DNA of 64,000 nucleotides, taken from IMG/VR virus record IMGVR_UViG_3300012204_000007, positions 1 through 64,000 of that record; one strand, given 5' to 3'. This DNA is from a virus. The translations under genes and the position numbers were made by a program. This document shows, in pieces, positions 1 to 64,000 of this stretch. The notes under the pieces were generated by a model. The model did not search any database. It was not told where the DNA came from and saw nothing but the letters and a program-made list of their open reading frames with translations. The number at the start of each line of letters is the position of its first letter. Within the stretch, counting starts at the first letter, position 1.

Positions 1-1
1 A

Positions 2-154
2 TCTAGGCTAGATGGTCACTTGGATATCTTGAATAATGAAGAAGTAATTGCACGCCTGATGCATCTCGAAGACGAGACGCGGAGAACGCAATTGAAAATC
101 AGAGACTTCATTGCCTTGCTACGAGAGGGCCTTGACAGCGAAGACTCTGAGTGA
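2..154 (+). CDS. hypothetical protein, 3' end only
   Basis: open frame from window edge ...LREGLDSEDSE* ending TGA 152-154. Confidence 0.6.
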   Translation, partial: SRLDGHLDILNNEEVIARLMHLEDETRRTQLKIRDFIALLREGLDSEDSE

Positions 155-229
155 TAGACTGGCCGGTAGGCATAAATCGCGGTGTTAAATCCTGTGCAGC
201 CTACCGGCCGGTACTATTGAGAGGTTACA

Positions 230-544
230 ATGAGCCACGGACTTAAACTCTGGATTGACAATATAGAGGAACCACCAGACGATACCTGGGAGTGGGTTAC
301 TACTTCTGAGGCAGCAATTGCTACATTGGACTTCTTCTCTGACGAAGGCATGCTTTGGTGTCCGCGAGAGGCTATCTCATTTACCTATAGTTTGGCTGGT
401 GACGATACAACCGTACCGGTATTGGCGTGGATGGTCAAAAATAAATTCTACTTCGACCATTACATGACACACTGCAAAGACTTGGTCAAGAACGAATGGC
501 TAGTAGACACGATTGATGCAAACCTCCGAAACTCAAAAATGTAG
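230..544 (+). CDS. cyclic-phosphate-processing receiver-like domain protein (degenerate)
   Basis: LWIDNIEEPP..WEWVTTSEAAI resembles LWLDD.RP.P..W..A motif; GAGG RBS; next to RNA ligase. Confidence 0.55.
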   Translation: MSHGLKLWIDNIEEPPDDTWEWVTTSEAAIATLDFFSDEGMLWCPREAISFTYSLAGDDTTVPVLAWMVKNKFYFDHYMTHCKDLVKNEWLVDTIDANLRNSKM

Positions 545-565
545 GAGATTTTCAGACTCGTCGTA

Positions 566-790
566 ATGTTTTCTGATATGAGAAAAGGTATTGAAATGCA
601 GGATAAAACTTATCCGTGGTTCCCAACAAATACAGATTATGAAAAGCAGTATGTTCGTGACCGACAGGGAACCGTTTGGTTGCTTGCTCACGACGGAGGC
701 ATGGTCACCACGGCAGACTACACTGGACAAGTATACAGCGCCGGTATAGAGTGGTTGAGAACCAACTATGGACCATTGGAGGAACTATAA
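566..790 (+). CDS. hypothetical protein
   Basis: ORF stop overlaps the RNA ligase start (TAATG). Confidence 0.6.
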   Translation: MFSDMRKGIEMQDKTYPWFPTNTDYEKQYVRDRQGTVWLLAHDGGMVTTADYTGQVYSAGIEWLRTNYGPLEEL

Positions 791-1485
791 TGGAAACTTA
801 TCACAAGATACAGACACTTTGGAAAAGATATCAAGACGGCCCAAATAAGGGCAAGATGATTCATAATGCCTGGACCACACCAGAACTAGAATACCTCGCC
901 GGTAATCAATGGGAGTTTACCGAGAAGGTAGATGGCACCAACATACGTATTGGGCATTATGGAATGTCTAATATACATGGGCAACACACCTTCAATAAGA
1001 TTGACTTGCGTGGACGTTCCGACAGTGCTACCATACCTGTAGCACTGCTAGAATATCTAAAAGATACCTTTACATCGGGTCTATTCACAGATGCTGGGCT
1101 AGACAACGTAACTCTCTTTGGGGAAGGGTATGGCCCAAAGATTCAGAACGGCGGTAACTATCGCACAGACCCATCATTCGTTTTATTTGATGTTAAGATT
1201 GACGGCTGGTGGTTACATAGAAAGGATGTAAATGACATCGCTTCAAAGTTGGGCATCGATTCTGTACCGATAGTTGGCGTTGGCACATTATACGATGCAA
1301 TTCATCTAGTATCTGGTTGGGATTATCAAGACCATGGCACCGGAGAGATGATACATGTGCCACCCATGAGGTCTACTTGGGGTGACTTCGAAGCAGAAGG
1401 AATCATAGCGCGGCCGGTAGTTCCTATGTTCGACCGCAAGGGAGAGCGCATCATAACCAAAATCAAGGCGGTAGACTTTAGGTGA
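790..1485 (+). CDS. RNA ligase, Rnl2-like
   Basis: motif I EKVDGTN, FGEGYG, FVLFDV, EGII, C-terminal KIK; ATG 790 coupled to upstream stop. Confidence 0.85.
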   Translation: METYHKIQTLWKRYQDGPNKGKMIHNAWTTPELEYLAGNQWEFTEKVDGTNIRIGHYGMSNIHGQHTFNKIDLRGRSDSATIPVALLEYLKDTFTSGLFTDAGLDNVTLFGEGYGPKIQNGGNYRTDPSFVLFDVKIDGWWLHRKDVNDIASKLGIDSVPIVGVGTLYDAIHLVSGWDYQDHGTGEMIHVPPMRSTWGDFEAEGIIARPVVPMFDRKGERIITKIKAVDFR

Positions 1486-1673
1486 ATAAGCCGAAGGTTC
1501 GCAAGCGCCACGGAGTGTGGCGTGTTGAACTAGGTGACTACCGCACAGAATATTCTAATATGTATCTTGAAGACTGGCACGATGCGATGCATCTTGCCAA
1601 TAACATCGCCGGTAAGTCACACTTGTCTATTATAGGTCAATGGGTCATTATGAAATTAGAGAATAGGACATAG
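1482..1673 (+). CDS. hypothetical protein
   Basis: GTGA overlap with upstream gene. Confidence 0.55.
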   Translation: MNKPKVRKRHGVWRVELGDYRTEYSNMYLEDWHDAMHLANNIAGKSHLSIIGQWVIMKLENRT

Positions 1674-1832
1674 TATGATAACCATTAAGATATGGTTTCG
1701 TGGCGGTGGAGACACTACCTTTCAATGCATGACTTTCAAGGCATCTAGAAACAATCAAACTGGTCGTTTTAGTGCTTTTAATGCCACCGGTATGAAGTAT
1801 GATATGGGCATAGTGGCGGATGATGTTTCAGC

Positions 1833-2252
1833 GTGGAGGCGTATCAGGTGAAAGGACTAGACCGAGACTGGCCGGTATTCGAACAAACTGGTGAGACTGA
1901 ATCTGTTGATGAAATCATCCTTGATGTTCGCAACCATAACGATGGTCCTATTACTGACCGCGCCGGTAGAGAGTATGACTATATTAATGCATTCTTAGAA
2001 GATAATGATTTTTACCAAGGTCTAAATATGATTACTGTCATCAAGAGAAAGAGCGACGGTGAACTATTTGGATATTCTTGGTGGGATGATATATCTAAGC
2101 ATGGTGAGTCATTTATACAGTCAAATGGTGATGAGTTTGGATTAGAATGCGACACCGACATAGAAGGTTTTGACTGGGATACTGACTACGTATCATATTA
2201 TGTATTCGAGCCAGTAGAGCCTTTCAGTATTCTTGCATATAGAAAAGTTTGA
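1833..2252 (+). CDS. hypothetical acidic protein
   Basis: 139 aa ORF; true start probably GTG 1848 after GGAGG. Confidence 0.7.
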   Translation: MEAYQVKGLDRDWPVFEQTGETESVDEIILDVRNHNDGPITDRAGREYDYINAFLEDNDFYQGLNMITVIKRKSDGELFGYSWWDDISKHGESFIQSNGDEFGLECDTDIEGFDWDTDYVSYYVFEPVEPFSILAYRKV

Positions 2253-2267
2253 TGATATACTAATTAC

Positions 2268-2471
2268 ATGACTATTTGGACTATATTATGGCTGGTTTGG
2301 GGTACAATATTTGCAATTATAGAATCTGTAGCGGTATTGAACGATACCCGCAATGACACGCTATCCCAGCATTTACGATTGTGGTTCCGCACCGACACGA
2401 AACTAGGTCGCACAATCTGGTTGATTGTTTCTGGTGTATTCTTTATATGGTTTGTTGTCCATATCGCTTGA
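2268..2471 (+). CDS. small membrane protein
   Basis: two hydrophobic helices flanking DTLSQH.R.WF. Confidence 0.7.
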   Translation: MTIWTILWLVWGTIFAIIESVAVLNDTRNDTLSQHLRLWFRTDTKLGRTIWLIVSGVFFIWFVVHIA

Positions 2472-2536
2472 CAGCGACATATAAGTAGTGTATAGTAAGA
2501 AATGAGCACGACTCCACGTGTATTCGTGCTCATCTT

Positions 2537-2608
2537 ACTTCCGTAGTGTAATTGGCAGCACAAAACACTCTGACTGTTTTAGTTTAGGTTCGAATCCTTA
2601 CGGAAGTG
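2537..2608 (+). tRNA. tRNA-Gln(CTG)
   Basis: ACTTCCG/CGGAAGT acceptor, loop CTCTGAC, TTCGAAT T-loop. Confidence 0.9.
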
Positions 2609-2612
2609 CGAG

Positions 2613-2798
2613 ATGGATGAGTTTAACAGACAAGATTTGGAATATGTCATCCGTCTGCTTAAGACGGCGTTCGACTATGGGCGGGAGCGGCCGGTAGAAG
2701 ATGTAGAACTACCAGAAGAAGATGTAGTAGAACTTCCTCTTGACACCATAGATGATGATGTGTTAAGATGGGAAGACGAAGGTGGAAGTCCTTCTTAA
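2613..2798 (+). CDS. hypothetical acidic protein
   Basis: ORF filling the gap between two tRNAs. Confidence 0.55.
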   Translation: MDEFNRQDLEYVIRLLKTAFDYGRERPVEDVELPEEDVVELPLDTIDDDVLRWEDEGGSPS

Positions 2799-2869
2799 AT
2801 CCTGTTGGTCTAATGGTAAGACAAGAGATTCCAAACCTCTTAACGTGGGTTCGATTCCTACACAGGGTG
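2799..2869 (+). tRNA. tRNA-Trp(CCA)
   Basis: cloverleaf, loop TTCCAAA. Confidence 0.9.
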
Positions 2870-2880
2870 CGGGAGATATT

Positions 2881-3051
2881 ATGCCAGTACATAGAACATA
2901 TACAGAAGATGGTAAGCCCGCATATCAGTGGGGGCAAAATGGGCATAAATATCCTTATACGCCCGGTAGCGAAGCAAGTCGTCGTAGGGCAAAGCACAAG
3001 GCACATATGCAAGAAGCAGCAGCAAGAGCAAACGGTTATACAGGTAAGTAA
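2881..3051 (+). CDS. small basic hypothetical protein
   Basis: GGGAG RBS, MPVHRTYTEDGKPAYQWG... Confidence 0.7.
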   Translation: MPVHRTYTEDGKPAYQWGQNGHKYPYTPGSEASRRRAKHKAHMQEAAARANGYTGK

Positions 3052-3127
3052 CGGGGTGTGGGGCAGCCAGGTCAGCCTGCTTGATTCGGATTCAAGAGTA
3101 TCGCAGGTTCGAATCCTGCCATCCCGA
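3052..3127 (+). tRNA. tRNA-Pro(CGG)
   Basis: C1-G72, A73, loop TTCGGAT. Confidence 0.9.
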
Positions 3128-3174
3128 CTGTTTGGAACTTGACATTTAATTCCAAACGTAGTATAGTTGCATAT

Positions 3175-3260
3175 ATGAAAAAATGTACTCGTTGTAATAC
3201 TATGCGCTAATTGTCACAGAAAAAGAACAATTATACAATTAGATATATGGCGTGGACGAA
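3175..3260 (+). pseudogene. internally deleted HNH endonuclease remnant
   Basis: MKKCTRCNT joined out of frame to CANCHRKRT; promoter TTGACA..TATAGT upstream. Confidence 0.65.
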
Positions 3261-3332
3261 TGGGTGTCGCCTAATGGCATGGCTCTTGCTTTGGGAGCAA
3301 GTATAATGGGAGTTCGATTCTCCCCACCCGTA
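3260..3332 (+). tRNA. tRNA-Pro(TGG)
   Basis: cloverleaf, loop TTTGGGA. Confidence 0.9.
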
Positions 3333-3359
3333 CAAAGCGTAGGGGTAACCCTACGGCGA

Positions 3360-3431
3360 CGGACTATAGTGAAATGGTAATCACACAATCCTGATAAGAT
3401 TGTATTCTGGGTTCAACTCCCAGTAGTCCTA
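3360..3431 (+). tRNA. tRNA-Ile(GAT)
   Basis: CAATC-CTGATAA-GATTG anticodon arm. Confidence 0.9.
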
Positions 3432-3433
3432 CT

Positions 3434-3516
3434 CGAAGGTTAGTGTAATTGTTTCTAGCACGGGCTTCCACTTGGGGAAGTTCAAGACCGTTGGTGGCGT
3501 GGCGGACTTTCGACCA
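3434..3516 (+). ncRNA. aberrant tRNA-like RNA ending ACCA
   Basis: CGAAGGT/ACTTTCG acceptor, D stem, 8-bp anticodon stem with 6-nt loop, no TTC T-loop. Confidence 0.6.
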
Positions 3517-3518
3517 AT

Positions 3519-3594
3519 GCTCGCGTGGTGTAGTCTGGTCTAACATACCTCCCTGTCACGGAGAAGAACGCCGGTTCGAATCCGGTCGCGGGCG
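3519..3594 (+). tRNA. tRNA-Asp(GTC)
   Basis: loop CTGTCAC, G73. Confidence 0.9.
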
Positions 3595-3611
3595 CTTATA
3601 TAAGGAGTAAA

Positions 3612-3821
3612 ATGACTATCAATTTTCCAGAAGCGCCTCAGCCAGCAGAGGTTGAGACCGAGAAGATTACAGAAGAAGAGTTCGATGAAAATGGTAATCT
3701 TACTCGTAGAACAATCACCGAACGTACCATAAAGCGTAAGAATCCATGGGTGCCACCGGCCACCACGCGTCCATATTATCCATATGTAACTCATAGCACT
3801 AGCGACGACCCAGTATTGTAA
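3612..3821 (+). CDS. hypothetical protein
   Basis: AAGGAG RBS. Confidence 0.7.
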   Translation: MTINFPEAPQPAEVETEKITEEEFDENGNLTRRTITERTIKRKNPWVPPATTRPYYPYVTHSTSDDPVL

Positions 3822-3846
3822 TATTGCACACTGAGAGGACAAGGTC

Positions 3847-4386
3847 ATGGAAAGAACTATACTTTTTAAGACCGTCCACGGTAGTCGTCTTTATGGACTT
3901 GCTTATGCTGGTAGCGATAATGACTTTTATACTGTCGTAACTAAGGCTGAGACAGACCACAGATTTGGTAAACAAACTCGCGCCCGGTATGCGAAACAGA
4001 AAATAATCGGTAATGAAGACTCGTTCGTAGTAGACTTTGGTACATGGATAGAAATGTGTAAGTCGGGAGTGCCACAGGCACTCGAAGCCATGTTCTCTGA
4101 TATGGTTATAGGTAATGATTTAATTGAAGACTACCGTCGCTCGTTCCGAGCCGGTAGTCAAGTGTTTCCTAAGTATCTAGACACCATTAAGTCATTTGCA
4201 CTGGCAGAAGACCCAACTACGAAGAAAAGACGCCACGCATTAAGGTTGGCTCTGAACCTCAACCAGATGGCGAAGACAGGCCGGTTCAATCCTACTCTTT
4301 CAGAAGAGGACGCCCGGTATGTTAGTTTATATTCAACTAAAGGTCACGAAGATGTATATGGCCTTGCTAAGTGTATAGCGTGGTAA
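3847..4386 (+). CDS. Pol-beta superfamily nucleotidyltransferase (RlaP-like)
   Basis: HGSRLYGLA..GSDNDF motif. Confidence 0.8.
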   Translation: MERTILFKTVHGSRLYGLAYAGSDNDFYTVVTKAETDHRFGKQTRARYAKQKIIGNEDSFVVDFGTWIEMCKSGVPQALEAMFSDMVIGNDLIEDYRRSFRAGSQVFPKYLDTIKSFALAEDPTTKKRRHALRLALNLNQMAKTGRFNPTLSEEDARYVSLYSTKGHEDVYGLAKCIAW

Positions 4387-4501
4387 TAATTAAATAGGCC
4401 AGTGTGACTTGACACGACCGTATCTTTTATGTTACACTGGTGAGAGTGGTTTACTTACGTATAAATTTGACAGTGTAATTCCACTGTGGTATAGTTGATA
4501 T

Positions 4502-4948
4502 ATGAAAATTTGTCAATCATGCGGCGTAAGTAAGCCACTCTCAGAATTTCACAAACGTACTCGCGCTCTAGATGGGTTGCAAACCAGATGTAAAATATGC
4601 AATCGAGAACAGCGTAAGGCTTATTATAAGACCGCTCATGGTAGAGATAAAAATGATGTGACCGGCAAACGGTGGCTGACCCAGATGCGCAGGAAGGTTT
4701 TTGAATATCTTTTGGAGCATCCTTGTGTTGATTGCGGTGAAGCAGACCCGGTCGTATTAGAGTTTGACCATCGTGATAATGTGGAAAAATTTGCAGCGGT
4801 TAGTAATATGTTTAAAATGTATGGCTGGACAAGAATTTCAGAAGAGATTGCTAAATGTGACGTACGATGTGCAAACTGTCATAAGAGGCGTACTGCTAAA
4901 CAATTTGCATGGTCTAAGTTAGCATGGTATGATGGTATAGAAAAATAA
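4502..4948 (+). CDS. HNH endonuclease
   Basis: CxxC N-terminus, CVDCG..LEFDH..CANCH; leaderless behind TTGACA..TATAGT. Confidence 0.9.
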   Translation: MKICQSCGVSKPLSEFHKRTRALDGLQTRCKICNREQRKAYYKTAHGRDKNDVTGKRWLTQMRRKVFEYLLEHPCVDCGEADPVVLEFDHRDNVEKFAAVSNMFKMYGWTRISEEIAKCDVRCANCHKRRTAKQFAWSKLAWYDGIEK

Positions 4949-4952
4949 ATAT

Positions 4953-5033
4953 GCATGGGTATGCAAGAGGCTAAAGCATACTGTCTTACACACAGTTCCG
5001 TAAGGTTCGCAGGTTCGAATCCTGTCCCATGCA
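4953..5033 (+). tRNA. tRNA-Val(TAC), long variable arm
   Basis: ACTGT-CTTACAC-ACAGT, 12-nt variable region. Confidence 0.8.
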
Positions 5034-5205
5034 CGGTTACTTAACAGAAAACTGCACGCGCGGTAAGTGTCTGGTTGGTTATATTTGTTACTAATGATAT
5101 CTAATGGTGCATTTGGCCGGGTAACTACAATTTTGAGGGTTGAAGTCCCAGTAAGCATTCTATCTAACGTAAGAGGACTGGGTATACGGATAGAATCACC
5201 AGCAT

Positions 5206-5290
5206 GGAAGGTAGCGCACAAGGAGTGCAAATCGCCTTGAAAGCGATTGCCGTCGCGGGAGCGGCGAGGGTTCGAGTCCTTTACTTTCCT
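5206..5290 (+). tRNA. tRNA-Ser(TGA)
   Basis: GGAAGGT acceptor, loop CTTGAAA, long variable arm. Confidence 0.9.
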
Positions 5291-5500
5291 CATGGAGCAC
5301 AAGGATAGTTATATTGCTTATAAGCCATTATGGATATTGCTGAGTACCGGCGCGGTATTAATTGCGTTAGGTTACATACTTGACAAAGTAGGCTCATGAT
5401 GGTAGTCTTAGTTACTGGTGGTTGGTAGCCGATACGTAGGTCAGGTGGTATTGCCCCTAAAGGGCCAATCCTGCTATTAACTCCCCTAACCACTAGTCTT

Positions 5501-5573
5501 GGGTAATGCGCAGGTGGGGACTTGCGGTGGTGTGAAGTACCACTTTGACTCGGTTCGACTCCGAGATTACCCA
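5501..5573 (+). tRNA. tRNA-Phe(GAA), atypical D arm
   Basis: GGGTAAT/ATTACCC, GTGGT-GTGAAGT-ACCAC. Confidence 0.75.
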
Positions 5574-5587
5574 CTGTATTAAATAAT

Positions 5588-5658
5588 GCGAGTAAGGTGT
5601 TACGGTAGCATCTTTGACTTCCACTCAAAGGGCGCGGGTTCGACTCCCGCTACTCGCT
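5588..5658 (+). tRNA. tRNA-Gly(TCC)
   Basis: GCGAGTA/TACTCGC, U73, loop CTTCCAC. Confidence 0.9.
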
Positions 5659-5689
5659 CGGAGACTGTGCACAAGTCTCTTAGGAAAAC

Positions 5690-5757
5690 TTTTCAGTGGT
5701 GCAATGGCAGCATGCCCCTTCAAATGGGGAGATATCGGTTCGAATCCGGTCTGAGTT
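5690..5757 (+). tRNA. degenerate tRNA (4-bp anticodon stem, best register CAA)
   Basis: good D and T arms, CCCC-TTCAAAT-GGGG, weak acceptor stem. Confidence 0.45.
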
Positions 5758-5787
5758 AAGGAATGCGCATTCCTAGTTTTCCTATAT

Positions 5788-5864
5788 CCGGGTGTAATGG
5801 CGCTGGCTACGAACCAGTAGTGCATAACGGAATGAAAATGAGGGTTCGAATCCCTTCACCCGGT
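5788..5864 (+). ncRNA. D-armless tRNA-like RNA, anticodon ACG
   Basis: CCGGGTG/CACCCGG, GCTGG-CTACGAA-CCAGT, canonical T arm. Confidence 0.7.
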
Positions 5865-6010
5865 CTACTACGATGAGTGAGAAAAAGGGATTAAAAACTG
5901 CTAAAACCAAAGCGGAGGTCATTAGGACCATCGTCGGTGTGACACAGTTGTTAGTCGCGGTTACTACACTCATTGTTGTGCTTGTAAGGTAGTCATGCTA
6001 TACTTAGGCC

Positions 6011-6166
6011 ATGAGAACATTCAAATATAGCGTTAGTCTTGTGGTAGAAGTAGAAGCATTTGATGAGATTGACGCAGAGGAAGCGGTAAGAGACGCCTTC
6101 GGTTTAGGAGACGTTTGCGGTATAGAGGTAATTGAGTCAGAGGTTGGAGATTTCACCGTAACATGA
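6011..6166 (+). CDS. small acidic hypothetical protein (51 aa)
   Basis: MRTFKYSVSLVVEVEAFDE...; leaderless behind TATACT. Confidence 0.6.
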   Translation: MRTFKYSVSLVVEVEAFDEIDAEEAVRDAFGLGDVCGIEVIESEVGDFTVT

Positions 6167-6331
6167 TACATCTAGAATGGTGTAGTTTCTGTCTTAAGAA
6201 GCCATGTGATGGTATGGTTACAGTATTAGACCCTGACAATGGTGAAATGGAACTACCGACCTGCTTTGATTGTTACCAAGCATTACTTAAAAATTAATTA
6301 CTTTTCTTAGGTCCCCATTTCCCAGAACCAT

Positions 6332-6472
6332 CTAAGTAGTGAAATACTTGATGATGCGTGGGGCACCAATAGCACCACATGCTTTAGAACAAAAAAGCCC
6401 TTGGCCTCTATTCAAATATCTCGGGTCTGCTTGGTACTCGACTTGACATTCGTTACAGTTCCGTGTTATCAT
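6332..6472 (-). pseudogene. truncated Zn-finger/HNH N-terminus
   Basis: MITRNCNEC...FCSKAC then stop; isolated minus-strand ORF in a plus-strand block. Confidence 0.5.
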
Positions 6473-6489
6473 AGTTATATCCCTTTCGT

Positions 6490-6563
6490 GGGGGCGCAGT
6501 GTGGTACTAGACATTTTTTGCAAGAATGCTCGCAGCGGGTTCAACTCTCCGTCGCCTCCACCA
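6490..6563 (+). tRNA. tRNA-Ala(TGC)
   Basis: G3:U70 pair, loop TTTGCAA, encoded CCA. Confidence 0.8.
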
Positions 6564-6622
6564 TGAATTAAATCATACTCCACAATGCAAGTCAAATATG
6601 CTACACACGTTAAGGAGTTATT

Positions 6623-6940
6623 ATGGGTCTGTACCACGGCTGGTCGGATGAGCCCGACAAGCACGCAGATGCTGTTCGCGGCGGGGTAGAGATAAGCGAT
6701 TTCGATGACGAGGTCAAGCGCGCACCATCTAAGAAAACCAAGCCGAAGCCTAAGCGCGGATGCCCTGGAAACGACTTCAAGGCGCATGTCTACGTTTGGC
6801 AGACCGAAACCCGATACCACAGCAAGTGGTCTCCCCAGGGATTTATGGTTCAAGACAAGACTCGACCATACACTGTAGACTTGAACATCTGCTGCGGTTG
6901 TGGTAAGGTTGCAAAGAGACGCTACCACTGGTGGCAATAA
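6623..6940 (+). CDS. hypothetical basic protein with Cys/His motifs
   Basis: AAGGAG RBS; GCPGN..H..CCGCG. Confidence 0.75.
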   Translation: MGLYHGWSDEPDKHADAVRGGVEISDFDDEVKRAPSKKTKPKPKRGCPGNDFKAHVYVWQTETRYHSKWSPQGFMVQDKTRPYTVDLNICCGCGKVAKRRYHWWQ

Positions 6941-7200
6941 GACGGAACTGGCCGGTTAACCCAGACTAAATTGAAAAATTATTGTAGCAAGTGTAAAGCA
7001 CGCATTACAACCCATCTATGGATTGTTGGAGAGAATGTCTATTGTGGGGCATCGTGTCAACGCGGCGGTAAGTCACAGTTTGAAAAGACGTTCCGCGCTC
7101 TGGCCAAGATGTAATAACTAAATACTACCGGGCGCCAGTTAGAACTGCTGGCTGGTGATTAATTGTGGATGACCACGTTGAGTCAGCCCGCTCGGTATAT

Positions 7201-7272
7201 GCCTCTATCGTATAACGGACATTACTCTGGTCCTCTAAACCAAGAATGCGGGTTCGACTCCTGCTGGGGGTA
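7201..7272 (+). tRNA. tRNA-Arg(TCT)
   Basis: loop CCTCTAA (C33). Confidence 0.85.
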
Positions 7273-7406
7273 CAAGGCTTGACATCGTCTGGCCGGTATG
7301 GTACGATTGACTAGTCAAGCACCAAGGGTTGGGGTGGATTGAACTAGGATGAAAGACTTAGTCCAAGTTGCTTGACAGGTAGGATAGCAAGTGCTAGACT
7401 ACTCAT

Positions 7407-7480
7407 GGCGTACGAGGTCAAACGGATAGACGCTGGCTTGTGGTGCCAGTCATAGCGGGTTCGACTCCCGTCGTTCGCCC
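7407..7480 (+). tRNA. tRNA-His(GTG)
   Basis: G-1:C73, loop TTGTGGT. Confidence 0.9.
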
Positions 7481-7595
7481 TAGGTCGCACGACCTGTGGC
7501 AAAACGTGCTAGGCCAGGTAGGAGCACTGGTTGAAGTTAATTGGTTGACAGATTAAATAGACCACGGAGTGAGTCCGCTTCAAAATCTGTCGTAT

Positions 7596-7676
7596 GCACC
7601 CGTTGGACAATAGGATAGTCCAGTAGTCTCTTAAACTACCGCCTCGGCTGTGTGGGTTCGAGCCCCACCGGGTGTA
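7596..7676 (+). tRNA. tRNA-Lys(CTT), long variable arm
   Basis: GTAGT-CTCTTAA-ACTAC, variable hairpin GCC-TC-GGC. Confidence 0.85.
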
Positions 7677-7755
7677 CTGCCTCACATGGGATGCGTTAGG
7701 TGATTACTCGCTGGCTGTTGTGGACCTAATCAATTCACATCAAGTCCCATATTAT

Positions 7756-7828
7756 GCACCTTTAACTCAGTTGGTAGAGTGGCTGACTCTTAATCAGTAT
7801 GTCCTCGGTTCGAGCCCGAGAAGGTGTA
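7756..7828 (+). tRNA. tRNA-Lys(CTT)
   Basis: canonical cloverleaf. Confidence 0.95.
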
Positions 7829-7939
7829 CAAACATCAATAATCTTTACTACCGGGCATGCGTGAGGGTTACAACTCCCACTACCCACAACAATTGAAACG
7901 GTAGTTGATGTAGCATGGAGATAGGCTAAATTAGATTAT

Positions 7940-8012
7940 GATTCCTTACCTCAGTTGGTAGAGGGCTGGTCTTTTAAACCAAGTGTCCTGGGTTCGAGTC
8001 CCAGAGGAATCA
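7940..8012 (+). tRNA. tRNA-Lys(TTT)
   Basis: canonical cloverleaf. Confidence 0.95.
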
Positions 8013-8040
8013 CACCCCCTCATATGGGGACAGGAGATGT

Positions 8041-8670
8041 ATGAAGAAGTTACTAGTATATGTAATAAGTCTACTGGGCGCGTTATCACTGATAACAGTG
8101 GTGGGGCCGACCGCTCCCGCCTCAGCAAATGATGGCTGTTGGACAACGTCACGACTTATGTCTAGTGTTTGGGTTCAATACAGTTATCCTACTGAGAATG
8201 ATTTGTTATTTGGTAATCCTCAGTCATGGAAATACACCGCTAGAGAACATTATCGTGATTGTCCAGACAACCCCAACGGTGACAACCATAAAATCATGGC
8301 ATTGGACACATTGTACTGTGCAGAGAAGTTAGACAACCTGAGTTATCTCTACATGGTAGGATTCAAGTTCAACATCCTCATCTCAAACAATAACAATGTC
8401 GATACAGACCCTAATGATTTTGACTGGGATTGGTACCAAGGTTTTGGTAGTAAAGGTACCGTGAAATGTGCCACTCATAATCACATCAATTCTCCATGGA
8501 TGTATATGTCTAGCCATCCTTGGTGGTCATGTACAGGATGGATTAGGAATAAGAAGTTTTCCATAGGTGAATATCTCAATCGTGAAGAGATTTTCTGGTC
8601 ACAGCCAGATGGCAATAGAAAATTTTTCCACCCTAGCACTGATTACTTTACGGGTGATACTTTCCCATAA
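8041..8670 (+). CDS. secreted Cys/Trp-rich hypothetical protein
   Basis: signal peptide MKKLLVYVI..APASA; AGGAG RBS. Confidence 0.8.
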   Translation: MKKLLVYVISLLGALSLITVVGPTAPASANDGCWTTSRLMSSVWVQYSYPTENDLLFGNPQSWKYTAREHYRDCPDNPNGDNHKIMALDTLYCAEKLDNLSYLYMVGFKFNILISNNNNVDTDPNDFDWDWYQGFGSKGTVKCATHNHINSPWMYMSSHPWWSCTGWIRNKKFSIGEYLNREEIFWSQPDGNRKFFHPSTDYFTGDTFP

Positions 8671-8678
8671 TAATACTC

Positions 8679-8760
8679 GCTTCCGACGCAAAATAGGTAT
8701 TGCAGCAGACTTTTAATCTGCCACCGAAAGGTTATGTGGGTTCGACTCCCACCGGAAGTA
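8679..8760 (+). tRNA. tRNA-Lys(TTT), long variable arm
   Basis: GCAGA-CTTTTAA-TCTGC, variable hairpin ACC-GAAA-GGT. Confidence 0.85.
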
Positions 8761-8938
8761 CGTAGAGATTAATACGCTTGGCCCTTTCCCTTAAGCAAGG
8801 AACTAAGCCAAGTGAGGCGGATTGCTTACCCGCCGTGCAGACTGTTAGAGTTCATTGAACCGACATGCACACAAAATCTTTACATCTAGTTCCCTGGCGT
8901 CCTAGGGACGCGAGTCGAATAGGACTGCCAGGGTTTTT

Positions 8939-9012
8939 GCTCCATGGGTCTTGTGGCAAGGATACCACCCTCTCAAGGTGCGTGAAGGTCGGTTCGAATC
9001 CGACATGGAGTA
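8939..9012 (+). tRNA. tRNA-Glu(CTC)
   Basis: loop CTCTCAA. Confidence 0.9.
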
Positions 9013-9136
9013 CGCGGCTGATGTGTACTAGGCGATGCGACCCTTTACTGGGCAATTAAATGGATGACCCCTATGAGTGCGCGCTAATGGGCGATTCGTA
9101 CACACCTTAATCAACTCAACTATAGATAGGACAACA

Positions 9137-9586
9137 ATGTTCTTTGTAGATAAGTATGGCGACCCTCGTTTGGGTCGCATCGCCGCTGTAGTAAGTGTAG
9201 TAGTCATCGTTCTCCCGCTCACTCTTTGGGGTGCTAAGGTTGCGCTATCTGACCTATTCGGTCAGGGTAATGCAATCATTAAGAAGAATGATGCTACCAA
9301 CCGTATCAGCGCACAGGAGCGCTTTGAATCGCTTTATGCTGAGATTGTAAACGCCGATAGGCGTCTCGACGTTCTAAAAGACGCGTTAGACAATGACCCG
9401 TCATATACCAACAAGGTAAACTTCACTGGTGGGCAGACATACTGTCTCTCAGTGGTGGCAGATTATAACGCCGAAGCGCGTAAGTATTCTGCGCGTGACT
9501 TTAGGTCGTTCGACCTACCGGCCCAGATTGATAACTGGGACGAGACAACCGATTGCAAGCCCACTCCCGAAAGGAACAAGCAGTGA
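9137..9586 (+). CDS. membrane-anchored hypothetical protein
   Basis: N-terminal TM helix; AGGA RBS. Confidence 0.8.
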   Translation: MFFVDKYGDPRLGRIAAVVSVVVIVLPLTLWGAKVALSDLFGQGNAIIKKNDATNRISAQERFESLYAEIVNADRRLDVLKDALDNDPSYTNKVNFTGGQTYCLSVVADYNAEARKYSARDFRSFDLPAQIDNWDETTDCKPTPERNKQ

Positions 9587-10107
9587 AGAGATTAGTAGGA
9601 GCGATAGTCGCAGTAGTATTGGCTGTTTCAGTCGCCGCGTGTAGTGAAACACACAAGTCAACCGCGCAATCCGAGGGTCAGAAGTTGACCGAACAAGCCT
9701 TTGAGCAGCAGTCAAAGGCAGTGCCCTATCCGGCTGACCAGATGAAGGACTCTCAGGAACGACGCAACCTTCGCGAGCGCCTGCTGCGTACCAATGACCC
9801 TGATGCCATTGGATATGTTTATCTCCTGAACTTTGGCAAGATTTTTGGATATTACACCATCAAGGGCAAGGTATCCAGCACGCAGTCACAGATGACTACC
9901 GACCAACTTCTTGTAAAGGCAGACTACGGCGAGGGCTGGGAGTCGCAGGTAGTTAATGCTCCTGGCGACGACGGTAGTTACGGTGCCAACGAAGATGGTG
10001 TCTTCTTCTTCACCACTGAGGGCGCGTTTGTAACGACCAATCTGGAATACGTCTGGTCCGACCAGACTCTCCCGTTTGATGTACCGGAGTTGAACTCCAC
10101 GAAGTAG
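9583..10107 (+). CDS. lipoprotein
   Basis: GTG start overlapping upstream stop; lipobox VAAC. Confidence 0.8.
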   Translation: MKRLVGAIVAVVLAVSVAACSETHKSTAQSEGQKLTEQAFEQQSKAVPYPADQMKDSQERRNLRERLLRTNDPDAIGYVYLLNFGKIFGYYTIKGKVSSTQSQMTTDQLLVKADYGEGWESQVVNAPGDDGSYGANEDGVFFFTTEGAFVTTNLEYVWSDQTLPFDVPELNSTK

Positions 10108-10166
10108 TGTGCTATACTAAGTCGTGAGGTAGTAACGGACAGTTCCGTCAAACGCCTCATGCTCTT

Positions 10167-10237
10167 GGCCCGTTCGTTTATTGGTAGGACCGCTGTTTTT
10201 CAGGCAGCAGAAGAGAGTTCGATTCTCTCACGGGCTA
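10167..10237 (+). tRNA. tRNA-Glu(TTC)
   Basis: loop TTTTCAG. Confidence 0.9.
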
Positions 10238-10360
10238 CAATTCAAGACTAGGTACCGCCCGGTAAGCGGTTAGATAACTGGAAAAGTAGGATACCAGCCG
10301 ATTTTGATTTGGTTAGCAAATCATATCTGTCCCCGAACACCAATTAAAGCCTAGTCGCCT

Positions 10361-10431
10361 TCGGTATAGATGTAATGGTTGCATGCAAACTTGCCAAGTT
10401 TGTCGAACGGGTCCGATTCCCGTATACCGGA
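10361..10431 (+). tRNA. tRNA-Gly(GCC)
   Basis: CAAAC-TTGCCAA-GTTTG; T-loop TCCGATT. Confidence 0.85.
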
Positions 10432-10459
10432 CGTAAATAACTAAAGAATAGGATTATTA

Positions 10460-11026
10460 ATGATTCAAAGAATTCGTAGGGCAATTGTTGTATCATTAGC
10501 GATATTTGCTTTTACAATGCTAGAGATTGTTTTCTTTGTATTGCCAAACACAGGCAACAACAGCGCGGCAATCGACCGAGTTATAGAAGCGCCGGTAGCA
10601 AAGGTAGCATACACATGTACCTGGGATACCATGACAGCCAAAGACTTTGATTATAATGAAGTCTTTTTAACTGAATTTTACACCAGATTCAAGACAGTAA
10701 CTCATTATAAGCACTGTGTGAGTCCCATCAATCACTACGATATTGTCACTAGAACTGTAGCATCAGTTACAGAACTAAAGTCAAAGAGTTGTGATGGCCG
10801 TACTGGTTATGACATTAATCCTGGCACGCTGAGTGGGCAGAACTTGGTCACCCACCACTGGGGATGTAACCCGGGCCAACAAACTTATTGGCATACATAT
10901 TATTGGAATGATATGTATGTGCATACCAGTAATCCCGATAGATGCATGGGATTCGATTGGAGAATCTATAACAATGGTATTATTAAGGATACTACCGGAA
11001 CCGCTCCGGTGGCGTGTTTGGGCTAG
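10460..11026 (+). CDS. secreted/membrane-anchored Cys-rich hypothetical protein
   Basis: N-terminal hydrophobic segment, six Cys. Confidence 0.75.
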   Translation: MIQRIRRAIVVSLAIFAFTMLEIVFFVLPNTGNNSAAIDRVIEAPVAKVAYTCTWDTMTAKDFDYNEVFLTEFYTRFKTVTHYKHCVSPINHYDIVTRTVASVTELKSKSCDGRTGYDINPGTLSGQNLVTHHWGCNPGQQTYWHTYYWNDMYVHTSNPDRCMGFDWRIYNNGIIKDTTGTAPVACLG

Positions 11027-11065
11027 GGCTTGACATACCGGCCCCGGTAGTGTAGAGTAGTACTT

Positions 11066-11856
11066 GTTGGTGGGCGAAGCCGCACCAACCAAATTATTCT
11101 AAAAATAAATAATGAAACAACGTCGTCTGGGACGATATGGTTGGGTGACCAACTGAAAGGAGGGCTGGCAGCCTTCCACCTAGCAATAGGCAAATCCAGA
11201 CAAGGCTAGTCTTTAGGCAATCGTTACGGCGGTTGTAGGAGAACAAAGCAGCCCCGTCCGAGAGCATCTGCGGAGGACACCCGGTAGGGTAAAAGGGAAT
11301 ACATGCGAAACTCCAATAGACTAAGTGAGATACTAAGTGCGAGGCTGCAACCAAGTGCGGGTATCATGAAACCATAGTGGGGATAGACATATCCTGACAA
11401 CGGTCACAGATTGTGAGTAGTCGCAAGCGAAAGCATATGATGGAGTGAAGCATTTTGTAATCCAAAAGGTTACGGAACTTCATGGAGAAGCACTTCGTCT
11501 GCCAAACCCCTAGCGGGACGGGTTGCCCCGCTCTTTTAATATGGATATACTAAAGCAAAAGACTTCTCCCGTCACAAGTCGATAGCGTCTTAATGGCTGA
11601 CCGTAAGGAATCAGCCCACGAGGAAGGCCGCAAGCCCAATCGTGTTGGTGTGCAAGTAGTGCAGTTTAGAGATTTAGCGGTCTCTCTACGAAACAAAAGC
11701 AGCCGAGTAGACTGTGATGTAAAGGGTGCTGGCCTTAAGCCAGTAGACGCGGTTCGTACGGTAGGAATACCGTGGATACGTTGGGAATCAATAATCCAAC
11801 CAAAGCGAATCATGTATGGGTTGAGTCCAGGCCCACACAACGCTCCCTCGGGAGCG
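11066..11856 (+). ncRNA. large structured RNA, GOLLD-like
   Basis: about 790 nt without a credible ORF, own promoter, many GNRA-capped hairpins, within tRNA cluster. Confidence 0.65.
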
Positions 11857-11859
11857 CAA

Positions 11860-11926
11860 GCCGGTGGCAGGTTGCAAAGATTCTCTCATAAGGAATCTGA
11901 CTAGGGTTCGTTTCCCTTCGCCGGTA
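11860..11926 (+). ncRNA. truncated-D-arm tRNA-like RNA, anticodon CAT
   Basis: GCCGGTG/CGCCGGT, 7-bp stem AGATTCT-CTCATAA-GGAATCT, T arm. Confidence 0.65.
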
Positions 11927-11927
11927 C

Positions 11928-12003
11928 AGCGCGGTGGTCTAGTTCGGTCTAGGACATGAGGCTCATAATCTCAAGGACGCCGGTTCGAATCCGGCCTGCG
12001 CAA
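11928..12003 (+). tRNA. tRNA-Met(CAT), probably initiator
   Basis: 1:72 mismatch, loop CTCATAA. Confidence 0.85.
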
Positions 12004-12072
12004 CTACTAACAACAGTTAGGAAAAATATGCAGACCCAATGGAGCAAGACACGACATGGTGGTCTGCGCCGC

Positions 12073-12172
12073 ACGCGGGTACCTCAGAAGTATGATGAAG
12101 CGAAAGCGGAGTCAGGGCCAGAGGACCTCCGTCACACGGAGGCAGTCGTTGGTTCGAATCCATCCCCGCGTA
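12073..12172 (+). tRNA. tRNA-Val(CAC) with 35-nt D-loop
   Basis: ACGCGGG/CCCGCGT, D stem CCTC/GAGG, CCTCC-GTCACAC-GGAGG. Confidence 0.75.
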
Positions 12173-12198
12173 CTTTTATTATAAAGTTTAAAGAAAGA

Positions 12199-12567
12199 TT
12201 GGGACTTCCCACCTGTCCATATCTTGTAAGATGGAGATTGGAAACAAAGTGGGGTTCAGTCAGATTGCATCATTGGCTTGGTCCAGACGACAGTAGAAAC
12301 TTTCACGACCATCCCTGGGACTTTGTCACCTTTGTTCTAAAGGGAGGATATACAGATAGCAACCCGAACGGCAAGCAGCATCTAAAGGCACCAGCAGTTC
12401 AATATCGCTCAGCCATTCATCAACACACAGTTTTTCCTGATAGCAAAGGCGCATGGACCTTGGTCTTTACTGGACCGAAGATTAGGCCGTGGGGATTTTG
12501 GGTGACCGGTAAATTCAAGAAGGCTAATAAATACTTTCTTTCATACGGTCATCATCCGTGTGATTGA
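12199..12567 (+). CDS. cupin-fold protein
   Basis: HDHPWDF..VLKGGY..H.V..WTLVFTGP; start uncertain (TTG after tRNA). Confidence 0.7.
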   Translation: MGLPTCPYLVRWRLETKWGSVRLHHWLGPDDSRNFHDHPWDFVTFVLKGGYTDSNPNGKQHLKAPAVQYRSAIHQHTVFPDSKGAWTLVFTGPKIRPWGFWVTGKFKKANKYFLSYGHHPCD

Positions 12568-12602
12568 CAGAACTACATTGAAGTAGTATAATTAAATATC
12601 AT

Positions 12603-12684
12603 GCGTTAGTTAGACAGGTGGTGTGTCTAGCAGGCTGTAACCCTGTAGCCATTGGCATTGGAGGTTCGATTCCTCTCTAGCGCA
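12603..12684 (+). tRNA. tRNA-Tyr(GTA)
   Basis: loop CTGTAAC, long variable arm. Confidence 0.9.
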
Positions 12685-12758
12685 CAGAAGGTGTAAATTC
12701 CCACGAGGTATCTGGAAGCAGTTACAATTCTGCGCATGGGGTGCATAAAAATTGTTGA

Positions 12759-12829
12759 TGACCAAAGCGTAGGCTGTGTCGGCGTGGCTGTAAACCACCT
12801 CCGTTCGGGTTCGAATCCCGGTTGGTCAA
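12759..12829 (+). tRNA. tRNA-Tyr(GTA), short variable loop, poor D arm
   Basis: TGACCAA/TTGGTCA, loop CTGTAAA. Confidence 0.65.
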
Positions 12830-12830
12830 C

Positions 12831-12969
12831 ATGAATAATATAAAATGTTTTGGCATACCGGCAACGCCTTTCAAATTGTCATCGAAATCGTACACACTTA
12901 CGCGCTAGAAACAATATAGATGCTAAATATGAGACTGGTGTAGAAATATCAGAATATTATAGGAAATGA
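12831..12969 (+). pseudogene. HNH endonuclease C-terminal remnant
   Basis: SNCHRNRTHLR encoded from 12871, out of frame with ATG 12831. Confidence 0.5.
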
Positions 12970-12979
12970 GCAATGGTAA

Positions 12980-13948
12980 ATGCCAGAGGGAATTGATGTA
13001 AGTAAGTATCAAGGAACAATCAACTGGGCGTCTGTAAAGACGGCCGGTAAGCAATTTGCAGTAGCAAGATGTACCATTGGTATGTCAACCAAAGATGCTA
13101 CATTCGCAACTAACTATCAGCGTATTGTGAATAATGGTTTGATACCGGGCGCATATCATTTATTGACTGGTGACTCTACCGGTGCCCAGCAGGCTGCAAA
13201 TATCAAGGATTCATTGGACGCGGCAGGCTTTAATAAAGGACTGCTTGTCCTTGATGTTGAGGGATGGAGCGGAACCACCACGACCCCCAAAGAAACACTC
13301 TTGGCCAATATAGAATATCTATGTAACTGGATTAGAGATACATATAAGCGGACGCCAATTATCTATACCGGCGCCTTTTGGAGAGATTATCTAAAACAGC
13401 CAATAGATAACTTTGGTAGTAAGTTGTGGCTGGCGGCATATGTGAGCGACCCCGACCCATATGTTCCTGTTGCCTGGGCAACCTATAAGATTTGGCAGTA
13501 TTCATCAACGGGGGCGGTAAGTGGAATTACCGGAAATGTAGACCTAGATAAAAGCGTCGGCACTTTGAATTCACTCAAGATGTTGGCAGGATGGGAATGG
13601 GACGAATTGGCTACACAAGAAGAAGTCCGCGCGGTAGTGGCGGATGAGGTAAACAAGGCAATAACAGCATTACGGTCATCTGACCTGTCTGTACAGGCGG
13701 CACTCGTTGATAAACTCAATGAAGTAGTATCGGGTATAGAGGCTGTTGCAAATGCTGAGGTAAACACCAAGGCGTCTGTGGTAGATGCACGTACTACTAT
13801 TCTAGATAAGATTGATGCAACATCGGCAATTCTTACTGCTCTTAGCAGGTCGCTAGCAAACGAGGATGCATTAGATATTCTAGAACTTCAAACAAAGTTG
13901 GATACTCTGCATGCTCACGTATGTCAAAGAGTAGACCTGCATATTTAA
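12980..13948 (+). CDS. endolysin, GH25 muramidase with helical C-terminal region
   Basis: GIDVSKYQG, GAYH, LDVE, IWQYSS..G..GNVDLD. Confidence 0.9.
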   Translation: MPEGIDVSKYQGTINWASVKTAGKQFAVARCTIGMSTKDATFATNYQRIVNNGLIPGAYHLLTGDSTGAQQAANIKDSLDAAGFNKGLLVLDVEGWSGTTTTPKETLLANIEYLCNWIRDTYKRTPIIYTGAFWRDYLKQPIDNFGSKLWLAAYVSDPDPYVPVAWATYKIWQYSSTGAVSGITGNVDLDKSVGTLNSLKMLAGWEWDELATQEEVRAVVADEVNKAITALRSSDLSVQAALVDKLNEVVSGIEAVANAEVNTKASVVDARTTILDKIDATSAILTALSRSLANEDALDILELQTKLDTLHAHVCQRVDLHI

Positions 13949-13967
13949 GGTATGCTATACTGAAAAT

Positions 13968-15062
13968 ATGACTACTAGGACAGAAGCAATTACCGCGCTA
14001 GACTCTTATGCTGATACAGTTTATACCGCCGCCAGGGCGGAGCAAAAGGCTCTAGACCAAGTAACGATTGACGACTTGAACTCCCAAGTAACATCATTGA
14101 CCAATGATGTTTCTATGCTCAACATCACAATTGCAAACTTGAATCAACAGATTGTTGATTTGAAAGCACAAATTGATGCATTAACCGCGCCAGAACTTAT
14201 TGAGTTCTCTAACTTTGCAGTACAGTGGTCCGGTATCTTTCTAGATGCAAAATCACTACTAGGTAAAGGCGTCAGTAAAACTATATATCAGATGAAACCC
14301 CTAACCTCAACGAAGGCCGATGCTGTTAATGCTCTAACGAGCGGACAATCAAATCTATGTCTTTTAGTACGCAGTGGCGGGCTAGATTCTAGTCACATCT
14401 ACAGCGGTATCGAGATTGGTGATTTTACTCTTCGCGGTACGAATCAGGGTCATAACTATGGCGGTTTGAATGTTGGTTACTCTACCGGCGCATATTTACA
14501 TGATTTGAAGATTACTGGAATTCCAGGGTCTTCATCAAGTCCTCCCGGCGAGACATTTGCACTTGGCGCATGGCATGCTAACGGCTATCGCTATGAGGAT
14601 ATTATCCTAGATGGCCGCGATAGCGCCGGTATAAAGGTGTCTGCAAGTCTATTAGGTATCAACTCAAGTCTTACCGGCACAGTTAGAAGGTTGAAGTCTA
14701 ACTATGCTAAGTATGGATTTGGCGCGGCGCTGTGGGATAGTAAAGATTTGACATTTGTTGACTGTGATTTCAGATACAACCGTAAGGCTATTAATATCGA
14801 AGAGTCTCGCGGCGGGTACTATACCTTTACAAGGTGCGATTTCCGTGGTACCACTGGCGCAGCCTACATCGCGCAGGTATCCAGTACAAAGGCATCATCA
14901 AAGGTGACATTCAATGACTGTGTCTTTGACAACGACTTGTGCAAAGTATTGACTTACCCAGGTCAGACCAACGGAAAGCAGTTGGATTCAGATATCAAGC
15001 GCTTCATTAATGGCGTAGATGTTACCTCGGATGCAACCAAGTTCCAAATTGTACACCCTTGA
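13968..15062 (+). CDS. coiled-coil plus parallel beta-helix (pectin-lyase-like) protein
   Basis: heptad N-terminus; repeats such as TFVDCDFR, TFTRCDFR, TFNDCVF. Confidence 0.65.
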   Translation: MTTRTEAITALDSYADTVYTAARAEQKALDQVTIDDLNSQVTSLTNDVSMLNITIANLNQQIVDLKAQIDALTAPELIEFSNFAVQWSGIFLDAKSLLGKGVSKTIYQMKPLTSTKADAVNALTSGQSNLCLLVRSGGLDSSHIYSGIEIGDFTLRGTNQGHNYGGLNVGYSTGAYLHDLKITGIPGSSSSPPGETFALGAWHANGYRYEDIILDGRDSAGIKVSASLLGINSSLTGTVRRLKSNYAKYGFGAALWDSKDLTFVDCDFRYNRKAINIEESRGGYYTFTRCDFRGTTGAAYIAQVSSTKASSKVTFNDCVFDNDLCKVLTYPGQTNGKQLDSDIKRFINGVDVTSDATKFQIVHP

Positions 15063-15068
15063 TTTAAC

Positions 15069-15140
15069 GCGACGTTAGCATATCGGCTATGCACTACCCT
15101 CCTGAGGTAGATTAGATGGGTTCGACTCCCATACGTCGCA
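15069..15140 (+). tRNA. tRNA-Arg(CCT)
   Basis: CTACC-CTCCTGA-GGTAG. Confidence 0.9.
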
Positions 15141-15222
15141 CGCGGAGCCCGTAAGGGATGGAGGCATGCGCAACCCATGGATAAGCGTATGGTTTAATGG
15201 TTGAAATATCACTCCGCTCCAA

Positions 15223-15297
15223 GTCTCTATGGTCCAAAGGACACGACAACTTCCTCCTAAGAAGTGAATTTCAGTTCGATTCTGAATAGGGACACCA
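15223..15297 (+). tRNA. tRNA-Arg(CCT)
   Basis: ACTTC-CTCCTAA-GAAGT, encoded CCA. Confidence 0.9.
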
Positions 15298-15442
15298 GGG
15301 GTATGCCAACGGCGAGTAACCTAAAAAGGAGTCATGACCTGAGTAAGAAGACCTCGGAGCAACGGATTACTAGTGTCCATCTGCTGAGAGCAACGTGGCC
15401 GTAAACCACGTGGATGTGGGTTCGAATCCTGCCCCCTGAACC
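15295..15442 (+). ncRNA. tRNA-like RNA (GTA) with about 85-nt domain in place of the D arm
   Basis: CAGGGG/CCCCTG acceptor, ACGTGG-CCGTAAA-CCACGT, T arm, ACCA end. Confidence 0.65.
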
Positions 15443-15624
15443 ACTTGATTGAGACGCAGCGATGTGCTACACTAGATATGAGGCCACCGAGAGATGGCTG
15501 GGGTAATCAATCCCACGAAAGGTCGTCGCTGACCTGTAGTAGAGAACAAAACTCTTTAAATTGGAAAAGTCCTGTTGAACACTAGACACCGTGGGACGCG
15601 CACGATTAGGTGTTACAGGCACAT

Positions 15625-16013
15625 GGGGCCGTCATGGTTTCGCCTCGGTGCAAAATGAGATAGGTACGCAACCAGAGTTAAGATGTGCCAGACTCTTAAA
15701 ACGGGTATATCAACAATAAATGCTAACTATTCTGTAGTTGCAGAGGCTGAGGCAATTCTTGCCGAGGCCGCTCTAGTCACTGCGTGACTGGTGGGGTTCT
15801 AGATACCTTATTAACCAAATCTAGATAGCAATAACCGACAGTGCGACGGCGGTATAGAAATAGATTTGTATTGAAGGCACAATTGAAAATGCTATTGGTA
15901 TAGGTGGTCTCCCTAGTCACCAGCATAGAGCGAAGACTTAATGACCAAAATGGTTGTGATACGGATTTATTTTCTGAGTATTGAGTACGGGAGTTCGAAT
16001 CTCCCCGGCTCCA
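15625..16013 (+). ncRNA. ssrA: tmRNA
   Basis: GGGGCCG..GGTTTCG 5' end, T arm plus CGGCTCCA 3' end (G3:U), tag frame 15722-15787 ANYSVVAEAEAILAEAALVTA. Confidence 0.92.
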
Positions 16014-16030
16014 CAGATTAAGGAGGACCA

Positions 16031-16486
16031 TTGGAAATTATTCATAAGAGTGTTCAAGATTTAAACAAGATTGAATACCGCGCATGCTATGCTGCTAACC
16101 TTGGCTATGAAGGATATATGCGAGATGAACTTGTTTTATGTAGGAATGGTCGTACCGGTCAAGTAATTATGTTATGGGATGGACCTTCTGATACCGCCCG
16201 GTCGCTCATCGGTTGGGCATTACTAACGCCGGTAAGACTATATGGAATGATTGCCGCGACAAGATGGGTTAAGTATCGTTCAAAGTTTACTGTTGAGTTC
16301 TGGGTAAAGAAAAAGTATCGTAAAAAGGGATATGGAAAGATACTCATGGCCGAGGTTAAGAAACTGGATGATAACCCACATGTATTTCCACATGATACGG
16401 CCTCAGCAGAGTTCTTTAGTAGTTACAAGTGTCAGGTGCTACAGATTGACAAACATCACATGCGGCCTAAGCCGCAAATTGCATAG
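16031..16486 (+). CDS. GNAT-family acetyltransferase
   Basis: motif A VKKKYRKKGYGKILM. Confidence 0.75.
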   Translation: MEIIHKSVQDLNKIEYRACYAANLGYEGYMRDELVLCRNGRTGQVIMLWDGPSDTARSLIGWALLTPVRLYGMIAATRWVKYRSKFTVEFWVKKKYRKKGYGKILMAEVKKLDDNPHVFPHDTASAEFFSSYKCQVLQIDKHHMRPKPQIA

Positions 16487-16506
16487 GATTATGGTATAAT
16501 ATCAAT

Positions 16507-17226
16507 ATGAGATTTAAAGTATTCACTGGCAACTACTATGTACTTAATGAGCAACCAATAAAGGACGCTCTTCTCCTGCCGACGCTCCACTGTGACGTAT
16601 ATGGCATTCAGGAGGGACAGGGCGGTAATGCGCAGAAGATTAGAAATACTCTGAAAAATCTGTTTACAACCTTCTGGGGAACAAGTGCTAATAAAGATAT
16701 TCAACGAGCGATGATTGATGTTCCCGTTGTTGTGGACAAAGATATTGATATTATTAAGATGTGGGCTCGTAAAGTCTGCGACCGCTCCCAAGAGAAGAAT
16801 ACCGGCGCGCCTCGTGCGGCGACGGTAGTTCGTCTACACAAACGCGGTAGAACAATCACCTTTATCAATACACATCTTAATGCTGGCGTACAAGATACTG
16901 GAACTAAACTACCTTTCTCTATGAAGATTAAGCGCATTTATGAGTATGCCAAGTCAATCGCTGTCTTGGAGTTGATGATACGAGCAGCACAGAGCCGTGG
17001 CGACCTAGTTGTATTGGTCGGAGACCTCAACTACTCAGTACAGAAATCAGGTATCTGGAAGTTCAGCCCACAGGCACTGTTCAATAGAACTAAGTTGAAC
17101 TTCAAGTCACACCATTACGACTATATTGCTTATAGCAGGCAGTTTGAGGCTAATGACTTTACTGTGATTCCTAGTTCGAAAACTGGTTCCGACCACGACT
17201 GGCTGACTCTGACACTGTTTGCTTGA
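16507..17226 (+). CDS. endonuclease/exonuclease/phosphatase (EEP) family protein
   Basis: TGN, IQE, NTHL, GDLN, DYI, SDH motifs. Confidence 0.85.
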   Translation: MRFKVFTGNYYVLNEQPIKDALLLPTLHCDVYGIQEGQGGNAQKIRNTLKNLFTTFWGTSANKDIQRAMIDVPVVVDKDIDIIKMWARKVCDRSQEKNTGAPRAATVVRLHKRGRTITFINTHLNAGVQDTGTKLPFSMKIKRIYEYAKSIAVLELMIRAAQSRGDLVVLVGDLNYSVQKSGIWKFSPQALFNRTKLNFKSHHYDYIAYSRQFEANDFTVIPSSKTGSDHDWLTLTLFA

Positions 17227-17339
17227 CACGCGGCTGTAGGTAGTGTATAGTAGTACTTGTTGGTCCGAGGGCGGGCGATGATAAGGCGGATATGGCCTGC
17301 TTTAGTTAGTAGGAACGATATCGTGTAGGACCAACGCAT

Positions 17340-17426
17340 TCTGGTTAGGGCACTGCTGGCTAGTGTCGATGCGCTGTTAACGCATTCGGTGAGACTCCGT
17401 CGTAGGTTCGATTCCTACAACCAGAG
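17340..17426 (+). tRNA. tRNA-Asn(GTT), long variable arm, 6-bp D stem
   Basis: ATGCG-CTGTTAA-CGCAT; CGG-TGAGACT-CCG variable arm. Confidence 0.8.
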
Positions 17427-17441
17427 CGCGATAAATAACAA

Positions 17442-17512
17442 TCTCCAATCGGTTAACGGCAAACCTACTCCCTGTTAAGGAGCGACTACTGGTTCGAATC
17501 CAGTTTGGAGAG
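17442..17512 (+). tRNA. tRNA-Asn(GTT)
   Basis: canonical cloverleaf, G73. Confidence 0.9.
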
Positions 17513-17516
17513 CAAC

Positions 17517-17711
17517 ATGGCACACAATTGGATTAAAGACGATGAAGGTAATATTGACTTCTGGGCTATGAATGACTTTGGAAGTCGTCACCATGGTCCT
17601 CATTGTAAGTTGTGTGATGTAAGATTCTGTATAGAGTGTAACCCAGAACTGTTGCAGTCTGACTGTTTCTGGTTTCGTGGTAAGGCCCCCGCTGGGGCCG
17701 GTGGTAATTAG
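17517..17711 (+). CDS. small Zn-finger-like protein
   Basis: H..HHGPHCKLC..FCIEC. Confidence 0.6.
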   Translation: MAHNWIKDDEGNIDFWAMNDFGSRHHGPHCKLCDVRFCIECNPELLQSDCFWFRGKAPAGAGGN

Positions 17712-17781
17712 GTGGCACTGGGAGCCACTGGTTTAATACTAGGCCGCTCAGGGGCATCCTGAGAAGCCTGGCAGCAATCAA

Positions 17782-17876
17782 GGGCAGTAGTTGGAAGGTA
17801 TCGCAGGTTCGATTCCTGCAATAGAGTGGTTCTTGGCTCGACGGAGCGCCAGAGGGTTCGACTCCCTCACTGTTCA
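17782..17876 (+). ncRNA. double-T-arm tRNA-like RNA 1
   Basis: GGGCAGT/ACTGTTC enclosing two TTCGA T arms. Confidence 0.55.
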
Positions 17877-17877
17877 C

Positions 17878-17948
17878 GCCGGTATGGGATAATGGTAGTC
17901 CGTCTGTCTCGTAAACAGCAAGTTCCTTTTCGACTAAGGATACCGGCT
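17878..17948 (+). tRNA. tRNA-Thr(CGT)
   Basis: loop CTCGTAA. Confidence 0.85.
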
Positions 17949-17996
17949 CGCAAGGCTCGTTCAGTAACCTTGGTTAGCACCTAAAACTGAACATTT

Positions 17997-18070
17997 GCCT
18001 CTGACACCTAACTGGTATGGTACATCTCTTGTAAAGATGAATAGACTCGGTTCGAGACCGGGCAGAGGCT
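17997..18070 (+). tRNA. tRNA-Thr(TGT)
   Basis: loop CTTGTAA. Confidence 0.9.
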
Positions 18071-18268
18071 CGGCATGGGTGCGATAAAAAGCACTTAACA
18101 ATATGCAACGATAGCGGAACGAAAGCAGACGCCTGTGATAAGTCTGCCGGTAGTTGAATTCGGTGTCAACGGAATGAATATCCTAAATAAACATCACAGT
18201 GAATCAAGGGTAGCATCAGGCGGGTTTGCTCCGTCGAACATATTGGTGATAGCAATATCATGCCGCCG

Positions 18269-18339
18269 GTCGCAATAGTATAATGGTAATACGTATTCTT
18301 GGTAAGAATATAATCTGGGTTCAATCCCCAGTTGCGGCT
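18269..18339 (+). tRNA. tRNA-Thr(GGT)
   Basis: loop TTGGTAA. Confidence 0.9.
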
Positions 18340-18341
18340 CT

Positions 18342-18416
18342 GAAAAGATAATGGAAAACGACGGTTCGAGCCCGTGTAAATGGTATCCGGTGAGGTTCGA
18401 TTCCTCAATCTTTTCT
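18342..18416 (+). ncRNA. double-T-arm tRNA-like RNA 2
   Basis: GAAAAGAT/ATCTTTTC enclosing two TTCGA T arms. Confidence 0.6.
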
Positions 18417-18481
18417 TGATGGATTATAGGTGTAGATGCAGCCGACCTATAATTAAATGAAACTGGGTTCGTCCATCGCTT

Positions 18482-18572
18482 TGCTCCGTTGACTTCGCTG
18501 GCTTGGTCGCTGGATTTTGGTTCCAGTATGCCGTAATCATTCGGTACGTAGGTTCGATTCCTACCGGAGCAG
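18482..18572 (+). tRNA. tRNA-Gln(TTG), long variable arm
   Basis: CTGGA-TTTTGGT-TCCAG, 21-nt variable region. Confidence 0.8.
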
Positions 18573-18645
18573 CCCTTGACAAGACTATACCTCTTCTGGT
18601 ATAGTCTTGACTTGTTAATAGACCACCCCAAACGAAGGGAATATC

Positions 18646-19140
18646 ATGATTGAGAAGTATGGAGACCTGTTTGACACTACCGCGACCTATCTGGCACAAG
18701 GCGTTAACGTCAAGGGCGTCATGGGCGCCGGTATTGCAAAGCAGTTCAAGAGTTACTTCCCCAATATGTTTGATGAATATAAAAGGTCATGCGATAACGG
18801 AGAACTAGAGCCTGGCGGTTTTCAGGCTGTGCCTTTATCACGCATTATTGTTGTAAACCTGGCTAGCCAAGAAAAGCCAGGTGCGGACGCCCGGTATCAT
18901 TGGCTGTTTGAGTCGCTTATGCGATTTGCACAGATTGCATCCAAGCCTCATCTGCTAGAGGCTTACGGCGGCACCATCGCTATTCCTGAAATTGGATGTG
19001 GCATCGGTGGCCTCGAATGGCATCGTGTCAAGTACATGCTAGAGTGCATCGAGAAGATGTATCCCGGTATCGAGTTTGAGGTTTGGCACTATGCTCCCAA
19101 GGAGAAGAGTGAAGAGGCTACTAGCACATCTAGTCGGTGA
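18646..19140 (+). CDS. macro domain protein (DarG/TARG1-like)
   Basis: GDLF, VN..GVMGAGIAKQFK, IAIPEIGCGIGGLEW. Confidence 0.9.
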   Translation: MIEKYGDLFDTTATYLAQGVNVKGVMGAGIAKQFKSYFPNMFDEYKRSCDNGELEPGGFQAVPLSRIIVVNLASQEKPGADARYHWLFESLMRFAQIASKPHLLEAYGGTIAIPEIGCGIGGLEWHRVKYMLECIEKMYPGIEFEVWHYAPKEKSEEATSTSSR

Positions 19141-19495
19141 CTATATACTGCAGACTCATTATGAGGCTGTTGCTAAGACTAATAGTTGGCTACCGGCCGC
19201 TACACATGCTGCTAAGTATACCGCAGCCTTTTTGCCTGTTACCAGAAGCCCAAAGGCTCTCGCTGTAATCGGTGGAACGCACATGATAATAGACAGGTTC
19301 AGGTTGACAAAGCGAATCTCTTGGGCGGTCAACCAATTGGCGCCGGTAGAATATAGGTCAACCAAACTAGATAACTGTGGTTATCCAAAGTCTACGCCGC
19401 AAGGTTTAGCAATAGCGCTTATGATTATAGTAGATAATACAACACATATGCTCATCAATGAATGGGCTTTAGACAAATGGGAAGATAATGGTTGA
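19109..19495 (+). CDS. DUF3307-like membrane protein
   Basis: LAHLVGDYILQ, TH.IID, DN..H. Confidence 0.75.
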   Translation: MKRLLAHLVGDYILQTHYEAVAKTNSWLPAATHAAKYTAAFLPVTRSPKALAVIGGTHMIIDRFRLTKRISWAVNQLAPVEYRSTKLDNCGYPKSTPQGLAIALMIIVDNTTHMLINEWALDKWEDNG

Positions 19496-19724
19496 TATGG
19501 TTGCTCTAAGTTTTATGGAGGCGGTGGCCTATGTCGATGATAACGCCTCAGAGTTCGTTATAAGTTCAAAGGGTCTAGACTCTCTTACTGATTTAATGGA
19601 GCATTTATACCATGGCGGTAGTATTGTTGACAATGCCGCCTTTCCAGTACCAGCAGCACAGGTGATGCTTGCGATTATATGGCGTGAGATAAGAAACATA
19701 GTGGTGCAGTACGATGAAATGTAG
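19488..19724 (+). CDS. hypothetical protein
   Basis: overlapping gene chain. Confidence 0.6.
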   Translation: MVDMVALSFMEAVAYVDDNASEFVISSKGLDSLTDLMEHLYHGGSIVDNAAFPVPAAQVMLAIIWREIRNIVVQYDEM

Positions 19725-19995
19725 ATTATATCGTGGTCCGTTCAACGGCAAGATTATTCATGTTGACCCCAGAAGGTTACTATATGGTCGTATTGAGATG
19801 GCGAAGCCGGTAAAGTTCAATGCTCTACAATATGATTTTGATGCACTATCTAGTAACCTGACATTCGAGACAGTTACATACGTAATGAAGAGGATGAATC
19901 TCAATCTCGACGGTGTGACCTATCATGCGCCAGCCATGCATCCAGATGGTAGTCTGTACTTAGAATATGATAAGCCTAGAAGGAGTAAGAAATGA
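19714..19995 (+). CDS. hypothetical protein
   Basis: overlapping gene chain; GPFNG motif. Confidence 0.65.
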   Translation: MKCRLYRGPFNGKIIHVDPRRLLYGRIEMAKPVKFNALQYDFDALSSNLTFETVTYVMKRMNLNLDGVTYHAPAMHPDGSLYLEYDKPRRSKK

Positions 19996-20267
19996 GTTAC
20001 GAAAAGCGACACATGAACGCAGATAGTGATTTGTACCGCGCTGTCTTGTCATATGACTATCAAGAGAACAAGAGTGTTCTTGACCCCACTACCAGAAGAT
20101 ACAATTATTTTCCGGTAGGGCCTGTACAGATTAGAGAATTCATGATTGGTCCATACCTTAGGCTGTCTGATATCAAGACATATATGACGCGCCACCGTAA
20201 CAGGAAGACCAATCTACAATTGGTTAGAGTAGAGAAAGCAACGGCTTGGGAAGAGGTAGAACTATAA
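19992..20267 (+). CDS. hypothetical protein
   Basis: AAGGAG RBS, ATGA overlap. Confidence 0.7.
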   Translation: MSYEKRHMNADSDLYRAVLSYDYQENKSVLDPTTRRYNYFPVGPVQIREFMIGPYLRLSDIKTYMTRHRNRKTNLQLVRVEKATAWEEVEL

Positions 20268-20815
20268 TGTGGAAGTGGAGTGACCTTAAGCGTATATTGC
20301 TGCGCAAGGCGGTGAGTGATACCGCCGAACTCGGTGCTGTTATGTGGCCGGTAGTATATCCAGATATGGGTGATGGCTACAATCCCAAAGACCCACATGT
20401 CACAATCGTTATTTTTAGAGATATCAACAATGAGAACCTTGGTTTTACCAAGGAAGACGTAATTGATGTCATCCAGACAACGGAGCACAATGTGATGTTA
20501 TGGCTTAAGCCTGACGGTATTGAGTGGTTTGGAGCAGACAAGGACGTTCCCGTTCTGCGTGTGAAACATGACTATCTCTATGTATATCATACCGCCATCA
20601 TCAAGGCGCTCGCAGAGCGTGGTATTCCAGTTGACATGACCTTTCCTGAATACAAGCCGCATGTTACCATTACCGATGCAGCAGCGTTAGATGGTGTGAT
20701 TCCAGACCGCATGATTGCTGGGCCGGTGGAACTGTGGTGGGGCGACGAGCATTTCACTGTCCCAGACGATGTCAAGAACATGAAAATTGCTTTGAATAAG
20801 GACGGCAGCCTCTAG
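20267..20815 (+). CDS. 2H phosphoesterase (2'-5' RNA ligase/Acb1-like)
   Basis: two HxT motifs: PHVTI and YKPHVTI. Confidence 0.85.
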   Translation: MWKWSDLKRILLRKAVSDTAELGAVMWPVVYPDMGDGYNPKDPHVTIVIFRDINNENLGFTKEDVIDVIQTTEHNVMLWLKPDGIEWFGADKDVPVLRVKHDYLYVYHTAIIKALAERGIPVDMTFPEYKPHVTITDAAALDGVIPDRMIAGPVELWWGDEHFTVPDDVKNMKIALNKDGSL

Positions 20816-21097
20816 TGGTGGTTGATAAAGTCTGGGTAAAAGATTATTCAGCCTTTGGTGTGTATTGTTATGCAGTAATGGTAGATGGTAAGAGATATGA
20901 TGTTTTTACAAGTACGAAGCCAGTTACGCTATCAGAGCAAATAGATATTGCAGCGGGGTACAAAGAAGGTCTTGACGTATCCCGCCCGGTATGATACTGT
21001 GGTCACATGAAGACACTAGTAGCAAATGACGACAAGGAGCGCCGCCTCACCTATGCTGAGGCGCGAGCCATTCTAGTAAAACTAGGAGTGATTAAGA

Positions 21098-21304
21098 ATG
21101 GACCTGAACGATAAAGCCGCACATGAAATGGCTATCGAGGCTCTTGAAGACTTGCTTGCCGAACTACCGGCCGAGTTTTCCTTCTTCCCTCCCGATGAGA
21201 TTGAGCCTCGTAACGAGTTTCGCGTAATCAAGCAGAGCAACGTACGCGCGGTACACGAGGCTCTTTGGCAACTACAACTTTACTTCGGACTACAGGAGAA
21301 CTAA
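21098..21304 (+). CDS. hypothetical protein
   Basis: AGGAG RBS. Confidence 0.65.
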   Translation: MDLNDKAAHEMAIEALEDLLAELPAEFSFFPPDEIEPRNEFRVIKQSNVRAVHEALWQLQLYFGLQEN

Positions 21305-21332
21305 TGCGTTGGCAACTGATTAAAGAGGGAAA

Positions 21333-21701
21333 ATGGTAATGTCTAAATCATATGACCTATACCGCGACTGTCACAATATCGCACATGCAATCGTGAGGCA
21401 GTCAAAGGGCCTTGGCTTTAGTACATTCGATGTGAAGAAACTCCATGCTGATATAGGTGTCGCTGCCGGTATTGCAAAGATTGCCGAAGAATACTGGGGT
21501 GCCATGCATCGTAAAGCCGCTGCTAATGAGCGTCTTAATGCTGCCAAATTGCTTGGAGTGGATAATTTCAAGCAGTATACCAGGGAGTTAGAAAAAGCAG
21601 ACTTGGAAGAGAAGTGTTGCATCGACGCATTGCGGGCGGTAGTAGATAGTGGTCTCTACTTCAAGGACTATTATGGAAATTGGAGGATAAAGAATGACTA
21701 A
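21333..21701 (+). CDS. hypothetical protein
   Basis: 122 aa ORF in operon. Confidence 0.7.
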   Translation: MVMSKSYDLYRDCHNIAHAIVRQSKGLGFSTFDVKKLHADIGVAAGIAKIAEEYWGAMHRKAAANERLNAAKLLGVDNFKQYTRELEKADLEEKCCIDALRAVVDSGLYFKDYYGNWRIKND

Positions 21702-22086
21702 GCACATCCATGACTTTGCTGAGTATCCGGTAGTTACTTGGTTTGCTGCTAAAGAGAATGCCGACAGTACCGAAGGTAGAGGACCCATGGTAACAGTTGG
21801 CATCTTTACTATTAAAGATGATGCCTACAAGGCAATTAAGGGTCACGCCACTATGGGCCAAGGTGACGGTGATGTGTATTTGCTTCAATATTGGTCTTGT
21901 ATGGGATGCTCCTTAATCAAAGAGGAAGAGACCATAATCTATCACGGTAGCAACTATACTCAAAAGAATACCATTCCTATGATGCGAGACTTTGCATTGG
22001 ACGGTTGGAGAAAAGACTTTAGCCCGATGTTTCAAGACCCAGAGTATGTTGAATATGTCCGTCTAAAGGATAAATTTAAGCGATAG
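21694..22086 (+). CDS. hypothetical protein
   Basis: GGAGG RBS; D.TEGRGP motif. Confidence 0.75.
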   Translation: MTKHIHDFAEYPVVTWFAAKENADSTEGRGPMVTVGIFTIKDDAYKAIKGHATMGQGDGDVYLLQYWSCMGCSLIKEEETIIYHGSNYTQKNTIPMMRDFALDGWRKDFSPMFQDPEYVEYVRLKDKFKR

Positions 22087-22153
22087 AAAGACTTTTGACT
22101 TGCACACAACTCTAGTGTAGGATGGTACTCACATGATACAAGAAGGAAGCAGC

Positions 22154-22291
22154 ATGAACTTGTACAGAGTCTATATACAAGTTCCAGCAGATGTATCGTT
22201 GCAGGAGGTCATCAACGCCGGACTATCGGTTCTTGGATATGGACTCGATGACGAACTGGTAATCAACTATTTAGGAGCGCACGATGGATGA
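22154..22291 (+). CDS. 45-aa protein, tandem paralog A
   Basis: MNLYRVYIQVPADVSLQEVINAGLSVLGY... Confidence 0.7.
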   Translation: MNLYRVYIQVPADVSLQEVINAGLSVLGYGLDDELVINYLGAHDG

Positions 22292-22421
22292 GTATACGGT
22301 ATATGTAAATATTCCAGAGGATGTTTCTCTACGGGAAGTTATCAATGCCGGGTTGCTGGCGTTGGGATACGAAGTCGATGATGAGTTGGAAACCAATTTC
22401 GTAGATAACTGTCCTAGTTAG
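22284..22421 (+). CDS. 45-aa protein, tandem paralog B
   Basis: MDEYTVYVNIPEDVSLREVINAGLLALGY... Confidence 0.7.
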   Translation: MDEYTVYVNIPEDVSLREVINAGLLALGYEVDDELETNFVDNCPS

Positions 22422-22429
22422 GAAAAATA

Positions 22430-22624
22430 ATGACAAACAAGCAGATTAACAGAGAGTTGAAGTCTTGGGCTAGCATTCGGCAAGACTGGATTGACAGACT
22501 TGTAAAGCAGCCCAGCAACAATCAGGCTTGTTTGCACATTATTCAAATCAACTCCAAGATGGAAATGCTTAGGTGCCAGTGGAACTGGAACGACGAATTG
22601 GTTGAAATGGAGGTCGTATCGTAA
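22430..22624 (+). CDS. hypothetical protein
   Basis: TAATG coupling to next gene. Confidence 0.6.
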   Translation: MTNKQINRELKSWASIRQDWIDRLVKQPSNNQACLHIIQINSKMEMLRCQWNWNDELVEMEVVS

Positions 22625-23358
22625 TGAAGATGTTTCAAGTAGGCGGGTTCGTCCGAGACGAACTGCTTGGTGTAAAGTCAAAAGATATTGACTTCTCCGT
22701 TGTGTTGGATACCGACGAGCACCAGCGCTTCAATCACGTAGACCCCTTTAAGTACATGGTTAGGGTGCTGGAAAATGAAGGTTTTGAGATTTTCCTTGAG
22801 AAGCCTGAATTTCTTACTGTTACCGCTCGCTTTCCCAAGAGCGCCGGTAAGGCCGTAACCGCCGACTTTGTATTGGCTCGCAAAGAATCTGGTTACACAG
22901 ACGGACGCAGGCCCGACAAGGTCGAGCCCGGTACTCTTCTAGACGACCTGTCAAGACGTGACTTCCGTATGAATGCTATCGCCAAGGACTCCGATGGTAC
23001 TCTCATCGACCCGTTTAATGGTGTGGGCGACATTGAGGCTCGCATTATCAGGGCTGTCGGAGACCCGATGGAGAGGCTTACAGAGGACGCTCTGCGCGCG
23101 GTACGTGCTCTTAGGTTTTCTGTGACCAAGGGGTTCATCATTGATGTGCAACTGACCAACGCACTTCACTCTACCGATGTTGCTATTATGCTAGAGCGTA
23201 TCAGCGACGAGCGTATCCAGCAGGAACTGTCAAAGATGTTCAGATACAATACGACAGCAAGCATCAGGCTCCTTAATGCATTTCCTAAGTTGACCAGTGC
23301 AATCTTCTCTGGTAGTGTGTCGCTTGATGCAACGATGAAGACGAAGGGTAGAGGTTAA
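22624..23358 (+). CDS. cca: tRNA nucleotidyltransferase (class II CCA-adding enzyme)
   Basis: VGGFVRD..KDIDF, DLSRRDFRMNAIA, EDALRAVRALRF, ERIQQEL. Confidence 0.9.
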   Translation: MKMFQVGGFVRDELLGVKSKDIDFSVVLDTDEHQRFNHVDPFKYMVRVLENEGFEIFLEKPEFLTVTARFPKSAGKAVTADFVLARKESGYTDGRRPDKVEPGTLLDDLSRRDFRMNAIAKDSDGTLIDPFNGVGDIEARIIRAVGDPMERLTEDALRAVRALRFSVTKGFIIDVQLTNALHSTDVAIMLERISDERIQQELSKMFRYNTTASIRLLNAFPKLTSAIFSGSVSLDATMKTKGRG

Positions 23359-23567
23359 TGGGAAAGAAATTGAGACCGGTAAGCCAAAGGCAATATGCAG
23401 AAGTGTGGGCCATCGATGGCGAGGGTCTGATTGCTGTTAAGCAAGAGGATGGGGCTTTTGAAGTTTATCTATTGGCCTCATCATTCGATGGCACACTAAT
23501 GGAGTCTAGAGTCCGCGAGTTTGCAACAGATATGAAGTTGCAGATTCTTCATGCGAAGGGGCAGTAA
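23358..23567 (+). CDS. hypothetical protein
   Basis: TAATG coupling both sides. Confidence 0.65.
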   Translation: MGKKLRPVSQRQYAEVWAIDGEGLIAVKQEDGAFEVYLLASSFDGTLMESRVREFATDMKLQILHAKGQ

Positions 23568-24163
23568 TGATTTGGTTTACATCAGACACACACCTCTCTC
23601 ATAAGAATATAATCAAATATTGTGACCGTCCCTTCGATGACACAGACCACATGGATGAGACAATCATCGAGAACTGGAACTCTGTCGTCAAGCCAGAGGA
23701 CACGGTATACCATCTAGGTGACATTGCACTTGGTCCTATTAGCGAGAGTCTGGCCAAGGTGGCGAGGCTGAACGGTCACAAGATTGCTATTCTTGGCAAC
23801 CACGACCGACCGTTCATGCGCGCCGGTAAGCCGGACGAGCAAAAGTGGTGGGATATGTACGCCGAGGTATTTCAAAAGGTTGTTCATTGGCGAGGTATGC
23901 TTGTTGATATCGGACCAAATCTGGATACCGTCAAGGTTAGTCATTTCCCTTACGAGGGAGACCACACTGAAATTGACCGGTATGCAGATGTGCGGCCTCA
24001 TGATATTGGTACATCACTGATTCATGGTCACACGCACGGCAGTGAGACTCTAACACACTCCAAGCGTGGCACACCTATGTACCACGTCGGCGTCGATGCT
24101 CATAATTATGAACCAGTTTCAGAGACCAAGATTCTCAAGGCTCTGGGGCTTGACAAGCAGTAG
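23567..24163 (+). CDS. calcineurin-like metallophosphoesterase
   Basis: SDTH, LGD, GNHD, HGHTH. Confidence 0.9.
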   Translation: MIWFTSDTHLSHKNIIKYCDRPFDDTDHMDETIIENWNSVVKPEDTVYHLGDIALGPISESLAKVARLNGHKIAILGNHDRPFMRAGKPDEQKWWDMYAEVFQKVVHWRGMLVDIGPNLDTVKVSHFPYEGDHTEIDRYADVRPHDIGTSLIHGHTHGSETLTHSKRGTPMYHVGVDAHNYEPVSETKILKALGLDKQ

Positions 24164-24227
24164 TTGAAGGTGTATAGTTGTACTTGTTGGTGGCGGTATT
24201 GCTTCAAGTGAGAAGTCACCAACATTT

Positions 24228-24308
24228 GCCTCTGTGGCGCAATGGTTGACGCGCGTGCCTTAGGAGCACGTTTCTTCGGATATGCTGGTTCGAATCCAGT
24301 CAGGGGCA
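24228..24308 (+). tRNA. tRNA-Leu(TAG)
   Basis: loop CTTAGGA, variable arm, A73. Confidence 0.9.
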
Positions 24309-24402
24309 CTGCTACATAGTAGCAAATGGGATAAAACTTTTCCGACCGCGAGCCGGTACATAAAGGTATCGTTAACTGTAGCGGTATAGAAAACACAGGC
24401 AT

Positions 24403-24475
24403 GGTTCTATAGGCAATGGCAGACCACAAATACTCAAAATATTTGATGCTATGGGTTCGAATCCCATTAGAACTA
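24403..24475 (+). tRNA. tRNA-Leu(CAA), short variable loop
   Basis: CAAATA-CTCAAAA-TATTTG. Confidence 0.8.
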
Positions 24476-24690
24476 CGTTTTATTACAACTACAGTAGGGA
24501 AACCATATGAAGCGCGAAGCGCTAAGGTTGATATGGCTAGAGTTAACTGATAGAGTTTTTAGAGTAGGTTGTTACAGTAAGAATTGATTGTCCCGGACTG
24601 AACTCATAATTCAGGTAAAGGAAAGTCCCCTGGCAGGGGCGACAAACATAGTTTATGTTGATGCCAGTCAAGTAGACTGTGTTTGTTTAT

Positions 24691-24764
24691 GCCTGTGTAT
24701 CCCAGCGGCTAGAGGAATTCGACTTAAAATCGAAGTGTCGTGGGTTCGAATCCCACCACAGGTA
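24691..24764 (+). tRNA. tRNA-Leu(TAA), short variable loop
   Basis: TTCGA-CTTAAAA-TCGAA. Confidence 0.85.
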
Positions 24765-24855
24765 CGGTAATAATAGGACGAAAGACTAGTCATCGAGGTA
24801 TGGCGTATAGACTGTACGCCTTGGACGCTTATGAGACGCCCAGCAAATTTACCTC

Positions 24856-24941
24856 AGTTATAATTACCGTAGTTTAAATTCGGAAAATGGGTGGCACACA
24901 CGCTGCCGGACGCAGGGACGAGACCTGCCGGTATTATAACT
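24856..24941 (+). ncRNA. aberrant tRNA-like RNA
   Basis: extended acceptor helix, D arm, GGTGGC-ACACAC-GCTGCC, GCAGG-GACGAGA-CCTGC. Confidence 0.5.
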
Positions 24942-24945
24942 TCAA

Positions 24946-25017
24946 GCGCCATTCGTCTACCGGTTAGGGCCGCTGTCTTATTAACAGCAGAAGTGGGTTC
25001 AACTCCTACATGGCGTA
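24946..25017 (+). tRNA. tRNA with TAT anticodon (Ile) on a Glu-like body
   Basis: GCTGT-CTTATTA-ACAGC; body resembles tRNA-Glu at 10167. Confidence 0.7.
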
Positions 25018-25073
25018 CACAATATAGTCATTTATAACTAGACTTAGAAGGGTCTACATGGTACAATCGGGCT

Positions 25074-25481
25074 ATGAACAGGCTAAAAAGATACATAATA
25101 GATGGTTCAGAGTTCCTATTGGCATTCTTATTCATTCAAGGCGGTATCAGGGTCTTGGGTCTAGATGAGTTGCCTGACGTACCGGGCTTTCTCGGATATT
25201 TAGCCAGCCAATATGCTATATATTTCTATGGAATTCTGTGGATTCTCGCCGGTATTGGACTTGTATATGGTAAAGCATGTCAAAAGAAAGCAATTCACGG
25301 CTGGTCACTAATGATTATGTATCTTTCCTGCGTATATGTCCTTGTTCTTGGCATGGCTATTAATGGAATCCATTGGCGCATGCTTACAACGTTGGGTGTC
25401 TCATTCTTGTCTGGTGGACTATATCTACGTTGGAAATATAGAAATTATGTACCCAAGGAAGATGAAACTACCGGGGCGTAG
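25074..25481 (+). CDS. four-TM membrane protein
   Basis: four hydrophobic helices; leaderless behind TACAAT. Confidence 0.75.
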   Translation: MNRLKRYIIDGSEFLLAFLFIQGGIRVLGLDELPDVPGFLGYLASQYAIYFYGILWILAGIGLVYGKACQKKAIHGWSLMIMYLSCVYVLVLGMAINGIHWRMLTTLGVSFLSGGLYLRWKYRNYVPKEDETTGA

Positions 25482-25540
25482 TCGCAGTTTGCTAAACTGT
25501 TGGGTCCGAAAGGGCTGGGAATCGTGCTCTCCGTCTTCCG
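25457..25540 (+). tRNA. tRNA-Ser(GCT), atypical T arm
   Basis: GGAAGAT/GTCTTCC G73, GCAGT-TTGCTAA-ACTGT, long variable arm. Confidence 0.7.
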
Positions 25541-25569
25541 CTTAACAACAACTATAGTAAAGGATAATT

Positions 25570-25842
25570 ATGGCTGAAAATACTAACACTACCCGTGGCG
25601 GTATGGGATTTATCGGTTGGCTCACAATCTTGTTTGTCTTTCTAAAGTTGAACCCAGGCGATAACTTCACTACAGCGATTGCAGATTGGTCATGGTGGTG
25701 GGTACTCTCACCTTTGTGGATTACTACCGCCTTGGGCATTGTCGTTCTAGTGGTCGCTCTAGTAGTTGCGCTGGTCATAGACAATCGTCGTCGCAAGAAA
25801 GCCAGGGCTAAATCGGCCGCTCGTCGTAATAGACTAAATTAA
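25570..25842 (+). CDS. small membrane protein
   Basis: GF.G.LTI.F..LKL..I.DWSWWWVLSPLW phage motif. Confidence 0.8.
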   Translation: MAENTNTTRGGMGFIGWLTILFVFLKLNPGDNFTTAIADWSWWWVLSPLWITTALGIVVLVVALVVALVIDNRRRKKARAKSAARRNRLN

Positions 25843-25852
25843 GGAACTAAAC

Positions 25853-26965
25853 ATGGCACACGTAAGAGACCTAGGCTTCCATCAGGGAGACCTAATGGAT
25901 GCTATTGATGCCGGTGATGTACGTGTCCAATTCCATCCAGAATTTCCCAACTTGGCTATCTTCAACTACACCGAAGATGTACAATGGAGAAACAAGTGGA
26001 ACAAGGTCACCCTTGCATGCCGTGGATTGATTCTTGACCTTGATACCGGCGAAATCGTAGCGCGCCCTTGGAACAAGTTCTTTAACCTTGGCCAGCGCGA
26101 CAATGAGATTGAGTTTGATGCGCCGGTAGAAGTTACCGATAAGATGGACGGCAGTCTAGGTATTCTTTATCGCCAGTCTGACGGAAAGTTGGCTATCGCT
26201 ACGCGCGGTAGTTTCGCAAGCGACCAGGCTATCCACGCCACACGTCGTCTATATGACTACGATATGAACTACTTCGGTATAGATGATTACACTATTCTAT
26301 TTGAGATTATCTATCCAGATAACCGTATCGTCTGCAACTATGATGGCATGGACGAACTAGTTCTACTCGGAGCGGTACATAAGCAACATGGTCACTACTA
26401 TGGTCCAGATATTGCATTCAGCATTGGTTGGAACGGTCACAGAACGCTTAAGTTCTCATATGACACTTTCGGTGAGGCCATTGGTGCTATTGATAGGCCA
26501 GGTGCCGAGGGTATCGTAATCCGCTCCGGTAACAAAATGGTAAAGTTGAAGCAACAGGACTATGTAGAACTGCATAGGATTGTAACCAACTTGTCTCCAA
26601 AGACCATTTGGGAAATGCTAGGTGACGGTAAGACCATTGGTGATATCAACGCCGGTATTCCAGACGAGTTCCATAAGTATGTAGAAGATATCGGTAATAG
26701 TCTACTTAAGATGGCAAGTGAAATCAAGTATCAAACCTCTCTTGAGTTCAATAGAATTATGGTTTCGATGGGTCGTCGCTCTGCTGTCTGGGATAATAAT
26801 GACTATCCTGAGTTCTCACGCAAGAAGTTTGCTGAAAGGGCTAAGGGGTCAGAGCACACAAAGTATCTATTCCTACTACTTGACGGCAAGTCTATAGATG
26901 ATGTAGTATGGCAGTCTATCAAGCCGCGCGGCGACGTGAAGACTTTAGTGAAAGATGAGGGATGA
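25853..26965 (+). CDS. RNA ligase, T4 Rnl1-like
   Basis: CRGLI, KFFN, DKMDGSL, FEII, EGIVI, KLK. Confidence 0.9.
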   Translation: MAHVRDLGFHQGDLMDAIDAGDVRVQFHPEFPNLAIFNYTEDVQWRNKWNKVTLACRGLILDLDTGEIVARPWNKFFNLGQRDNEIEFDAPVEVTDKMDGSLGILYRQSDGKLAIATRGSFASDQAIHATRRLYDYDMNYFGIDDYTILFEIIYPDNRIVCNYDGMDELVLLGAVHKQHGHYYGPDIAFSIGWNGHRTLKFSYDTFGEAIGAIDRPGAEGIVIRSGNKMVKLKQQDYVELHRIVTNLSPKTIWEMLGDGKTIGDINAGIPDEFHKYVEDIGNSLLKMASEIKYQTSLEFNRIMVSMGRRSAVWDNNDYPEFSRKKFAERAKGSEHTKYLFLLLDGKSIDDVVWQSIKPRGDVKTLVKDEG

Positions 26966-27147
26966 AGGTCTATCAGCCGGTAGCATACATTCAGGGTAAT
27001 GGTATGCAATTTCCAGGGCACACCGAAGGTGGGCCTTTGTTCCTAACTAGATATCAGGCCAAGAAATGGGCTGACAATAACTGGTACACAGTCAATTACG
27101 TGAAGATTAAATCACGTACCGTATTTGAGAAAGCAAAGGATGCATAA
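26962..27147 (+). CDS. hypothetical protein
   Basis: ATGA overlap. Confidence 0.6.
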   Translation: MKVYQPVAYIQGNGMQFPGHTEGGPLFLTRYQAKKWADNNWYTVNYVKIKSRTVFEKAKDA

Positions 27148-27347
27148 TGTCTGTTATTCATAGTGCTCATAAGACAGAAATCTTCAAGTTCAAGGAAACT
27201 GGACTGCTTCCGCTTTTTTATGAGGTAATCAGATTCATTGATGAACAGCATGCCAATTATGGAGTTAATTGGACGCCGGTAGACATTCGTCAGGATGATA
27301 CCTCTTGGTATGTAGAAATGAGGGATGACGATGAACTACACCTATGA
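27147..27347 (+). CDS. hypothetical protein
   Basis: TAATG overlap. Confidence 0.6.
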   Translation: MSVIHSAHKTEIFKFKETGLLPLFYEVIRFIDEQHANYGVNWTPVDIRQDDTSWYVEMRDDDELHL

Positions 27348-27479
27348 AACAGTTATTAGTCAGGCCCGCACCACCTTTTCTGATACATTAAATACGATAG
27401 CCCGAGATGATTGGGAAGTAATTTCTTCGGGTCGTGATGCTCAAGGCTATTGGTGGGCTATTATCAGGAAAGTAGAACA

Positions 27480-28001
27480 ATGAACTTCGATGAACTAAGC
27501 ACTGACTTTGAGAGCCACCGCATTGAAGGATGGCTACATACCGGCGACCATATTAGTGTTCCGCTCATTAGCCAGATTACCGATAATCTCTATGTTGGTG
27601 GCTGCATTGGCGGTGTAGAACTGGGAGACTTCTTCACCTATGTATTCTCAATGTACAAGTGGGAAAAGTATTCTACCACACCGGGTACGATACATGTCGA
27701 GGTTGAGATGTATGACTCTGCTAATGTTGATGTCGATGCGGTAATGGACTATTCCTTGCAGGTAGCAAATGCTATTCAGACAGGCGGTAATGTTTTGGTA
27801 CACTGCCAGGCCGGTATCAATAGGAGTAACCTCATTGCTACCGCCGCGCTAGTGAGGCTAGGATACACTGTGAGTGACGCTATTGACCTATTACGAGAGA
27901 AGCGTAGCAGCCTAGTTTTGGCAAATCAGACGTTCGAGCGCTGGCTTAGGGATGAACTACAGGATTGGCTTGACGCCAACCCTGTCTCTATGGTAGAGTA
28001 G
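27480..28001 (+). CDS. dual-specificity (Cys-based) phosphatase
   Basis: VHCQAGINRS P-loop; ISQITDNLYVG. Confidence 0.9.
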   Translation: MNFDELSTDFESHRIEGWLHTGDHISVPLISQITDNLYVGGCIGGVELGDFFTYVFSMYKWEKYSTTPGTIHVEVEMYDSANVDVDAVMDYSLQVANAIQTGGNVLVHCQAGINRSNLIATAALVRLGYTVSDAIDLLREKRSSLVLANQTFERWLRDELQDWLDANPVSMVE

Positions 28002-28021
28002 CACTCACACCGATTAAAGGA

Positions 28022-28372
28022 GTGACAGTGCTTTATCATCCGGACGTATTCTTGCCCGAGTGGTTTACAATGCCTACAGAGCGTGTAGAGTTGAAATATA
28101 CAAAGCACGCTCTGTATGCATGTAACAATGACCGCTATGGTGCAATTCCCGTTTTCAAGAGTCTCCCGCTGAGTCAATTCAGATTAGTTGAGATGGAGGC
28201 CGCGCACCAAGAAGTAAATAAGATTGTTGTGCGAGGAAGACTGCGCGCCGGTATGGATTGTGTATTTGTGCTAATCCCTGGTGGCAAGTATCTAGTCAAG
28301 ACAGTATGGCTGAATAAGTCAGATGATACACATAAGACGCTTGACCGTTCTAGATATTGCGGCACGCCATGA
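28022..28372 (+). CDS. hypothetical protein, possible DUF4258/BECR-like fold
   Basis: YTKHA near N-terminus, LVKTVWLN near C-terminus. Confidence 0.55.
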   Translation: MTVLYHPDVFLPEWFTMPTERVELKYTKHALYACNNDRYGAIPVFKSLPLSQFRLVEMEAAHQEVNKIVVRGRLRAGMDCVFVLIPGGKYLVKTVWLNKSDDTHKTLDRSRYCGTP

Positions 28373-28548
28373 TAACAGAACGCATAGCATATCTATTGTT
28401 TGAGCGTCAGGCTAAGACTTATGCCGATGATGATAATATAGTGGATACCGCGTTCATCTGGCAGACGGAAGATGGCGTCAGAGAGTTCTGGATAGAAGAG
28501 GCCACAGCCATCTTAGGATGGCTCGGAATTAAGGATAAAACATTATGA
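28369..28548 (+). CDS. hypothetical protein
   Basis: ATGA overlaps both sides. Confidence 0.6.
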   Translation: MITERIAYLLFERQAKTYADDDNIVDTAFIWQTEDGVREFWIEEATAILGWLGIKDKTL

Positions 28549-29114
28549 CTAAGTTAACCATTATGCGTGGCGTGTCAGGTTCTGGCAAGTCTACCTGGGC
28601 AGACTCCCAGTTCGGTGCCACCGTCGTATCTAGAGACCGTCTGCGCGTTGCACTGTTCGGTTCTGACGGCGTAGATTATTACCAATCTCCCAATCTGCGC
28701 GCTCGTGAGGACCTGATTACTGAGGTCGAGCACGCCGCTATTCGCACGGGGCTGGCTGCTGGCAACCACGTAATTTCTGATAATACCAACATCGAGCCGA
28801 AGTACATGAAATCAATTGTTAAAATTGCTCATGATGCTGACGCCGAGGTCGAAGTTCAGGTCGTTGATATCACACTTAACGAGGCTCTTACTCGTAATGC
28901 TGAGCGAGCCCTGGGTGGCGGTCGTAATGTACCTGACTCTACTATTAAAAAGCAATTTGAGCGATTCAGGCAAACTCGCAATTGGGTGCCGCCTTTGCGA
29001 CCCGCGCTTCCTAAACCGTACAACGGTACGCCCGGTAAGCCAAAGGCGTTTATGGTTGACCTTGACGGCACTCTGGCGCATCGGACTTGTCCGGTCCATC
29101 AATCTATGGTATAA
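28545..29114 (+). CDS. pseT: polynucleotide kinase, N-terminal part (kinase plus phosphatase motif I)
   Basis: GVSGSGKST P-loop, SRD, DNTN; DLDGT near the end. Confidence 0.88.
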   Translation: MTKLTIMRGVSGSGKSTWADSQFGATVVSRDRLRVALFGSDGVDYYQSPNLRAREDLITEVEHAAIRTGLAAGNHVISDNTNIEPKYMKSIVKIAHDADAEVEVQVVDITLNEALTRNAERALGGGRNVPDSTIKKQFERFRQTRNWVPPLRPALPKPYNGTPGKPKAFMVDLDGTLAHRTCPVHQSMV

Positions 29115-29121
29115 TGAATGT

Positions 29122-29646
29122 ATGGCTCACCAATTAGTAGGACAAACATTCGGTATGTTAACAGTTACGGAGAAAACAGACGAGCGCTCTCCGAGCAAGA
29201 AAGTCATCTGGATGGTGTCTTGTATCTGTGGCGGTTCCGCGAGAGTAACCACCGCCGACCTGTTGCGTAGTGATGGAAAGGCTAGGGTGTCCTGCGGGTG
29301 CATGAACTTTCGAAAAGGTCAAGAAAGTTCAAATTGGAAAAGCCCCAATGCCATCTCTGTGAAATATTGGAATGCCGTTCGAACCTCGGCTTCTCGGAGA
29401 AATTTTGATTTTAATATTACTATAGAATACGCATTTCAGCAATTCACTGGTTCGTGCTCTCTCACCGGCCTGCCCATTGAATTAAATTCAACAGCATCTA
29501 TTGATAGAATTAATTCCGCACTTGGATATGTCGAGGGTAATATTCAGTGGTTGCATAAAGATATCAATAGGCTAAAAAGCAATTGGCCCGAAGATAAATT
29601 CGTAGAACTATGCAGAAAGGTTGTGAAACATGCAGAAGGCCATTGA
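29122..29646 (+). mobile_element. HNH homing endonuclease inserted in PNK gene
   Basis: GQTFGMLTV, CICG, SCGC, SIDRI...GY..GN..W...IN; own promoter TTGTCC-N17-TATAAT. Confidence 0.85.
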
Positions 29647-30049
29647 ACCTGGATGTACGTGTCGCTCTCCGTTCGACTGGGCGCGGGTAGGCGAAGACGA
29701 TGTAGATGTCGTAATTGCCGAACTGGTTAATGTATTGGCATCTACCAATTTTGCATTAGACATGGGTCATTATAAGGTTATTGTCATGTCTGGTAGAGAT
29801 GCTGTCTGTCGGGATGAGACAATGGAATGGTTAGACAACGCTGGTATTCAATGGGATTATCTATTCATGCGTGCAGAAGGTGACAACCGTCCTGACAATA
29901 TCGTAAAGGCTGAACTATTTGATACTGATGTTCGTGACAACTTTGATATTCAGTTTGTCATTGATGACCGCTGGCAGGTTTGCAAGATGTGGCTACAGAT
30001 GGGTCTAAAGGTTCTCAATGTGTCTGGACTAGACCGTGGCGAGTTCTGA
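29630..30049 (+). CDS. pseT: polynucleotide kinase, C-terminal HAD 3'-phosphatase part
   Basis: RSPFDW, SGR, MRAEGDNRPD..VK, DDR; GAAAGG RBS. Confidence 0.85.
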   Translation: MQKAIEPGCTCRSPFDWARVGEDDVDVVIAELVNVLASTNFALDMGHYKVIVMSGRDAVCRDETMEWLDNAGIQWDYLFMRAEGDNRPDNIVKAELFDTDVRDNFDIQFVIDDRWQVCKMWLQMGLKVLNVSGLDRGEF

Positions 30050-30254
30050 TTGCCGTTCTAAATCGCCGGTATTGGTACAGGATATGCTTGGGCTATCCTG
30101 TACCAAGCCGAGAGGGCATAAAAGTAGATTTCATTCTAATCCTCAATCAAAGAAACGATGGACTGGCGGTATTAAAACGGTTCCATCTTGGGAAATTGTT
30201 GATGATGGATATATGAGCCAAGCCGATTGGGATACTTGGGGACGATTGCTATGA
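30036..30254 (+). CDS. small Cys/His protein
   Basis: C..C...GH...H motif. Confidence 0.55.
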   Translation: MASSDCRSKSPVLVQDMLGLSCTKPRGHKSRFHSNPQSKKRWTGGIKTVPSWEIVDDGYMSQADWDTWGRLL

Positions 30255-30502
30255 CCAATTCTAATATACAAATAACATTTACGAATGGTCAATTTATAAA
30301 GCCTGCTGTTACATCAAATGGTAATGGTCTCTTAGATTTCAATACTCACGCTAAACCATTACCGTGTTATGTCAGGAAGGGCGGACCTAAATCACGTATC
30401 TACTGTGAGGTATTCAAACATGTACCGCATGAGTTACACTGTGGTAGGTCTCGCACAGGTAGATGGTGGTCATGGGTTGACAAGCCGCTGCCGGTAGTGT
30501 AG
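30251..30502 (+). CDS. small Cys/His protein
   Basis: ATGA overlap; C..C...H...H motif. Confidence 0.55.
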   Translation: MTNSNIQITFTNGQFIKPAVTSNGNGLLDFNTHAKPLPCYVRKGGPKSRIYCEVFKHVPHELHCGRSRTGRWWSWVDKPLPVV

Positions 30503-30512
30503 AGTAGTTCTT

Positions 30513-30970
30513 GTTGGAGAGGAAAGCAGCCGTGAGGTTAAGAGCCTTGGCAATGAGACTCTTCAACAAAGTCTGAAAGCCACAAAGTGCCGTGGTTAGT
30601 AGGACAAAAGTATAGGGTTTGAGCCCCTAACATGTGATTAAAGGGTACGCACTTGTCACCGCTGTGCATGAGTTTGCTACTTAATGACAGGCCCGGTGGC
30701 CGGTATAGATAGGTGGAGAAATCTTAGACCGTTCGTTTCAGTGACTAGGTCTAGGTAGGATGAAAGTAGTCGGGTTGCTGACCGTCAGAATTACCGTCCG
30801 TTCAGAGAAGCCAGAGATTCTATACCGGCTCCGCTTAGTATAAGTAATATGTAGTCTCATACAACGGCAAGCCTGCTACATAGATTCGGTTAAAGGGCAA
30901 ACCACATACTGCACCGATGAGTCAGGTATGTTTAGACGAGATAGCCGAATCACTCACACTTGCTCATAAC
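30513..30970 (+). ncRNA. unidentified large structured RNA (about 460 nt)
   Basis: ORF-free, own promoter, several long helices. Confidence 0.65.
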
Positions 30971-30988
30971 TAGTAGATGGAGATAACA

Positions 30989-31201
30989 ATGGTTACCGAA
31001 GAAATTATTCAGGATTGCATTGAGAATCCCGTGCGGAGCGTAAACCACGACTTTACTCCTGAGCAGGTTGCTCAGTATGGCTCTATGTTCGCCAAGGGCC
31101 GCAGCCTCTATGACAATCTTCGTACTAAGTGCGAGATTGGTCACGATGAGGCTTTTCAGATTTCTGCCGAATGCTTTGGCATTCGCCCTCGTACTCGATA
31201 A
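30989..31201 (+). CDS. hypothetical protein
   Basis: GGAG RBS. Confidence 0.65.
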   Translation: MVTEEIIQDCIENPVRSVNHDFTPEQVAQYGSMFAKGRSLYDNLRTKCEIGHDEAFQISAECFGIRPRTR

Positions 31202-31222
31202 CAAAATTCGAAAGGAACCGTT

Positions 31223-33232
31223 TTGATTCCCAATGCTGTTGACACCGTAGATGTCACATCAAACATGACCGATGAGGCTGTTCCGTTCTCTGTTGATGAG
31301 AATGGTCTAGTCAAGTTGATGAGTGTGTTGACCAATCTCTATTCTGACCCAGAGGGCGCGGTGGTCCGCGAATACCTCACCAATGGTCTTGACTCTCAGA
31401 CCGAGGCATTGCGAACCGTCCCCGGTTTTGTATGGCGTCCTATCGAGGTTACCACGCCTTCTTACTTCAACACAGAGTATAAGGTCCGTGACTTTGGCCT
31501 TGGCATGAACGCAAACGATATTGCCAACACCTATTCACGATACCTTACTTCCACCAAGGAATCGAGTCAGTTTGAGACCGGTATGCTTGGTCTCGGTAGC
31601 AAGTGTGCTCTGACCTATACCAGTCAGTTCAATATTGTTGGCTGGAAGGATGGCGTTAAGACTAGCGCCATTATCTCTCAGGATAGTTCAGGCATTCCTG
31701 TGTTCCGTATTGTTGATACCCGCGCCACCGACGAGCCCAACGGCGTAGAGATTTCTATTCCCGTGCGAGAGCGCAACTCGTTTGCTGAGAAGACCGCACA
31801 CTTTCTTAAGTTCTGGAAGGATGGCCAGGTTCTTGTTAATGGAGAAGAGCCGGTAAAGCACGGATGGCAGGAGGTCAAGCCTGGTGTTTTCATTATTGAG
31901 CGGCCTAGCAACTCTTATCGTACGCAATTGCCTAAGTCATACATCGTAATGGGTAATGTTGCCTATCCGATTGATGATGAGTTCATCAATGTCGACCTGC
32001 GCAACTGCTACACAGGCTTCGCCGCCTATGTTGAAATGGGCGCGGTAGACTTTCCTCCTAGCCGCGAGCAGTTGTTCTATAATAACCGCACCAAGGCAGT
32101 TATTGAGAAGGTCAGCGCAGGTCTATTTGAACTTCTGCTAAAGACAAAGTTGGATGAAGTTACTAGTGCGCCAGACCATCGGAGCGCTTGGCATCGGTAT
32201 AATGCGTTATCTTACTACTTCAAGAACACAAAGGCTGCGAAGGAACTTACCTATAAAGGTGACGAGTTCGTAGACAACGTTCTGCATGATACGCGATATC
32301 TGCATTGGAATCTACAGGGCATTAGCAAGATATCAGCAGGCAGTTATATTGCCTTGTCTAATATCTTCGGTATAAAGAACGATGTTGTAAGAAATAATGT
32401 TATCTTTGTTACCGGCCTTGATGATGATGTTAACCCTCATGCTTCTTTTAAGAAGAAGATTAACTATTACATGACCGAGAATGGTATGTCAGCGGGACAT
32501 GCCTACCTCATGAATGATGATGTTGACTCTATCTGGTTGAAGCAGGTGCCTCGTGTAACCGCTGATACCATTAAGGCTATCAAGATTCCTAGGACGCCCT
32601 CTAGTGGTCCGCGTGATGTTCCTACCTATGATGTATATTCAATTGAGGCGGATGGAAATGTTAAGTACAATGCTCTTACCGCTGTGTCTGTACCGACTGG
32701 TAAAAAATTGGTTTATATCAGCCCGCAGGAAATCAAGGAATCCTATAGGATGAACGGTTGTACGCCAAACGAACTCGTGAAGACTCTAGGCAAGCATTAC
32801 ATTCTTGTTGTTCTGGCTAAGAACCGTTTTGATAAGTTTTTGCGTAACCACAAGGCCAGTACGGTGAGCGGTGCTTTACAGGATGTTCTAGACTCTTATA
32901 TCTCGAAAATCACAAAGGTTGAGTCTACGATGGCCGGTATGCAATATGAAGAGAAGCGATTCTTCAAGGCTATTCAGGCCGACTCACTTAAGGACCCTGA
33001 CCTGCGTAAGTTGGCTATAGCAGTTCAATCAAGCACAGGTAATAAGTCAAACTATGAGAAGGCGCATAGCGTTTATCAGTTTGGTAGGCGCATAGGACTT
33101 CATTTGAAAATGCCTGAGGCCAAGCCAATATTCAGGCTTTCAGATGCCTACCCTCTGATTAACGTCGGTAGTAGGGCTCCGAGGAACCACGTAGTGCTTT
33201 ACTGTAACGCAGTATACAGCGCTAAATCGTAA
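31223..33232 (+). CDS. rIIA: rIIA-like protein (GHKL ATPase N-terminus)
   Basis: LYSDPEGAVVREYLTNGLD, VRDFGLGM, STK, GLGSK. Confidence 0.88.
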   Translation: MIPNAVDTVDVTSNMTDEAVPFSVDENGLVKLMSVLTNLYSDPEGAVVREYLTNGLDSQTEALRTVPGFVWRPIEVTTPSYFNTEYKVRDFGLGMNANDIANTYSRYLTSTKESSQFETGMLGLGSKCALTYTSQFNIVGWKDGVKTSAIISQDSSGIPVFRIVDTRATDEPNGVEISIPVRERNSFAEKTAHFLKFWKDGQVLVNGEEPVKHGWQEVKPGVFIIERPSNSYRTQLPKSYIVMGNVAYPIDDEFINVDLRNCYTGFAAYVEMGAVDFPPSREQLFYNNRTKAVIEKVSAGLFELLLKTKLDEVTSAPDHRSAWHRYNALSYYFKNTKAAKELTYKGDEFVDNVLHDTRYLHWNLQGISKISAGSYIALSNIFGIKNDVVRNNVIFVTGLDDDVNPHASFKKKINYYMTENGMSAGHAYLMNDDVDSIWLKQVPRVTADTIKAIKIPRTPSSGPRDVPTYDVYSIEADGNVKYNALTAVSVPTGKKLVYISPQEIKESYRMNGCTPNELVKTLGKHYILVVLAKNRFDKFLRNHKASTVSGALQDVLDSYISKITKVESTMAGMQYEEKRFFKAIQADSLKDPDLRKLAIAVQSSTGNKSNYEKAHSVYQFGRRIGLHLKMPEAKPIFRLSDAYPLINVGSRAPRNHVVLYCNAVYSAKS

Positions 33233-33334
33233 ACATTGCCATGGTTGGGGTGCTTGCAATAGCACCCCAACCATGGTATACTTGAACATAATCGAAACAA
33301 TAACAGCCGCGAAGGTGGCATACGAGAGGTAATT

Positions 33335-34174
33335 ATGAGTTTAAAGTTTAATCTTGTGCGACACGATGATTCTGCAAACATCACGGTCGTTGTCGATGGA
33401 GAGATGTTTGTTGCAGACGACCAGCATCCACTCTTTGATGAAATTATTGAGTTGGCCGTTGGTGGCTATGAGGGTGTTGTAGAATTGTTTGATACCTCTC
33501 GCCGCGTTGCTGAGCGCTTTGAAGACCTGAGCGACCGCGTGCGAGTTGCTAATTCACGAGTCTACGTAGACCAGACCGAGGTCGAAGACGCTTATACCGC
33601 GCAGGTTGTGCGTTTCTTGGAGGAAGACCTAGACGACTGGCAGCCTATTGTCAACTTTCTGGAAAAGGTCTACTCTAACACCAACGAGGATATCCGAGAG
33701 AACCTTTCTCGTTGGCTAGATGCCGAGCGCTTCACCATTCTGCCAAATGGCAATATCCTTGGGTATCGTGGTCTAAACGCCAATTATACCAGCAAGCATG
33801 CTGGGCCGGGTATCGTAAATGGTGTTGCTGTCAATGGTAACCTCGACAACAGCGTTGGCAACACTGTTGAGATGGACGCGAGCGCGGTCGAGCACAACCC
33901 GAGCGTTGGTTGTTCTGTAGGGCTACACGTTGGAACCTATGAATATGCCAAGCGTTGGGCCGGTAACGGCGTGGTGGTTAACGTCGAGGTTGACCCCCGT
34001 CATGTGCGTAGCGTTCCCTACGAGTGCAATGGTGCTAAGATGCGTGTCAGCAAGTACGTCGTGCTCGACACCGTAGCGCAGAAGTTGGTTACCGCCGTCG
34101 ATTACTCTGATTACGATTATAATGAGTATGACGACGACGATGACGATGACAATTACTATGGCTACGACTACTGA
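33335..34174 (+). CDS. rIIB: rIIB-like protein
   Basis: follows rIIA; NFLEK, CSVGLHVG, SVPYEC...KMRV. Confidence 0.88.
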   Translation: MSLKFNLVRHDDSANITVVVDGEMFVADDQHPLFDEIIELAVGGYEGVVELFDTSRRVAERFEDLSDRVRVANSRVYVDQTEVEDAYTAQVVRFLEEDLDDWQPIVNFLEKVYSNTNEDIRENLSRWLDAERFTILPNGNILGYRGLNANYTSKHAGPGIVNGVAVNGNLDNSVGNTVEMDASAVEHNPSVGCSVGLHVGTYEYAKRWAGNGVVVNVEVDPRHVRSVPYECNGAKMRVSKYVVLDTVAQKLVTAVDYSDYDYNEYDDDDDDDNYYGYDY

Positions 34175-34192
34175 GTAGTCTATAACTAAGGA

Positions 34193-34225
34193 GGGCTAGG
34201 CGAACTTGATTCGCCTAGCCCTTTC
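34193..34225 (+). terminator. hairpin terminator overlapping next promoter
   Basis: GGGCTAGGCGAA-CTTGA-TTCGCCTAGCCC-TTT. Confidence 0.75.
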
Positions 34226-34240
34226 TGCTACAATAAGAGC

Positions 34241-34450
34241 ATGAAGGTCAAGATTAAGCACGACACCAGACAGTTCCTGAACCAAGCGTGGACTTGGAAC
34301 GGTAGAGCAAAGACAATTGTTACCGGCGAGCCTCTTATTCTGGCATGTCTACTGCACACGCGCGGCACCGGTAGAGAATCAGATGATTTTAAGACCGTAC
34401 AAGAACTAATGCAAGACATTAATCTAGAAGAGGATAACAATGAAGAGTAG
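34241..34450 (+). CDS. hypothetical protein
   Basis: leaderless behind TACAAT. Confidence 0.6.
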   Translation: MKVKIKHDTRQFLNQAWTWNGRAKTIVTGEPLILACLLHTRGTGRESDDFKTVQELMQDINLEEDNNEE

Positions 34451-34649
34451 TAGATTCATCACGGTGGCAGAACTGGACGATATCCAAGAGGCTATTAACA
34501 TAATAAAGTCTTTGCGTGGCTTGAAGAATATCGTAGCAAACCCATTGGCTAAGGGCCATTCGATTACAGTGTGGGACACTAGCGATGAAATCCTCGGGTA
34601 TATCTCATATACTGATTCTGGGTACGTATTCAACCTTGACGAAAGGTAA
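34440..34649 (+). CDS. hypothetical protein
   Basis: GAGG RBS. Confidence 0.6.
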   Translation: MKSSRFITVAELDDIQEAINIIKSLRGLKNIVANPLAKGHSITVWDTSDEILGYISYTDSGYVFNLDER

Positions 34650-34694
34650 GTGCAGATTCCAGAATCGTGAGTATTTGTATGCTATAATACTCAT

Positions 34695-35135
34695 ATGAAT
34701 ATCTGTAGAATTTGTAAAGAGGCTAAGTCCGAAGATAGATTTGAATTAATTAAGGCTTCTGGTAATAGACGGAAGGTTTGTCGTGAATGCATCGCAAATA
34801 GGCGTAAAGCCAAACAAGATAATGACCCAGAGTGGAAGTTGACTCGTGCATTCACATTATTAAAGTGGAAATATGGAATCAGTAGAGAACAATATGAACT
34901 CAGATTATCTGAGCAAGGCGGCAGTTGTGCCGTCTGCAATGATGTGGTAGACTACTTATTACATGTTGACCACGACCATGATTGTTGCGAAGGCAGAGTA
35001 ACTTGTGGATTATGCATCCGCGGTTTATTGTGTATTCAGTGTAATTCTGCGATGGGAATTATGAAAGACGACCCGGTACGTCTAAGAAAGGCTGCCGATT
35101 ATTTAGAGAGGTGGCGAAGACAATCCGTATCCTAG
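34695..35135 (+). CDS. endonuclease VII-like HNH endonuclease
   Basis: KYGI, CAVC, VDHDH, RGLLC..CN..G. Confidence 0.9.
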   Translation: MNICRICKEAKSEDRFELIKASGNRRKVCRECIANRRKAKQDNDPEWKLTRAFTLLKWKYGISREQYELRLSEQGGSCAVCNDVVDYLLHVDHDHDCCEGRVTCGLCIRGLLCIQCNSAMGIMKDDPVRLRKAADYLERWRRQSVS

Positions 35136-35908
35136 TTTGTGGAGACACACACGGACATGCTCGTGTTATAAAGAATAAGTTGGATATTGCTAAGACGCTC
35201 GGAGCCACACATATCTTGGTGGTTGGCGACTTCGGCATGTGGCCTGGCTTTGGGGGAATACAATTTCTAGATGAGATTAACGAATACGCCCGCCCTCTCA
35301 ACATTAATATCTTTGCGCTGCCTGGAAATCATGAAGACCACGACCAGTGGGAATGGTGGGTGAACTCCACCACTGCTACTAAGGACAACCAAGGCTTTAC
35401 CTATATTCGTAGCAATTTGCTAATCTCACCAAAGGTACATAATTGGAAGTGGGGCGATAAGCGGTTCTTTATCGCTGGCGGCGCGGTATCTATCGATAGA
35501 CAGTGGCGCACCGAGGGTAAGACGTGGTGGCGTAATGAAGTTCTATCTGAAAAAGAACTGGCCAGTGTTCAAGAGTACCGGGGTCCTGATATCGACTACT
35601 TGTTTACTCATGACTGCTCAGACTACACGCCTTGGGGGTTCCGCCTTGACCCAGACCCTTCTAGCCTGGCACATAGGCTGCTCATAGACCAAGTAATCAA
35701 GGCTGTACGGCCCCGTATGCAATTCCATGGTCACATGCATCGCAAGTATGACTGGATTAATACCGCCAGCCACGATGGAGCCAGGCAGACGCAGACTTTT
35801 GGCTTGGACTGTGACGGCGAGGACAACTCGTGGGGAATCTTGGACACAGAGCATGACAGTTTCTATTGGCCGTTGCAAGCAAAAATGGTGTTTAACCCGG
35901 AAGGGTAA
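35111..35908 (+). CDS. calcineurin-like metallophosphoesterase
   Basis: GDTHG, GDFG, GNHE, GGAVSIDR, HGHMH. Confidence 0.9.
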   Translation: MAKTIRILVCGDTHGHARVIKNKLDIAKTLGATHILVVGDFGMWPGFGGIQFLDEINEYARPLNINIFALPGNHEDHDQWEWWVNSTTATKDNQGFTYIRSNLLISPKVHNWKWGDKRFFIAGGAVSIDRQWRTEGKTWWRNEVLSEKELASVQEYRGPDIDYLFTHDCSDYTPWGFRLDPDPSSLAHRLLIDQVIKAVRPRMQFHGHMHRKYDWINTASHDGARQTQTFGLDCDGEDNSWGILDTEHDSFYWPLQAKMVFNPEG

Positions 35909-35978
35909 ATAGTTATTTGCTTTTGTAATTTCATCATGATATACTGTTCATATGACTTTAAGAAAGGTGGTATGAATT

Positions 35979-36176
35979 ATGGCTCTATATGATGGAACTG
36001 TTGCCGACCGTTACAGCCGCGACCTAATGCAACTTACGGACACTCGTAAGCAGCGTGACTTCGACAACCAGAATGTTAATCGTCGTAACCGTAGATACGT
36101 TAACCCAGTCAACAGCACTACTGTGTCTTCTACTGGCGATAACAACCACGGTACCGTAACGCTTAGCCCAGCCTAA
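35979..36176 (+). CDS. hypothetical protein
   Basis: GAAAGGTGG RBS, own promoter and hairpin. Confidence 0.7.
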   Translation: MALYDGTVADRYSRDLMQLTDTRKQRDFDNQNVNRRNRRYVNPVNSTTVSSTGDNNHGTVTLSPA

Positions 36177-36272
36177 TTTATACTAGGCAGGATTAAACAA
36201 CCAGAGGACTTGATAGTCCTCTGGTTGTTGTGTTATAATAGTAATGTACAATACAACCAGAAGGATATAAAA

Positions 36273-36509
36273 ATGATTGCTCTAACCATTGATAAGGCCG
36301 ATGGATTCGTTGCTAAGTTGCAGCGTAAGGGTATTCCAGTTCGCTGGGATGGATGGGATATGGTTTTCTTCAAGCCTGACCGCATAGCAGCAAGGCATGT
36401 TAATGGTCGCCGCTACCGTGATGAGTGGGGCTTCGAAACTGTTGTATCACCCAATAGTAATGGAAAGTGGCTTATTAACTATCGCCTAGCGCGAGGAGCA
36501 GATGCCTAA
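36273..36509 (+). CDS. hypothetical protein
   Basis: AAGGA RBS; RWDGWD motif. Confidence 0.7.
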   Translation: MIALTIDKADGFVAKLQRKGIPVRWDGWDMVFFKPDRIAARHVNGRRYRDEWGFETVVSPNSNGKWLINYRLARGADA

Positions 36510-36792
36510 TACCGATAAAGAACTTGAATGGTACCACCTGGCCATTTGCAAGAACATGGAAATCCGATGGTTTTATGATGACTATGAGTCAGACCCGGTA
36601 TTCGCACAGGTGATGGATAGTATATGTCTTTCTTGTCCGGTTCGCGCCATGTGTTTGCGTGAAGGTCATGAGAACAATGAATACGGCCTCTGGGGTGGAG
36701 TTTATCTGAACAATGGTAATACCGATGAGGTAAGGAACTCACACAAGACAGAAGATATATGGAAGCAGATTCGGAGCGGTATAGATGTTTGA
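36502..36792 (+). CDS. whiB: WhiB-family transcription regulator
   Basis: W...AIC..CLSCPVRAMC..YGLWGG. Confidence 0.88.
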   Translation: MPNTDKELEWYHLAICKNMEIRWFYDDYESDPVFAQVMDSICLSCPVRAMCLREGHENNEYGLWGGVYLNNGNTDEVRNSHKTEDIWKQIRSGIDV

Positions 36793-37033
36793 TGGGCTTT
36801 ATACAGAAGAGGTCAAACGTTGTATCTACGAAGCCAAACCGCTTCTCCCAGGTGACTTTCCATTAGTAACAGAAGATAGAGAAGCGTTTATTGTTATCTC
36901 AGTACAGATGGAGCACTTTGCGTGGCGCACGGTAGAAGATAGGCTTGAGATTGCTCTGGAACTAGAGAAGTTAAGAACCGCTATTGAGAGGACTGGTATC
37001 GGATGTCTAATCGAGAAAGTATGGACAGAATAG
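36785..37033 (+). CDS. hypothetical protein
   Basis: overlapping gene chain. Confidence 0.65.
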   Translation: MFDGLYTEEVKRCIYEAKPLLPGDFPLVTEDREAFIVISVQMEHFAWRTVEDRLEIALELEKLRTAIERTGIGCLIEKVWTE

Positions 37034-37209
37034 TCTGGATTCCAGACGAGGACAACCCACGTATAGGCCATATGGGTGAAATCGTTGGGAGCATGGGTGC
37101 TTTTTATACGACCATCCGTTATGAGTCTGGCGGTATTGAATTTGAAGTATTGATGGAGAACGAAGAGTTTCAATTACTAGGAGAACTGATAGAGTATGAC
37201 AACGACTGA
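37021..37209 (+). CDS. hypothetical protein
   Basis: overlapping gene chain. Confidence 0.6.
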   Translation: MDRIVWIPDEDNPRIGHMGEIVGSMGAFYTTIRYESGGIEFEVLMENEEFQLLGELIEYDND

Positions 37210-37441
37210 CAGCATGCTTTGCACATCATGTCGCAAGCCAAAGAATAGTCTAAAACAGAAAAAGTCAAAGGCGCTTCCTGGCATTCAGATGTACATATGT
37301 CAGGATTGTCTAGACAACAAACGTGAACCGCGCGGGTTCCTTGTGCTGGCCGGTAGAGAGCACGGTATAGACTTCATCAAATACTGGGTTAAGCCCCAGC
37401 GTTACCTTGGCGAGCCAATTACATTGAGCGAGTTAACTTAA
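37196..37441 (+). CDS. Zn-finger-like hypothetical protein
   Basis: CTSC..CQDC..EPR. Confidence 0.65.
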   Translation: MTTTDSMLCTSCRKPKNSLKQKKSKALPGIQMYICQDCLDNKREPRGFLVLAGREHGIDFIKYWVKPQRYLGEPITLSELT

Positions 37442-37535
37442 ACGTTGGTTCATATTTATGCAACTTTTACGTCTGCATGTATCTGCAAATAGTTTACCTT
37501 TGCATTAAAATGCAGCGTGAGGTACAATTTATGAT

Positions 37536-37973
37536 ATGAAGCAGAAGAGACTAACACCATATAAGCCCAGAACTATAGACAGGGTAGTATTTGGTATATT
37601 GGCGGTAGCGTTCGTTACCGGCGCCGCCTATCTGATTGGGCCATGGTATCTTACTGTAACAGAGGGAGCCAGGACCCCGCTCTATGCTATGATTAACAAT
37701 CATAATATCATAATATTATATGGTGTATTGTTGTTTATAGACGGGCTAGTTTTGTTATACGCTTCCGTAAGCGATGGTAATACCCGCCGATACACACATA
37801 TTGTAACCAATGGATTGTTAGTAGGATTCTTACTAAGGTTATACTCTCTGATTGGTGTATTTCTAACTCTAGATAGTTGGAAACCCCCATCATATATCTC
37901 TCAAACAGCGATTGTGCTGATAACAGGGAGTTATTGGTTGTGGGTGAGGGTGAATGCGCGAACTGCTCAATAA
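37536..37973 (+). CDS. four-TM membrane protein (possible holin)
   Basis: four hydrophobic helices. Confidence 0.65.
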   Translation: MKQKRLTPYKPRTIDRVVFGILAVAFVTGAAYLIGPWYLTVTEGARTPLYAMINNHNIIILYGVLLFIDGLVLLYASVSDGNTRRYTHIVTNGLLVGFLLRLYSLIGVFLTLDSWKPPSYISQTAIVLITGSYWLWVRVNARTAQ

Positions 37974-38295
37974 TCCAGGGTTCATAGCCTTGGTCGGCAC
38001 TCTCTTTGGTGGTACGGGACTAAAGATTATTGAACAGTGGCTTAACAAAGCAAAAGAGCGCTCTACCGAGGCGACCTCGATTCGTGACGAACTTCGAAAG
38101 GAAATAGACAGCCTACGCACCCAACTAAAAAGTGCGGACGAAGAAGAAAAGCGTTTAGAGATAATTGTTGAAGAGTGGCGCAGTAGGTATTATGACCTAC
38201 GAGATGAAAAACAAAAAGTAGTTACAGAACTGTCTATAACATTAGACCGTCTAAAGCACATGGAGGAACGGTATGAAAAACCACACAACAACTGA
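37954..38295 (+). CDS. TM plus coiled-coil protein (possible lysis accessory)
   Basis: N-terminal GFIALVGTLFGG helix then heptads. Confidence 0.65.
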   Translation: MRELLNNPGFIALVGTLFGGTGLKIIEQWLNKAKERSTEATSIRDELRKEIDSLRTQLKSADEEEKRLEIIVEEWRSRYYDLRDEKQKVVTELSITLDRLKHMEERYEKPHNN

Positions 38296-38312
38296 TACAA
38301 TGGAACAACGAG

Positions 38313-38513
38313 ATGCGTGAGTTTAAAGCCAGCGACCGCTGTGACAGATGCGGCGCTCAGGCATATCACATAGCCATTAAAAATAATTTCGAACTGTTGT
38401 TCTGTTCTCATCATTACAGAGAGAATCGAGAGGTCCTTCTAAATGATTATTGGTTGGTTGAGCCCGACCTCCCTTTTAGTGAGCCTATACCGGCAGTCGC
38501 ATACACAGAATAG
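38313..38513 (+). CDS. small Zn-binding protein
   Basis: DRCDRCGAQAY..LLFCSHH. Confidence 0.75.
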   Translation: MREFKASDRCDRCGAQAYHIAIKNNFELLFCSHHYRENREVLLNDYWLVEPDLPFSEPIPAVAYTE

Positions 38514-38520
38514 AGAGACA

Positions 38521-39111
38521 ATGAAATTTCAAGAACTAAACGAATATATTCCCTATGCCAGATTTGGTAAGGAAAAGTCTCTCATCATGGAGCCCTATCC
38601 AAATATTAGACTATTGCTACCCGGAAGGCATGCCGAAGATACTTCTCCTAAGGGCGGAGACTTCTGCGTGGTAGTAACCGACCCAAAGATAAACTGGAAT
38701 AATCATCAGTTCACACACGCCGGTATCTTTAATGACATTGAAGTTAAATATGAGGATAATCCAGAACTTACAAGAGCATTGATGAATGAATATCTGGAAG
38801 TTATTGTTGGCGGTAAAGAACCCAGCGCTAAGTCAATTAAAGCAATAAATCTATCCGGCATGGATGCACTAACTTTTCTATATGGTACACAATGTCTCGG
38901 AGTTGCAGAACATAGACGTTATCATATGCATGAGGCAAAGTTCGGTGGCCGCTATCTACCGTTCCGATTTGCAGCCGGTATCGCAGAGGGTCTATGGACT
39001 GCCGATATGGGCAGTGAAGTGCAAAAATATGGAAGGCCAGCAGTAGAAAGACTAGAAAAGTCAAATGGTATACCGCGCCTCACACAAGAACTGATGAATC
39101 CAACCTCTTGA
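38521..39111 (+). CDS. hypothetical protein
   Basis: 196 aa ORF; PGRH, GGDF, EHRRY motifs. Confidence 0.75.
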   Translation: MKFQELNEYIPYARFGKEKSLIMEPYPNIRLLLPGRHAEDTSPKGGDFCVVVTDPKINWNNHQFTHAGIFNDIEVKYEDNPELTRALMNEYLEVIVGGKEPSAKSIKAINLSGMDALTFLYGTQCLGVAEHRRYHMHEAKFGGRYLPFRFAAGIAEGLWTADMGSEVQKYGRPAVERLEKSNGIPRLTQELMNPTS

Positions 39112-39164
39112 CAACAACGCCACCATCGTGTAGGATGGTGGCACACCTACTTTAAGGAGACACA

Positions 39165-39893
39165 ATGAGCACGCTTTTTGCCTACGACCTCCGCGCAGAC
39201 GGAACTACCGACCGGGACGACTGGCTCAACCACGACTTCTACAGCAGCGCTGTCCGAACCATTGCCTACAACCGTAAGGCTAAGGAACTTTTTATCGAGT
39301 TCGTCAGCGGTGGAGCGTACGTATATGGTGATGTAGAAGAGTCAACCTATCTCTTTCTCCTTGGGAGTAAGAGCCTTGGTCGTTTCTACAGCAATCACAT
39401 TCAGGGTAACTTCGACCGCGTTCCTACAGAGAAGCCTATCTACTTGATTGCGCCGGTACTTGATGAACCGGTAAAGGAAGAGGTTGATGAGGGTAATGAT
39501 TATCTTACTACCGGCGCTGGCGCTTTGCCTACCGAGGCAGAGGGTGGGTTCCTTTTCTCACAGATTAGCCCGCTCATTGCAGACGTTGTTGACCTGAAAC
39601 CTGAGCAGAAATGGCTGACTGGTGACCTTGAACTTGAAGGCACGAACAATGTCCTTGATAGTGTTGAACTAGAAAGTTCACGATACGGTATTACTTATCG
39701 TATCACCAAGAACGATTCAGACTATAGTAATATCGACAGGGACCTTCTAGCACCACGATATGAGCCGGTATTTAATGCTCTTTCTGAGGCAGATGCTCTC
39801 GCACAGTTTGAACATGCCGTCGCCGGTATGAACGTCATCACCGGTTGGAATCTCAATATAGTCATCGAGAAGGTGACACACTACCTTGACTGA
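39165..39893 (+). CDS. KTSC-domain protein
   Basis: SSAVRTIAY..L.IEF.SG..YVY..V...Y..LL...SLGRFY..I. Confidence 0.8.
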   Translation: MSTLFAYDLRADGTTDRDDWLNHDFYSSAVRTIAYNRKAKELFIEFVSGGAYVYGDVEESTYLFLLGSKSLGRFYSNHIQGNFDRVPTEKPIYLIAPVLDEPVKEEVDEGNDYLTTGAGALPTEAEGGFLFSQISPLIADVVDLKPEQKWLTGDLELEGTNNVLDSVELESSRYGITYRITKNDSDYSNIDRDLLAPRYEPVFNALSEADALAQFEHAVAGMNVITGWNLNIVIEKVTHYLD

Positions 39894-40224
39894 GTATAAT
39901 GTAACTAAAGAAGCAGAATTTGATGCTCTGCCATGGGATGACAACAAGATTCTAGTATTATTCACAGCGCCAACATGGTGTATACCATGTCAACGCCTAG
40001 AGCCGCACTGGAATAAGTTAAAGGACCTGTACGACAATATTATCTTTGTGACAGTTGATATGGGCTCGTTCCCCGAAGATATGGATAGTCACTGGGCCAG
40101 TGAACGCTTCAACATTCTTGGTGTGCCGCAGTTAAAGTTAGCAATGGGATATGAAATCGAGCCGGTAGATATCAAGTCTCGCGCGGTAGTTCCTTTGATT
40201 AAGGAGTTGTCGCAATATGTCTGA
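39886..40224 (+). CDS. thioredoxin
   Basis: FTAPTWCIPCQ, NILGVP. Confidence 0.85.
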   Translation: MTEYNVTKEAEFDALPWDDNKILVLFTAPTWCIPCQRLEPHWNKLKDLYDNIIFVTVDMGSFPEDMDSHWASERFNILGVPQLKLAMGYEIEPVDIKSRAVVPLIKELSQYV

Positions 40225-40507
40225 TGAATTCGATGTAGTGCACCTTGATGAGGAAGAGACACAAAACGTTGTTGAGTGGGCGGTGCGAGCAGCCGCTATG
40301 GTGCTTTTGCTCAGCGATATGCCAGAGTTTGACGATGACCCAGTAGCATCAAACAAGACATATGAAAGAGTCGTTGAGTTAATGAGTGGTGATATTCCAG
40401 AGTGCCTGGTACCGTCTGCTATTACGTTAGCCAATGAGTCAGTAGCCTTTGCCGTTGAAGCAGAAGCAACAATCGAAGAGTTTAAAGCAGAACTAGACGA
40501 ACTATGA
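40217..40507 (+). CDS. hypothetical acidic protein
   Basis: AAGGAG RBS. Confidence 0.65.
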   Translation: MSDEFDVVHLDEEETQNVVEWAVRAAAMVLLLSDMPEFDDDPVASNKTYERVVELMSGDIPECLVPSAITLANESVAFAVEAEATIEEFKAELDEL

Positions 40508-40707
40508 CACATTATTTGGACTATGAAGGCACGGGAGACAGCATAGACCTAGGTGAATATATGACTAGGATATGTGTATGTGGGTCTGAATGGTTCAAAA
40601 CTGTTATTCAGATAGATGAAGACTATGAGATTGCTGCATATGGCCTCGACGCAGAATGTATTGAGTGTGGTTCAAGGGTAAAATTGCCCTCTCCTGCCGA
40701 TAGGTAA
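40504..40707 (+). CDS. small Zn-ribbon protein
   Basis: CVCGS..ECIECGS..P.P.D. Confidence 0.7.
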   Translation: MTHYLDYEGTGDSIDLGEYMTRICVCGSEWFKTVIQIDEDYEIAAYGLDAECIECGSRVKLPSPADR

Positions 40708-40790
40708 AATTAAGGTAAAGAGTTGGCCCTCGGCATAACCGAGGGCCAATCTGTGCTAAACTGAATGGAAACCCTTAGGAGGGAATATAA

Positions 40791-41822
40791 ATGACATTTA
40801 AGAAGATTGTATTACCTATGTTTATGGCGTTGGGACTATCACTCGCTCTACTTGGAATAGTAAATACAGCGCCGGTAACAGCAGTAACAGCAGACTCAAC
40901 GTGTATCGGTGCGCCAGGGCCAGATGCAGCAACCGTTTACCCACAAACACGACAGTTTGTGGAGACCCAGACTTGGTGGATGCCGGGAGCCGGTCAGGTA
41001 GATGATGCCGCGACTCATCACGGTCATTCTCATCTTGGAGCATGTATCCCAGAGCGTGAGACATTGACCTCAGGAAATCTTACGATTAATGTACGTGTAA
41101 TGATGCACGATAACCCTGGAACCTTCAACTATGTTTCTATGGTGTTCAAGGGGACCGATTATGAGACTACGGTCCAAAAGTGTTATGTGCGCGCCACAGC
41201 AGAAGATTTCACCTGTCCAGGAGCATCTAGCACTGGCAAGGGAGACTTCACCTGTGCTCAGCCTGGCAACTGTGCAAGATGGTTGACATTCTCGATGCCA
41301 TTATCATTATTCAATCACTCTGGTCTTCAAGAGGTGCGTTTCCGTGGCTTCGTACCGGAGCCGAGCAGCAAGGAAATGCGTAACAACCTGAATTTCCAAG
41401 TTTATGTACAAAATGGAAAGTCGGTCTCTAATGTAACTAGAGAACCTAACTTACGCGGTAAGGGATGGTATACTCACGCACTATATTGTGAGGCTACCGT
41501 AAAGTCTGTACCGATTCCAGACGCGCCAGTATCAGGAGTCTGGTCGCCTACTCTCGAACAGACTACACACGACACCGATGCAAGTCTGCCGGTAACGCAT
41601 TCGTTCTTCACGATTGACCCTGACTTCCATGCAGTACCACCGGTAGTCGGAACAGTATTACATGATGCTGACGGCGGTTATGGACCATCTGCTTCACCAA
41701 TTGATACAACAATGCTTACCAATGGTGTACATAAGTTATACCAGAAGGTAGATTGTAGAGACGATACGCTCGGCTCTACTAATTCTGGCGTGCTAGTGGT
41801 TCCCTTTGTAGTTGCCAATTAA
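40791..41822 (+). CDS. secreted hypothetical protein
   Basis: signal peptide, eight Cys, HHGHSH; flanked by hairpins. Confidence 0.8.
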   Translation: MTFKKIVLPMFMALGLSLALLGIVNTAPVTAVTADSTCIGAPGPDAATVYPQTRQFVETQTWWMPGAGQVDDAATHHGHSHLGACIPERETLTSGNLTINVRVMMHDNPGTFNYVSMVFKGTDYETTVQKCYVRATAEDFTCPGASSTGKGDFTCAQPGNCARWLTFSMPLSLFNHSGLQEVRFRGFVPEPSSKEMRNNLNFQVYVQNGKSVSNVTREPNLRGKGWYTHALYCEATVKSVPIPDAPVSGVWSPTLEQTTHDTDASLPVTHSFFTIDPDFHAVPPVVGTVLHDADGGYGPSASPIDTTMLTNGVHKLYQKVDCRDDTLGSTNSGVLVVPFVVAN

Positions 41823-41912
41823 AATTAGACGTTGGTAAAGACTTAGCCCCGAGGCTTGACCTCGGGGCTTTGTCTATGTTAGACTGGTGTCACCCGAACG
41901 AGAGGAACTGTC

Positions 41913-42233
41913 ATGGATGCTTACACGATTGTAGACGAGATGCCTTTTGGTTACCGATGGGCCGTCGAAGATGAGGCTGAACTCTGGTATGTACGCCCCG
42001 AGCGTTTTGTCCAGGTCCGCGTCGGTGGTACCGATGAAGAGCCATCGACCGATATGGCAATCCAGTGGGATTGTTTTATTGAGTTTGGTCCGGACCATGA
42101 CCACGACAGCGCCGGTTGCGAAAACGCAATGGCTGCTGTTACAGATTGGCCGGTAACGAATGAGGAACGCCGTGCCATGGGTGACGACCTACTCTATCCG
42201 ACATATGACTTATTCGGCAATTGGGAGAACTGA
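41913..42233 (+). CDS. hypothetical acidic protein
   Basis: GAGG RBS, promoter upstream. Confidence 0.7.
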   Translation: MDAYTIVDEMPFGYRWAVEDEAELWYVRPERFVQVRVGGTDEEPSTDMAIQWDCFIEFGPDHDHDSAGCENAMAAVTDWPVTNEERRAMGDDLLYPTYDLFGNWEN

Positions 42234-42366
42234 TGGATTGGGATACCTTCTATTTTGAGTTTTGGGTAGAGACACATGAGCCAGGCGATGAGCCCACTGA
42301 TGACGACTACCGCGAATGGCTTTTTGATAAAGCCGAACTAACTTTAGGGAATGATTGGTAAATATA

Positions 42367-42741
42367 ATGAGTAGAATTCTTATTACCGGCTCGCGTGACT
42401 GGACGGACGCGATTGCCATCAAGGTTGCATTGTGCATCCTTGAGACCACTGACAATGTATTGGTTAGTGGCGCATGTCCTACCGGCGCTGACTTTCTTGC
42501 TGAAAAAGCAGCAGAAGAACTAGGGTGGTCCGTAGAACGGCATCCAGCCGATTGGAATAAGCATGGTAGGCGCGCCGGTTTCGTTCGTAATGCTGAAATG
42601 GTGGCGCTTGGTGCAGATGCTTGTGTGGCTTTTATTAAAAACGAAAGCAAGGGTGCCAGCATGACTGCCAAACTCTCAGAGACCGCTGGTATTCTCACAT
42701 TTAGGTTTATTGCCAACTACCCGGACATTGCATTAAAGTGA
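42367..42741 (+). CDS. SLOG family (YspA/DUF2493-like) protein
   Basis: ILITGSRDW, GACPTGAD, HPADW..HG..AG..RN..M. Confidence 0.85.
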   Translation: MSRILITGSRDWTDAIAIKVALCILETTDNVLVSGACPTGADFLAEKAAEELGWSVERHPADWNKHGRRAGFVRNAEMVALGADACVAFIKNESKGASMTAKLSETAGILTFRFIANYPDIALK

Positions 42742-43027
42742 TTCATCAAAAAGACACGCCATGTATCTGCGGTCATCTATACTACAGGCACATTATAGTC
42801 TATGACATGATGGCGCGCCAATCGATAGAACACTGCATGTATTGTGATATTTGTAGTGTATTCCGAGAAGATAATGGGAACAGCGTATGATGCGAGAGGC
42901 GACACGCCTTCTATGGCTAGAACTAACCGATTACATCTTTCGAATCGGTTGTTATTCAAAAAAAGTAGGGTCTTGACATACCGTCGCCGGTAGTATAGAC
43001 TGTGGCTACACCTAGCGAAAGGAGCCC

Positions 43028-43216
43028 ATGATGAGCGTAGAGAGACTAGTAACCATTTATGAAGTTCAAGTGGATTGTGCAGTGAGTTCTACTTGGACAC
43101 CCTATACAGGTGGTATTCAGGATATCCAGGCCAGCGACCTAGGCGTGCACATCAATTGGAACTTCGGTGCCACCTTTGTTCCGTGGTCAAACGTAGCATA
43201 CATCTTGGAGGGATGA
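43028..43216 (+). CDS. hypothetical protein
   Basis: AAGGAG RBS, promoter upstream. Confidence 0.65.
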   Translation: MMSVERLVTIYEVQVDCAVSSTWTPYTGGIQDIQASDLGVHINWNFGATFVPWSNVAYILEG

Positions 43217-43461
43217 TGGAAACCACTAATGGAATGCGTCTCACTCTTACTCGCACCGCATGCAAGCAGGCGGTAAAGCATGGATTGACTGCTGATATCA
43301 TTCAAGAGTGTTTCGACAACCCAGTCCGCGTATCTGCCAGTAAGACACGTGACGGACAGTACCGTATCGTTAGCAAGCAAGTCTGCATCGTAGGCGTGCC
43401 GGTAAACGATACTGAGTTCCGTGGTATCACCATGTATGCGAGGGAGCACAACAATGTCTGA
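43216..43461 (+). CDS. DUF4258-like hypothetical protein
   Basis: LTLTRTA.KQA..HG....I...FDNP...ITMY. Confidence 0.5.
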   Translation: METTNGMRLTLTRTACKQAVKHGLTADIIQECFDNPVRVSASKTRDGQYRIVSKQVCIVGVPVNDTEFRGITMYAREHNNV

Positions 43462-43708
43462 CCTACTATATATTTATCTGACTATTGCTATTGTATTGGC
43501 TGGCGTATGTTTGGTTATGGTTATTGGTGGGGCTGTTGCCTATAGTGATACCAATAACCATAACCACAATGTAAAAGAAGATATACGCAAAGAAATGCGC
43601 AAAGCATTGGTTGTGCTTGCGGTCTCTCCGTTCTGGCCGCTGGCTCTGTGCTATGTAGTATTTATGGTTGCTCGTAAGGTCTACCTCATCGCAACCGGTA
43701 AAATCTGA
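43454..43708 (+). CDS. membrane protein
   Basis: two TM helices. Confidence 0.65.
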   Translation: MSDLLYIYLTIAIVLAGVCLVMVIGGAVAYSDTNNHNHNVKEDIRKEMRKALVVLAVSPFWPLALCYVVFMVARKVYLIATGKI

Positions 43709-44172
43709 TGCCTCCAATATGGCCTAATGCGCTTTACAACAACTATGACCTATGTGATAGTTGTGGACACCAATGGCATGGCTTGGCTTGCACAACGATG
43801 CTAAAGTCAACCAACAAGTTAGGCATCGTAACCTATAGCGACCCATGTTTATGTTTAACTTCATTTAAGGAGAACTGATGATTTTCACACGCTCACTCAG
43901 CCTCATGGCAGGAATTTATACCGCTATCCTAACCGTTAGAGCATATGACAATGGGAATCGCGGTTGGGTGGTTGGGTTGGTTTGCTCACTGGTGCTTTTG
44001 AGCATCTATACTTTTGCAGGGGATAAAGAGTAATGGCATTTGGAGTTCCCGGTCTACATGAGGCTATGGCTAGGCTCGATGCGACCGAGGAAAAAATGAC
44101 GCAGTTGGTCGCAGGTATTGATAAAGTGATTGAACTGCTAGAAGAGCAAAATGAGATTCTGAGGAATAAGTA

Positions 44173-44445
44173 ATGCTTAAACCATGTGTAGAATGCGGCG
44201 GTGTAGAAGAACACACTATCAAGCCATTCTGCCCTGCGATGATAAGAGGCGCCGGTAGTAGACGTGACTTGTGCAATTCTATCTATCCACTCAACCATGG
44301 ATATAATAGATGCCAAAAGACCAAAGGCCATGAGGTCGAAGACCCTGTTTGTGTATTTGAACTTGGCCTTGATACCGGTTACCGGTATCAAGAGGAAGTT
44401 CTCTATCAAGATGCCATCCATGCTGTAAACTATGAATTGGAGTAA
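44173..44445 (+). CDS. Cys-rich hypothetical protein
   Basis: GAGG RBS. Confidence 0.55.
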   Translation: MLKPCVECGGVEEHTIKPFCPAMIRGAGSRRDLCNSIYPLNHGYNRCQKTKGHEVEDPVCVFELGLDTGYRYQEEVLYQDAIHAVNYELE

Positions 44446-44781
44446 TAATGATACCCGACCCAGAGAACCATACTTTCTTCGATGAGCAGGATGATGAATA
44501 TAGTGATGGCTCTGAGGATGATTGGTTCTTCATATTCTGTTCGGTGCTATTCATCATCTGGACCGTTTTGATTATTGCATTATTCTTGCTATGACATTCG
44601 ACTGGTGTGTACGTGGAGACCACAATGGTTGCAAGCGTGAGTACCGGCGCTTTTTGGTTGACCCGAAGACCAACAAGGTGGTATACTCAGACGATATGAG
44701 ATACTGCGAGTGCAAGGCGCGCGGTTGTAAATGTTATAAACCAACCAAAGACAGAACCAAGACGAGAAAGACGAGACGCAA

Positions 44782-45006
44782 ATGAAAGTAACCGTTGTTA
44801 AGTATTACGACACCGATTCATATAACTCACCGCCTCCGAGAGTGGTGGCTGTAGCAAAGAGCACTTCTGCGGCGATGCGCTGGATTAAGGCCGAGGTTGA
44901 TGGTGAGCATGAGGGCTCCTACAATACCTATGCAAAGGGTCACGATGCCCAATGGTGGTTTGAATACGGTACCTTCCGTCTCGAAGAGGTTGAGGTAGTG
45001 GAATGA
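44782..45006 (+). CDS. hypothetical protein
   Basis: ATGA overlap chain. Confidence 0.65.
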   Translation: MKVTVVKYYDTDSYNSPPPRVVAVAKSTSAAMRWIKAEVDGEHEGSYNTYAKGHDAQWWFEYGTFRLEEVEVVE

Positions 45007-45323
45007 CATTTGTTGACGATATAAAAGAGTTTCTAGAAGAGAACCCCACAGACACACATGGTATTACATATTGGTTTGGTGCTACATTCGTAGAGTCTGA
45101 AACACATGACAAGCGTCGTTGGTATACTGTAGAGCATACAATCTTCAAAAAGCGTACGCTACAGTTGGAAGGCACCGACCTAGAGTGGGTCAAGGAAGAG
45201 TATGTGCTTGTGGAGCACTGTGAGCCTGCTACAGAATTGCAGGAGCGTGATGGGCTACCAGAGCCCACCGTATTTGCAGTAGAGCCTTACGAGGTCACTG
45301 AGACGAGGTACCGGCCGATATGA
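45003..45323 (+). CDS. hypothetical protein
   Basis: ATGA overlap chain; RRW..ATELQE motif. Confidence 0.7.
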   Translation: MTFVDDIKEFLEENPTDTHGITYWFGATFVESETHDKRRWYTVEHTIFKKRTLQLEGTDLEWVKEEYVLVEHCEPATELQERDGLPEPTVFAVEPYEVTETRYRPI

Positions 45324-45634
45324 AGCCAGAGGATGCATTCACCAAGAAGAGCCTAAAGCGATACAAGAAGATTAGACGTATTGCAGACGACACATATGTC
45401 GCGCTCGGCTATAATATAATTGTCGGTAGAAAGCGCGTCGAAGATGGTAAGTCAGATATTGTCTACTTAGAGGTAAGGCGTGCACACGCCTTCAACGAGG
45501 GCTACACCAGCCATTGCTTTTGTTTTGAGTCCATGCCAACAAAGCGCGAAGTCACCCAAGTCATTAGGCTGTTGATACTGACGGCGATGAATGTCACCGT
45601 TACTACAGAAGGAGAGAAGCCATGTGGATTCTGA
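45320..45634 (+). CDS. hypothetical protein
   Basis: ATGA overlap chain. Confidence 0.65.
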   Translation: MKPEDAFTKKSLKRYKKIRRIADDTYVALGYNIIVGRKRVEDGKSDIVYLEVRRAHAFNEGYTSHCFCFESMPTKREVTQVIRLLILTAMNVTVTTEGEKPCGF

Positions 45635-46146
45635 CAGTTATCGTAACGGTATTCGGTATCGTAGTAGGTAGAGAAATAGTCAAAACAACGTTTGAAAATA
45701 GTCGCAAGACTAACTATAAAGGCATGGTTTTGTTTTCTATGTGGGTTGTTACATACGTAATATATATATGGGTGGCAATCTGATGGTCTTTATATATATA
45801 TGTATTCTGCTGATTGTATGGTTCATCATATGGCGACCCAGTATGGTCGATGCATTCAAGAATAGAAAGACCAACGACGCCGGTATAAAGCAACTAGACA
45901 ACATCGAATACATCGAAGACATTCTTAAAGAATGGAAGGATAAATGAAACTTACATTAACAGGCAGCGAGTGGATGTTAGAGATTGACACCGATATCAAT
46001 AGACATGGAGTAGGAGTGACACCAATGTCGCTTACTCATCACTCCTTTCCCACTCATTACACAAGGGACGGATATCCAATGGGAATTGAATTCTTCCCAG
46101 CAGGTGAATGCGACATTGCAGGTTATTGGGTGGAGGTAGATAGCCG

Positions 46147-46788
46147 ATGAACTATACAACTGAGAATGCACAAGAATTGATTGAAGAGTGGGACTACCAC
46201 AATCGTAGGCATAACTGCTATTATGAGCAGTCTGATGATGCTGGTCCCTATGAAGAATGCCCAGCCGAACACGCGACACTGCGTGCATTCATGATGAGCA
46301 AGGGATTCCCTGTCAGTTACAAGAATGATTGGGTTCTTGGACGTGAACTAAACGAACCTAATTATAGATTGAAGAGCGAAGCAATATATGGACCAAGGCG
46401 GGTAAACTCATTGTCTACCCGCCTAAAGGAAAGTATTGAGCGTCTAGAATCCAAAGGCCACGCGGTAGAAAAGATTGAGACCCCAGAGGAACAGGAAGCC
46501 TTCGACACCGCATGGAAGACGCCTCTACGAGACAGGTACAAGCAAGTGTTGACAGACAACACGGACGCCGTGCTGAGGAATAGGGCTGAGAGGGCCAGAA
46601 ACGACGGTCAGAGCGCCGGTAGTAATGAAGTGGACCCAGGACACCATGAGTATTATAAGAGCCGTTTAGACAGCATAGAGAGTGTTCTTGTAAATGTGGT
46701 TAGAAAGTTGGACTGGATTCAAGAGCGGTTGGGCGAACTCGCGCCGGTAGTAACAGATGATGATTATAACTGGTATGACGACCTATGA
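46147..46788 (+). CDS. hypothetical protein
   Basis: GGAGG RBS; last gene of plus-strand block. Confidence 0.7.
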   Translation: MNYTTENAQELIEEWDYHNRRHNCYYEQSDDAGPYEECPAEHATLRAFMMSKGFPVSYKNDWVLGRELNEPNYRLKSEAIYGPRRVNSLSTRLKESIERLESKGHAVEKIETPEEQEAFDTAWKTPLRDRYKQVLTDNTDAVLRNRAERARNDGQSAGSNEVDPGHHEYYKSRLDSIESVLVNVVRKLDWIQERLGELAPVVTDDDYNWYDDL

Positions 46789-46938
46789 GCGCCGGTAGGA
46801 AATTTAATCAAGAAGATATTGATGAAATCATTCCCAAAATTCACGGTAACAAAGCAACTGTAGTTTGGTTTACTAATGGTCAATACTACTGCTCTTGTGG
46901 TGGCAACAATGAACTTATACTTCGTGAATAAGAAAAGA

Positions 46939-46981
46939 TTATCCACAAGATAGGTTAACCTGTGGATAAAGTTGTGGAAAA
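46939..46981. promoter_or_regulatory. DnaA-box cluster
   Basis: TTATCCACA 46939, TGTGGATAA 46961, TGTGGAAAA 46973. Confidence 0.65.
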
Positions 46982-47441
46982 AGAGTTAACACCGTAAACA
47001 AAAGTAATATGTGTAAACTGTGTAGGGGATATAGTGTATTGGAAATATACAAATGCGCCAAATTTAAGCCTATTTTATGTACAATTGGCCTAATTTTATC
47101 CAAAAAAGTGTACCAATGGCCCAATATACCCAAAAATGACCCAAAACCTCATATGCCATACAAAACCGGGCCGGTAGTCAGTCTTTGTTATACTTACTAG
47201 ATATTATTATAGGGATTGACTACCGCGCCCGTTGAATATAGCATATCACAGCGTTCAATTACCATTTTGTAAGTTGAATATGACATTTGGGAAGGTTAGG
47301 TATCACTTGATGCATTAAAATAGACCATTTGATAGGGTAAAATATATACCAATACAGACCATATGGTCTGTCTCGTAATGTTTATTCTACGGATATCGTT
47401 GTTGAGTGAGGTTTTGAACCATGAGATAATCTGAATTTTCC

Positions 47442-47552
47442 AGGAGATTCTACGCCCTATCGTAATACTCTCTGATATAGATATGTCAATTATTTCATAA
47501 ATGACAATACTGTTCAGGAGATATATACTTTCGTCGTAATCTATTGTGATAT
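47442..47552. repeat. two copies of 37-bp motif AGGAGAT-N11-TCGTAAT-N6-TGATAT (third copy at 543-579)
   Basis: identical spacing in three copies. Confidence 0.75.
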
Positions 47553-47658
47553 TGTTATCTCAATTGTTTAAATGGGAAAATGTTATGGGAATTGCCCACC
47601 ACCGTAAGGTGGTGGGCAAAACCAAAGGATATAAGAAAAGGCCCCGAAGGGCCTTGAC

Positions 47659-47910
47659 TTATGCGACTCGCAGCAGCACGTCTTCACGAGCCTCAGCCAG
47701 CGTCATGTCATAATGACCCCAGCAAGCGCACTGGTTCAGGTCACTATCGTAGTAAAGATAGTGAGTTGAAAAGGCTCGACTGGGGAATGAGTACGCGGGC
47801 TGTCTGACTACCGCCCAACCACAAAGCATGTTCTCTACCTCTTCGGCGGCCTCGTCGCGGATGAAAGCAACCAATTCACCGTGCAGGCCGGTGACAGTGT
47901 GAATGTTCAT
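47659..47910 (-). CDS. hypothetical protein
   Basis: AAGGAG RBS; WGHYD motif; terminator follows. Confidence 0.75.
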   Translation of the reverse strand: MNIHTVTGLHGELVAFIRDEAAEEVENMLCGWAVVRQPAYSFPSRAFSTHYLYYDSDLNQCACWGHYDMTLAEAREDVLLRVA

Positions 47911-47919
47911 TATTACTCC

Positions 47920-48441
47920 TTAGAAGTATCGGTTGTACTCATACTGGTACTTGGTGGGCATGTCTTCTAGACTCATGGTATCACCATTCTTGGTCCAGCG
48001 CAAGGGAGTACGACCACATGGGTGATGGAAGTATACGCGCTGAGGGAGACGGTGTGCCTTGTGAACTGCCTTATCGCAGATGCAGCACGTACCAACTACC
48101 GCGTGGTCTGGACGTACTGAGGGCGTTACACACCGCTCCGGAGTGGCACCAACCTTACGGGCAACGATGCGCCAGCGAGGACCATGATGTGCCTCTGCAC
48201 CAGCAATTGCATGCGCAATCTCATGTAACACCACATCGCGGACCTCGGCGGCCGGTAGCAGAGTTACATAGTGCTTTGATAGGCTGATATTAATGGGCTT
48301 CCAGATGGTATCGTTCCACTCCTTGATGAATTGAGTTTGACCAAGCCTGGTCTTAGAATTGTCAAACTTGAACTCAAGGTGACCGACACCATGGAGAGCC
48401 ATCAGGGCCTTTGCATGCTTCTCTACCTGTCTAAGTTCCAT
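47920..48441 (-). CDS. SprT-like metalloprotease
   Basis: LHEIAHA..HGPRW...GA. Confidence 0.88.
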   Translation of the reverse strand: MELRQVEKHAKALMALHGVGHLEFKFDNSKTRLGQTQFIKEWNDTIWKPINISLSKHYVTLLPAAEVRDVVLHEIAHAIAGAEAHHGPRWRIVARKVGATPERCVTPSVRPDHAVVGTCCICDKAVHKAHRLPQRVYFHHPCGRTPLRWTKNGDTMSLEDMPTKYQYEYNRYF

Positions 48442-48529
48442 GGTGTAACCTTACCTCATATTCTCTACCGGCGTCAAGACGCTGTGTGCTTTTGCCCACC
48501 ATGTTTCACTGTTGGGCATTTACAAAAGA

Positions 48530-48650
48530 TACAACAAGGCCCGAGCATCGTCGTGGCGATGCTCGGGCCGGTATGTGAAGGTGGATTGACCGTCAAACTC
48601 CTTATGCCCTAGCCTGCCGACTGATAGGGCCACCTTCGTTATGTTGTGTA
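48530..48650 (-). ncRNA. candidate small RNA cassette
   Basis: promoter TTGACA-N17-TACACT, stems, terminator, no credible ORF. Confidence 0.5.
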
Positions 48651-48698
48651 ACAAGTGTAGCAGACGGGCGGTAGCGTGTCAACTACCGCCCGTCGTGG

Positions 48699-49049
48699 TC
48701 ACTCAGCCAGACGCTCAGCCTCAAGAGCCAGCGCGAGCAGGTCCTTGTCGAAACGACCACGCTTACCAGCCGGGTGACCGAGCAGCGCGCGGGCGTGCTC
48801 CGTGGTGACAGTGACAGGCTTGGTCGTCTTGCGACCACCCGCGAGCATCACGACATTCACGGTGATGGTCCGCTTCTCAGCCTCGGAAGCGACCACGTAG
48901 ACCTTGCTGCGGTTGGCCTTGTTGAAGGCGGCGATGATGTCCGGGTTGAGTCGGCCTCGGGTACCGGGAGCCTTGACGCCCTCGGGCTTGGCCTCGTTGA
49001 ACCACTCGCGTACGGCGCTGGCGGGAACGTTGGTCTTCTTGCTAGCCAT
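48699..49049 (-). CDS. lsr2: Lsr2-like DNA-binding protein
   Basis: SAVREWF..GTRGRLNPDIIAAF; second KRGRF motif. Confidence 0.78.
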   Translation of the reverse strand: MASKKTNVPASAVREWFNEAKPEGVKAPGTRGRLNPDIIAAFNKANRSKVYVVASEAEKRTITVNVVMLAGGRKTTKPVTVTTEHARALLGHPAGKRGRFDKDLLALALEAERLAE

Positions 49050-49266
49050 GGTGTTTCTCCTTAGAGTTGTTGTTGGTTGGCTTATGAGTGATACTCTACG
49101 CGATTCTGGTGTTGCTGTCAAGCCTTTTGAGAAGTTTTAACCGCCGAACATGATGCCATAGACGATGGCACCGAGCATCGCAAGGACTGGCCACATGCCG
49201 ATTATGGCAAGGCCAAGACATAGACCGAGCGTTACCATGGCGGCTATTAATATGCGGTCGATACAA

Positions 49267-49635
49267 TCACCGCCTTTCTTCAATGCTGACAGTGATGAAA
49301 TTGTGAATCGTGGGGGTGTTACACATGTGGTTAGTGAGACTCACCCGACACGTGTTGCAACACTCACGCATGGAATACGTCTTACCGTCAGCATCCCGCG
49401 CGAGGTATTCCTTCTCAGGAAAGCGGAAATCATCAGGCGAGAGATAGGGAGAATCTCCATCCTTCTTGACCTCGGGAGCCTTGTCAGACTTGACTACCGG
49501 CGCGCCGGTAGTAGAATCAGAGAATCGCATACCCTCAGACTCAGCCTTAACAAGTGCCTCTTTTGCGGCATTGGAGAACTTGCCACGGCCAGGCTTAGCC
49601 AGACCCTTTGAAACGAGGTAATCACGCTTGTTCAC
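49267..49635 (-). CDS. Lsr2-C-like/AT-hook hypothetical protein
   Basis: RDYLVSKGLAKPGRGKFS; C-terminal CCNTC..H.C. Confidence 0.55.
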   Translation of the reverse strand: MNKRDYLVSKGLAKPGRGKFSNAAKEALVKAESEGMRFSDSTTGAPVVKSDKAPEVKKDGDSPYLSPDDFRFPEKEYLARDADGKTYSMRECCNTCRVSLTNHMCNTPTIHNFITVSIEERR

Positions 49636-49865
49636 TTTGCCTCCTGAGGAATTGAGTAATCAAGCGGAACAACCACGACATTGTTTTCACAAATCATGGG
49701 ACCATCGTTGGCTAGGTCTCCGCTGTTATGCACATAGACAGCCTCTGGATAGGTTGCCAATCGGAAGACGGCAGGACAGCCTTCACAGAAGACGCGGTTG
49801 GAATACGGGACGTTGAGCACGAGGGTATGAAGGTGCATGGTGTTCCTTTCTCTTGAGATAAGCAT
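49632..49865 (-). CDS. hypothetical protein
   Basis: GTGA overlap with downstream gene. Confidence 0.55.
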   Translation of the reverse strand: MLISRERNTMHLHTLVLNVPYSNRVFCEGCPAVFRLATYPEAVYVHNSGDLANDGPMICENNVVVVPLDYSIPQEAK

Positions 49866-49905
49866 ACCCCATTGTAATGGGTATGTCCAGCCCTATGGGC
49901 TGGCA

Positions 49906-50211
49906 TCACCACCAGGGGCGAACAATAGGGTCAATGTACTCGGAGAGGTTCACGCCGTGGTCGCAGGCGACTTCCTCAGGGTCATTGCCGAGAACAAAGA
50001 AGATGAATGATGTACGACCATCGGGCAGGTCGACGTACACAATGGCCTCATCTACGTTGGTAACTAGGTCAACAGCCTCCTGCACGGAACTGACTTCCTG
50101 AGTCTCCTCTGGATTCCATGTATCGTCACCCACGCTTGTGACCTTGCAGCCCACGTTGGTGAGACCGTCAAGGATGAGAGTGATGGCTTCGCGGTCGTTG
50201 CTGGGCTTCAT
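49906..50211 (-). CDS. hypothetical protein
   Basis: AAGGAG RBS; FVLGNDPEEVACD motif. Confidence 0.75.
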   Translation of the reverse strand: MKPSNDREAITLILDGLTNVGCKVTSVGDDTWNPEETQEVSSVQEAVDLVTNVDEAIVYVDLPDGRTSFIFFVLGNDPEEVACDHGVNLSEYIDPIVRPWW

Positions 50212-50382
50212 TGAAACTCCTTGGTTCGTTTGGCTGGTAAGTACAGCGTAACAGAAAATCCCAGTGATTACAAGGCTCTATCGTAATGGGATTATATGGG
50301 ACGCGGGCAAAATGAAAATGCCCAACACGATGGTGGGCAAAACGGTAGGATATAGAAAAGCCCCGCCGAAGCGGGGCTAATC

Positions 50383-50733
50383 TTAGTCGTTAGCGCAACG
50401 AACCGGGTCGTCGGCGTCCATGCCCTGGCGATAGAGCGGAGCGCCGTCCGGGTCGGTGGCCTGAGTCCAGCCATCGGACTCATCGGCATTCCAGTCGTAG
50501 TCCCAAACCTTTCCGCACGACATGCACTCGCCGTGCAGGTCATCAATCCAGTCGAGGTCGCCACCAGTGCACCAGCGCTGGTCGCGCTCACACGGAGCCT
50601 CGCCGTCGTTGTCGTAGAAGTGGTCGGCTTCATAGTCCGCTTGCGCGTCCATGTCCAGTTGCTGCTCGAATCGCCACGCGGCGCCATCCATGATGGGCTC
50701 GCCGTCTTCGTTGGTCCATCCATAATTGCTCAT
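50383..50733 (-). CDS. acidic hypothetical protein
   Basis: GC3-rich codons, terminator downstream. Confidence 0.7.
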   Translation of the reverse strand: MSNYGWTNEDGEPIMDGAAWRFEQQLDMDAQADYEADHFYDNDGEAPCERDQRWCTGGDLDWIDDLHGECMSCGKVWDYDWNADESDGWTQATDPDGAPLYRQGMDADDPVRCAND

Positions 50734-51007
50734 GGTGCAATCCTACTCGTCATCGTTGGGGTTGTCAAGGACCGGCACGCCATCTTCAAGATGATAACGC
50801 GGGTCATGCGTGAGGCATGAATGGGTTTCGTCTGGTGTGTCATACATATATTAATTACACTACCGTCGTATTTAAAAGTCAAGTCTTTAATGGAAATGCC
50901 CACCATCCTCCGGATGGTGGGCAAAACCGCCGGTAGGCGGTTTTGCTATTAACTGAATGCCCCTATTACAATAATGACAATGACAACAATAACAATTGCC
51001 ACCATCA

Positions 51008-51553
51008 TTACTTAATTCCCTTCTCACGTCGCCAGGTAATCCAGGTAATAGCCTGAATCTGGTTTACCGAGATACCGGCTTCGTTGGCAGCCACAGAATA
51101 CGCGGCAGCCATATCCCGATAGATGCGCTTACCAATCTTGCGTGTCTTATCGGTAAACACCTGGTTCATGGCGATATCGAATGCGTGACGGTCGATGGTG
51201 GCAATGTTTGCCTTACCATTGGTGGCAATTGCTGTTGCGAAGTTGCGTGTCTTATCCCCACGCATAACATCTAGCGGATGCTCACCGTCGAGAATGCGCT
51301 GCGCATATGCAGTATGAATACTGATATGTCCTGAGACAATGCCGGTATCGAATGCGTTACGCGCAAGTCTGACATTGAGATTCCATGTTTTGAGCGGAGA
51401 TAGCGCGGCAATAACACCGGCACCGCGCCACACATTATTAGGGGATAATTCGAGCGCGAGGTTATGAGCCTCGTTATACCAGACCATTCCGGCGGCATTG
51501 TCGTCAGCGGTGGCGCGCGCAAAGCACGCGGCGATATTCTCTGAATACGTCAT
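51008..51553 (-). CDS. conserved phage protein (DUF7178-like)
   Basis: G..WY..A, AGVIAALSP..W..N, TIDRHA, QAITW. Confidence 0.75.
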   Translation of the reverse strand: MTYSENIAACFARATADDNAAGMVWYNEAHNLALELSPNNVWRGAGVIAALSPLKTWNLNVRLARNAFDTGIVSGHISIHTAYAQRILDGEHPLDVMRGDKTRNFATAIATNGKANIATIDRHAFDIAMNQVFTDKTRKIGKRIYRDMAAAYSVAANEAGISVNQIQAITWITWRREKGIK

Positions 51554-51716
51554 GGCACCATTGTACGCGCTAGGAGCAGACGGCGCAAGCCCCAGCGGAA
51601 ATGCCCAATAGGTAGTGATGGTGGGCAAAACCAAAATAGTATTGCGCTGGCGGCCGGTATGCCGTATTGTTGTCTTTGTCAGGGGGAACAGCCCCCAATC
51701 AGACTTAGGAGCAATC

Positions 51717-51914
51717 ATGGCTCGACGCAGGACTCGCACTGTCAGCATTCCGACCACGTTCGTTGGCACGTTCTATGACGTGCAGGCGGGTGTCTACGTT
51801 GCCACTCGCAGGGATGGCAGCCTCACCGTGGGCGCTATCAACAAGCGCGGCGTCAATGTGCAGGCTGCGGACTTGGTCATCGGTTCTGACCCGGCTGTCT
51901 ACACGGAGCACTGA
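51717..51914 (+). CDS. hypothetical protein
   Basis: AGGAG RBS. Confidence 0.65.
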   Translation: MARRRTRTVSIPTTFVGTFYDVQAGVYVATRRDGSLTVGAINKRGVNVQAADLVIGSDPAVYTEH

Positions 51915-51915
51915 C

Positions 51916-52062
51916 ATGGATGAGGTCGATGAGGTCATCCAGTCGTGGGCCATGGTAGCGGAAGTTATCTATGAGCGCAGGACGGCAGGTGACCACACTT
52001 GGTCAGGCTTCCTCAGTGAGTTTTTGACTGAGGTCGACAAGGCGCGCGAGAGCGTATCGTAA
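51916..52062 (+). CDS. hypothetical protein
   Basis: GGAG RBS, terminator after. Confidence 0.6.
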   Translation: MDEVDEVIQSWAMVAEVIYERRTAGDHTWSGFLSEFLTEVDKARESVS

Positions 52063-52172
52063 CCAAAACCCCACTGTAAAAGGTGGGGTTTTGGTATGTC
52101 TTTCGTAAATGCCCAGCACAAGATGTTGGGCAAAAGCGTTAGATATAAGAAAAGGGCCCGAAGGCCCTTGAC

Positions 52173-52373
52173 TTAGTCTTTATGGAGTCTGACTGTCACT
52201 GTCTGATGGAATGGAGGCTTATAGCGGTCGACGCTCCACCCAAAGAGAGAGTGCGGGTCCTCATTGACAGCGGCCATGGCGAAACCGACAATCATGTCCT
52301 CTGAAACGGCACCGATGTTTTCCACCATGACCTCGGTCACGGTCTTTCCACGGTCAATTGAACGAATGTTCAT
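52173..52373 (-). CDS. hypothetical protein
   Basis: GGAG RBS, terminator after. Confidence 0.6.
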   Translation of the reverse strand: MNIRSIDRGKTVTEVMVENIGAVSEDMIVGFAMAAVNEDPHSLFGWSVDRYKPPFHQTVTVRLHKD

Positions 52374-52374
52374 A

Positions 52375-52548
52375 TCAGAACTCCACTCGAATCTCAATGG
52401 TGCGATACCAAACGGTATCGTCCTTGGAAGCCATGATGCTGGCAACGGCGGCGATGCCCTCAGCCACGTTGTCACCTTGATAGAAAGGCATGTCCACTGG
52501 TTCCTGTGGGTTGGCGCTGGTGCTCTGGACCTTCTGAATAACTCTCAT
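52375..52548 (-). CDS. hypothetical protein (57 aa)
   Basis: leaderless behind TTGACA..TAGTCT. Confidence 0.6.
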   Translation of the reverse strand: MRVIQKVQSTSANPQEPVDMPFYQGDNVAEGIAAVASIMASKDDTVWYRTIEIRVEF

Positions 52549-52646
52549 GTCTAAAGACTACGCTCTCTAGGTGGCTGTGTCAAGTGGATATGGAAATGCC
52601 CAACACTTCGTCTGGTGGGCAAAACCGGGCCGGTAGGCCCGGTCTG

Positions 52647-52880
52647 CTAGTAGTCCACGTCCTCGAATTCGTATTCCTCATCAAACGAGGTAACGATTGT
52701 GATTGGGTCGAATGGTCCGACAGAGATGAAAGTGTGAACCGCATCTTCATCAACAATGTCGAGTTCGATAAAGTCTCCATCGTCATTGATGGAATAGATA
52801 TATCCAAGCAAGCATCCGTCATTATCGAGAAGGAAGTCATTGTTCTCGATAACGTACGCGAACACTACGTCAGTTTTCAT
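52647..52880 (-). CDS. acidic hypothetical protein
   Basis: terminator after. Confidence 0.65.
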   Translation of the reverse strand: MKTDVVFAYVIENNDFLLDNDGCLLGYIYSINDDGDFIELDIVDEDAVHTFISVGPFDPITIVTSFDEEYEFEDVDY

Positions 52881-53046
52881 TGGTATCCCTTACTCTCTTT
52901 GCAATGTCATGGAGCAACTTGCTAGCGTGCCGCTCGGCTGACCGAAACGAACGGAATGCTCTTGGCTTGCCATCCTTGGAAACACGAATGCCGGTATAGA
53001 GACTACGAATGTAGTATCGCCGACCGTACCTTTCTACTTCAAACAT
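52870..53046 (-). CDS. basic hypothetical protein (58 aa)
   Basis: MFEVERYGRRYYIRSL...; TAATG coupling. Confidence 0.55.
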   Translation of the reverse strand: MFEVERYGRRYYIRSLYTGIRVSKDGKPRAFRSFRSAERHASKLLHDIAKRVRDTNEN

Positions 53047-53294
53047 TAGGACACTTTGACCGTGTCTCCAACACGCACAATCTGACCGTAAAACTTACGG
53101 TTTTTGTACGGGTCGGGGCCGACGAAGTAGTGTGTTACGCCCTGAGGCATATCGACCACGCGACCGCTGTATTCGTTGCCAAAAACAGAAGTTGCTTCCA
53201 GCCTGACAAGAAAACCATTGCCCTCGGCAATAGTATCTTTGATTGCCTTTTTTGACTTGGGCCTTCCAGCGCCAATCCAGATACCTTGCGTCAT
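53046..53294 (-). CDS. hypothetical protein
   Basis: AGGAGG RBS; RPKSKKA..ATS.FGNEY.G..VGPDPY..R.FY. Confidence 0.75.
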   Translation of the reverse strand: MTQGIWIGAGRPKSKKAIKDTIAEGNGFLVRLEATSVFGNEYSGRVVDMPQGVTHYFVGPDPYKNRKFYGQIVRVGDTVKVS

Positions 53295-53543
53295 GATTCC
53301 TCCTAGAGTTTGGTCCACCAGAATGGTAGCACAGTGGCAAGCCACCATGCAACCACGAGCCAGGCGATTGTAAGAACAACCTTCCCGCGTGTGGTCATGA
53401 GTAAAGGCTAGCACGATTGCCCGAGATACGCAAGCGCAATCGTAATGGCAATATTCAGGGTGAAGGGCATTGTGGAAATGCCCACCACAGTGTTGGGCAA
53501 AACCAAAGGATACAAACAAACCCCGGTTTCCCGGGGCTGTTTG

Positions 53544-53771
53544 TCAGAAAGCGAACCCGAACTTGGTTCCGCTGTCGTTGCTGTCCGCCTCGACACCACT
53601 ATGCCACTCCCACCCGAGAACGGTAGCGAGCACACCAGCCGCGTGTCCGTGGTTCCATGCGGTTGACTTGGAAAGGTCGAGCGGCGTCGTACGCTGCACG
53701 CCGCCACCCTTCGCACGAATCTTTGGGGTGCCGTTCACGTTCACGTACTCAGTACGAATGATGTTGCTCAT
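53544..53771 (-). CDS. hypothetical protein
   Basis: AGGAG RBS. Confidence 0.7.
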   Translation of the reverse strand: MSNIIRTEYVNVNGTPKIRAKGGGVQRTTPLDLSKSTAWNHGHAAGVLATVLGWEWHSGVEADSNDSGTKFGFAF

Positions 53772-53956
53772 TAGTTCTCCTGAAAGCGTCGGTTGACATG
53801 CTTGGACTTACGGTTATACTTGGTACCCGAAGGTACCGGCGAAGTTGCGGAAGACTTACGCAATTCTATCATTGCGTCAATGTAATGGCGGTTGCCAGCC
53901 TTGCGTGACTGATTACGCCGATTCTTACCGCTCTGGCGATTGGTCCTGTTTGCCAT
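53771..53956 (-). CDS. basic hypothetical protein
   Basis: ELRKSSAT..KYNRKSKH. Confidence 0.65.
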   Translation of the reverse strand: MANRTNRQSGKNRRNQSRKAGNRHYIDAMIELRKSSATSPVPSGTKYNRKSKHVNRRFQEN

Positions 53957-54174
53957 TAGTCGACCGCCATTCCAATAATGCCCTCGCGCTTGAGAATACG
54001 AATCTCAGTCTCAGCGTCCTTACGTAGATTCAGAGTGGCCGCCTTAATGAAACGCTCGCGGTCAAACTGTTCATTGAATTCTCCGCACATGTCAGCAAAG
54101 TCACAGACAAGTGCGAGATTGGCGCGGTTGGCGTCGAGGGTGTGGGCGATGGCTTCAAAGTGCTTTCTGGTCAT
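53956..54174 (-). CDS. hypothetical protein
   Basis: MTRKHFEAIA..N..FDRERFIKA phage motif; leaderless. Confidence 0.75.
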   Translation of the reverse strand: MTRKHFEAIAHTLDANRANLALVCDFADMCGEFNEQFDRERFIKAATLNLRKDAETEIRILKREGIIGMAVD

Positions 54175-54305
54175 GGGTAAAGACTAGCCTATCGTAACAG
54201 ATGAGTCAAGTAGTGATGGGCAATGATTTGATAATGCCCACCATCAATCTTGTGGTGGGCAAAATGAGAGAATAAAAGAAAAGGGCCGGTAGGCCCTTGA
54301 CTTTC

Positions 54306-54626
54306 TCAGTATTCGCGGTCGCTCTGATAATACTGCTCTTCCCAGTAGTCACGCTCGCGCTGAGCCTCCATCATGTCGTACTCCCGTGCGGCCAGCGTCT
54401 CCCACTGCTGTTCGGTCTCGCGCTCTTCCCAGTCGAGCACGGTCTGTAGTTCGTCGCGGTCGTGTTGGGTGACGGACTCCATGTCAGACTCTGACACGTA
54501 CCGGCGAGATTCGGGGTCGGTCTGGTCGTGCTCCCACGTGGGGTGGTTGTCATCCCACTCTTCGGCGTGCGCCTGGCGCGCGGTGTTGGTACGGCTGTCG
54601 GGGTCAAAGGCTTCGATGTAGGTCAT
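54306..54626 (-). CDS. acidic hypothetical protein
   Basis: leaderless behind TTGACA-N17-TACGAT. Confidence 0.7.
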   Translation of the reverse strand: MTYIEAFDPDSRTNTARQAHAEEWDDNHPTWEHDQTDPESRRYVSESDMESVTQHDRDELQTVLDWEERETEQQWETLAAREYDMMEAQRERDYWEEQYYQSDREY

Positions 54627-54807
54627 GTGACCATCGTACTTCACGATTCCCAGGGATGTCAAGGCCCTATCGTAATGGCGTGAAGTGGGGTGGCGGGTCT
54701 TTTGAAAATGCCCACCATCTGCATGTGTTGGGCAAAACCAAAACGCATTGAAAATACCCCGCTTGACATAGCCACTACTCCATGTCAAGCGGGGTAAGAT
54801 GGTGGGG

Positions 54808-55029
54808 TCAGACGTGCTTGAGTTCGCGCAGGGCCGCTTCGGCAATGTCGGTGCCGAACTTGTCCGCGAGGAAGATGCGCGAACCCATGAGGTCGCCCGT
54901 GCGGCGCAGGTCGCGGTACTTGCCTCGTCCGCTCGCGTACTCGACAGCGGTCAGGATGAGCGCGTTGCGCTTGGCAGCCTTGTCGGCGTGGTTGTGAAGG
55001 ACGGTGGCGGGAGTCGGGTTCTTGGTCAT
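54808..55029 (-). CDS. hypothetical protein
   Basis: leaderless behind TTGACA..CATAAT. Confidence 0.7.
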   Translation of the reverse strand: MTKNPTPATVLHNHADKAAKRNALILTAVEYASGRGKYRDLRRTGDLMGSRIFLADKFGTDIAEAALRELKHV

Positions 55030-55209
55030 GTCTCTATTATGGGCCATGTGGGAGAGTGGTGTCAACAGATAATTTGAAAATGCCCAACAGGTGTTGGGCA
55101 AAACCCCGAGTTAGCGGGGTTTTGCGACAAAGGGCTTAGGCGATGGTAACCTAGGCACTGGCGGCGGGTATTGAATCTGCATAATTCCTCCTAATTCATG
55201 ATAACACAA

Positions 55210-55524
55210 TTACTTGCAAAGACCATGAACCGTGTAACCATAGTCCTGTGAGGTGGTTCCCTGCAATATGGCTTTATTGACAATGGCCATATTGCCGGTA
55301 TAGGTAACATCACCGTTCGGAAGGGTGACCACCGCGTGATGCGGGTAGCCATCCTTGGGCTGACAGCGCTCCATGAGCACAACGGGGCTTCCAGCAGGGT
55401 GGGGGCGCGTGTCAGCGGCAGGATTGGCCTGCGCCTGGAATGATGTGAAGGCAACATGAACCGCGAAGGCGAGAATCGCAAGAATCTTCACAATATGTGC
55501 GTCACGCTTGGTCGGCTTGTTCAT
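55210..55524 (-). CDS. secreted hypothetical protein
   Basis: signal peptide ending AQA. Confidence 0.65.
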   Translation of the reverse strand: MNKPTKRDAHIVKILAILAFAVHVAFTSFQAQANPAADTRPHPAGSPVVLMERCQPKDGYPHHAVVTLPNGDVTYTGNMAIVNKAILQGTTSQDYGYTVHGLCK

Positions 55525-55953
55525 ATCCCAAGATTAGCACATGTTATCGTAATCGCGCAATATAGGATACCGGGCATTCCCAAAATGCCCAACACTGCGT
55601 GTGTTGGGCAAAAAGATAATTTTCAAGCGGATTATTGACTTTATCGTAATCGTGTGATACCGGGTGCTGGGCATAGTTGGTTGCCGAAGGCAACCATTGC
55701 ATGTGCATAGGCATACTGCCGGTATGCCAGGGTGCCGCCGGTATGGTCACATACCCTCAGTACGTTGTCCCATGCATTGTTTGTCTCACAGTGTGGTCTT
55801 CCCCCAGTCCACAGAATGGACACTTTCAAACTACTTTCATGTGTTTCCGCAGGTCAGAGCGTTGCGCCCAAGTTTTTACCTTTCTGCTGGGCATATTCCC
55901 TATGCGTGTCCTACCTTGGTACTGCAACACAAACCACTACCTAGGAGCACACC

Positions 55954-56139
55954 ATGGCAAGCACAAGCGTCCCTCGGGCGGAGATTCAGCCGGGCATGAT
56001 TCTGCGCTCGACGCGGTGGAGTGAACTGCTCATCCTCAGCGCACCGAACAGTCGCGGCATGGTTCGTTGTGAAACGTACGATTCCACGGGCACGGCAATT
56101 GTCGTTGTCCTTCCCTACAAGGTCATTAGGTGGCTCTGA
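55954..56139 (+). CDS. hypothetical protein
   Basis: AGGAG RBS. Confidence 0.6.
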   Translation: MASTSVPRAEIQPGMILRSTRWSELLILSAPNSRGMVRCETYDSTGTAIVVVLPYKVIRWL

Positions 56140-56140
56140 C

Positions 56141-56653
56141 ATGTGTAACCAGACCCTCGCTCATGGTGTGACCACCGTGTGCAGCAAGGTCCGCCCGGAA
56201 TGCCACGCTCCCTCGGGCTACAGCGTCAAGGACTACAGCGCAAAGCAAGCACCCAATGGCATCGCACCCCGTGACCGTATGCGTGACGTCATCCTCGCAT
56301 TCTGGGAGTCGCAGGGGGTCGCACGTTGGGTGTCTGGCGGCAAGGGTGGGGGCGGCCGGTGGCAGGTGCGCGACATGGTGAACGGTGGCGCGGAATGGCT
56401 TCCTCTCGCTGACGGTACCGAATGGGGCAGTGGCCGTGCGCAGGTCGCAGAGTTCTCCCACATCGTGTCAACCAACAATCGTGGCGCATGGTGCGCTTGC
56501 AATCTGCTTCCTGAATCGGGAGCAACTAATGCGGCACGTGGGGAGATGAGCATTGTGACCCTCTCGCCCGGTGCACGTGCCTTGCTCGCGGCGTGGCCTG
56601 CCTACTGGACCAAACACTACGCGCGGAAGGCTTCACTCGCTCGGCTGTCCTGA
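56141..56653 (+). CDS. HNH-like endonuclease
   Basis: EFSHIVS...G....NL......N..RG. Confidence 0.55.
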   Translation: MCNQTLAHGVTTVCSKVRPECHAPSGYSVKDYSAKQAPNGIAPRDRMRDVILAFWESQGVARWVSGGKGGGGRWQVRDMVNGGAEWLPLADGTEWGSGRAQVAEFSHIVSTNNRGAWCACNLLPESGATNAARGEMSIVTLSPGARALLAAWPAYWTKHYARKASLARLS

Positions 56654-56710
56654 CAACACTGCCCGGGGGAGCATCCGCTCCCCCGGGCCAACACTGAAAG
56701 AGAGACCATC

Positions 56711-56956
56711 ATGACTCGCTCTGCCACTCCCCCGGTCGCTGTTTGGTTCGGCGCTCCCGCCTTCCTTGACTATGACAGCCATGGTGACCTGACCCTCTGG
56801 TTGGGTGCGCCGAACAGTGCCTACCCGCGTGCGCTCATGTCACAGAACAAGTGCGACAGCACGGTGTGGGACATGCTCATGACCCTGTTCGATGCCGACG
56901 ACCTGGCCCACCTAGTCAAGCAGCGTGACGCATGGTCAAGCGTTAATGACTTCTAA
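56711..56956 (+). CDS. hypothetical protein
   Basis: GAAAG RBS, terminator after. Confidence 0.65.
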   Translation: MTRSATPPVAVWFGAPAFLDYDSHGDLTLWLGAPNSAYPRALMSQNKCDSTVWDMLMTLFDADDLAHLVKQRDAWSSVNDF

Positions 56957-56960
56957 TCCC

Positions 56961-57000
56961 ACAGGAAGCCCTCAGATTGGCTCTGAGGGCTTCCTGTTTT
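56961..57000 (+). terminator. intrinsic terminator
   Basis: ACAGGAAGCCCTCAGA/TCTGAGGGCTTCCTGT-TTT. Confidence 0.85.
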
Positions 57001-57331
57001 ATCTGTGGGTACCGACCCCATTGGGACCCCCCGCACGTCTCCTAGGGCCCATTCTGTGCGTCTGAGACGCCTTCCCACGTGCGCACTATCCTGTGCTGCG
57101 CATAGCGCTCTCGGGGTAGTATCATACAAGATAGATATTTTTTAACATTTACAAATATTGATATAATAGTCTAGTCTTTTTGTAGACTTTCAGCGGGACT
57201 CCATGTCCATCCCCACCGCTTGTTACACGGGGTATGATGTTTATGAATACCACACGGTGGAGAACCCACTGGGCAGTCCGGTGAATATTTCCAACAAACT
57301 TCTATAAGTTCATCGTTGTCATATATACACA

Positions 57332-57547
57332 TTACTCTTCTACCGGCCCCGGTATAAAAATATCTGGGTTGTTGTGACCCTTGTTCTCATGATGTTCATA
57401 TAGTTCGTTGGCGGTATCTTCATCAAGATGAGTTAGTATAGCCATACCAATGTCATACAGTCTCATTAGTAGTGCTATTTGAACAAGGTCTTGTTCTGAG
57501 GGCTCACTTACTAATACCGGCGGTAGTTCTTCGTTCCAGTCGTTCAC
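57332..57547 (-). CDS. hypothetical protein
   Basis: GTGA overlap chain. Confidence 0.65.
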   Translation of the reverse strand: MNDWNEELPPVLVSEPSEQDLVQIALLMRLYDIGMAILTHLDEDTANELYEHHENKGHNNPDIFIPGPVEE

Positions 57548-57747
57548 TCTTCATCGCTCCATTCAAATGTCATAGTACAATACATTGTAACATCTAAAGT
57601 AAATTGGTCTGTCCATGTTGTTTCTGAATCTACGTCAACCGTAGTTAGAACAGCATTTTCAGGTAGTTTTAGTGCATTGAGGGCAGCAATAATCTCTGCC
57701 TTACCGCCGCTGCCTACATTTACCTTAACGCTCTTGTGAACCCTCAC
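57544..57747 (-). CDS. hypothetical protein
   Basis: GTGA overlap chain. Confidence 0.6.
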   Translation of the reverse strand: MRVHKSVKVNVGSGGKAEIIAALNALKLPENAVLTTVDVDSETTWTDQFTLDVTMYCTMTFEWSDEE

Positions 57748-58904
57748 AGTTCCTCTTTCTTGTAGTTAGAGATTTCCATGCGTGCTGCTTGAGCACTCTC
57801 TGGGTGAAGTTTCAAGATATTGACAAACTCCGCCATAGATGGGAACTTAGGTAGTTTTACTGCTACCGGCTCGTCATATACCCACAAGAACATCTCTTCT
57901 ATCTGAGAATCTATTGGCGGTAGAAGATGAATCTTCTTATCCATCCTACCGGCGCGGATAAGAGCATCGTCTAGGTTCTCAACATGATTTGTTGTCATAA
58001 ATGTCATGAGGCCGTTAGGAGTTGCTACGCCATCTAGAGCGTTGAGAAGGCCAGCCAATGTTGGGCCTGGTCCTAAGTCAGAATCTCTAGTCACACTACT
58101 AGAGAAGATATCAACATCTTCCAATAGTAGAATAGAGTTGTCTTCAATTGTATTGATAGCACTCACCAACATATTGTCATCCTTAAGTGCAGCCAGGGAG
58201 AGTGAGTATAGACTCATCTTGTACCTATGCGCAATAGCCGCCACGAGAGAGGACTTACCATTGCCAGGTGGACCATAGAACAGATAGCCTCTGTGCCACG
58301 GTGCACCGATTCTTTCGTACTTCTTCTCATTCTCAAAAAACCCGCTAATGTCATCTAGCAAAGAGTTTTTTACACCTTTCGGCAGAAAGATAGACTCAAT
58401 ATCGCGGTATGATAATGGAGACTGGCTCCAATAACTACTGGTATAGGTAAGGATATTTACCGTCTTGGTCTCCATCTTGCGCGCTTCTGTAAGTTCTTCG
58501 AACTTCTCAAGTAGCATTTCGATACCGGCGCGGGTACGACATTTGAAAATCATCTCACCCTTTGGCTTGTTACCATCGTACGAGTCAATGATAACATTGG
58601 TCTCAGGCATCGCTACAGAAATCTTATATTCGTAACCTCTATAGTTGACCTTAGAAGTACCATTTTGGTTGTAGACCTTGTGCAAGCCTATTGAGTTAGA
58701 CTCTACGCGAGTATGGTTCGTCTTGGTCTCATCGACCAACCAGCGCAGCAGTGCTGGATAGATATACGCAGAGCCATCTACGGTCATTGTATATTGAAAC
58801 CTCTCTTCGTATCTTGTTTTTAGGTCTCTAGAGAGAGACCACGCTGTGGTCGCCACACTGAGCGCAGTCGCGGCGGTAGCGAGTTTACTCTTCTTCTTCG
58901 TCAT
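57744..58904 (-). CDS. AAA+ ATPase, BCS1-like
   Basis: PWHRGYLFYGPPGNGKSS, LLEDVD, LLNALDG, TTNH..LD.ALIRAGRMD. Confidence 0.88.
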   Translation of the reverse strand: MTKKKSKLATAATALSVATTAWSLSRDLKTRYEERFQYTMTVDGSAYIYPALLRWLVDETKTNHTRVESNSIGLHKVYNQNGTSKVNYRGYEYKISVAMPETNVIIDSYDGNKPKGEMIFKCRTRAGIEMLLEKFEELTEARKMETKTVNILTYTSSYWSQSPLSYRDIESIFLPKGVKNSLLDDISGFFENEKKYERIGAPWHRGYLFYGPPGNGKSSLVAAIAHRYKMSLYSLSLAALKDDNMLVSAINTIEDNSILLLEDVDIFSSSVTRDSDLGPGPTLAGLLNALDGVATPNGLMTFMTTNHVENLDDALIRAGRMDKKIHLLPPIDSQIEEMFLWVYDEPVAVKLPKFPSMAEFVNILKLHPESAQAARMEISNYKKEEL

Positions 58905-59196
58905 CGCCTGTCTCTATCTCCCAAAAGTTTTCCATACGTAGCAAAGTGCCCCTGTCATCCATAGGGATAAGGTCCAACTTAATGGATGCATTTTCTCTTG
59001 TATAGTATGGTCTCGTTAGTACGTCCATCATGTCATAATCATAATCTTGACCCAACTCAATCTCTATAATGCCTGTGCGACCACATATTACTCGCTCTCT
59101 CTTGTCGTCATCAATCTCGACAAGAAAGACCTTGTATTGCTTGGTCTTAATATGCTGCAATCCATTATTCACTAATATTCTCCGAATATGTCTCAA
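58885..59196 (-). CDS. hypothetical protein
   Basis: fills gap between thyX and ATPase. Confidence 0.55.
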   Translation of the reverse strand: MRHIRRILVNNGLQHIKTKQYKVFLVEIDDDKRERVICGRTGIIEIELGQDYDYDMMDVLTRPYYTRENASIKLDLIPMDDRGTLLRMENFWEIETGDDEEEE

Positions 59197-59938
59197 AAGC
59201 CTCTAATTGGGCAACACGCTTGCGCAGTTGCTCAAGTTCCTTGGCATCTTCGCGCCAATCGTACTTCTTGTAGGCGGCATATGTCAGGGGCATCTGCTTG
59301 GCAAATAACCTCTCGATTTCCTGAGCCACCATACGAATTTCATACAGAGCATTAGGGTCATTGCGAAGTGTAAGGAACTGCATCACATTGCGAGGGTTGG
59401 CGGTAGCATAGAACTGGGTCATAATACCGACCGGTAGCACATCTCTTGCTATCTCGCGTGCAATACCAAGCCCCAGCATCTTTTGATAAGCAAACCAAGA
59501 CTCAGTATATGCATACCTAGTTTGATTAAATACTTGTTTATATTGCTCATTATTACCAGGCTCAAATCGGTACGAACCAACTTTCCCAGTCTGGACTAGT
59601 GGTCTATCTGGTGCCGCTACATAGAATCTTGAGTCTAGTTCCTTATACCGGCCCGAGGTCTCGTTATACGACCATGTGCGGTGGCGCATAAACTCACGCG
59701 CCACAAAGATTGGAGTATCTATAAAAAAGGTGAGCGACCCGTGCTCGAATGGCGACATGTGTCGCTCGCGGTAGAGAAAGTTGATAAGCCCTTCTTGCTT
59801 ACCAGACTCAGCCAACTTTTGCTGAGCATCACTACCAAAGTTACTTACCCATGCCGCACGGCACACATCTTCGTCAGATGCATTGCTCTTTATAAGTTCT
59901 ACTGTGCTGTTTGATACAAATTTAAGTTTAGTTGTCAT
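59165..59938 (-). CDS. thyX: flavin-dependent thymidylate synthase
   Basis: HMSPFEH, REFMRHRTWSYNETSGRY, ARDVLP. Confidence 0.95.
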   Translation of the reverse strand: MTTKLKFVSNSTVELIKSNASDEDVCRAAWVSNFGSDAQQKLAESGKQEGLINFLYRERHMSPFEHGSLTFFIDTPIFVAREFMRHRTWSYNETSGRYKELDSRFYVAAPDRPLVQTGKVGSYRFEPGNNEQYKQVFNQTRYAYTESWFAYQKMLGLGIAREIARDVLPVGIMTQFYATANPRNVMQFLTLRNDPNALYEIRMVAQEIERLFAKQMPLTYAAYKKYDWREDAKELEQLRKRVAQLEAFETYSENISE

Positions 59939-60176
59939 TATTCCTTAGGTTTTCTACTATCTCGCCAATATTGGCTCTAATCTGGTCCCATGTATATATA
60001 CTAATACCAAATACAGTTCGGCATGCAAAGCATTTGAGTTCTGGTTCTGAGTGCTGTCCGACTACGGGGACAAGTTCGCTCTGACAGTCTGGACATACTA
60101 TCACGGGAGCATCGCCATTGGCTACCGCTGAGCGGTAGACATGAATTGCAGGCCATTTGTCTTCGTCCCTCACCAA
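59928..60176 (-). CDS. Zn-ribbon hypothetical protein
   Basis: CPDC..CFAC. Confidence 0.65.
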   Translation of the reverse strand: MVRDEDKWPAIHVYRSAVANGDAPVIVCPDCQSELVPVVGQHSEPELKCFACRTVFGISIYTWDQIRANIGEIVENLRNNDN

Positions 60177-60379
60177 TAACCTCTTTTAATACGCTTACTA
60201 GACTTGAAATGGTACCATCGGATGGGAAAGAAATCCATCTCACCGTCAATGTTATTAGTCTTGCATATGTGCCATCTACCGCAATCAGAACATGGTATGA
60301 GAGTTCCTTTGACATAGTGTGATGGATGACCATACATTCTGCATATATGCTTTTCCGAAGGTCCTATGATATCTCTCAT
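60170..60379 (-). CDS. hypothetical protein
   Basis: H.C..CSDCGRW..C. Confidence 0.6.
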   Translation of the reverse strand: MRDIIGPSEKHICRMYGHPSHYVKGTLIPCSDCGRWHICKTNNIDGEMDFFPIRWYHFKSSKRIKRGYW

Positions 60380-60761
60380 AATTTAACCATAACTTCCATA
60401 AATATTAGAAAGATGCAAATGCCTACAAGCGATAATAATATTATCGCTGGCCAACTCCATCGTGTTCTCATCTTCGCCACTCTATCATCCACCATCTGTG
60501 ACCAAACCATATTTCTACACTTCTATGAAACCTGAAAACCCTAAACCAACCGTTATGATGGCTCTGTGGATACTTAAACCAAGCGGTATCAATCTTCATT
60601 AGGAAGCCTTTCAAGGAAATGGGTACCGGCTCCATCCTTCATCCATACATAGGACTTACCAAAGAGTTCGGTACGAAATAGAAACTTACATCCAGCATCA
60701 ATTAGTAGTTGCAGATATGCTAACTGTGCTTCATCCAACTGCTCATTTATCTGATTACTCA

Positions 60762-60959
60762 TCATGCACCATAGTTGTGTGGTGCGAAGTTCTTGTGGGG
60801 GGTAGTGGGACAGGTCTCATGAGTGAATGTTGCACCATCGTAGCGATGAACTAGACTGCCCTTTCGAATATATACGTTGCATTTGTAACAATACATTGCA
60901 AACGGAGCCGCGATTGTGGTGAAAGTGCTATCTACGAGCGCCTGCTCTGCGAGAGTCAT
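60762..60959 (-). CDS. small Zn-binding protein
   Basis: GAAAGGA RBS; CYKC..HETC. Confidence 0.6.
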   Translation of the reverse strand: MTLAEQALVDSTFTTIAAPFAMYCYKCNVYIRKGSLVHRYDGATFTHETCPTTPHKNFAPHNYGA

Positions 60960-60997
60960 TGTCTTCCTTTCGGTAGGTGATGAACAACGGTACCATA

Positions 60998-61216
60998 CTA
61001 GAATGGGGGTGTCAACTCTTCTGTACTAAGGATTTCCTTGCCGGGCGTGGGGTGTCTATCACGGCTTGCACGGAGTTCATCATAACACTTCACATGTGCA
61101 AGATGTGAACCTTGCTTCTTGGTGCAGTCAAAGTAGACCAAAGTGCTGTGTGGGAACTCTTTTTTGCAGATTGCACACATTCCCGCTCTTATTGTTAATC
61201 CTGTCCATGCTGGCAA
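60998..61216 (-). CDS. small Zn-binding protein
   Basis: CAIC..HVKC. Confidence 0.55.
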   Translation of the reverse strand: MPAWTGLTIRAGMCAICKKEFPHSTLVYFDCTKKQGSHLAHVKCYDELRASRDRHPTPGKEILSTEELTPPF

Positions 61217-61438
61217 AAGAAAATCCCCTAATAACCCCTTAAGAAAAGTATTACTTCAAAGAAGTAATACTAGAACTTGTTTTATATTATATTAATATAA
61301 TATGTAACTCTTAGTTACACTCTTGTTAGTATACTTGTATTGGTGTTCTTCCTTAGGACCAATTATACACAGCATATGTCAAGTTGGCACCATTGTCAAG
61401 TTACGATAGAATAGATGTATCTAGATAGGATTTTATAA

Positions 61439-62374
61439 ATGAAGGTTTCTTTTAACCAAACTAGTTCCCCAAACGTCAGGGCTACTAATGGATATGGCTA
61501 TGCTGCCAAGATGTGCAGGGAGTCTTTGATAAGGCTTGGACATTCTGTAGATTGGCGTGACGATACCGCCGATGTTGAGATTAACTTCATTCAACCCGAG
61601 AACTGGCACTGGACGGGCCCATATCGTATAGCCTATCTTCCTTGGGAGTCTACAGGGCTGCGCGACGGCTGGTCCTCGCTGTTGAACGAGGTTGACGAGG
61701 TCTGGACGCCCTCACCAGTAATCGCACAGTGGTTTGCGGACGCTGGGGTCACCAAGAACATACGCATTTATGAGCATGGCGTAGAGAGGCTCTGGGAGCC
61801 CTATCTGAGACCGCTCGACGGCACTTTCCGCATTCTTCACCATGGCGGTGAGGCTTTGCGCAAGGGCGGTAACGAGACAATCCGCGCCTTCCTTACCAAG
61901 TTAGGCGACGAGGATGCTCAACTCGTGTTGAAGATGATTCTTCAACAGTTTAACCTCCACGACACAAAGCACATCCAACTTCTTCTAAAGAAGGTTGATA
62001 TTGATGAACTTGTTGCAATCTATCACGGATGTAGCATGTTTTGCTATCCTTCGTGGGGAGAAGGGTTTGGCCTAACTCCGTTACAGGCAATGGCGACCGG
62101 TATGCCTATTTTGATTACCGATGGCTGGGCACCATATGCCAGATTCATTCCTGAGAATAGCTTAATAAAATCTGAGTTAGTTGAGTCTCCTTGGCAGTCA
62201 CATCATCCTGGGATGATGTTCAAGCCAGATGAAGACGACCTACGAGATAAACTGCGCTGGCACTTTGATAACCGTGAATCAGAACGAGACCGCGCATTCA
62301 ATATTGCTGAAACAGTACGTTCTGAGTATGATTGGGACACACTAACAGCCGCAGCATTCGCTCATCTTATCTAA
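61439..62374 (+). CDS. GT-B (family 4-like) glycosyltransferase
   Basis: PWES, RKGG, YPSWGEGFGLTPLQAMATGMP. Confidence 0.9.
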   Translation: MKVSFNQTSSPNVRATNGYGYAAKMCRESLIRLGHSVDWRDDTADVEINFIQPENWHWTGPYRIAYLPWESTGLRDGWSSLLNEVDEVWTPSPVIAQWFADAGVTKNIRIYEHGVERLWEPYLRPLDGTFRILHHGGEALRKGGNETIRAFLTKLGDEDAQLVLKMILQQFNLHDTKHIQLLLKKVDIDELVAIYHGCSMFCYPSWGEGFGLTPLQAMATGMPILITDGWAPYARFIPENSLIKSELVESPWQSHHPGMMFKPDEDDLRDKLRWHFDNRESERDRAFNIAETVRSEYDWDTLTAAAFAHLI

Positions 62375-62458
62375 GCAAAAATTTATCTGAGTGGGTCGCC
62401 TTAGAACCCATACGCTGCTATGCTTAGAGAACCACATTTTTTACTAGGAGCGTTAAAA

Positions 62459-64000
62459 TTGAACACTATTTTGGATGAAAAGGGCATGATTAAAGACTCT
62501 TACAGGTCTTTCATTGCAGCAAGTCGTTACAGTAGATGGCTCGATGACGAAGGTCGTCGTGAGTCATGGACAGAGACGGTAGATAGATATATTAACTATA
62601 TGCATAACCATGTTAATACAAACTATACCGGCGCAATTTCTGACACATTTTGGTTAGAAGCCAGAGAGGCAATTCTTAATCATAAGGTTATGCCGTCTAT
62701 GCGGGCGCTGATGACAGCCGGTAAAGCATTGGAGCGTGAGAACCTAGCATCCTATAACTGTTCATTTATTGCAATTGATGACCCGAGGTCATTTGATGAA
62801 GCGCTTTATATCCTGATGAATGGTGTTGGTTTAGGATTTTCTGTAGAAAAAGAGCATATTGCTAAACTACCACTCGTAGATGAGCATTTTGAGCAGTCTG
62901 GCTCAACCATCGTGGTTGCAGACTCTAAGGCAGGATGGGCGCGTGGTCTGCGTGAGTTGATTGCAATGCTTTACGCTGGTCAGATTCCCAGCATTGATAT
63001 TACTAATGTTCGCCCAGCGGGAGCAAGATTGAAGACATTCGGTGGCCGCGCCAGCGGGCCACAGCCTCTAATCGACCTATTTGACTTTACTATTGATATC
63101 TTCAAGAATGCCGCCGGTAGGAAACTAACCCCAATCGAAGCACATGACATTATGTGTAAAATTGGAGAGGTGGTAGTTGTTGGTGGTGTTCGTCGCAGCG
63201 CACTTATCTCTTTGTCTGACCTATCCGACTATGATATGGCTAAATCAAAGTCTGGCGCATGGTGGGAGTCAGAGCAACAGCGGGCATTGGCCAACAATTC
63301 TGTAGCCTATTACAAGAAGCCTTCTATTGGTGAGTTCTTAACAGAGTGGGGGCATCTATATGAATCTAAGTCGGGCGAGCGCGGTATTATCAATATGGAT
63401 GGTCTTCGCAAGCACACAAATGCCCCACGTAGAGACTTATCTCAAATAATGGGCCTCAACCCTTGCGGAGAGATTCTACTACGCTCTAAGCAGTTGTGCA
63501 ACCTTACAGAAGTGATTGTTGACTCTGAGGATACACCCGCCGACCTCGTAAAGAAAATTGAAATTGCTACAACATTGGGTACCATCCAGTCTAGCCTTAC
63601 AAATTTCAAATATCTTCGAAAGGTTTGGAAAGACAACTGTGAAGAAGAACGTCTATTGGGTGTTTCTCTTACCGGGCAACTTGGACACCAGACATTGTCT
63701 GGTGCGGCAGGTATAGACTCTTTGATACATCTGCTTACACAGATGAAAGAGGTTGCTATTGACCAAAATAGAATAATTGCTGAGTCAATGGGAATTAACA
63801 TTTCCACCGCGATTACTACAGTAAAGCCTTCTGGCACTGTATCTCAGTTAACAGCCTCATCTTCTGGAATGCATCCATGGCACAATGACTATTACATTCG
63901 TTCTGTTCGTGGTGATAACAAGGACCCAATTACAAAGTTCTTAAAGGATATGGATATTCCTAACGAGCCGGATGTAACCAAACCAGGCTCAACAACTGTA
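62459..64000 (+). CDS. nrdJ: class II (B12-dependent) ribonucleotide reductase, 5' part
   Basis: TTG start after AGGAG; SRYSRW..GRRESW.ETV.R, MPSMRAL, NPCGE, CNL, VKPSGTVS; runs off window. Confidence 0.93.
   Translation, partial: MNTILDEKGMIKDSYRSFIAASRYSRWLDDEGRRESWTETVDRYINYMHNHVNTNYTGAISDTFWLEAREAILNHKVMPSMRALMTAGKALERENLASYNCSFIAIDDPRSFDEALYILMNGVGLGFSVEKEHIAKLPLVDEHFEQSGSTIVVADSKAGWARGLRELIAMLYAGQIPSIDITNVRPAGARLKTFGGRASGPQPLIDLFDFTIDIFKNAAGRKLTPIEAHDIMCKIGEVVVVGGVRRSALISLSDLSDYDMAKSKSGAWWESEQQRALANNSVAYYKKPSIGEFLTEWGHLYESKSGERGIINMDGLRKHTNAPRRDLSQIMGLNPCGEILLRSKQLCNLTEVIVDSEDTPADLVKKIEIATTLGTIQSSLTNFKYLRKVWKDNCEEERLLGVSLTGQLGHQTLSGAAGIDSLIHLLTQMKEVAIDQNRIIAESMGINISTAITTVKPSGTVSQLTASSSGMHPWHNDYYIRSVRGDNKDPITKFLKDMDIPNEPDVTKPGSTTV

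Follow-up and report, generated by a model that had tools for sequence, protein, structure and literature searches.

Why does one short, asymmetric word recur so densely along this phage genome, and which protein, if any, reads it? We analysed a window of 64,000 nucleotides (positions 1 to 64,000 of the IMG/VR record IMGVR_UViG_3300012204_000007), in which an earlier note had counted by eye more than 60 copies of GCCGGTA and more than 30 of its reverse complement, TACCGGC. The phage is of soil origin, is related to large Streptomyces phages and has a GC content of 46%.

Abundance of GCCGGTA inside and outside genes

Exact matching yielded 109 copies in the window (162..63119, both strands), 72 on the plus and 37 on the minus strand, which bears out the count by eye. 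This dispersed field continues across the complete 120,830-bp record, where 170 copies (123 plus, 47 minus) were found and a trinucleotide model expects 18.3. Dinucleotide-preserving shuffles of the window gave a mean of 5.20 (sd 2.29, maximum 12) and none of the 100 reached 109, an excess of about 20-fold; the note's expectation of 3-4 copies per strand was close to the shuffle value of about 2.6. The over-representation of GCCGGTA in the window is thus confirmed.

The note had staked this claim on codon-aware shuffles, and the excess persists under them in all three enriched genomes described below. Here, the 98 genes called in the window contain 50 sense and 21 antisense copies, as compared to 6.9 ± 2.6 and 3.3 ± 1.7 when synonymous codons were shuffled with each protein kept, and 8.0 ± 2.7 and 4.4 ± 1.9 when the bases flanking each codon were also preserved. 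In the 21.2 kb free of called genes, tRNAs and tmRNA, 26 plus and 10 minus copies were found, with about 1.1 and 1.2 expected from first-order Markov simulations; as genes were called by our own ORF and codon-score procedure (76% coding), this fraction still includes some uncalled small genes. Because the excess survives the codon-aware nulls and its density is equal outside and inside genes, these results support genome-wide selection for the word, acting on the DNA itself. With an excess of about 20-fold in and out of genes, some protein must therefore read it, and a word that nothing reads appears improbable.

The word biases codon choice in the phage. Called genes hold 124 of the 170 copies and, as the note had stated, in different frames: genome-wide, 56 are read GCC-GGT-A and 34 xxG-CCG-GTA in sense, 25 are read xxT-ACC-GGC in antisense, and only 4 and 2 copies fall in frames that would require the rare CGG codon. 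GCCGGTA occupies 55% of Ala-Gly-(A..) codon sites, GCCGGT writes 69 of 204 Ala-Gly pairs, and no dipeptide is more over-represented than Pro-Val (109 vs 78 expected). Conceivably, the word could be a by-product of translation and restriction avoidance, arising from a favoured GCC-GGT or CCG-GTA codon pair, phage tRNAs and avoidance of GCCGGC. The phage does carry tRNA-Pro(CGG), tRNA-Val(TAC) and tRNA-Gly(GCC), GCCGGC is absent (0 copies), many palindromes are avoided (GATC 0, AGCT 1, CTCGAG 0), and structural genes of non-enriched relatives show a mild excess of GCCGGT(A/G), in sense only. However, a 6-7-fold excess is left after the synonymous and junction-preserving shuffles, DNA without called genes shows an excess of at least 20-fold, antisense copies are present too, and the word is common to three genomes that differ in restriction-site avoidance. 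This explanation is already contradicted by the codon-aware shuffles and we consider it very unlikely.

Shape, orientation and turnover of the word

The heptamer is enriched as the note proposed, but it is not a strict unit: we find a graded word with core CGGTA and preferred form G[C/G]CGGTA[G/T]. In the whole record GCCGGTA (170 copies) is followed by GGCGGTA (89), the second most enriched heptamer, and CGCGGTA (51); the first two, together GSCGGTA, make up 259 copies in the 120,830 bp. The CGGTA core is about three times as frequent as each of its one-mismatch neighbours, in this phage and in its enriched relative G001, and the base after GCCGGTA is G or T in 80 of the 109 window copies. 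Such graded enrichment of near variants fits a recogniser that is partly active on them.

The spacing and strand analysis that the note had called for showed near-Poisson spacing without clusters (CV 0.89 vs 0.99 ± 0.07 simulated), and density was even along genes and over gene-size classes. Both orientations are enriched, with a 2.6:1 (72:28) excess on the coding strand and a 4.5-fold enrichment of antisense copies. In the minus-strand gene blocks, two show 0 plus and 7 minus copies and the third 8 plus and 4 minus. Pooled realised fractions were 0.30 sense vs 0.11 antisense in plus genes and 0.33 vs 0.23 in minus genes, and the strand bias thus partly follows gene orientation rather than a single genome-wide polarity. 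Individual sites turn over: of 53 sense sites, only 12 have a copy at the corresponding position of G001 (7-mer identity background 6.9%), where the counterparts of the other sites often differ at several bases and in amino acids, and most copies are not found at orthologous positions in relatives. Genes unique to this phage are loaded like core genes (1.51 vs 1.29 copies per kb). The conserved trait is the density of the word, not its individual sites.

The word also lies in promoter-like spacers on the plus strand, as the note had described. Read directly from the sequence, 7279..7307 is TTGACA-N7-GCCGGTA-TGG-TACGAT (word at 7292) and 30477..30505 is TTGACA-N7-GCCGGTA-GTG-TAGAGT (word at 30490); with 42973..43001 (TTGACA-17-TAGACT, 10/12 consensus matches, word at 42986) they share the layout TTGACA-N7-GCCGGTA-N3-TAnnnT. 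A paralogue of the 30477 promoter at 11030..11058, TTGACA-TACCGGC-CCCGGTA-GTG-TAGAGT, has its 17-nt spacer filled by the reverse word (11036), directly after TTGACA, and a CCCGGTA variant. At 49490..49517 (TTGACT-16-TAGAAT), TACCGGC (49495) and GCCGGTA (49504) stand back-to-back; this site and 42973..43001 were called by the promoter scan. The note further placed copies in terminator-like hairpins, and the apex position holds for all three (50929, 52629 and 54285; stems of 7-9 bp, GGTA loop), but the terminator scan called only AAGGGCC-TACC-GGCCCTT with its T run (54281..54298, minus strand), which serves minus-strand genes and whose loop spells the word on the plus strand. The other two are the plus-strand hairpins AAAACCGCC-GGTA-GGCGGTTTT (50923..50944, not called by the terminator scan) and CCGGGCC-GGTA-GGCCCGG (52625..52642). 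Two sister hairpins (52152-52169 and 47638-47655) have a TTCG loop in place of the word.

Distribution of the trait and candidate genes

Three phage genomes are enriched: the present one (G000), G001 and G407 (81/32 GCCGGTA copies). GSCGGTA density is 1.4-2.1 per kb in these and at most 0.66 per kb in 28 related records (5 named phages and 23 IMG/VR relatives), none of which is strongly enriched; some relatives without the DUF7178 gene (see below) show a weaker, 2.5-3.5-fold enrichment. G407 is farther from G000 than non-enriched Streptomyces phages are, both in DNA polymerase (44% vs 50-53% identity) and in portal (47% vs 58-60%). Among 401 Actinomycetota genomes none has comparable enrichment, the ratio of word to reversed word, a poor control, ranging from about 0.13 to 3.2 and being mostly below 1. 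In five actinobacterial genomes that we read, the word is as frequent as expected (O/E 1.0 and 1.1 for two of them) and shows no clear strand skew (9:10, 12:7, 9:7, 29:18, 38:39).

For the reader, the note had offered four classes (DNA-binding, packaging, Chi-like recombination and modification). A selected site is upheld; the data single out none of these classes. Profile searches of the phage revealed neither a methyltransferase of the C5, N4/N6 or Dam type nor a member of the TGT/DpdA family, and no NusG/NGN domain at E ≤ 10. The Lsr2-like proteins that the note had put forward do not follow the trait: neither the protein with an Lsr2 DNA-binding domain (48699..49121, minus strand; PF23359, below cut-off), which does not co-vary with enrichment, nor that with an Lsr2-like N-terminal bridging domain (49267..49635, minus strand), which has a homologue in the non-enriched phage Muntaha, is among the genes of the enriched three that are absent from Muntaha and Coruscant. 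Only four of the 147 called G000 genes have this pattern, and two of them are short or weakly conserved. One 67-aa ORF of unassigned family (40504..40707, plus strand) shows it too, although in so short an ORF absence elsewhere may be detection failure. The annotated ones are a tRNA nucleotidyltransferase-like gene (PolyA_pol head domain; 22624..23358, plus strand) and a DUF7178 gene.

DUF7178 (PF23802, phrog_3842; 51008..51553, minus strand; profile match E 4e-47) is the best-supported co-varying gene; its ORF is open up to 51769, and homologues begin at the ATG at 51553. PF23802 was detected in all three strongly enriched genomes and in none of 27 relatives (4 named phages and 23 IMG/VR records, 9 of these at least 90% complete), none of them strongly enriched. 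Since G407 is a separate lineage, DUF7178 and enrichment co-occur twice independently. The AF2 model (pLDDT 95, pTM 0.89) predicts an HhH-GPD glycosylase-like fold: the 14 best Foldseek hits in the PDB are all HhH-GPD glycosylases (Ogg, MagIII, AGOG, OGG1 and MutY on top), led by DNA-bound MjOgg (E 5e-3, probability 1.00, TM 0.56), and an Atlas structure search was concordant (TM 0.54-0.63). An invariant lysine (K101) lies within the helix-hairpin-helix and an invariant aspartate (D121) 20 residues further at a helix start, which we take to be the catalytic-pair positions of the HhH-GPD signature; as the DUF7178 profile matches no PDB sequence, this assignment is drawn from the fold and the known signature.

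Possible readers and known systems

Our best guess, held tentatively, is a Chi-like 'self' word, read on one strand and controlling a DNA-tracking helicase-nuclease. Selection on density would maintain about 1.4-2 copies of G[C/G]CGGTA (core CGGTA) per kb, and the word would be read by a protein moving along phage DNA, most likely a RecBCD/AddAB/AdnAB-kind enzyme of a soil actinobacterial host. As Chi does, it would halt degradation of linear or concatemeric phage DNA, and the end would then pass to the UvsX/SSB/resolvase recombination-replication machinery of the phage. That the reader is a nuclease, is owned by the host and is switched off by recognition we infer; over-representation, independence of coding, graded core, even spread, strand bias, site turnover and patchy distribution are observed. 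We favour a Chi-like word because GCCGGTA, a short asymmetric sequence, is scattered through genes and noncoding DNA far above the chance level, because its near variants are enriched in grades, because both orientations are enriched with even spacing, because sites turn over while density is held, because no conventional reader (methyltransferase, TGT, NusG) was found in the phage, and because the phage encodes a UvsX-like recombinase, an SSB, a Cas4-type exonuclease and two resolvases; the patchy phylogeny, with G407 distant yet enriched, fits a word set by the host. Some phages strongly over-represent host Chi, above all concatemer packagers (T5-like, P1-like), as do phages with recombinases but without a RecBCD inhibitor (PMC3784561). 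Against this, no host genome with the word over-represented or skewed was found (401 surveyed, five read), the strand bias partly tracks gene orientation, and 1.4 copies per kb exceeds about sevenfold the Chi density given for E. coli and its Rec- phages (0.2 per kb), with fold enrichment also above their median O/E of 2.3-4.8 (PMC3784561). We saw no described actinobacterial Chi, and in a 2026 AdnAB structure paper Chi appears in the reference list only.

The perfect co-variation with DUF7178 points instead to a phage-encoded reader, a possibility that we rank close behind. Such a protein, DUF7178 being the best candidate, would mark or organise phage DNA by binding, base flipping, nicking or base modification, and the phage would keep many sites so that the whole genome is covered. 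Besides the phyletic match, the small number of co-varying genes and the predicted fold with its invariant residues, a second case speaks for it: an unrelated DUF7178-bearing group (G409; loci L208, L246, L247) carries dispersed words of its own, whose excess persists under codon shuffling (in CDS, AACGACA 22/32 vs 6.8/4.0 and CGTAGGG 14/12 vs 1.2/3.5). However, most DUF7178-bearing phages lack a strong dispersed word (among 67 loci of 9 kb or more, eight reach -log10P ≥ 10 and form about four groups, vs 1 of 52 controls), G408 encodes a DUF7178 of 42% identity and is not enriched (20/15 copies vs 32/18 for the reversed control), a glycosylase/lyase with about 200 targets in its own genome would carry a high cost if its catalysis were not blocked, the catalytic assignment lacks a PDB sequence match, and co-variation could just reflect a shared host. 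Alternatively, the word may serve no function and be the product of a biased process: sequence-context-specific, VSP-like mismatch repair or gene conversion, perhaps carried out by the HhH-GPD protein, would turn near-cognate sequences into it. Rapid turnover, newly acquired genes already loaded, enrichment in both orientations, the co-varying glycosylase fold and the continuum suggested by the 2.5-3.5-fold relatives without DUF7178 are all compatible with such a process. Yet the transition neighbours (GCTGGTA 25, GCCAGTA 13, GCCGATA 11, GCCGGTG 15) are not depleted relative to transversions (e.g. GCAGGTA 13, GCGGGTA 17), which also argues against a mismatch-repair drive; G001 differs by several bases and amino acids where a site is missing; known VSP systems are not known to shift word frequencies by 2-fold or more; and replacement of a stable UUCG-type terminator loop by the word is more easily explained by selection. 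We regard a biased process as improbable.

An equally improbable reader is the phage's own primase. On the lagging-strand template, this primase of the DnaG/T7 type would preferentially start at 5'-CGGTA-3', whose 3' A would be cryptic, and make the primer pppACCG(G/C)C; enrichment would supply a genome of 46% GC with strong GC-rich priming sites at intervals of a few hundred bases. The phage encodes a DnaG-like primase and a DnaB-like helicase, and the 5-mer core with graded upstream preference, enrichment on both strands with one in excess, even 0.3-0.7 kb spacing and resemblance of N-G-G-T plus one 3' base to the T7 sites (GGGTC and TGGTC) all agree. But primase similarity does not follow enrichment (31% identical between G000 and G407, 43.5% between G000 and non-enriched Muntaha), the strand bias in part flips with gene orientation, and we know of no primase site that is over-represented in its own genome. 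Slightly less probable still is a role in transcription like that of the RfaH ops element: the word would be recognised in the non-template DNA of the transcription bubble and would recruit an elongation or anti-termination factor to RNA polymerase, or retain it there, along the long one-directional operons. In ops (GGCGGTAG), G4-A7 form a loop with T6 flipped over a C3:G8 stem (PMC5995543), and CGGTA(G) equals positions C3-G8; the rank of GGCGGTA, the G or T after the word, the sense excess, flipped in two of three minus-strand blocks, and a few copies at hairpin apices with a C:G closing pair would suit it. Against it, antisense copies are enriched 4.5-fold, hairpin-loop copies in minus-strand blocks are template-side for local genes, no conserved pause element follows the word, hairpin potential at GGTA is not above that at control tetramers, and an operon has a single ops, whereas the word recurs every 0.7 kb. 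The phage also lacks a NusG/NGN match, and to our knowledge RfaH does not occur in Actinobacteria.

Among known systems, the word recalls the stoperators of L5/cluster A mycobacteriophages, asymmetric words found across an actinophage genome, in early promoters and oriented with transcription. Stoperators are 13-bp binding sites of the lysogeny repressor, a few dozen of them placed in short gaps between genes, whereas the present word has 5-7 bp and 170-259 copies, 124 of 170 inside called genes. DNA uptake sequences and KOPS/SRS-type words likewise reach about one per kb by selection or drive, extend into coding frames and influence the choice of codons and dipeptides, but they are words of cellular chromosomes, tied to competence or to FtsK/SpoIIIE machinery, and nothing of this sort was seen in the phage. 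T7-type primase sites share the length of five bases, the N-G-G-T plus 3' base, the need for both strands and sub-kilobase spacing; they are not known to be over-represented, and the primase sequence does not track the trait. Ops (GGCGGTAGnnTG) shares the core identical to C3-G8, the sense-strand excess and some C:G-closed apices, and differs in its single copy per operon against hundreds here, in the antisense enrichment, and in the pause element and NusG-family gene that are missing here. Compared to Chi, GCCGGTA has no cognate enzyme or host assigned, sampled actinobacterial genomes are neither enriched nor skewed for it, its density and fold enrichment are several times higher, and its polarity partly follows gene direction; like Chi of RecBCD/AddAB, it is a short, asymmetric, over-represented and strand-biased word in genes and spacers, and as with Chi in P1-like, T5-like and recombinase-less lambdoid phages, some of which copy the word of their host (PMC3784561), density outweighs position.

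GCCGGTA under codon-aware controls

The window contains 109 copies of the word GCCGGTA (72 on the plus strand, 37 on the minus strand) compared with 5.2 ± 2.3, and at most 12, in 100 dinucleotide-preserving shuffles, which bears out the earlier note's claim of a strong over-representation on both strands. In the entire IMG/VR record (G000; 120,830 bp, 94% complete, GC 46%), 170 copies are found (123 plus, 47 minus) when 18.3 are expected under a trinucleotide (M2) model; the reversed word is present 5 and 3 times. Genes were called with our own crude procedure based on ORFs and codon scores (147 genes, 76% of the record), and 124 of the 170 copies fall within them. The codon-preserving shuffle that the earlier note had put forward as a check leaves the enrichment in place: coding sequences of the window hold 50 sense and 21 antisense copies, versus 6.9 and 3.3 after synonymous shuffling and 8.0 and 4.4 when codon-flanking bases were also fixed. 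Over the whole record, 94 sense and 30 antisense copies compare with 12.5 ± 3.2 and 6.7 ± 2.3 when synonymous codons are shuffled with proteins kept, and with 6.8 and 5.2 when codon order is permuted. The excess extends to the 21.2 kb of the window that lie outside called genes, tRNAs and the tmRNA, a part that surely includes some uncalled small genes (26 plus and 10 minus copies versus ~1.1 and 1.2 simulated). A codon or dicodon artefact is ruled out by the persistence of the excess in codon-aware shuffles, and that the word is purely a by-product of codon usage or restriction avoidance is contradicted and highly improbable.

The imprint on coding is direct. GCCGGT encodes 69 of 204 Ala-Gly pairs, with A as the next base in 56 of these 69, and GCCGGC is never used for this pair; of the 109 Pro-Val pairs (78 expected), which make this the most over-represented dipeptide, 48 are spelled CCGGTA. 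Where the word is permitted, it is spelled at 55% of Ala-Gly-A.. sites in G000 and 69% in the related phage genome G001, at 43% and 22% of Pro-Val-frame sites, and at 18% and 14% of antisense Thr-Gly-frame sites. Altogether, these counts demonstrate that selection for a DNA-level word acts on this phage and that pressure for GCCGGTA reshapes coding in G000; with more than half of the codon-compatible Ala-Gly-A.. positions spelling the word and dipeptide use distorted, it ranks among the strongest that selection exerts on this genome at the sequence level. The literature matches listed for GCCGGTA were primers or phage-end sequences, and none concerned the word.

The word is graded, with GCCGGTA at its peak. 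Its core, CGGTA, is present 621 times (389 plus, 232 minus); in G000 and G001 alike, the core is about three times as frequent as any one-mismatch neighbour. Upstream of the core, the preference is for G at -2 and for C over G at -1 (GC 170, GG 89, CG 51); on the downstream side it is for G or T, and the outer flanks carry no information, limiting the unit to 5-7 bp. The spacing analysis suggested in the earlier note returned gaps close to Poisson (CV 0.89 versus 0.99 ± 0.07 simulated) and no clusters. Density is even along genes and over gene-size classes, and equal in G000-only and conserved genes (1.51 and 1.29 per kb); the gene-start profile is flat but for a small rise, linked to promoters, at 50-75 nt before starts. 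The near-lack of information beyond -2..+1 and the Poisson-like spacing rule out repeats in tandem or in clusters as well as a mobile element whose flanks are conserved, and the flat profile along genes rules out a start-associated or gene-boundary motif. A hairpin element is also ruled out as a general explanation, stems at GGTA being no commoner than at nine control tetramers; those of at least 5 bp around GGTA number only four in G000 and three in G001.

The earlier note had also placed the word in promoter spacers and in terminator-like hairpins. The former holds for five promoter-like sites, in which its position within the spacer is constant and which account for a minority of copies; the latter holds in part, three hairpin apexes in the window containing the word but only one of these hairpins being a (minus-strand) terminator. 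Promoter-like sites of G000 are of the TTGACA-17-TAnnnT type, and the paralogous strong promoters at 11030-11075, 30477-30520 and, in G001, 108929 have in common, outside the word, CGGTAGTGTA(G/T)AGTAGT.CTTGTTGG. Three near-identical terminator hairpins are found on the minus strand (47638-47655, 52152-52169 and 54281-54298), with the sequence AAGG(G/C)CC-loop-GG(C/G)CCTT and TTCTT.TAT next to it on the 3' side. The terminator that bears the word has a TACC loop, whereas TTCG forms the loop of its two sister copies.

Overall, copies are split 72:28 in favour of the strand that codes for most genes of G000. Minus-strand gene blocks hold 0 plus and 7 minus copies (G000, 57.3-61.0 kb), again 0 and 7 (G001), and 8 and 4 (G000, 47.9-54.2 kb). 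When G000, G001 and a third enriched genome, G407, are pooled, the realised fraction of possible sites is 0.30 sense versus 0.11 antisense in plus-strand genes, and 0.33 versus 0.23 in minus-strand genes. Because of these block counts and realised fractions, we read the asymmetry as mixed: it includes a gene-linked part and perhaps a genome-wide one, the minus-block numbers being too small to separate the two. Because the records are circularly permuted with respect to one another, genome ends are unplaced; the 72:28 bias partly tracks gene strand.

Genome setting and distribution among relatives

The window carries 34 tRNA genes and a tmRNA, rIIA/rIIB, RNA ligases, ThyX, ribonucleotide reductase and glycosyltransferases. 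The remainder of G000 encodes structural and packaging functions (portal, protease, capsid genes, TerL) and a replication and recombination set (DnaB-like helicase, DnaG-like primase, family-A-like DNA polymerase, UvsX, SSB, Cas4-type exonuclease, resolvases), as well as HNH. The tRNA array (2537-25018) is interleaved with small ORFs and includes the tmRNA (15625-16014, tag AEAEAILAEAALVTA) and a tRNA-Thr at 17878 whose 5' end is formed by one copy of the word. Within the array, a 189-aa protein shared with G001 (20246-20815, plus strand) matches anti-CBASS Acb1 and the 2H phosphoesterase / 2'-5' RNA ligase family only weakly, below the cut-off. An island at 48000-56000 stands out by its GC content (53-54% versus 44-47% elsewhere), low GC skew and 32 promoter-like and 26 terminator-like sites versus 17.8 and 11.6 in shuffles; it contains a minus-strand block with two Lsr2-like genes and a DUF7178 gene. 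A G000-only cassette (record 113328-115778; 9328-11778 of locus L008) encodes a NAD-dependent epimerase/dehydratase, an unknown ORF and a DXD glycosyltransferase. The best match of the epimerase in the bacterial collection (52% identity) is in a MAG, on a 76.7-kb contig binned as Thermotogae, with others at 30% or less; these matches yielded no host clue. No usable match to Pfam or PHROGs was obtained for 10 small conserved ORFs. Short palindromes and Type IIG-like words are strongly avoided in G000 (AGCT 1 versus 373 expected; GATC, CTCGAG, GGATCC, GAGCTC and GCCGGC 0; CTGCAG and CCGCGG 1; GAGGAG and CTGAAG 2), and the avoided sites vary among relatives: G001 has 52 AGCT and 16 CTGCAG, G407 has 451 GATC yet no AGCT or CTGCAG, and the Streptomyces phage relative Coruscant has 707 GATC. 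G000 sequence is present in five public sequencing runs, all soil-metagenome DNA available solely as contigs, and in no RNA run among the public runs listed.

The closest named relatives are large Streptomyces phages of the Stanwilliamsviridae (31-34% identity in rIIA, 59-64% in the capsid protein). Strong enrichment is found in two other genomes. G001 (114.8 kb), a circular permutation with respect to G000 and 74% identical to it in DNA polymerase, carries 94 plus and 43 minus copies. Of the 53 sense sites of G000 that align, only 12 keep their position in G001, against a 7-mer identity background of 6.9%. G407 (126 kb) has 81 plus and 32 minus copies of GCCGGTA and 52 and 11 of GGCGGTA. Both excesses exceed synonymous shuffles (sense/antisense, 83/26 versus 15/7.6 in G001 and 66/22 versus 10.4/6.1 in G407). 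Judging from protein identities, G407 is farther from G000 than are Muntaha and Coruscant, two named relatives without strong enrichment (DNA polymerase 44% versus 53% and 50%; portal 47% versus 58% and 60%; TerL 47% versus 52% and 53%, respectively). The enriched lineages count as two independent events. Two short contigs are also loaded with the word (L316, 14 + 11 copies in 6.8 kb; L313, 8 + 10 in 9.1 kb).

Elsewhere the word is sparse, at 11-26 copies in each of five named Streptomyces phages. GCCGGTA and GGCGGTA together reach 2.14 per kb in G000, 1.88 in G001 and 1.40 in G407, versus 0.05-0.66 in 23 other IMG/VR relatives, a few of which have a mild excess (2.5-3.5x). A Stanwilliamsviridae-wide trait is ruled out, the named phages and IMG/VR relatives being without strong enrichment. 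No comparably over-represented word was seen in Muntaha, and the top words of Coruscant are GC-rich hairpin stems and TA repeats. The GC-rich words of Coruscant (loci L023-L029), such as GCGCCGGG, CGCCGGGC and their complements, have ~30-40 copies each, 35-38x enriched under the M2 model, and resemble stems of a repeated hairpin element; TATATATA has 38 copies. The word is a simple sequence signature for finding this phage group, and perhaps its host, in soil metagenomes.

Candidate readers of the word

The reading that we tentatively rank first, without great confidence, is that GCCGGTA would be a Chi-like control signal for a DNA-end-processing helicase-nuclease. We favour it because variants are graded, both orientations are enriched with a bias, density is kept despite free turnover of sites, the distribution is patchy in a host-like manner, and there is phage precedent: Chi-type over-representation in phages is described in available passages of PMC3784561. 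GCCGGTA resembles Chi-type words in being short, asymmetric, dispersed and over-represented regardless of coding. A description of an actinobacterial Chi does not seem to be among the sources found, and in the accessible text of an AdnAB structure paper Chi is named in the reference list only (PMC13000450). Were a host nuclease the reader, GCCGGTA would be a direct candidate for the Chi of actinobacterial AdnAB/RecBCD. Against the Chi-like reading, its density is well above that of known Chi, the trait co-varies with a phage gene (DUF7178), and a host signal was absent in the genomes checked. Across 401 Actinomycetota genomes (15 of them flagged unpublished), the count of the word relative to the reversed word ranges from ~0.13 to 3.2; in five genomes read directly, strands are split 9:10, 12:7, 9:7, 29:18 and 38:39, with no clear skew, and observed/expected ratios under M2 are 1.00 and 1.12 in two of these. 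An apparent 9-of-9 run on the plus strand in three bacterial genomes was an artefact of sorting by strand, their sequences being without skew. Simple inheritance of actinobacterial word usage by the phage is excluded; a host-set word is compatible with these counts.

Nearly as likely is that the word is read or marked by a phage-encoded protein. The earlier note had allowed for a modification protein, and a phage methyltransferase or TGT falls from that list: six frames of G000 gave no match at E ≤ 1 to C5 (PF00145), N4/N6 (PF01555) or Dam-type (PF02086) methyltransferases or to TGT (PF01702), with controls detected. The candidate is instead DUF7178 (PF23802, phrog_3842). Called genes of G000 have a tblastn match in G407 in 51 of 147 cases, and only four of the 147 are common to the three enriched genomes and were found in neither Muntaha nor Coruscant. 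These are the DUF7178 gene (51008-51553, minus strand), a tRNA nucleotidyltransferase-like gene (22624-23358) and two ORFs, one of 67 aa (40504-40707) and one of 171 aa that lies in the tail module (record positions 77846-78361) and whose match in G407 is 28% identical. By profile search, PF23802 was found in G001 but not in Muntaha, Coruscant, Blueeyedbeauty, Ankus or any of the 23 IMG/VR relatives.

The structural model of DUF7178 (AF2, pLDDT 95) was built from a 30-sequence alignment drawn from 80 DUF7178 loci, rows L252 and L275 being left out for in-frame stops. It is a two-domain, all-helical fold with a helix-hairpin-helix, predicted with high confidence to be of the HhH-GPD (Ogg2/Nth-like) glycosylase type. 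The top 14 Foldseek matches are all HhH-GPD glycosylases (MjOgg-DNA, Tm1821, SsOgg, MagIII, AGOG, OGG1, MutY), the best in the PDB being MjOgg-DNA (E 5e-3, TM 0.56) with none at E ≤ 0.001, and the Atlas structure search agrees; a profile search against PDB sequences gave no match, and a literature search for DUF7178 by name found no paper. In HhH-GPD glycosylases, the catalytic Asp lies ~20 residues past the hairpin, and a hairpin Lys gives lyase activity. In the 30 sequences and the model, K101 is invariant in the helix-hairpin-helix and D121 is invariant 20 residues on, at a helix start; by their secondary-structure positions, the two may be the catalytic pair of bifunctional members.

Across phages, the association between DUF7178 and such words is weak. 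The family is widespread in phage contigs, and a dispersed word at -log10P ≥ 10 is found in 8 of 67 DUF7178 loci of at least 9 kb versus 1 of 52 control loci, the loci not being independent. Most DUF7178-bearing phages have no strong dispersed word and G408 (DUF7178 at 42% identity) is not enriched in GCCGGTA, but one unrelated DUF7178-bearing group does have words of its own; we therefore regard the link as a lead and not a finding. In that group (G409, L208, L246, L247; L250 and L280 also belong to it), words are dispersed and flank-free: the 35-kb G409 (L289-L290) has AACGACA 56x (1.6 per kb, core CGACA) and CGTAGGG 33x, both surviving synonymous shuffles and both without strand bias. More speculatively, and with a rather low probability, DUF7178, as a phage-specific HhH-GPD glycosylase-like protein, might flip or alter a base in a short word and so mark the DNA as self, the phage genome being selected for saturation with that word and lineages using different 'dialects', which would be G[C/G]CGGTA here and AACGACA plus CGTAGGG in the other group. 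If so, viruses would have a new class of sequence-directed DNA marking, which would also explain a trait that jumps between distant relatives along with one gene; more generally, a phage-encoded reader would provide the first testable role for this widespread family.

Rival signals and comparison with known systems

Three other explanations appear unlikely. The word could mark primase start sites, to which we give little credence, or could have arisen by repair-driven drive, a proposal that fares no better and whose expected VSP-like depletion of transition neighbours is not seen. Slightly less probable still is a signal read on the non-template strand, as ops is by RfaH. The ops element (GGCGGTAG) is described in the available part of PMC5995543 as having a G4-A7 loop and a C3:G8 pair, and the core of our word is identical to ops C3-G8. 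However, no NusG paralogue was found in the phage (no match to the NGN domain, PF02357, at E ≤ 10 in six frames of G000, the control being detected in 11 of 14 genomes), antisense copies share in the enrichment, and a pause element was not found, with no conserved bases past +1.

The likeness to ops lies in the core CGGTA plus G/T, and in the 89 copies of GGCGGTA; at position 2, C is more frequent here than G. The ops of RfaH is a single copy in an operon leader, on the non-template strand only and followed by a pause signal, whereas G000 has 170 copies, 47 of them on the other strand. L5-type stoperators are ~13-bp asymmetric sites that lie in intergenic gaps, in one orientation with respect to transcription. 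The word described here is unlike them, being 5-7 bp long, within called genes in 124 of 170 cases and in the other orientation in 28%.

Follow-up and report, generated by a model that had tools for sequence, protein, structure and literature searches.

Can an RNA-repair enzyme still work when a mobile endonuclease gene has cut its gene in two beside the active site, and do the short Cys/His tails carried by the two products take part in closing the cut? These questions are raised by a locus in a 64,000-nucleotide stretch of viral DNA (hereafter the window), in which the T4-type RNA-repair enzyme (polynucleotide kinase/phosphatase, Pnkp) of a soil phage is encoded by two genes that are parted by a mobile endonuclease gene.

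A T4-type Pnkp gene cut in two

The upstream gene (28545..29114, plus strand) encodes an N-half of 189 aa, composed of a complete P-loop 5′-kinase, strand beta1 of the phosphatase and a 10-residue tail. The kinase domain matches AAA_33 over residues 4-142 (9.9e-24) and contains the invariant motif G9-x-S-G-S-G-K-S-T. The protein ends with FMVDLDGTLAH-RTCPVHQSMV, in which D172-L-D174-G-T corresponds to motif I of HAD phosphatases, and its stop codon TAA lies at 29112-29114. The tail codons R180-V189 (29082..29111, plus strand) are derived from the inserted element and include two candidate metal ligands, C182 and H185. The downstream gene (29630..30049, plus strand) encodes a C-half of 139 aa that starts with MQKAIEPGCTC-RSPFDW, i.e., an 11-residue head containing two further candidate ligands (C9 and C11), after which the HAD phosphatase fold continues with motifs II-IV. 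This half matches PF25109 HAD_PNKP (9e-34) over positions 17-139 of the 143 of the profile.

The initial annotation of this DNA had placed the cut in the phosphatase domain, between DLDGTLAHR and RSPFDW. The ORFs agree with this position, the Pnkp sequence being left after His179 and resumed at RSPFDW, and so does the PHROG PNK profile phrog_505, whose positions 1-175 align with the N-half and 177-291 with the C-half; the cut is thus clean and no part of Pnkp has been lost. Since motif I is located on the N-half and motifs II-IV (S54, K93, D112 and D113) on the C-half, the phosphatase domain is divided between the two ORFs. Both halves have kept their catalytic residues, as the annotation also stated: D172, D174, G175 and T176 (the DxDGT motif) in the N-half, and S54-G55-R56, K93 and D112-D113 (SGR, K and DD) in the C-half.

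The whole insert (29082..29662, plus strand) comprises 581 nt, flanked by the codons for His179 of the N-half and Arg12 of the C-half, and occupies the position of 3-4 loop codons in unsplit genes, the break falling three residues past DxDGT. The two motifs on either side were expected to lie a few residues apart in intact proteins, and the distance from DxDGT to R[GS]P[FY] is indeed 6-7 residues in 186 of the 200 unsplit homologues, with LAH-MNGK-RGPF as the typical junction. The family profile matches both T4 PNK (1ltq, 1.1e-61) and Pnkp1 (4xrp, 4e-64) from end to end, and the order of domains is the same as in these enzymes, with an N-terminal P-loop kinase followed by a C-terminal HAD phosphatase carrying DxDGT. 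T4 PNK and Pnkp1 are single chains, whereas here two tails replace the loop of 3-4 residues, and a single polypeptide is precluded by the stop at 29112-29114 and by a 174-aa ORF in another frame. Judged by its sequence, the locus is a split form of the T4-type bifunctional Pnkp family. As in the T4 RNA-repair pathway, an RnlA-type ligase gene is located nearby (26018-26563).

The HNH-like ORF and the putative signals carried by the cassette

Most of the insert is taken up by a free-standing HNH-like endonuclease ORF of 174 aa (29122..29646, plus strand), outside of which are left 40 nt on the 5′ side and 16 nt on the 3′ side. The N-terminal part of the protein resembles a zinc finger (CxC...CGC) and its core reads SIDRIN...GYVEGNIQWLHKDINRLK. 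The matches to PHROG endonuclease/HNH families range from 4.9e-25 (phrog_3322) to 9.7e-11, and include phrog_374 and phrog_3118, labelled 'HNH endonuclease'; the best matches in phages are annotated as HNH endonuclease, with at most 37% identity. No Pfam match was obtained at E<=10 and no NCBIfam match at E<=0.1, and the comparison with PDB sequences gave a single chance match (E 0.24). The conserved core of the family, SLDRID...GN.QW.HK..N, contains an Arg that is invariant in 10/10 aligned members and presumably occupies the position of the canonical D-H histidine of the HNH motif. The AlphaFold model has a mean pLDDT of 62, with values below 50 in the core. The ORF is present in one copy in the genome and the GC content over 29300-29599, inside it, is 0.39, versus about 0.50 in the N-half. 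It probably corresponds to a mobile free-standing endonuclease gene, with predicted nuclease activity.

Several expression signals appear to be embedded in the cassette. A putative sigma-70-like promoter (29087..29115, plus strand), composed of TTGTCC, a 17-nt spacer and TG-n-TATAAT, matches the consensus at 10/12 positions and ends 6 nt upstream of the HNH ATG; in the surrounding 2 kb, seven promoter-like sites were counted, versus 3.5 ± 1.9 in shuffled sequences. Its -35 box overlaps the Cys182 codon and its -10 box the stop codon of the N-half, with His185 encoded in the spacer. The C-half had been credited with its own ribosome-binding site, and a Shine-Dalgarno-like AAAGG (29616..29620, plus strand) is present 9 nt before its ATG at 29630, within the HNH codons C-R-K-V; the C-half ORF shares its first 17 nt with the end of the HNH ORF. 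The block TGCA(G/A)AAAGGT...ATG is conserved in a second cassette, that of the IMG/VR contig L048, and both cassettes have a TATAAT box at their 5′ end, located after the N-half stop in L048.

The same split in diverged Pnkp backgrounds

We identified four further metagenomic N-halves (P0020, P0043, P0055 and P0061) ending with LAH-RTC[PT][VI]H and four further C-halves (P0272-P0275) starting with ...[EK]PGCTC-RSPF, which makes this split more than a chance event. With those of the window included, the tails are uniform in five of five short N-halves and five of five short C-halves, while identity among the Pnkp backgrounds that bear these conserved CxxH and CxC tails amounts to only 53-74%. 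The sixth split locus is that of L048. Its HNH ORF, inserted at the same residue boundary, is 50% identical to that of the window, versus only 29% for the split N-halves, and an RnlA-like gene is located directly upstream; its tails are ISRKIQ and MKEKYDNSM. A search with the alignment of these two HNH proteins recovered only the L048 contig again. Altogether, six split loci compare with 200 unsplit homologues, and 79 of 80 IMG/VR loci are unsplit at this site.

Split N-halves are 67-83% identical to some unsplit homologue and only 53-59% to other split N-halves; likewise, split C-halves are 72-90% identical to some unsplit homologue, versus 56-74% to other split C-halves. A quick tree of the N-part (118 rows) needs five changes of the split state, of which well-supported branches force at least three. 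In the corresponding C-part tree, well-supported branches force only one change, compatible with a single origin. Since split halves are nearer to unsplit than to split relatives, and at least three changes are forced on the N-part tree, the cassette appears to move between Pnkp alleles, its tails travelling along with it. One locus also looks mosaic: P0272 is 89.5% identical to the unsplit P0031, and P0061, the presumed partner of P0272, has P0062 as its nearest relative (75.3%) and shares only 60.6% identity with P0031. This pairing, like that of P0020 with P0275, is presumed from equal lengths of the contigs. Both signs by which HNH homing genes are recognized, presence or absence at one site and a phylogeny incongruent with that of the host, are thus found at this locus.

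Other searches brought little further material. Soil-metagenome contigs covering the locus contained neither a joint nor a cassette-free allele, which is evidence neither way; the sole difference that one of them shows in the N-tail is 29091 C>T, changing P183 to S at an x position of CxxH. A degenerate DNA pattern for the C-head had no match in viral, metagenome and genome contigs, and one for the N-tail had none in viral contigs and four in metagenome contigs, all chance matches outside any PNK context. The phage collection contained no near match to the locus at the DNA level, and single-protein searches of viral contigs yielded one relative (L002, 46%, unsplit) and no relative of the N-half. 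A library clustered at 50% contained stand-alone or truncated phosphatases and no further C-halves with a Cys head. Two proteins that start near the junction, P0177 and P0218, could represent additional split forms or errors of gene calling.

Predicted re-association of the two halves

The explanation that we favour, with a probability of about 0.75, is that the HNH cassette split Pnkp and that the separately translated halves re-associate noncovalently into a working enzyme. Anatomy, recurrence and the mobility signal are observed; from these we infer separate translation, re-assembly and activity. A mobile HNH-like cassette would have inserted in the loop right after the catalytic DxDGT of the phosphatase domain, supplying the upstream half with a stop codon preceded by a short tail in frame, its own ORF with a -10-like box, and the downstream half with a short head as well as with a Shine-Dalgarno sequence and ATG that are embedded in the last codons of the cassette ORF. 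Two polypeptides would result, an N-half containing the kinase and beta1 with both catalytic aspartates, and a C-half containing the remaining HAD fold. Strand beta1 would slot into the sheet of the C-half, flanked there by two strands, and rebuild the 3′-phosphatase site with no covalent bond, and the tails, located at the junction, may help to close the cut. The rebuilt Pnkp would then, like its T4 counterpart, partner the RnlA-type RNA ligase of the phage in healing and sealing RNA ends.

Structure prediction of the two chains with Zn, which the initial annotation had proposed, argues for association. The complex of the N-half with the C-half scored 0.87, compared with 0.04 for the best of three controls, and passed a mark that 58 of 80 solved complexes also attain, against 2 of 110 mismatched pairs, a pass that may only reflect likeness to the solved intact PNKs (1ltq, 4xrp) and is uninformative on affinity. 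Contacts agreed between runs at 94% or more, with a partner pLDDT of at least 83. In the model, N-half residues 168-171 contact C-half residues 49-52 and 105-111, beta1 entering the C-half sheet, and the tails (180-186 and 6-12) are included in the confident interface. The halves are thus predicted to associate mainly through the insertion of beta1 into the C-half sheet, metal not being required; Zn was included in the run, and the position of the ion, hence the geometry of a metal site, lies outside its output.

Cys/His tails as passengers or zinc ligands

No equivalent of the tails RTCPVHQSMV or MQKAIEPGCTC is present at any of the 200 unsplit junctions. A CxxH...CxC loop, which the initial annotation suggested looking for in unsplit homologues, occurs in none of the 200, five of which have a single Cys at this place; the description of the tails as new at the termini is therefore upheld.

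The tails could be passengers, conserved through the recent spread of one cassette lineage and through signals at the DNA level (the cassette promoter, recombination flanks, or differences that protect from self-cleavage), the peptides themselves being inert. We give this reading somewhat less than an even chance. It fits with the overlap of the N-tail with the promoter-like site, whose TATAAT box is common to L048, with the expectation that a mobile cassette drags its flanks along, and with the wholly different tails of the L048 lineage. It also fits with the pattern of conservation, the ligand positions being no more conserved than their neighbours: nine of the 13 tail positions are invariant, namely the four candidate ligands and R, T, P, G and T, and by our own calculation the chance that all four ligands fall among the nine is 126/715 = 0.18. 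On the other hand, His185 is encoded in the spacer of the putative promoter, where no sequence constraint is expected, and the PGCTC codons are located downstream of both the HNH stop and the Shine-Dalgarno/ATG, in a segment where no signal was detected. The head residues just upstream have strongly diverged (MQKAI versus MPEKR), so that the cassettes are not near-identical copies. Finally, the comparable tails of Aeh1 NrdA proved essential in the experiments described by Crona et al. (2011, PMC3045599).

An inter-chain zinc clasp, as imagined in the initial annotation, is plausible but unproven, and on the sequences at hand we consider it rather unlikely. C182, H185, C9 and C11 would together bind one Zn across the two chains and stabilize the heterodimer beside the active site, and the clasp, moving wherever the cassette moves, would serve as a portable remedy for the fragmentation. 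Such inter-chain clasps exist elsewhere, e.g., in the Rad50 zinc hook. The spacing of the candidate ligands (CxxH and CxC) is knuckle-like, 3-6 residues from the ends that must meet, in segments placed by the model that includes Zn in the confident interface, and unsplit homologues lack this combination. All four ligands are invariant in five of five N-tails and five of five C-heads, whereas substitutions occur at the x positions (P/T, V/I and the P183S variant), and the adjacent outer tail differs in both sequence and length (the head starts with MQKAI, MPEKR or MQK-, and one to four residues follow the His). A site combining CxC(P) and a Cys pair on two chains is known from CD4/CD8alpha-Lck, described as one tetrahedral Zn held by two short motifs (PMC12198760). 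That complex belongs to eukaryotic signalling, has four Cys ligands where the hypothetical set of the window is Cys3His, and has no connection to gene fragmentation.

The invariance that supports the clasp is not specific to ligands, since the five non-ligand residues are equally invariant, and the Cys182 codon lies within the promoter-like -35 box. One Cys on each side is perhaps a duplicated remnant, because ACTTGTC and ACGTGTC, which code for T-C at either side of the insert, resemble a short direct repeat. The tails of L048, a related cassette at the same residue, are without Cys, so that a split of this type can do without a clasp. The sample is also small, with five sequences, four of them known as protein only. 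More doubtful still is the idea of a portable module, in which the stop, promoter, Shine-Dalgarno sequence and ATG would be combined with RTCxxH and PGCTC half-sites sharing one Zn, so that the cassette would re-staple each Pnkp allele after homing into it and cutting it.

Loss of the phosphatase or rejoining of the halves

Alternatively, the insertion might have killed the phosphatase, leaving only the kinase of the N-half at work and the C-half ORF as a remnant that has not yet decayed. The kinase domain of the N-half is complete, and in the quick tree the terminal branches of five of five split N-halves are longer than those of their unsplit sisters (0.67 versus 0.21 for the protein of the window), which could indicate relaxed constraint. 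At least one split looks recent, given the 89.5% identity of P0272 to an unsplit gene, so that in this case the intactness of the ORF says little about selection, and intact C-halves could have been kept partly through recent insertion. We nevertheless consider a dead phosphatase improbable. In all six split loci the C-half is full-length and retains every invariant catalytic residue, and the Shine-Dalgarno sequence and ATG of the C-half are conserved between cassettes that share only 50% identity in their HNH ORFs. The N-half retains beta1 and both aspartates instead of stopping after the kinase, and the complex model favours re-assembly. In the T4 pathway, moreover, the RnlA-type ligase needs the phosphatase to heal 2′,3′-cyclic or 3′-phosphate ends, and a ligase of this type is encoded next to the split gene.

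HNH-bearing introns and inteins commonly interrupt phage genes. A degenerate intein has been proposed as a possible origin of such tails by Crona et al. (2011, PMC3045599). Rejoining of the halves in one chain by a group I/II intron, an intein or split intein, or translational bypassing is nevertheless hardly credible here: an Rfam scan of 28400-30300 on both strands at E<=10 detected no intron family and no group I ribozyme core (P3-P9), the HNH ORF leaves only 56 nt of the insert free (the annotation had already excluded a group I intron because this ORF nearly fills the insert), RNA folding at both cassette boundaries revealed nothing significant (z-scores +0.59 and +1.45), inteins and split inteins are ruled out by stops in the frame of the N-half, by the other frame of the HNH ORF and by tails of 10 and 11 residues, far too short for intein halves, and bypassing is ruled out by a gap of 545 nt, about ten times the 50-nt bypass of T4 gene 60 (10.1101/2022.08.31.505936).

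Comparison with known systems

The aptest precedent, as the initial annotation recognized, is the nrdA-a/mobE/nrdA-b locus of phage Aeh1, where a free-standing homing endonuclease gene of the HNH family has likewise divided an enzyme gene, with its two parts translated separately. As described by Crona et al. (2011, PMC3045599), both Aeh1 products carry unique tails that were born from the insertion and that unsplit homologues lack, the split adjoins active-site residues, and neither RNA nor protein splicing is involved in restoring function, as we infer for the window. Separate translation and restored function are established for Aeh1, whereas the Pnkp of the window is known from sequence and model. 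The host gene is different, RNR in Aeh1 and Pnkp in the window, and so is the nature of the tails, which are oppositely charged in Aeh1 (pI 10.4 and 3.8), and short and Cys/His-rich in the window; zinc is not mentioned for the Aeh1 tails. The same authors proposed that such tails could be a general antidote to fragmentation. In their account the Aeh1 split is a one-off, transposition-like event in one phage, whereas the cassette and tails of the window are found in at least five diverged Pnkp backgrounds, with a second cassette lineage at the same site.

The topoisomerase genes 39 and 60 of T4, split by mobA, are likewise a case of mob-type insertion with tail-like extensions on both products, for which the text of Crona et al. 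on these tails mentions no Cys/His motifs (PMC3045599); the enzyme is a different one, and gene 60 also needs the 50-nt translational bypass. Compared with HNH homing endonucleases of introns and inteins, the window has in common an HNH ORF at a conserved, critical site of an enzyme gene and a presence/absence polymorphism. It differs in the lack of a ribozyme and of an intein frame, the cost of insertion being met, on our reading, by two proteins and not by splicing.

Implications for fragmented phage enzymes

Knowledge of enzymes fragmented by homing endonucleases and rescued by tails rests mainly on one dissected case, Aeh1 NrdA. The Pnkp locus adds a second enzyme, together with a comparative series that the Aeh1 case was without: the same site in six phage lineages and two cassette lineages, one with Cys/His tails and one with none, for which close unsplit relatives serve as controls. 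Thanks to this series and these controls, the role of the tails, whether assembly, metal binding or nothing, is directly testable. As read from the locus, the loop after motif I of a HAD phosphatase seems to tolerate breakage of the chain. If the clasp proved true, it would offer a compact natural pair of tags for re-assembling split proteins, and as part of a portable module would represent a third route to a harmless homing element, beside RNA splicing and protein splicing, and the first that makes use of a metal.

Anatomy of the split Pnkp gene

The source IMG/VR virus record comprises 120,830 bp (about 94% complete), the first 64 kb of which form the window, and the phage is also present in soil metagenomes. 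ORF reading of positions 28545-30049 (plus strand) revealed three head-to-tail ORFs. The first (N-half, 28545-29114) encodes a P-loop kinase of 189 aa (AAA_33, 9.9e-24) that ends with ...KPKAFMVDLDGTLAH, followed by RTCPVHQSMV and a stop codon. The third (C-half, 29630-30049) encodes a protein of 139 aa that starts with MQKAIEPGCTC and matches, from RSPFDW onwards, positions 17-139 of the 143 of the PNKP phosphatase domain profile PF25109 (9e-34). The first ORF covers positions 1-175 of the PHROG PNK profile and the third covers 177-291, so that the polynucleotide 5'-kinase/3'-phosphatase (Pnkp) is cut cleanly, without loss. Strand β1, bearing motif I with both catalytic aspartates, lies on the N-half, and motifs II-IV on the C-half. 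The Pnkp family profile matches both T4 PNK (1ltq) and Pnkp1 (4xrp) end to end. The insert of 581 nt (29082-29662, plus strand), located between the His179 and Arg12 codons, is occupied by an HNH-like ORF except for 40 nt on the 5' side and 16 nt on the 3' side. No intron family was detected in an Rfam search at E<=10, and no significant RNA folding was found at the cassette boundaries. The initial annotation of a PNK split by an insert filled with an HNH ORF was borne out in every detail.

The middle ORF (29122-29646, plus strand, 174 aa) matches PHROG families annotated as endonuclease or 'HNH endonuclease' (E-values from 4.9e-25 upwards), as well as many phage ORFs annotated as HNH endonucleases (identity of at most 37%); it has no match in Pfam, NCBIfam or PDB sequences. 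An Arg (SLDRID) is invariant across this family (the window ORF and those of IMG/VR loci L003-L012 and L048), with a well-conserved His further on (QW.HK..N). In canonical HNH nucleases, the position of this Arg is presumably that of the D-H histidine. This widespread phage family appears to have an unusual arrangement of catalytic residues.

Recurrence of the split and of its tails

The gap between DxDGT and R[GS]P[FY] measures 6-7 residues (typically LAH-MNGK-RGPF) in 186 of 200 unsplit homologues, these being the proteins longer than 270 aa with a recognisable junction among 278 gathered. CxxH...CxC is found at the junction in none of these 200 (a single Cys occurs in five), and the Cys/His tails, already described as new in the initial annotation, are therefore foreign to the native enzyme.

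The same tails recur elsewhere. A near-length search with the N-half retrieved 172 proteins; among the 120 listed matches examined, five proteins of about 187 aa, including that of the window, carry the cassette tail: LAH-RTCPVHQSMV in the window, LAH-RTCPIHQKGV and LAH-RTCTIHQ in one other protein each, and LAH-RTCTIHP in two others. One of the five, P0043, has a longer called N-terminus. The corresponding search with the C-half yielded nine proteins, five of them Cys-headed (window included), in which CTC-RSPF is preceded by MQKAIEPG (window), MPEKREPG (two proteins), MPEKRKPG or MQKPEPG (one each); the remaining four comprise fragments, stand-alone phosphatases and proteins with a mis-called start. 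Contigs of matching size suggest that P0061 and P0272 (3,716 bp), and P0020 and P0275 (92,122 bp), are partner halves. Two proteins, P0177 (125 aa, MDGKRGAFEW...) and P0218 (120 aa, MKDRSPYHW...), begin right at the junction without a Cys head, and may be further split C-halves from other cassette types or gene-calling artefacts.

Among 80 IMG/VR loci encoding C-half relatives, 79 have DxDGT in one open frame with the phosphatase; 69 of these also have the P-loop, the other 10 being stand-alone or truncated by the contig end. The only split locus, L048 (on a 206,805-bp contig), carries, in this order, an RnlA-like ligase gene, a Pnkp N-half ending with DIDGTLAH-ISRKIQ and a stop codon, a middle ORF of 220 aa, and a C-half starting with MKEKYDNSM-RSPFDW. 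The split boundaries are the same as in the window at the residue level. The middle ORF is 50% identical to that of the window and the N-halves only 29%, the endonuclease gene thus being more alike than its split host gene. The tails of L048 contain no Cys. Common to both cassettes are a TATAAT box at or just past the N-half stop and a TGCA(G/A)AAAGGT...ATG block, in which codons late in the HNH ORF also provide the C-half with its Shine-Dalgarno site and its start. Signals for translating the downstream half thus belong to the conserved features of the cassette, which speaks for intended expression of the C-half.

Evidence for mobility of the cassette

When compared with 191 unsplit proteins, split N-halves share 67-83% identity with some unsplit homologue, versus 53-59% among themselves; for split C-halves, the values are 72-90% versus 56-74%. 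In a quick maximum-likelihood tree of the N-part (118 rows; two of 120 identifiers, without a DxDGT match, were left out), the split state changes five times, at least three changes being forced by branches with SH-aLRT of at least 95. In the shorter C-part tree (106 rows) it changes four times, with supported branches compatible with a single origin. The P0061/P0272 pair is mosaic: the C-part of P0272 is 89.5% identical to the unsplit P0031, whereas the N-part of P0061 has its nearest relative in P0062 (75.3%), its identity to P0031 being no more than 60.6%. We read this as probable movement of the cassette between Pnkp alleles via recombination at one site, with the tails carried along. The split in phage Pnkp is a real, recurrent and mobile gene-splitting cassette.

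Three closely related unsplit Pnkp (P0028, P0029 and P0033) are mosaic directly downstream of the junction: although near-identical elsewhere, these proteins diverge strongly over about the first 60 residues of the phosphatase domain. Even in genes that lack a cassette, the surroundings of the junction look like a recombination hot spot.

Probable reassembly of the halves and proposed role in RNA repair

In the most likely mechanism, the N-half would supply β1 with its two aspartates and nothing more of the phosphatase, the C-half would supply the rest, and β1 would slot between two C-half strands. The two-chain complex was modelled with its own 40-row alignments and Zn included. The model scored 0.87, versus 0.04 for the best of three controls, a pass that may show likeness rather than binding because intact PNK structures have been solved; in the benchmark, solved complexes attained this mark in 58 of 80 cases and mismatched pairs in 2 of 110. 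Contact agreement between runs is at least 94% and partner pLDDT at least 83. The closest modelled contacts join N-half residues 165-171 to C-half residues 49-52 and 105-111, which in the model is β1 between two C-half strands. The confident interface includes tail residues 180-186 and head residues 6-12. On the accompanying zinc the output is silent.

An RnlA-type RNA ligase domain (26018-26563; PF09511, 2.3e-17) is encoded 2 kb upstream of Pnkp, which is consistent with a heal-and-seal RNA repair module of the T4 kind, where the phosphatase is needed. Together with a second ligase-family domain near the window start (907-1467; PF09414, 7.6e-17), these genes suggest such a module. Between ligase and Pnkp lies an ORF of the 'dual specificity phosphatase' PHROG family with the HCxxGxxRS signature (27480-28001; 1.2e-34), and 1.2 kb downstream of Pnkp a 669-aa ORF of the rIIA lysis-inhibitor family (31223-33232; phrog_612, 3.3e-84).

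A candidate zinc clasp

The tail and head could bind Zn across both chains through C182, H185, C9 and C11, a reading that we consider possible but rather doubtful. These four candidate ligands have knuckle-like spacing at the two ends due to meet, and all four are invariant on five diverged backgrounds, with variable x positions (P/T, V/I) and outer parts of tail and head variable in length and sequence. The sole change in a 1.8-kb soil-metagenome contig of the same phage, 29091 C>T, produces P183S, again at an x position. A precedent is the known CD4/CD8alpha-Lck clasp (PMC12198760), in which a CxC(P) motif on one chain joins a Cys pair on the other. However, 9 of 13 core tail positions are invariant (chance 0.18), so that the ligands are not singled out, and the split in L048, at an identical position, comes without Cys/His tails. 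Moreover, the insert is flanked by ACTTGTC and ACGTGTC, resembling a short repeat, and the Cys182 codon falls within the -35 box of a promoter-like site, a box that 29091 C>T also alters. This site (TTGTCC, 17-nt spacer, TG-n-TATAAT; 10/12 consensus match) ends 6 nt 5' of the HNH ATG; promoter-like sites in that region number 7, versus 3.5 +/- 1.9 in shuffles. No Shine-Dalgarno site is present between the promoter-like site and the HNH ATG, which together span 29087-29124; transcription from this site, should it be genuine, would yield an HNH mRNA with little or no leader. As an addition to the split-gene picture, the metal clasp is attractive and testable but still an unproven candidate.

Comparison with other genes in pieces

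No report of a split Pnkp was found among the listed papers on polynucleotide kinase, split genes and homing endonucleases, surveyed by title and opening of the abstract. The nearest known system is Aeh1 nrdA-a/mobE/nrdA-b, in which activity depends on tails created along with the mobE insertion; the authors saw tails as a possible general means to neutralise fragmentation (PMC3045599). In the accessible text of that article, the Aeh1 tails are charged and zinc is unmentioned, in contrast to the Cys/His tails at the Pnkp split. The Pnkp split belongs among the 'genes in pieces', for which it offers unusually good comparative material.

Follow-up and report, generated by a model that had tools for sequence, protein, structure and literature searches.

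Does the ORF-free stretch of about 460 nucleotides ahead of rIIA in this phage encode one large structured RNA, and does that RNA belong to a catalogued family? A sequence-only reading had proposed a candidate new or highly diverged large phage noncoding RNA (ncRNA) at 30513-30970, with five helices and a promoter of the type that precedes the tRNA and GOLLD-like units. The window analyzed here, 64,000 nt in length, opens an IMG/VR record of 120,830 bp (CheckV completeness 94%). The presence of a functional RNA element in the region is well supported. It is a real, strand-specific and conserved RNA module of ~175 nt inside the 460-nt ORF-free leader. Composed of known motifs and outside the catalogued families, it is a candidate for a new family.

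An ORF-free gap between an RNA island and the rII genes

The first 25 kb of the window hold 34 tRNA genes, a tmRNA and a GOLLD RNA, followed by an Rnl1-like RNA ligase and then a polynucleotide kinase/phosphatase (PNKP), the last two being candidate tRNA repair genes. Together these make up an RNA island of ~28 kb, and the studied region lies at its end. The genes that follow are orf74, rIIA, rIIB, a phosphoesterase gene and a WhiB-like gene, the last identified by eye from its translation. The PNKP is split over two ORFs (span 28545-30049), with an HNH/endonuclease VII-like ORF overlapping both. The genes next to the region are the following.

28545-29114: kinase ORF of PNKP
28816-29646: HNH/endonuclease VII-like ORF, overlapping both the kinase and the phosphatase ORFs
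29630-30049: phosphatase ORF of PNKP
30977-31201, + strand: orf74, first gene downstream; probable start ATG 30989 after GGAG
31223-33232, + strand: rIIA, matching a PHROGs family
33335-34174, + strand: rIIB, matching a PHROGs family

A homologue of orf74 (37% identical) sits directly upstream of rIIA in the related phage G001. The order rIIA-rIIB-phosphoesterase-WhiB is also found in Streptomyces phages of the Stanwilliamsviridae, whose rIIA is 31-34% identical; in the Streptomyces phages Muntaha and Coruscant, small ORFs are tightly packed ahead of rIIA and leave no gap. Three distant rIIA relatives occur in Actinomycetes MAGs (GTDB contigs searched with rIIA), and the sequencing runs that contain the stretch are soil metagenomes, with no RNA run listed among them. 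Based on this gene order, these relatives and the soil runs, the host is therefore probably an actinobacterium.

The description of the region as ORF-free holds, since no ORF of at least 30 aa is present on the + strand in 30503-30976. All six frames contain stops of all three kinds, and therefore recoding one stop opens no frame; a recoded or decayed ORF was rejected on this basis. The GC content of the region is 0.469, and that of the window is 0.467.

Scans with Rfam 15 agree with the earlier failure to recognize RNase P, tmRNA, a group I intron or a riboswitch, and extend it to GOLLD and ROOL. None of the 33 matches in the window falls in 30513-30970, and the region reaches no gathering cut-off for GOLLD, ROOL, RNase P, tmRNA, group I/II introns, riboswitches, T-box, SRP, 6S or Y RNA. 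A permissive scan of 30300-31200 (E up to 10) returned only RT-3 (17.3 bits) and the snoRNA sR44 (10.8 bits) inside the region. The RT-3 match (RF03068) spans the full model length at 30524-30641 with an E value of 0.13, its score standing against a cut-off of 40.5 bits. Because this weak score is not reproduced in positions 1-450 of the related locus L002 (E up to 10), it is treated as chance; no reverse transcriptase was seen near the region. An RNase P-like P4 pairing found by hand (GGAAAGCAGCC with GGCUCCGCUU) was rejected as well: its 3' partner is used in the 12-bp helix described below, it has no counterpart in L002 and Rfam gives no match. An SRP-like resemblance (GGAAGCAGCC) likewise has no Rfam match. 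For L002 and a second related locus, L029, Rfam scans gave nothing relevant, and no riboswitch or T-box match at E up to 10. Finally, among the papers listed on GOLLD in Streptomyces phages, kink-turn phage ncRNAs and Streptomyces phage tmRNA/rIIA, none was seen to describe such an element, which is short of proof that none has been described.

A shared promoter and a modular region

The region and its promoter can be divided into the following parts (z scores compare the fold with shuffled sequences).

30477-30505, + strand: early promoter, TTGACA-17 nt-TAGAGT with an upstream TG (GGTAGTGTAGAGT); consensus-scan score 10/12
30511-30569, + strand: generic 5' leader hairpin, UUGUUGGAGAG/CUCUUCAACAA with one G-U, plus an inner hairpin; z -3.65
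30571-30605, + strand: Element A, with stem GUCU/GGAC, internal loop GAA/AGUA, stem AGCCAC/GUGGUU and apical loop AAAGUGCC; z -2.62
30606-30693, + strand: linker, unconserved except for AGGCCCGG at its 3' end (30689-30696); z +0.36
30694-30833, + strand: kink-turn domain, a long helix capped by a consensus kink-turn (GGUGGAGAA / UUC-AGA-GAAGCC); z -2.82
30834-30975, + strand: 3' part, no U tract; z -0.64
30848-30882: hairpin TATGTAG/CTACATA of the 3' part
30883-30951: hairpin GATTCGGTTA/TAGCCGAATC of the 3' part

For the pattern TTGACA-N15-19-TANNNT, 28 occurrences were counted in the window and 3.71 were expected. The promoter of the region is of the phage's strongest class. Together with the transcript start AGTWCTTGTTGG, it belongs to family D3, which has exactly four copies in the genome (at 11027, 17220, 24147 and 30474, with promoters at 11030, 17223, 24150 and 30477). 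The remaining three copies head the GOLLD, tRNA-Asn and tRNA-Leu units, which bears out the promoter type that had been claimed for the region. Each of the four promoter+CUUGUUGG units begins with a hairpin closed by UUGG/CCAA (CUUGUUGG...CCAAC). The combination of promoter, AGTWCTTGTTGG and UUGG/CCAA hairpin looks like a dedicated leader for RNA-gene units. In the region, the leader hairpin has a minimum free energy of -22.6 kcal/mol, and 0 of 200 shuffles fold as well.

Since the three sister units make stable RNAs (GOLLD and tRNAs), they favor a stand-alone RNA over a leader. Such an RNA would be a trans-acting, structured ncRNA of a new family, made like the GOLLD and tRNA units, cut from the primary transcript and serving as a scaffold or decoy, for example for an RNA-binding protein of the host or the phage. 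Its place at the end of the RNA island is in keeping with this explanation, and the island-then-module order is kept in G001, where the tRNA/GOLLD/tmRNA island lies at the opposite contig end in the same orientation. Like GOLLD (RF02032) and ROOL, the region is part of a phage RNA island with tRNAs, and the phage's own GOLLD copy (11438-11834) stands under the same promoter and leader. Unlike them, the region gives no model match at E up to 10 and its conserved part is ~175 nt versus their 400-800, and its similarity to the phage's own GOLLD unit is confined to the promoter and leader. In that unit, ~380 nt (11059-11437) separate the promoter/leader hairpin from the start of the Rfam GOLLD match; they are presumably the variable 5' half of GOLLD, outside the 416-position model.

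Taken whole (476 nt), the region folds marginally better than its shuffles (z -1.95, 3 of 100 shuffles as good), and the minus strand has a z of -1.04. The five helices on which the sequence-only reading had drawn are all present at their positions. GCCGGTATAGA/TCTATACCGGC is a perfect 11-bp helix, and TTGTTGGAGAG/CTCTTCAACAA and GATTCGGTTA/TAGCCGAATC contain one G-U pair each; a perfect inverted repeat of at least 11 bp arises in 9 of 300 mononucleotide shuffles. The helices do not, however, describe one structured RNA: the first is the generic leader hairpin, and two of the five lie in the linker or the last ~140 nt. Stability above that of shuffles is restricted to the leader, Element A and the kink-turn domain, so that the structure signal is limited to ~235 nt, and conservation is limited to ~175 nt, about one third of the 460 bases. 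The region is thus modular rather than a single 460-nt fold, its linker and last ~140 nt being unconserved in L002 and thermodynamically ordinary. The L002 linker is ~30 nt shorter and cannot be aligned to that of the window, and nothing similar to the 3' part was found in L002, L029, L030 or L090. The loop of the 30848-30882 hairpin (30853-30869) is complementary, back to back, to the leader (30553-30560, 8 bp) and to Element A (30588-30596, 9 nt, 89%), and may engage in long-range pairing with both.

No intrinsic terminator-like site was found on the + strand in 29500-31500, and no U runs follow the kink-turn helix in the window, L002 or L029. Between 30506 and rIIA, the + strand contains neither a terminator-like nor a further promoter-like site, and transcripts from 30477 should thus reach orf74-rIIA-rIIB. 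The idea of a new large phage ncRNA survives in part. Portions of the region are conserved as structure, with helix covariation and three-dimensional motifs; the lack of a terminator before orf74-rIIA counts against a separate transcript.

Two conserved modules in a mosaic locus

Relatives of rIIA are numerous at 43-52% identity on contigs of 114-124 kb, with one at 82%, and come mostly from Logan assemblies. Two rIIA alignments gave 26 and 44 loci in IMG/VR, with one near-clade contig only; a search of IMG/VR by rIIA alone returned no relatives. The metagenome contigs gave 65 loci, among which L028/L029, L030, L031 and L090 belong to the near clade. Upstream sequences were compared in four near-clade phages: G001 (locus L002), L029, L030 and L090. 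Identity of rIIA to that of the window is 48% in G001/L002, 53% in L029 and 58% in L030, and L029 is identical to L028 over the shared 315 nt. An nhmmer search with the whole region against 319 loci recovered only L002 and duplicates (E 3.2e-06). No similar DNA was found in INPHARED by blastn (distant), the Element A pattern had 0 matches in GTDB contigs and 14-mer scans of IMG/VR gave chance matches only. Contigs compared with the window were identical to it or reached its edges only, and no variants were found among them. Overall, the collection of homologues that had been suggested as a check of the RNA yielded the kink-turn hairpin in three sequences and Element A in two, the window being one of them in each case. 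The promoter of L002 is not visible because the G001 contig begins ~95 nt before the first conserved block.

Within Element A, a 28-nt block (30576-30603) is 96% identical to L002 96-123, in a phage whose rIIA is only 48% identical, and the predicted folds of the two sequences agree. The outer stem differs everywhere with pairing kept (GUCU/GGAC in the window versus AUCCC/GGGAU in L002), the inner stem is (A)GCCA(C)/(G)UGGU(U) in both phages and the 8-nt apical loop AAAGUGCC is invariant between them. In the predicted fold of the window, the internal loop places 5' GAA (30575-30577) opposite 3' AGUA (30598-30601); in L002, the second of the two sequences, AA is opposite AGUA. AGUA opposite GAA between two helices is the loop-E (bulged-G, sarcin-ricin-like) consensus, of which Element A, with its two sequences, is a candidate case. 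Inspection by hand showed a second possible partner for the 5' strand of the outer stem, an upstream segment separated from it by a 9-nt loop (AGACU/AGUCU in the window, GGGA/UCCC in L002); from two sequences, this is a hint at alternative conformers.

The second conserved module, the kink-turn domain, consists of the following elements in the window, with the corresponding core strands in the relatives.

30694-30696 with 30831-30833: basal helix, followed by bulged U30697
30698-30709 with 30819-30830: 12-bp helix
UA / AGAGAU: internal loop between the 12-bp helix and the kink-turn
30712-30720: non-bulged strand of the kink-turn, GGU-G-GA-GAA
30801-30812: bulged strand of the kink-turn, UUC-AGA-GA-A-GCC
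30721-30800: variable distal arm, including TAGACC/GGTCTA
L002 203-211 with 251-262: kink-turn strands
L029 1436-1446 with 1481-1494: kink-turn strands

According to pair tables by coordinate, the domain is built alike in the window, L002 and L029, with a basal helix of 3-4 bp, a one-nucleotide bulge, a helix of 12, 12 and 9 bp, respectively, an asymmetric internal loop and the core. The structural alignment was made by hand and with a coordinate script, MAFFT being unsuited to the 33-80-nt variable arm, and helix covariation was judged from the pair tables of three hairpin sequences. Standard pairs occupy all helix positions (15/15 in the window, 15/15 in L002 and 13/13 in L029). The long helix of L029 is unrelated in sequence (ACCGUGGG/CCCACGGU versus GGUAUAGA/UCUAUACC), and the window and L002 hold their 12 bp through offsetting one-base shifts. 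The kink-turn pairs are GC GC UG ga ga ag in all three, around a bulge of AGA (window), CGA (L002) or AGA (L029), and the 9+9-nt core is identical in the three, even at rIIA identities of 48-53%. At the second C-stem pair, the window and L002 share A-U, and L029 has G-C. Block 30689-30724 is 89% identical to L002 over 37 nt; the arm beyond the kink-turn measures 80, 33 and 34 nt in the window, L002 and L029 and varies in sequence too. At the sequence level, the three-nucleotide bulge, the tandem G·A/A·G pairs and the C and NC helices of a kink-turn are all present. The core fits the standard (Kt-7/SAM-I type) kink-turn, the motif being defined in PMC5061560 and its folding rule given in PMC4382518. 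A kink-turn is a building block and not a family, and the surrounding phage RNA matches no kink-turn-bearing family in Rfam.

The relatives differ in what surrounds this module, two recurrent features being the following.

L029 1532-1672 and L090 1034-1177: 47-aa ORF (MAN..VSID.DGDLAVGIGGGLTID.DGDLGIQIAPG) with a strong ribosome site
L002 293-345, L029 1946-1998 (= L028), L030 950-1002 and L090 1273-1325: pre-rIIA hairpin, ~50 nt

In L029, the kink-turn hairpin ends 22 nt before the AAGGAG of the 47-aa ORF, which is conserved in L090 and has no homologue in G000 (the phage's own genome) or G001. The kink-turn hairpin of L029 is replaced in L090 by a plain one that shares its base (GGG-A-GCCGGUACC, z -4.96), and there too the 47-aa ORF comes directly afterwards. 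L030 has the promoter and leader of the window, with the hairpin in a short version, followed by 130 nt of different sequence and a 62-aa ORF. In all four relatives (L002, L029, L030 and L090), rIIA or the small ORFs ahead of it are closely preceded by a promoter and, just upstream of that, a further conserved hairpin; this hairpin is absent from the window's genome, and the pre-rIIA promoter was likewise not found in the window. In L002, the module is followed by the hairpin, a fresh promoter and an extra ORF before rIIA. The outer stem of the pre-rIIA hairpin covaries (GUCAGG/CCUGAC versus CUAGG/CCUAG) around an inner stem GAGGC/GCCUC; its loop contains an invariant, anti-Shine-Dalgarno-like CUCCUUUC, and GGGAACGCC comes after it. 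L029 also has a tRNA-like piece (1759-1936, ending GGUGGUUCGAAUCCACC...CCA) that L090, collinear in other respects, does not have; only at relaxed settings does ARAGORN predict a tRNA there, tRNA-Thr(cgt) with an 81-nt intron, and the Rfam match of the piece is to tRNA-Sec (18.5 bits, E 0.78).

The signature GGTGGAGRA...GAGAAGCC was searched as a regular expression in 2.9 Mb of loci plus G000. Over these loci and the IMG/VR scans, it occurs with a flanking helix of at least 9 bp only in the window, L002 and L029. All IMG/VR contigs were also scanned twice with gapped patterns, which returned 14 and 17 stretches; besides G001, 0 of the 30 other stretches has a flanking helix of at least 8 bp. 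Matches in L294, which has no flanking helix, and in L252, where the match sits in a tandem repeat of the GGTGGAGG motif, were judged to be chance. A generic kink-turn descriptor matches 165 times on both strands of the 2.9 Mb and is unspecific, and hence the claim rests on the shared core, synteny and helix.

The region might have no dedicated function and be a variable spacer that gathers hairpins (processing or termination signals, remnants of genes or mobile inserts), the kink-turn signature being an accident of one lineage. A mosaic locus that is different in each relative examined, a whole-region z of just -1.95, the many matches of the generic descriptor and the plain hairpin of L090 would all fit such a spacer. 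It is nonetheless clearly unlikely, given 28 nt at 96% identity and an identical core despite 48-53% rIIA identity, a helix that L029 keeps under changed sequence and the lack of the signature plus helix in the other 30 IMG/VR matches.

For the kink-turn domain, z is -2.82, -4.26 and -5.52 on the + strand of the window, L002 and L029, and -1.69, -2.62 and -5.50 on the minus strand, the + strand being better in two of the three. The G-U pairs and the strand-specific G·A core favor reading the module as a + strand RNA. An element acting at the DNA level (an origin, a packaging site or a protein-binding palindrome) would draw on the perfect 11-bp inverted repeat and on the equal folding of both L029 strands. 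This strand preference, seen also in the greater + strand stability in the window and L002, makes such an element very improbable, and the same holds for a decayed or recoded protein gene given the stops in every frame and a GC content next to that of the window.

All three kink-turns have A·G as their 3b·3n pair. According to McPhee et al. (PMC4382518), A·G is the best Mg2+-folding variant, present in 60% of SAM-I kink-turns and in <0.03% of protein-dependent U4 kink-turns; by this rule, the kink-turn of the window is predicted to fold with Mg2+. A search with PF01248 found no L7Ae-family protein in the phage genome G000 at E up to 1, and an L7Ae-dependent kink-turn regulator is disfavored on this ground and because A·G marks the self-folding class. 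Together, the A·G class and the lack of a phage L7Ae-family protein point to an architectural kink-turn that would serve a tertiary contact rather than a protein-operated switch.

An architectural kink-turn could also be part of a riboswitch-like sensor, whose aptamer (for a metabolite, an ion or a tRNA) would be made up of Element A and the kink-turn arm and in which exclusive pairings would switch downstream expression. A basal kink-turn combined with an AGUA/GAA loop-E-like loop in a 5' leader presumably resembles the lysine riboswitch and T-box Stem I/II. Unlike those leaders, the region has its two motifs in separate hairpins and in the opposite order. It contains no T-box sequence and, up to an E value of 10, matches none of the riboswitch or T-box models in Rfam. 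The alternative Element A pairing, found by hand in the window and L002, would provide the switch, although two sequences are insufficient to establish it. In its favor too, the L029 copy adjoins a ribosome-binding site, and the self-folding A·G class dominates in riboswitches (PMC4382518). Given that the site of the pocket beyond the kink-turn varies in length (80, 33 and 34 nt) and sequence and that L090 is without a kink-turn, a sensor of this kind is improbable.

A proposed place for the module in the early rII transcript

The preferred reading, held tentatively with a probability of roughly 0.45, is that the region is the structured 5' part of the early orf74-rIIA-rIIB transcript and carries a new self-folding RNA module. 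The early transcript would start near 30512 and continue into orf74-rIIA-rIIB, its leader hairpin, as in every RNA-type unit, probably protecting or marking the 5' end. Two conserved modules would come next: Element A, with its loop-E-like internal loop and AAAGUGCC loop, and a 15-bp helix with the standard kink-turn cap. The A·G kink-turn would fold with Mg2+ and without protein, as is typical of the riboswitch and rRNA kink-turns that set up tertiary contacts, and may bend the distal arm back onto the basal helix or Element A. The resulting compact fold could be recognized by some partner or processing enzyme, and would influence, in cis, how stable the downstream message is or how it is processed or translated.

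Several observations argue for this leader reading. The promoter is strong, no terminator or second promoter follows it and the pre-rIIA promoter of the relatives is missing in the window. In L029, the hairpin lies near the ribosome site of the 47-aa ORF, L090 has its plain hairpin at the same place and the promoter and leader hairpin of L030 precede a protein ORF. The conserved blocks, the kept helix pairs, the identical core, the A·G class and the + strand preference in two of three sequences count in its favor as well. T7 RNase III sites are phage early-mRNA processing and stabilizer hairpins. The kink-turn hairpin is like them in being long, in having an internal loop and in its position between genes or in the 5' UTR of an early polycistronic transcript, and it is substituted by a plain hairpin in L090. 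To our knowledge, no phage processing or stabilizer hairpin needs a kink-turn or a near-invariant companion hairpin. Conversely, the leader reading has to accommodate a kink-turn hairpin present in only three sequences and Element A in two, compared in a hand-made alignment, and a conservation of Element A (96%) far above the need of a stabilizer hairpin. The kink-turn also ends 145 nt before the orf74 start, too far for simple ribosome-site occlusion. In L002, the hairpin, promoter and extra ORF cut the module off from rIIA, and thus the module is not tied to one downstream gene.

The last point speaks for a stand-alone RNA, which ranks second and is possible, if unlikely. The near-invariance of Element A and the L002 module, which is followed by its own hairpin and then by a fresh promoter, are added there to the record of the other promoter+CUUGUUGG units, all three of which head stable RNA genes. 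Against it stand the lack of a terminator or defined 3' end in the window, the unconserved 3' 140 nt, the occurrence of the hairpin in a 5' UTR in L029 and L090, and the lack of a phage L7Ae-family protein. The leader reading is preferred.

A bolder proposal, and a doubtful one, is that Element A and the self-folding kink-turn arm represent a new class of compact sensor or decoy RNA in the RNA islands of large actinobacterial phages. As a sensor, the module would be a riboswitch-like leader that reads the state of a metabolite, an ion or tRNA and gates the early rII operon through exclusive Element A pairings. As a decoy, it would be bait for host RNA-targeting defence, placed beside the RNA ligase and PNKP genes.

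If the module is only a leader or processing hairpin, the finding has the smaller value of a documented kink-turn in a phage 5' UTR. Tests of the module should be easy, because it is short (35 nt plus about 100-140 nt) and has the well-understood kink-turn at its center. Phages of this large, actinobacterial type have islands packed with tRNAs, tmRNA and GOLLD. The module, which stands under the promoter and leader shared by these units, with the RNA ligase/PNKP genes on one side and the early rII operon on the other, would be a new component of such islands.
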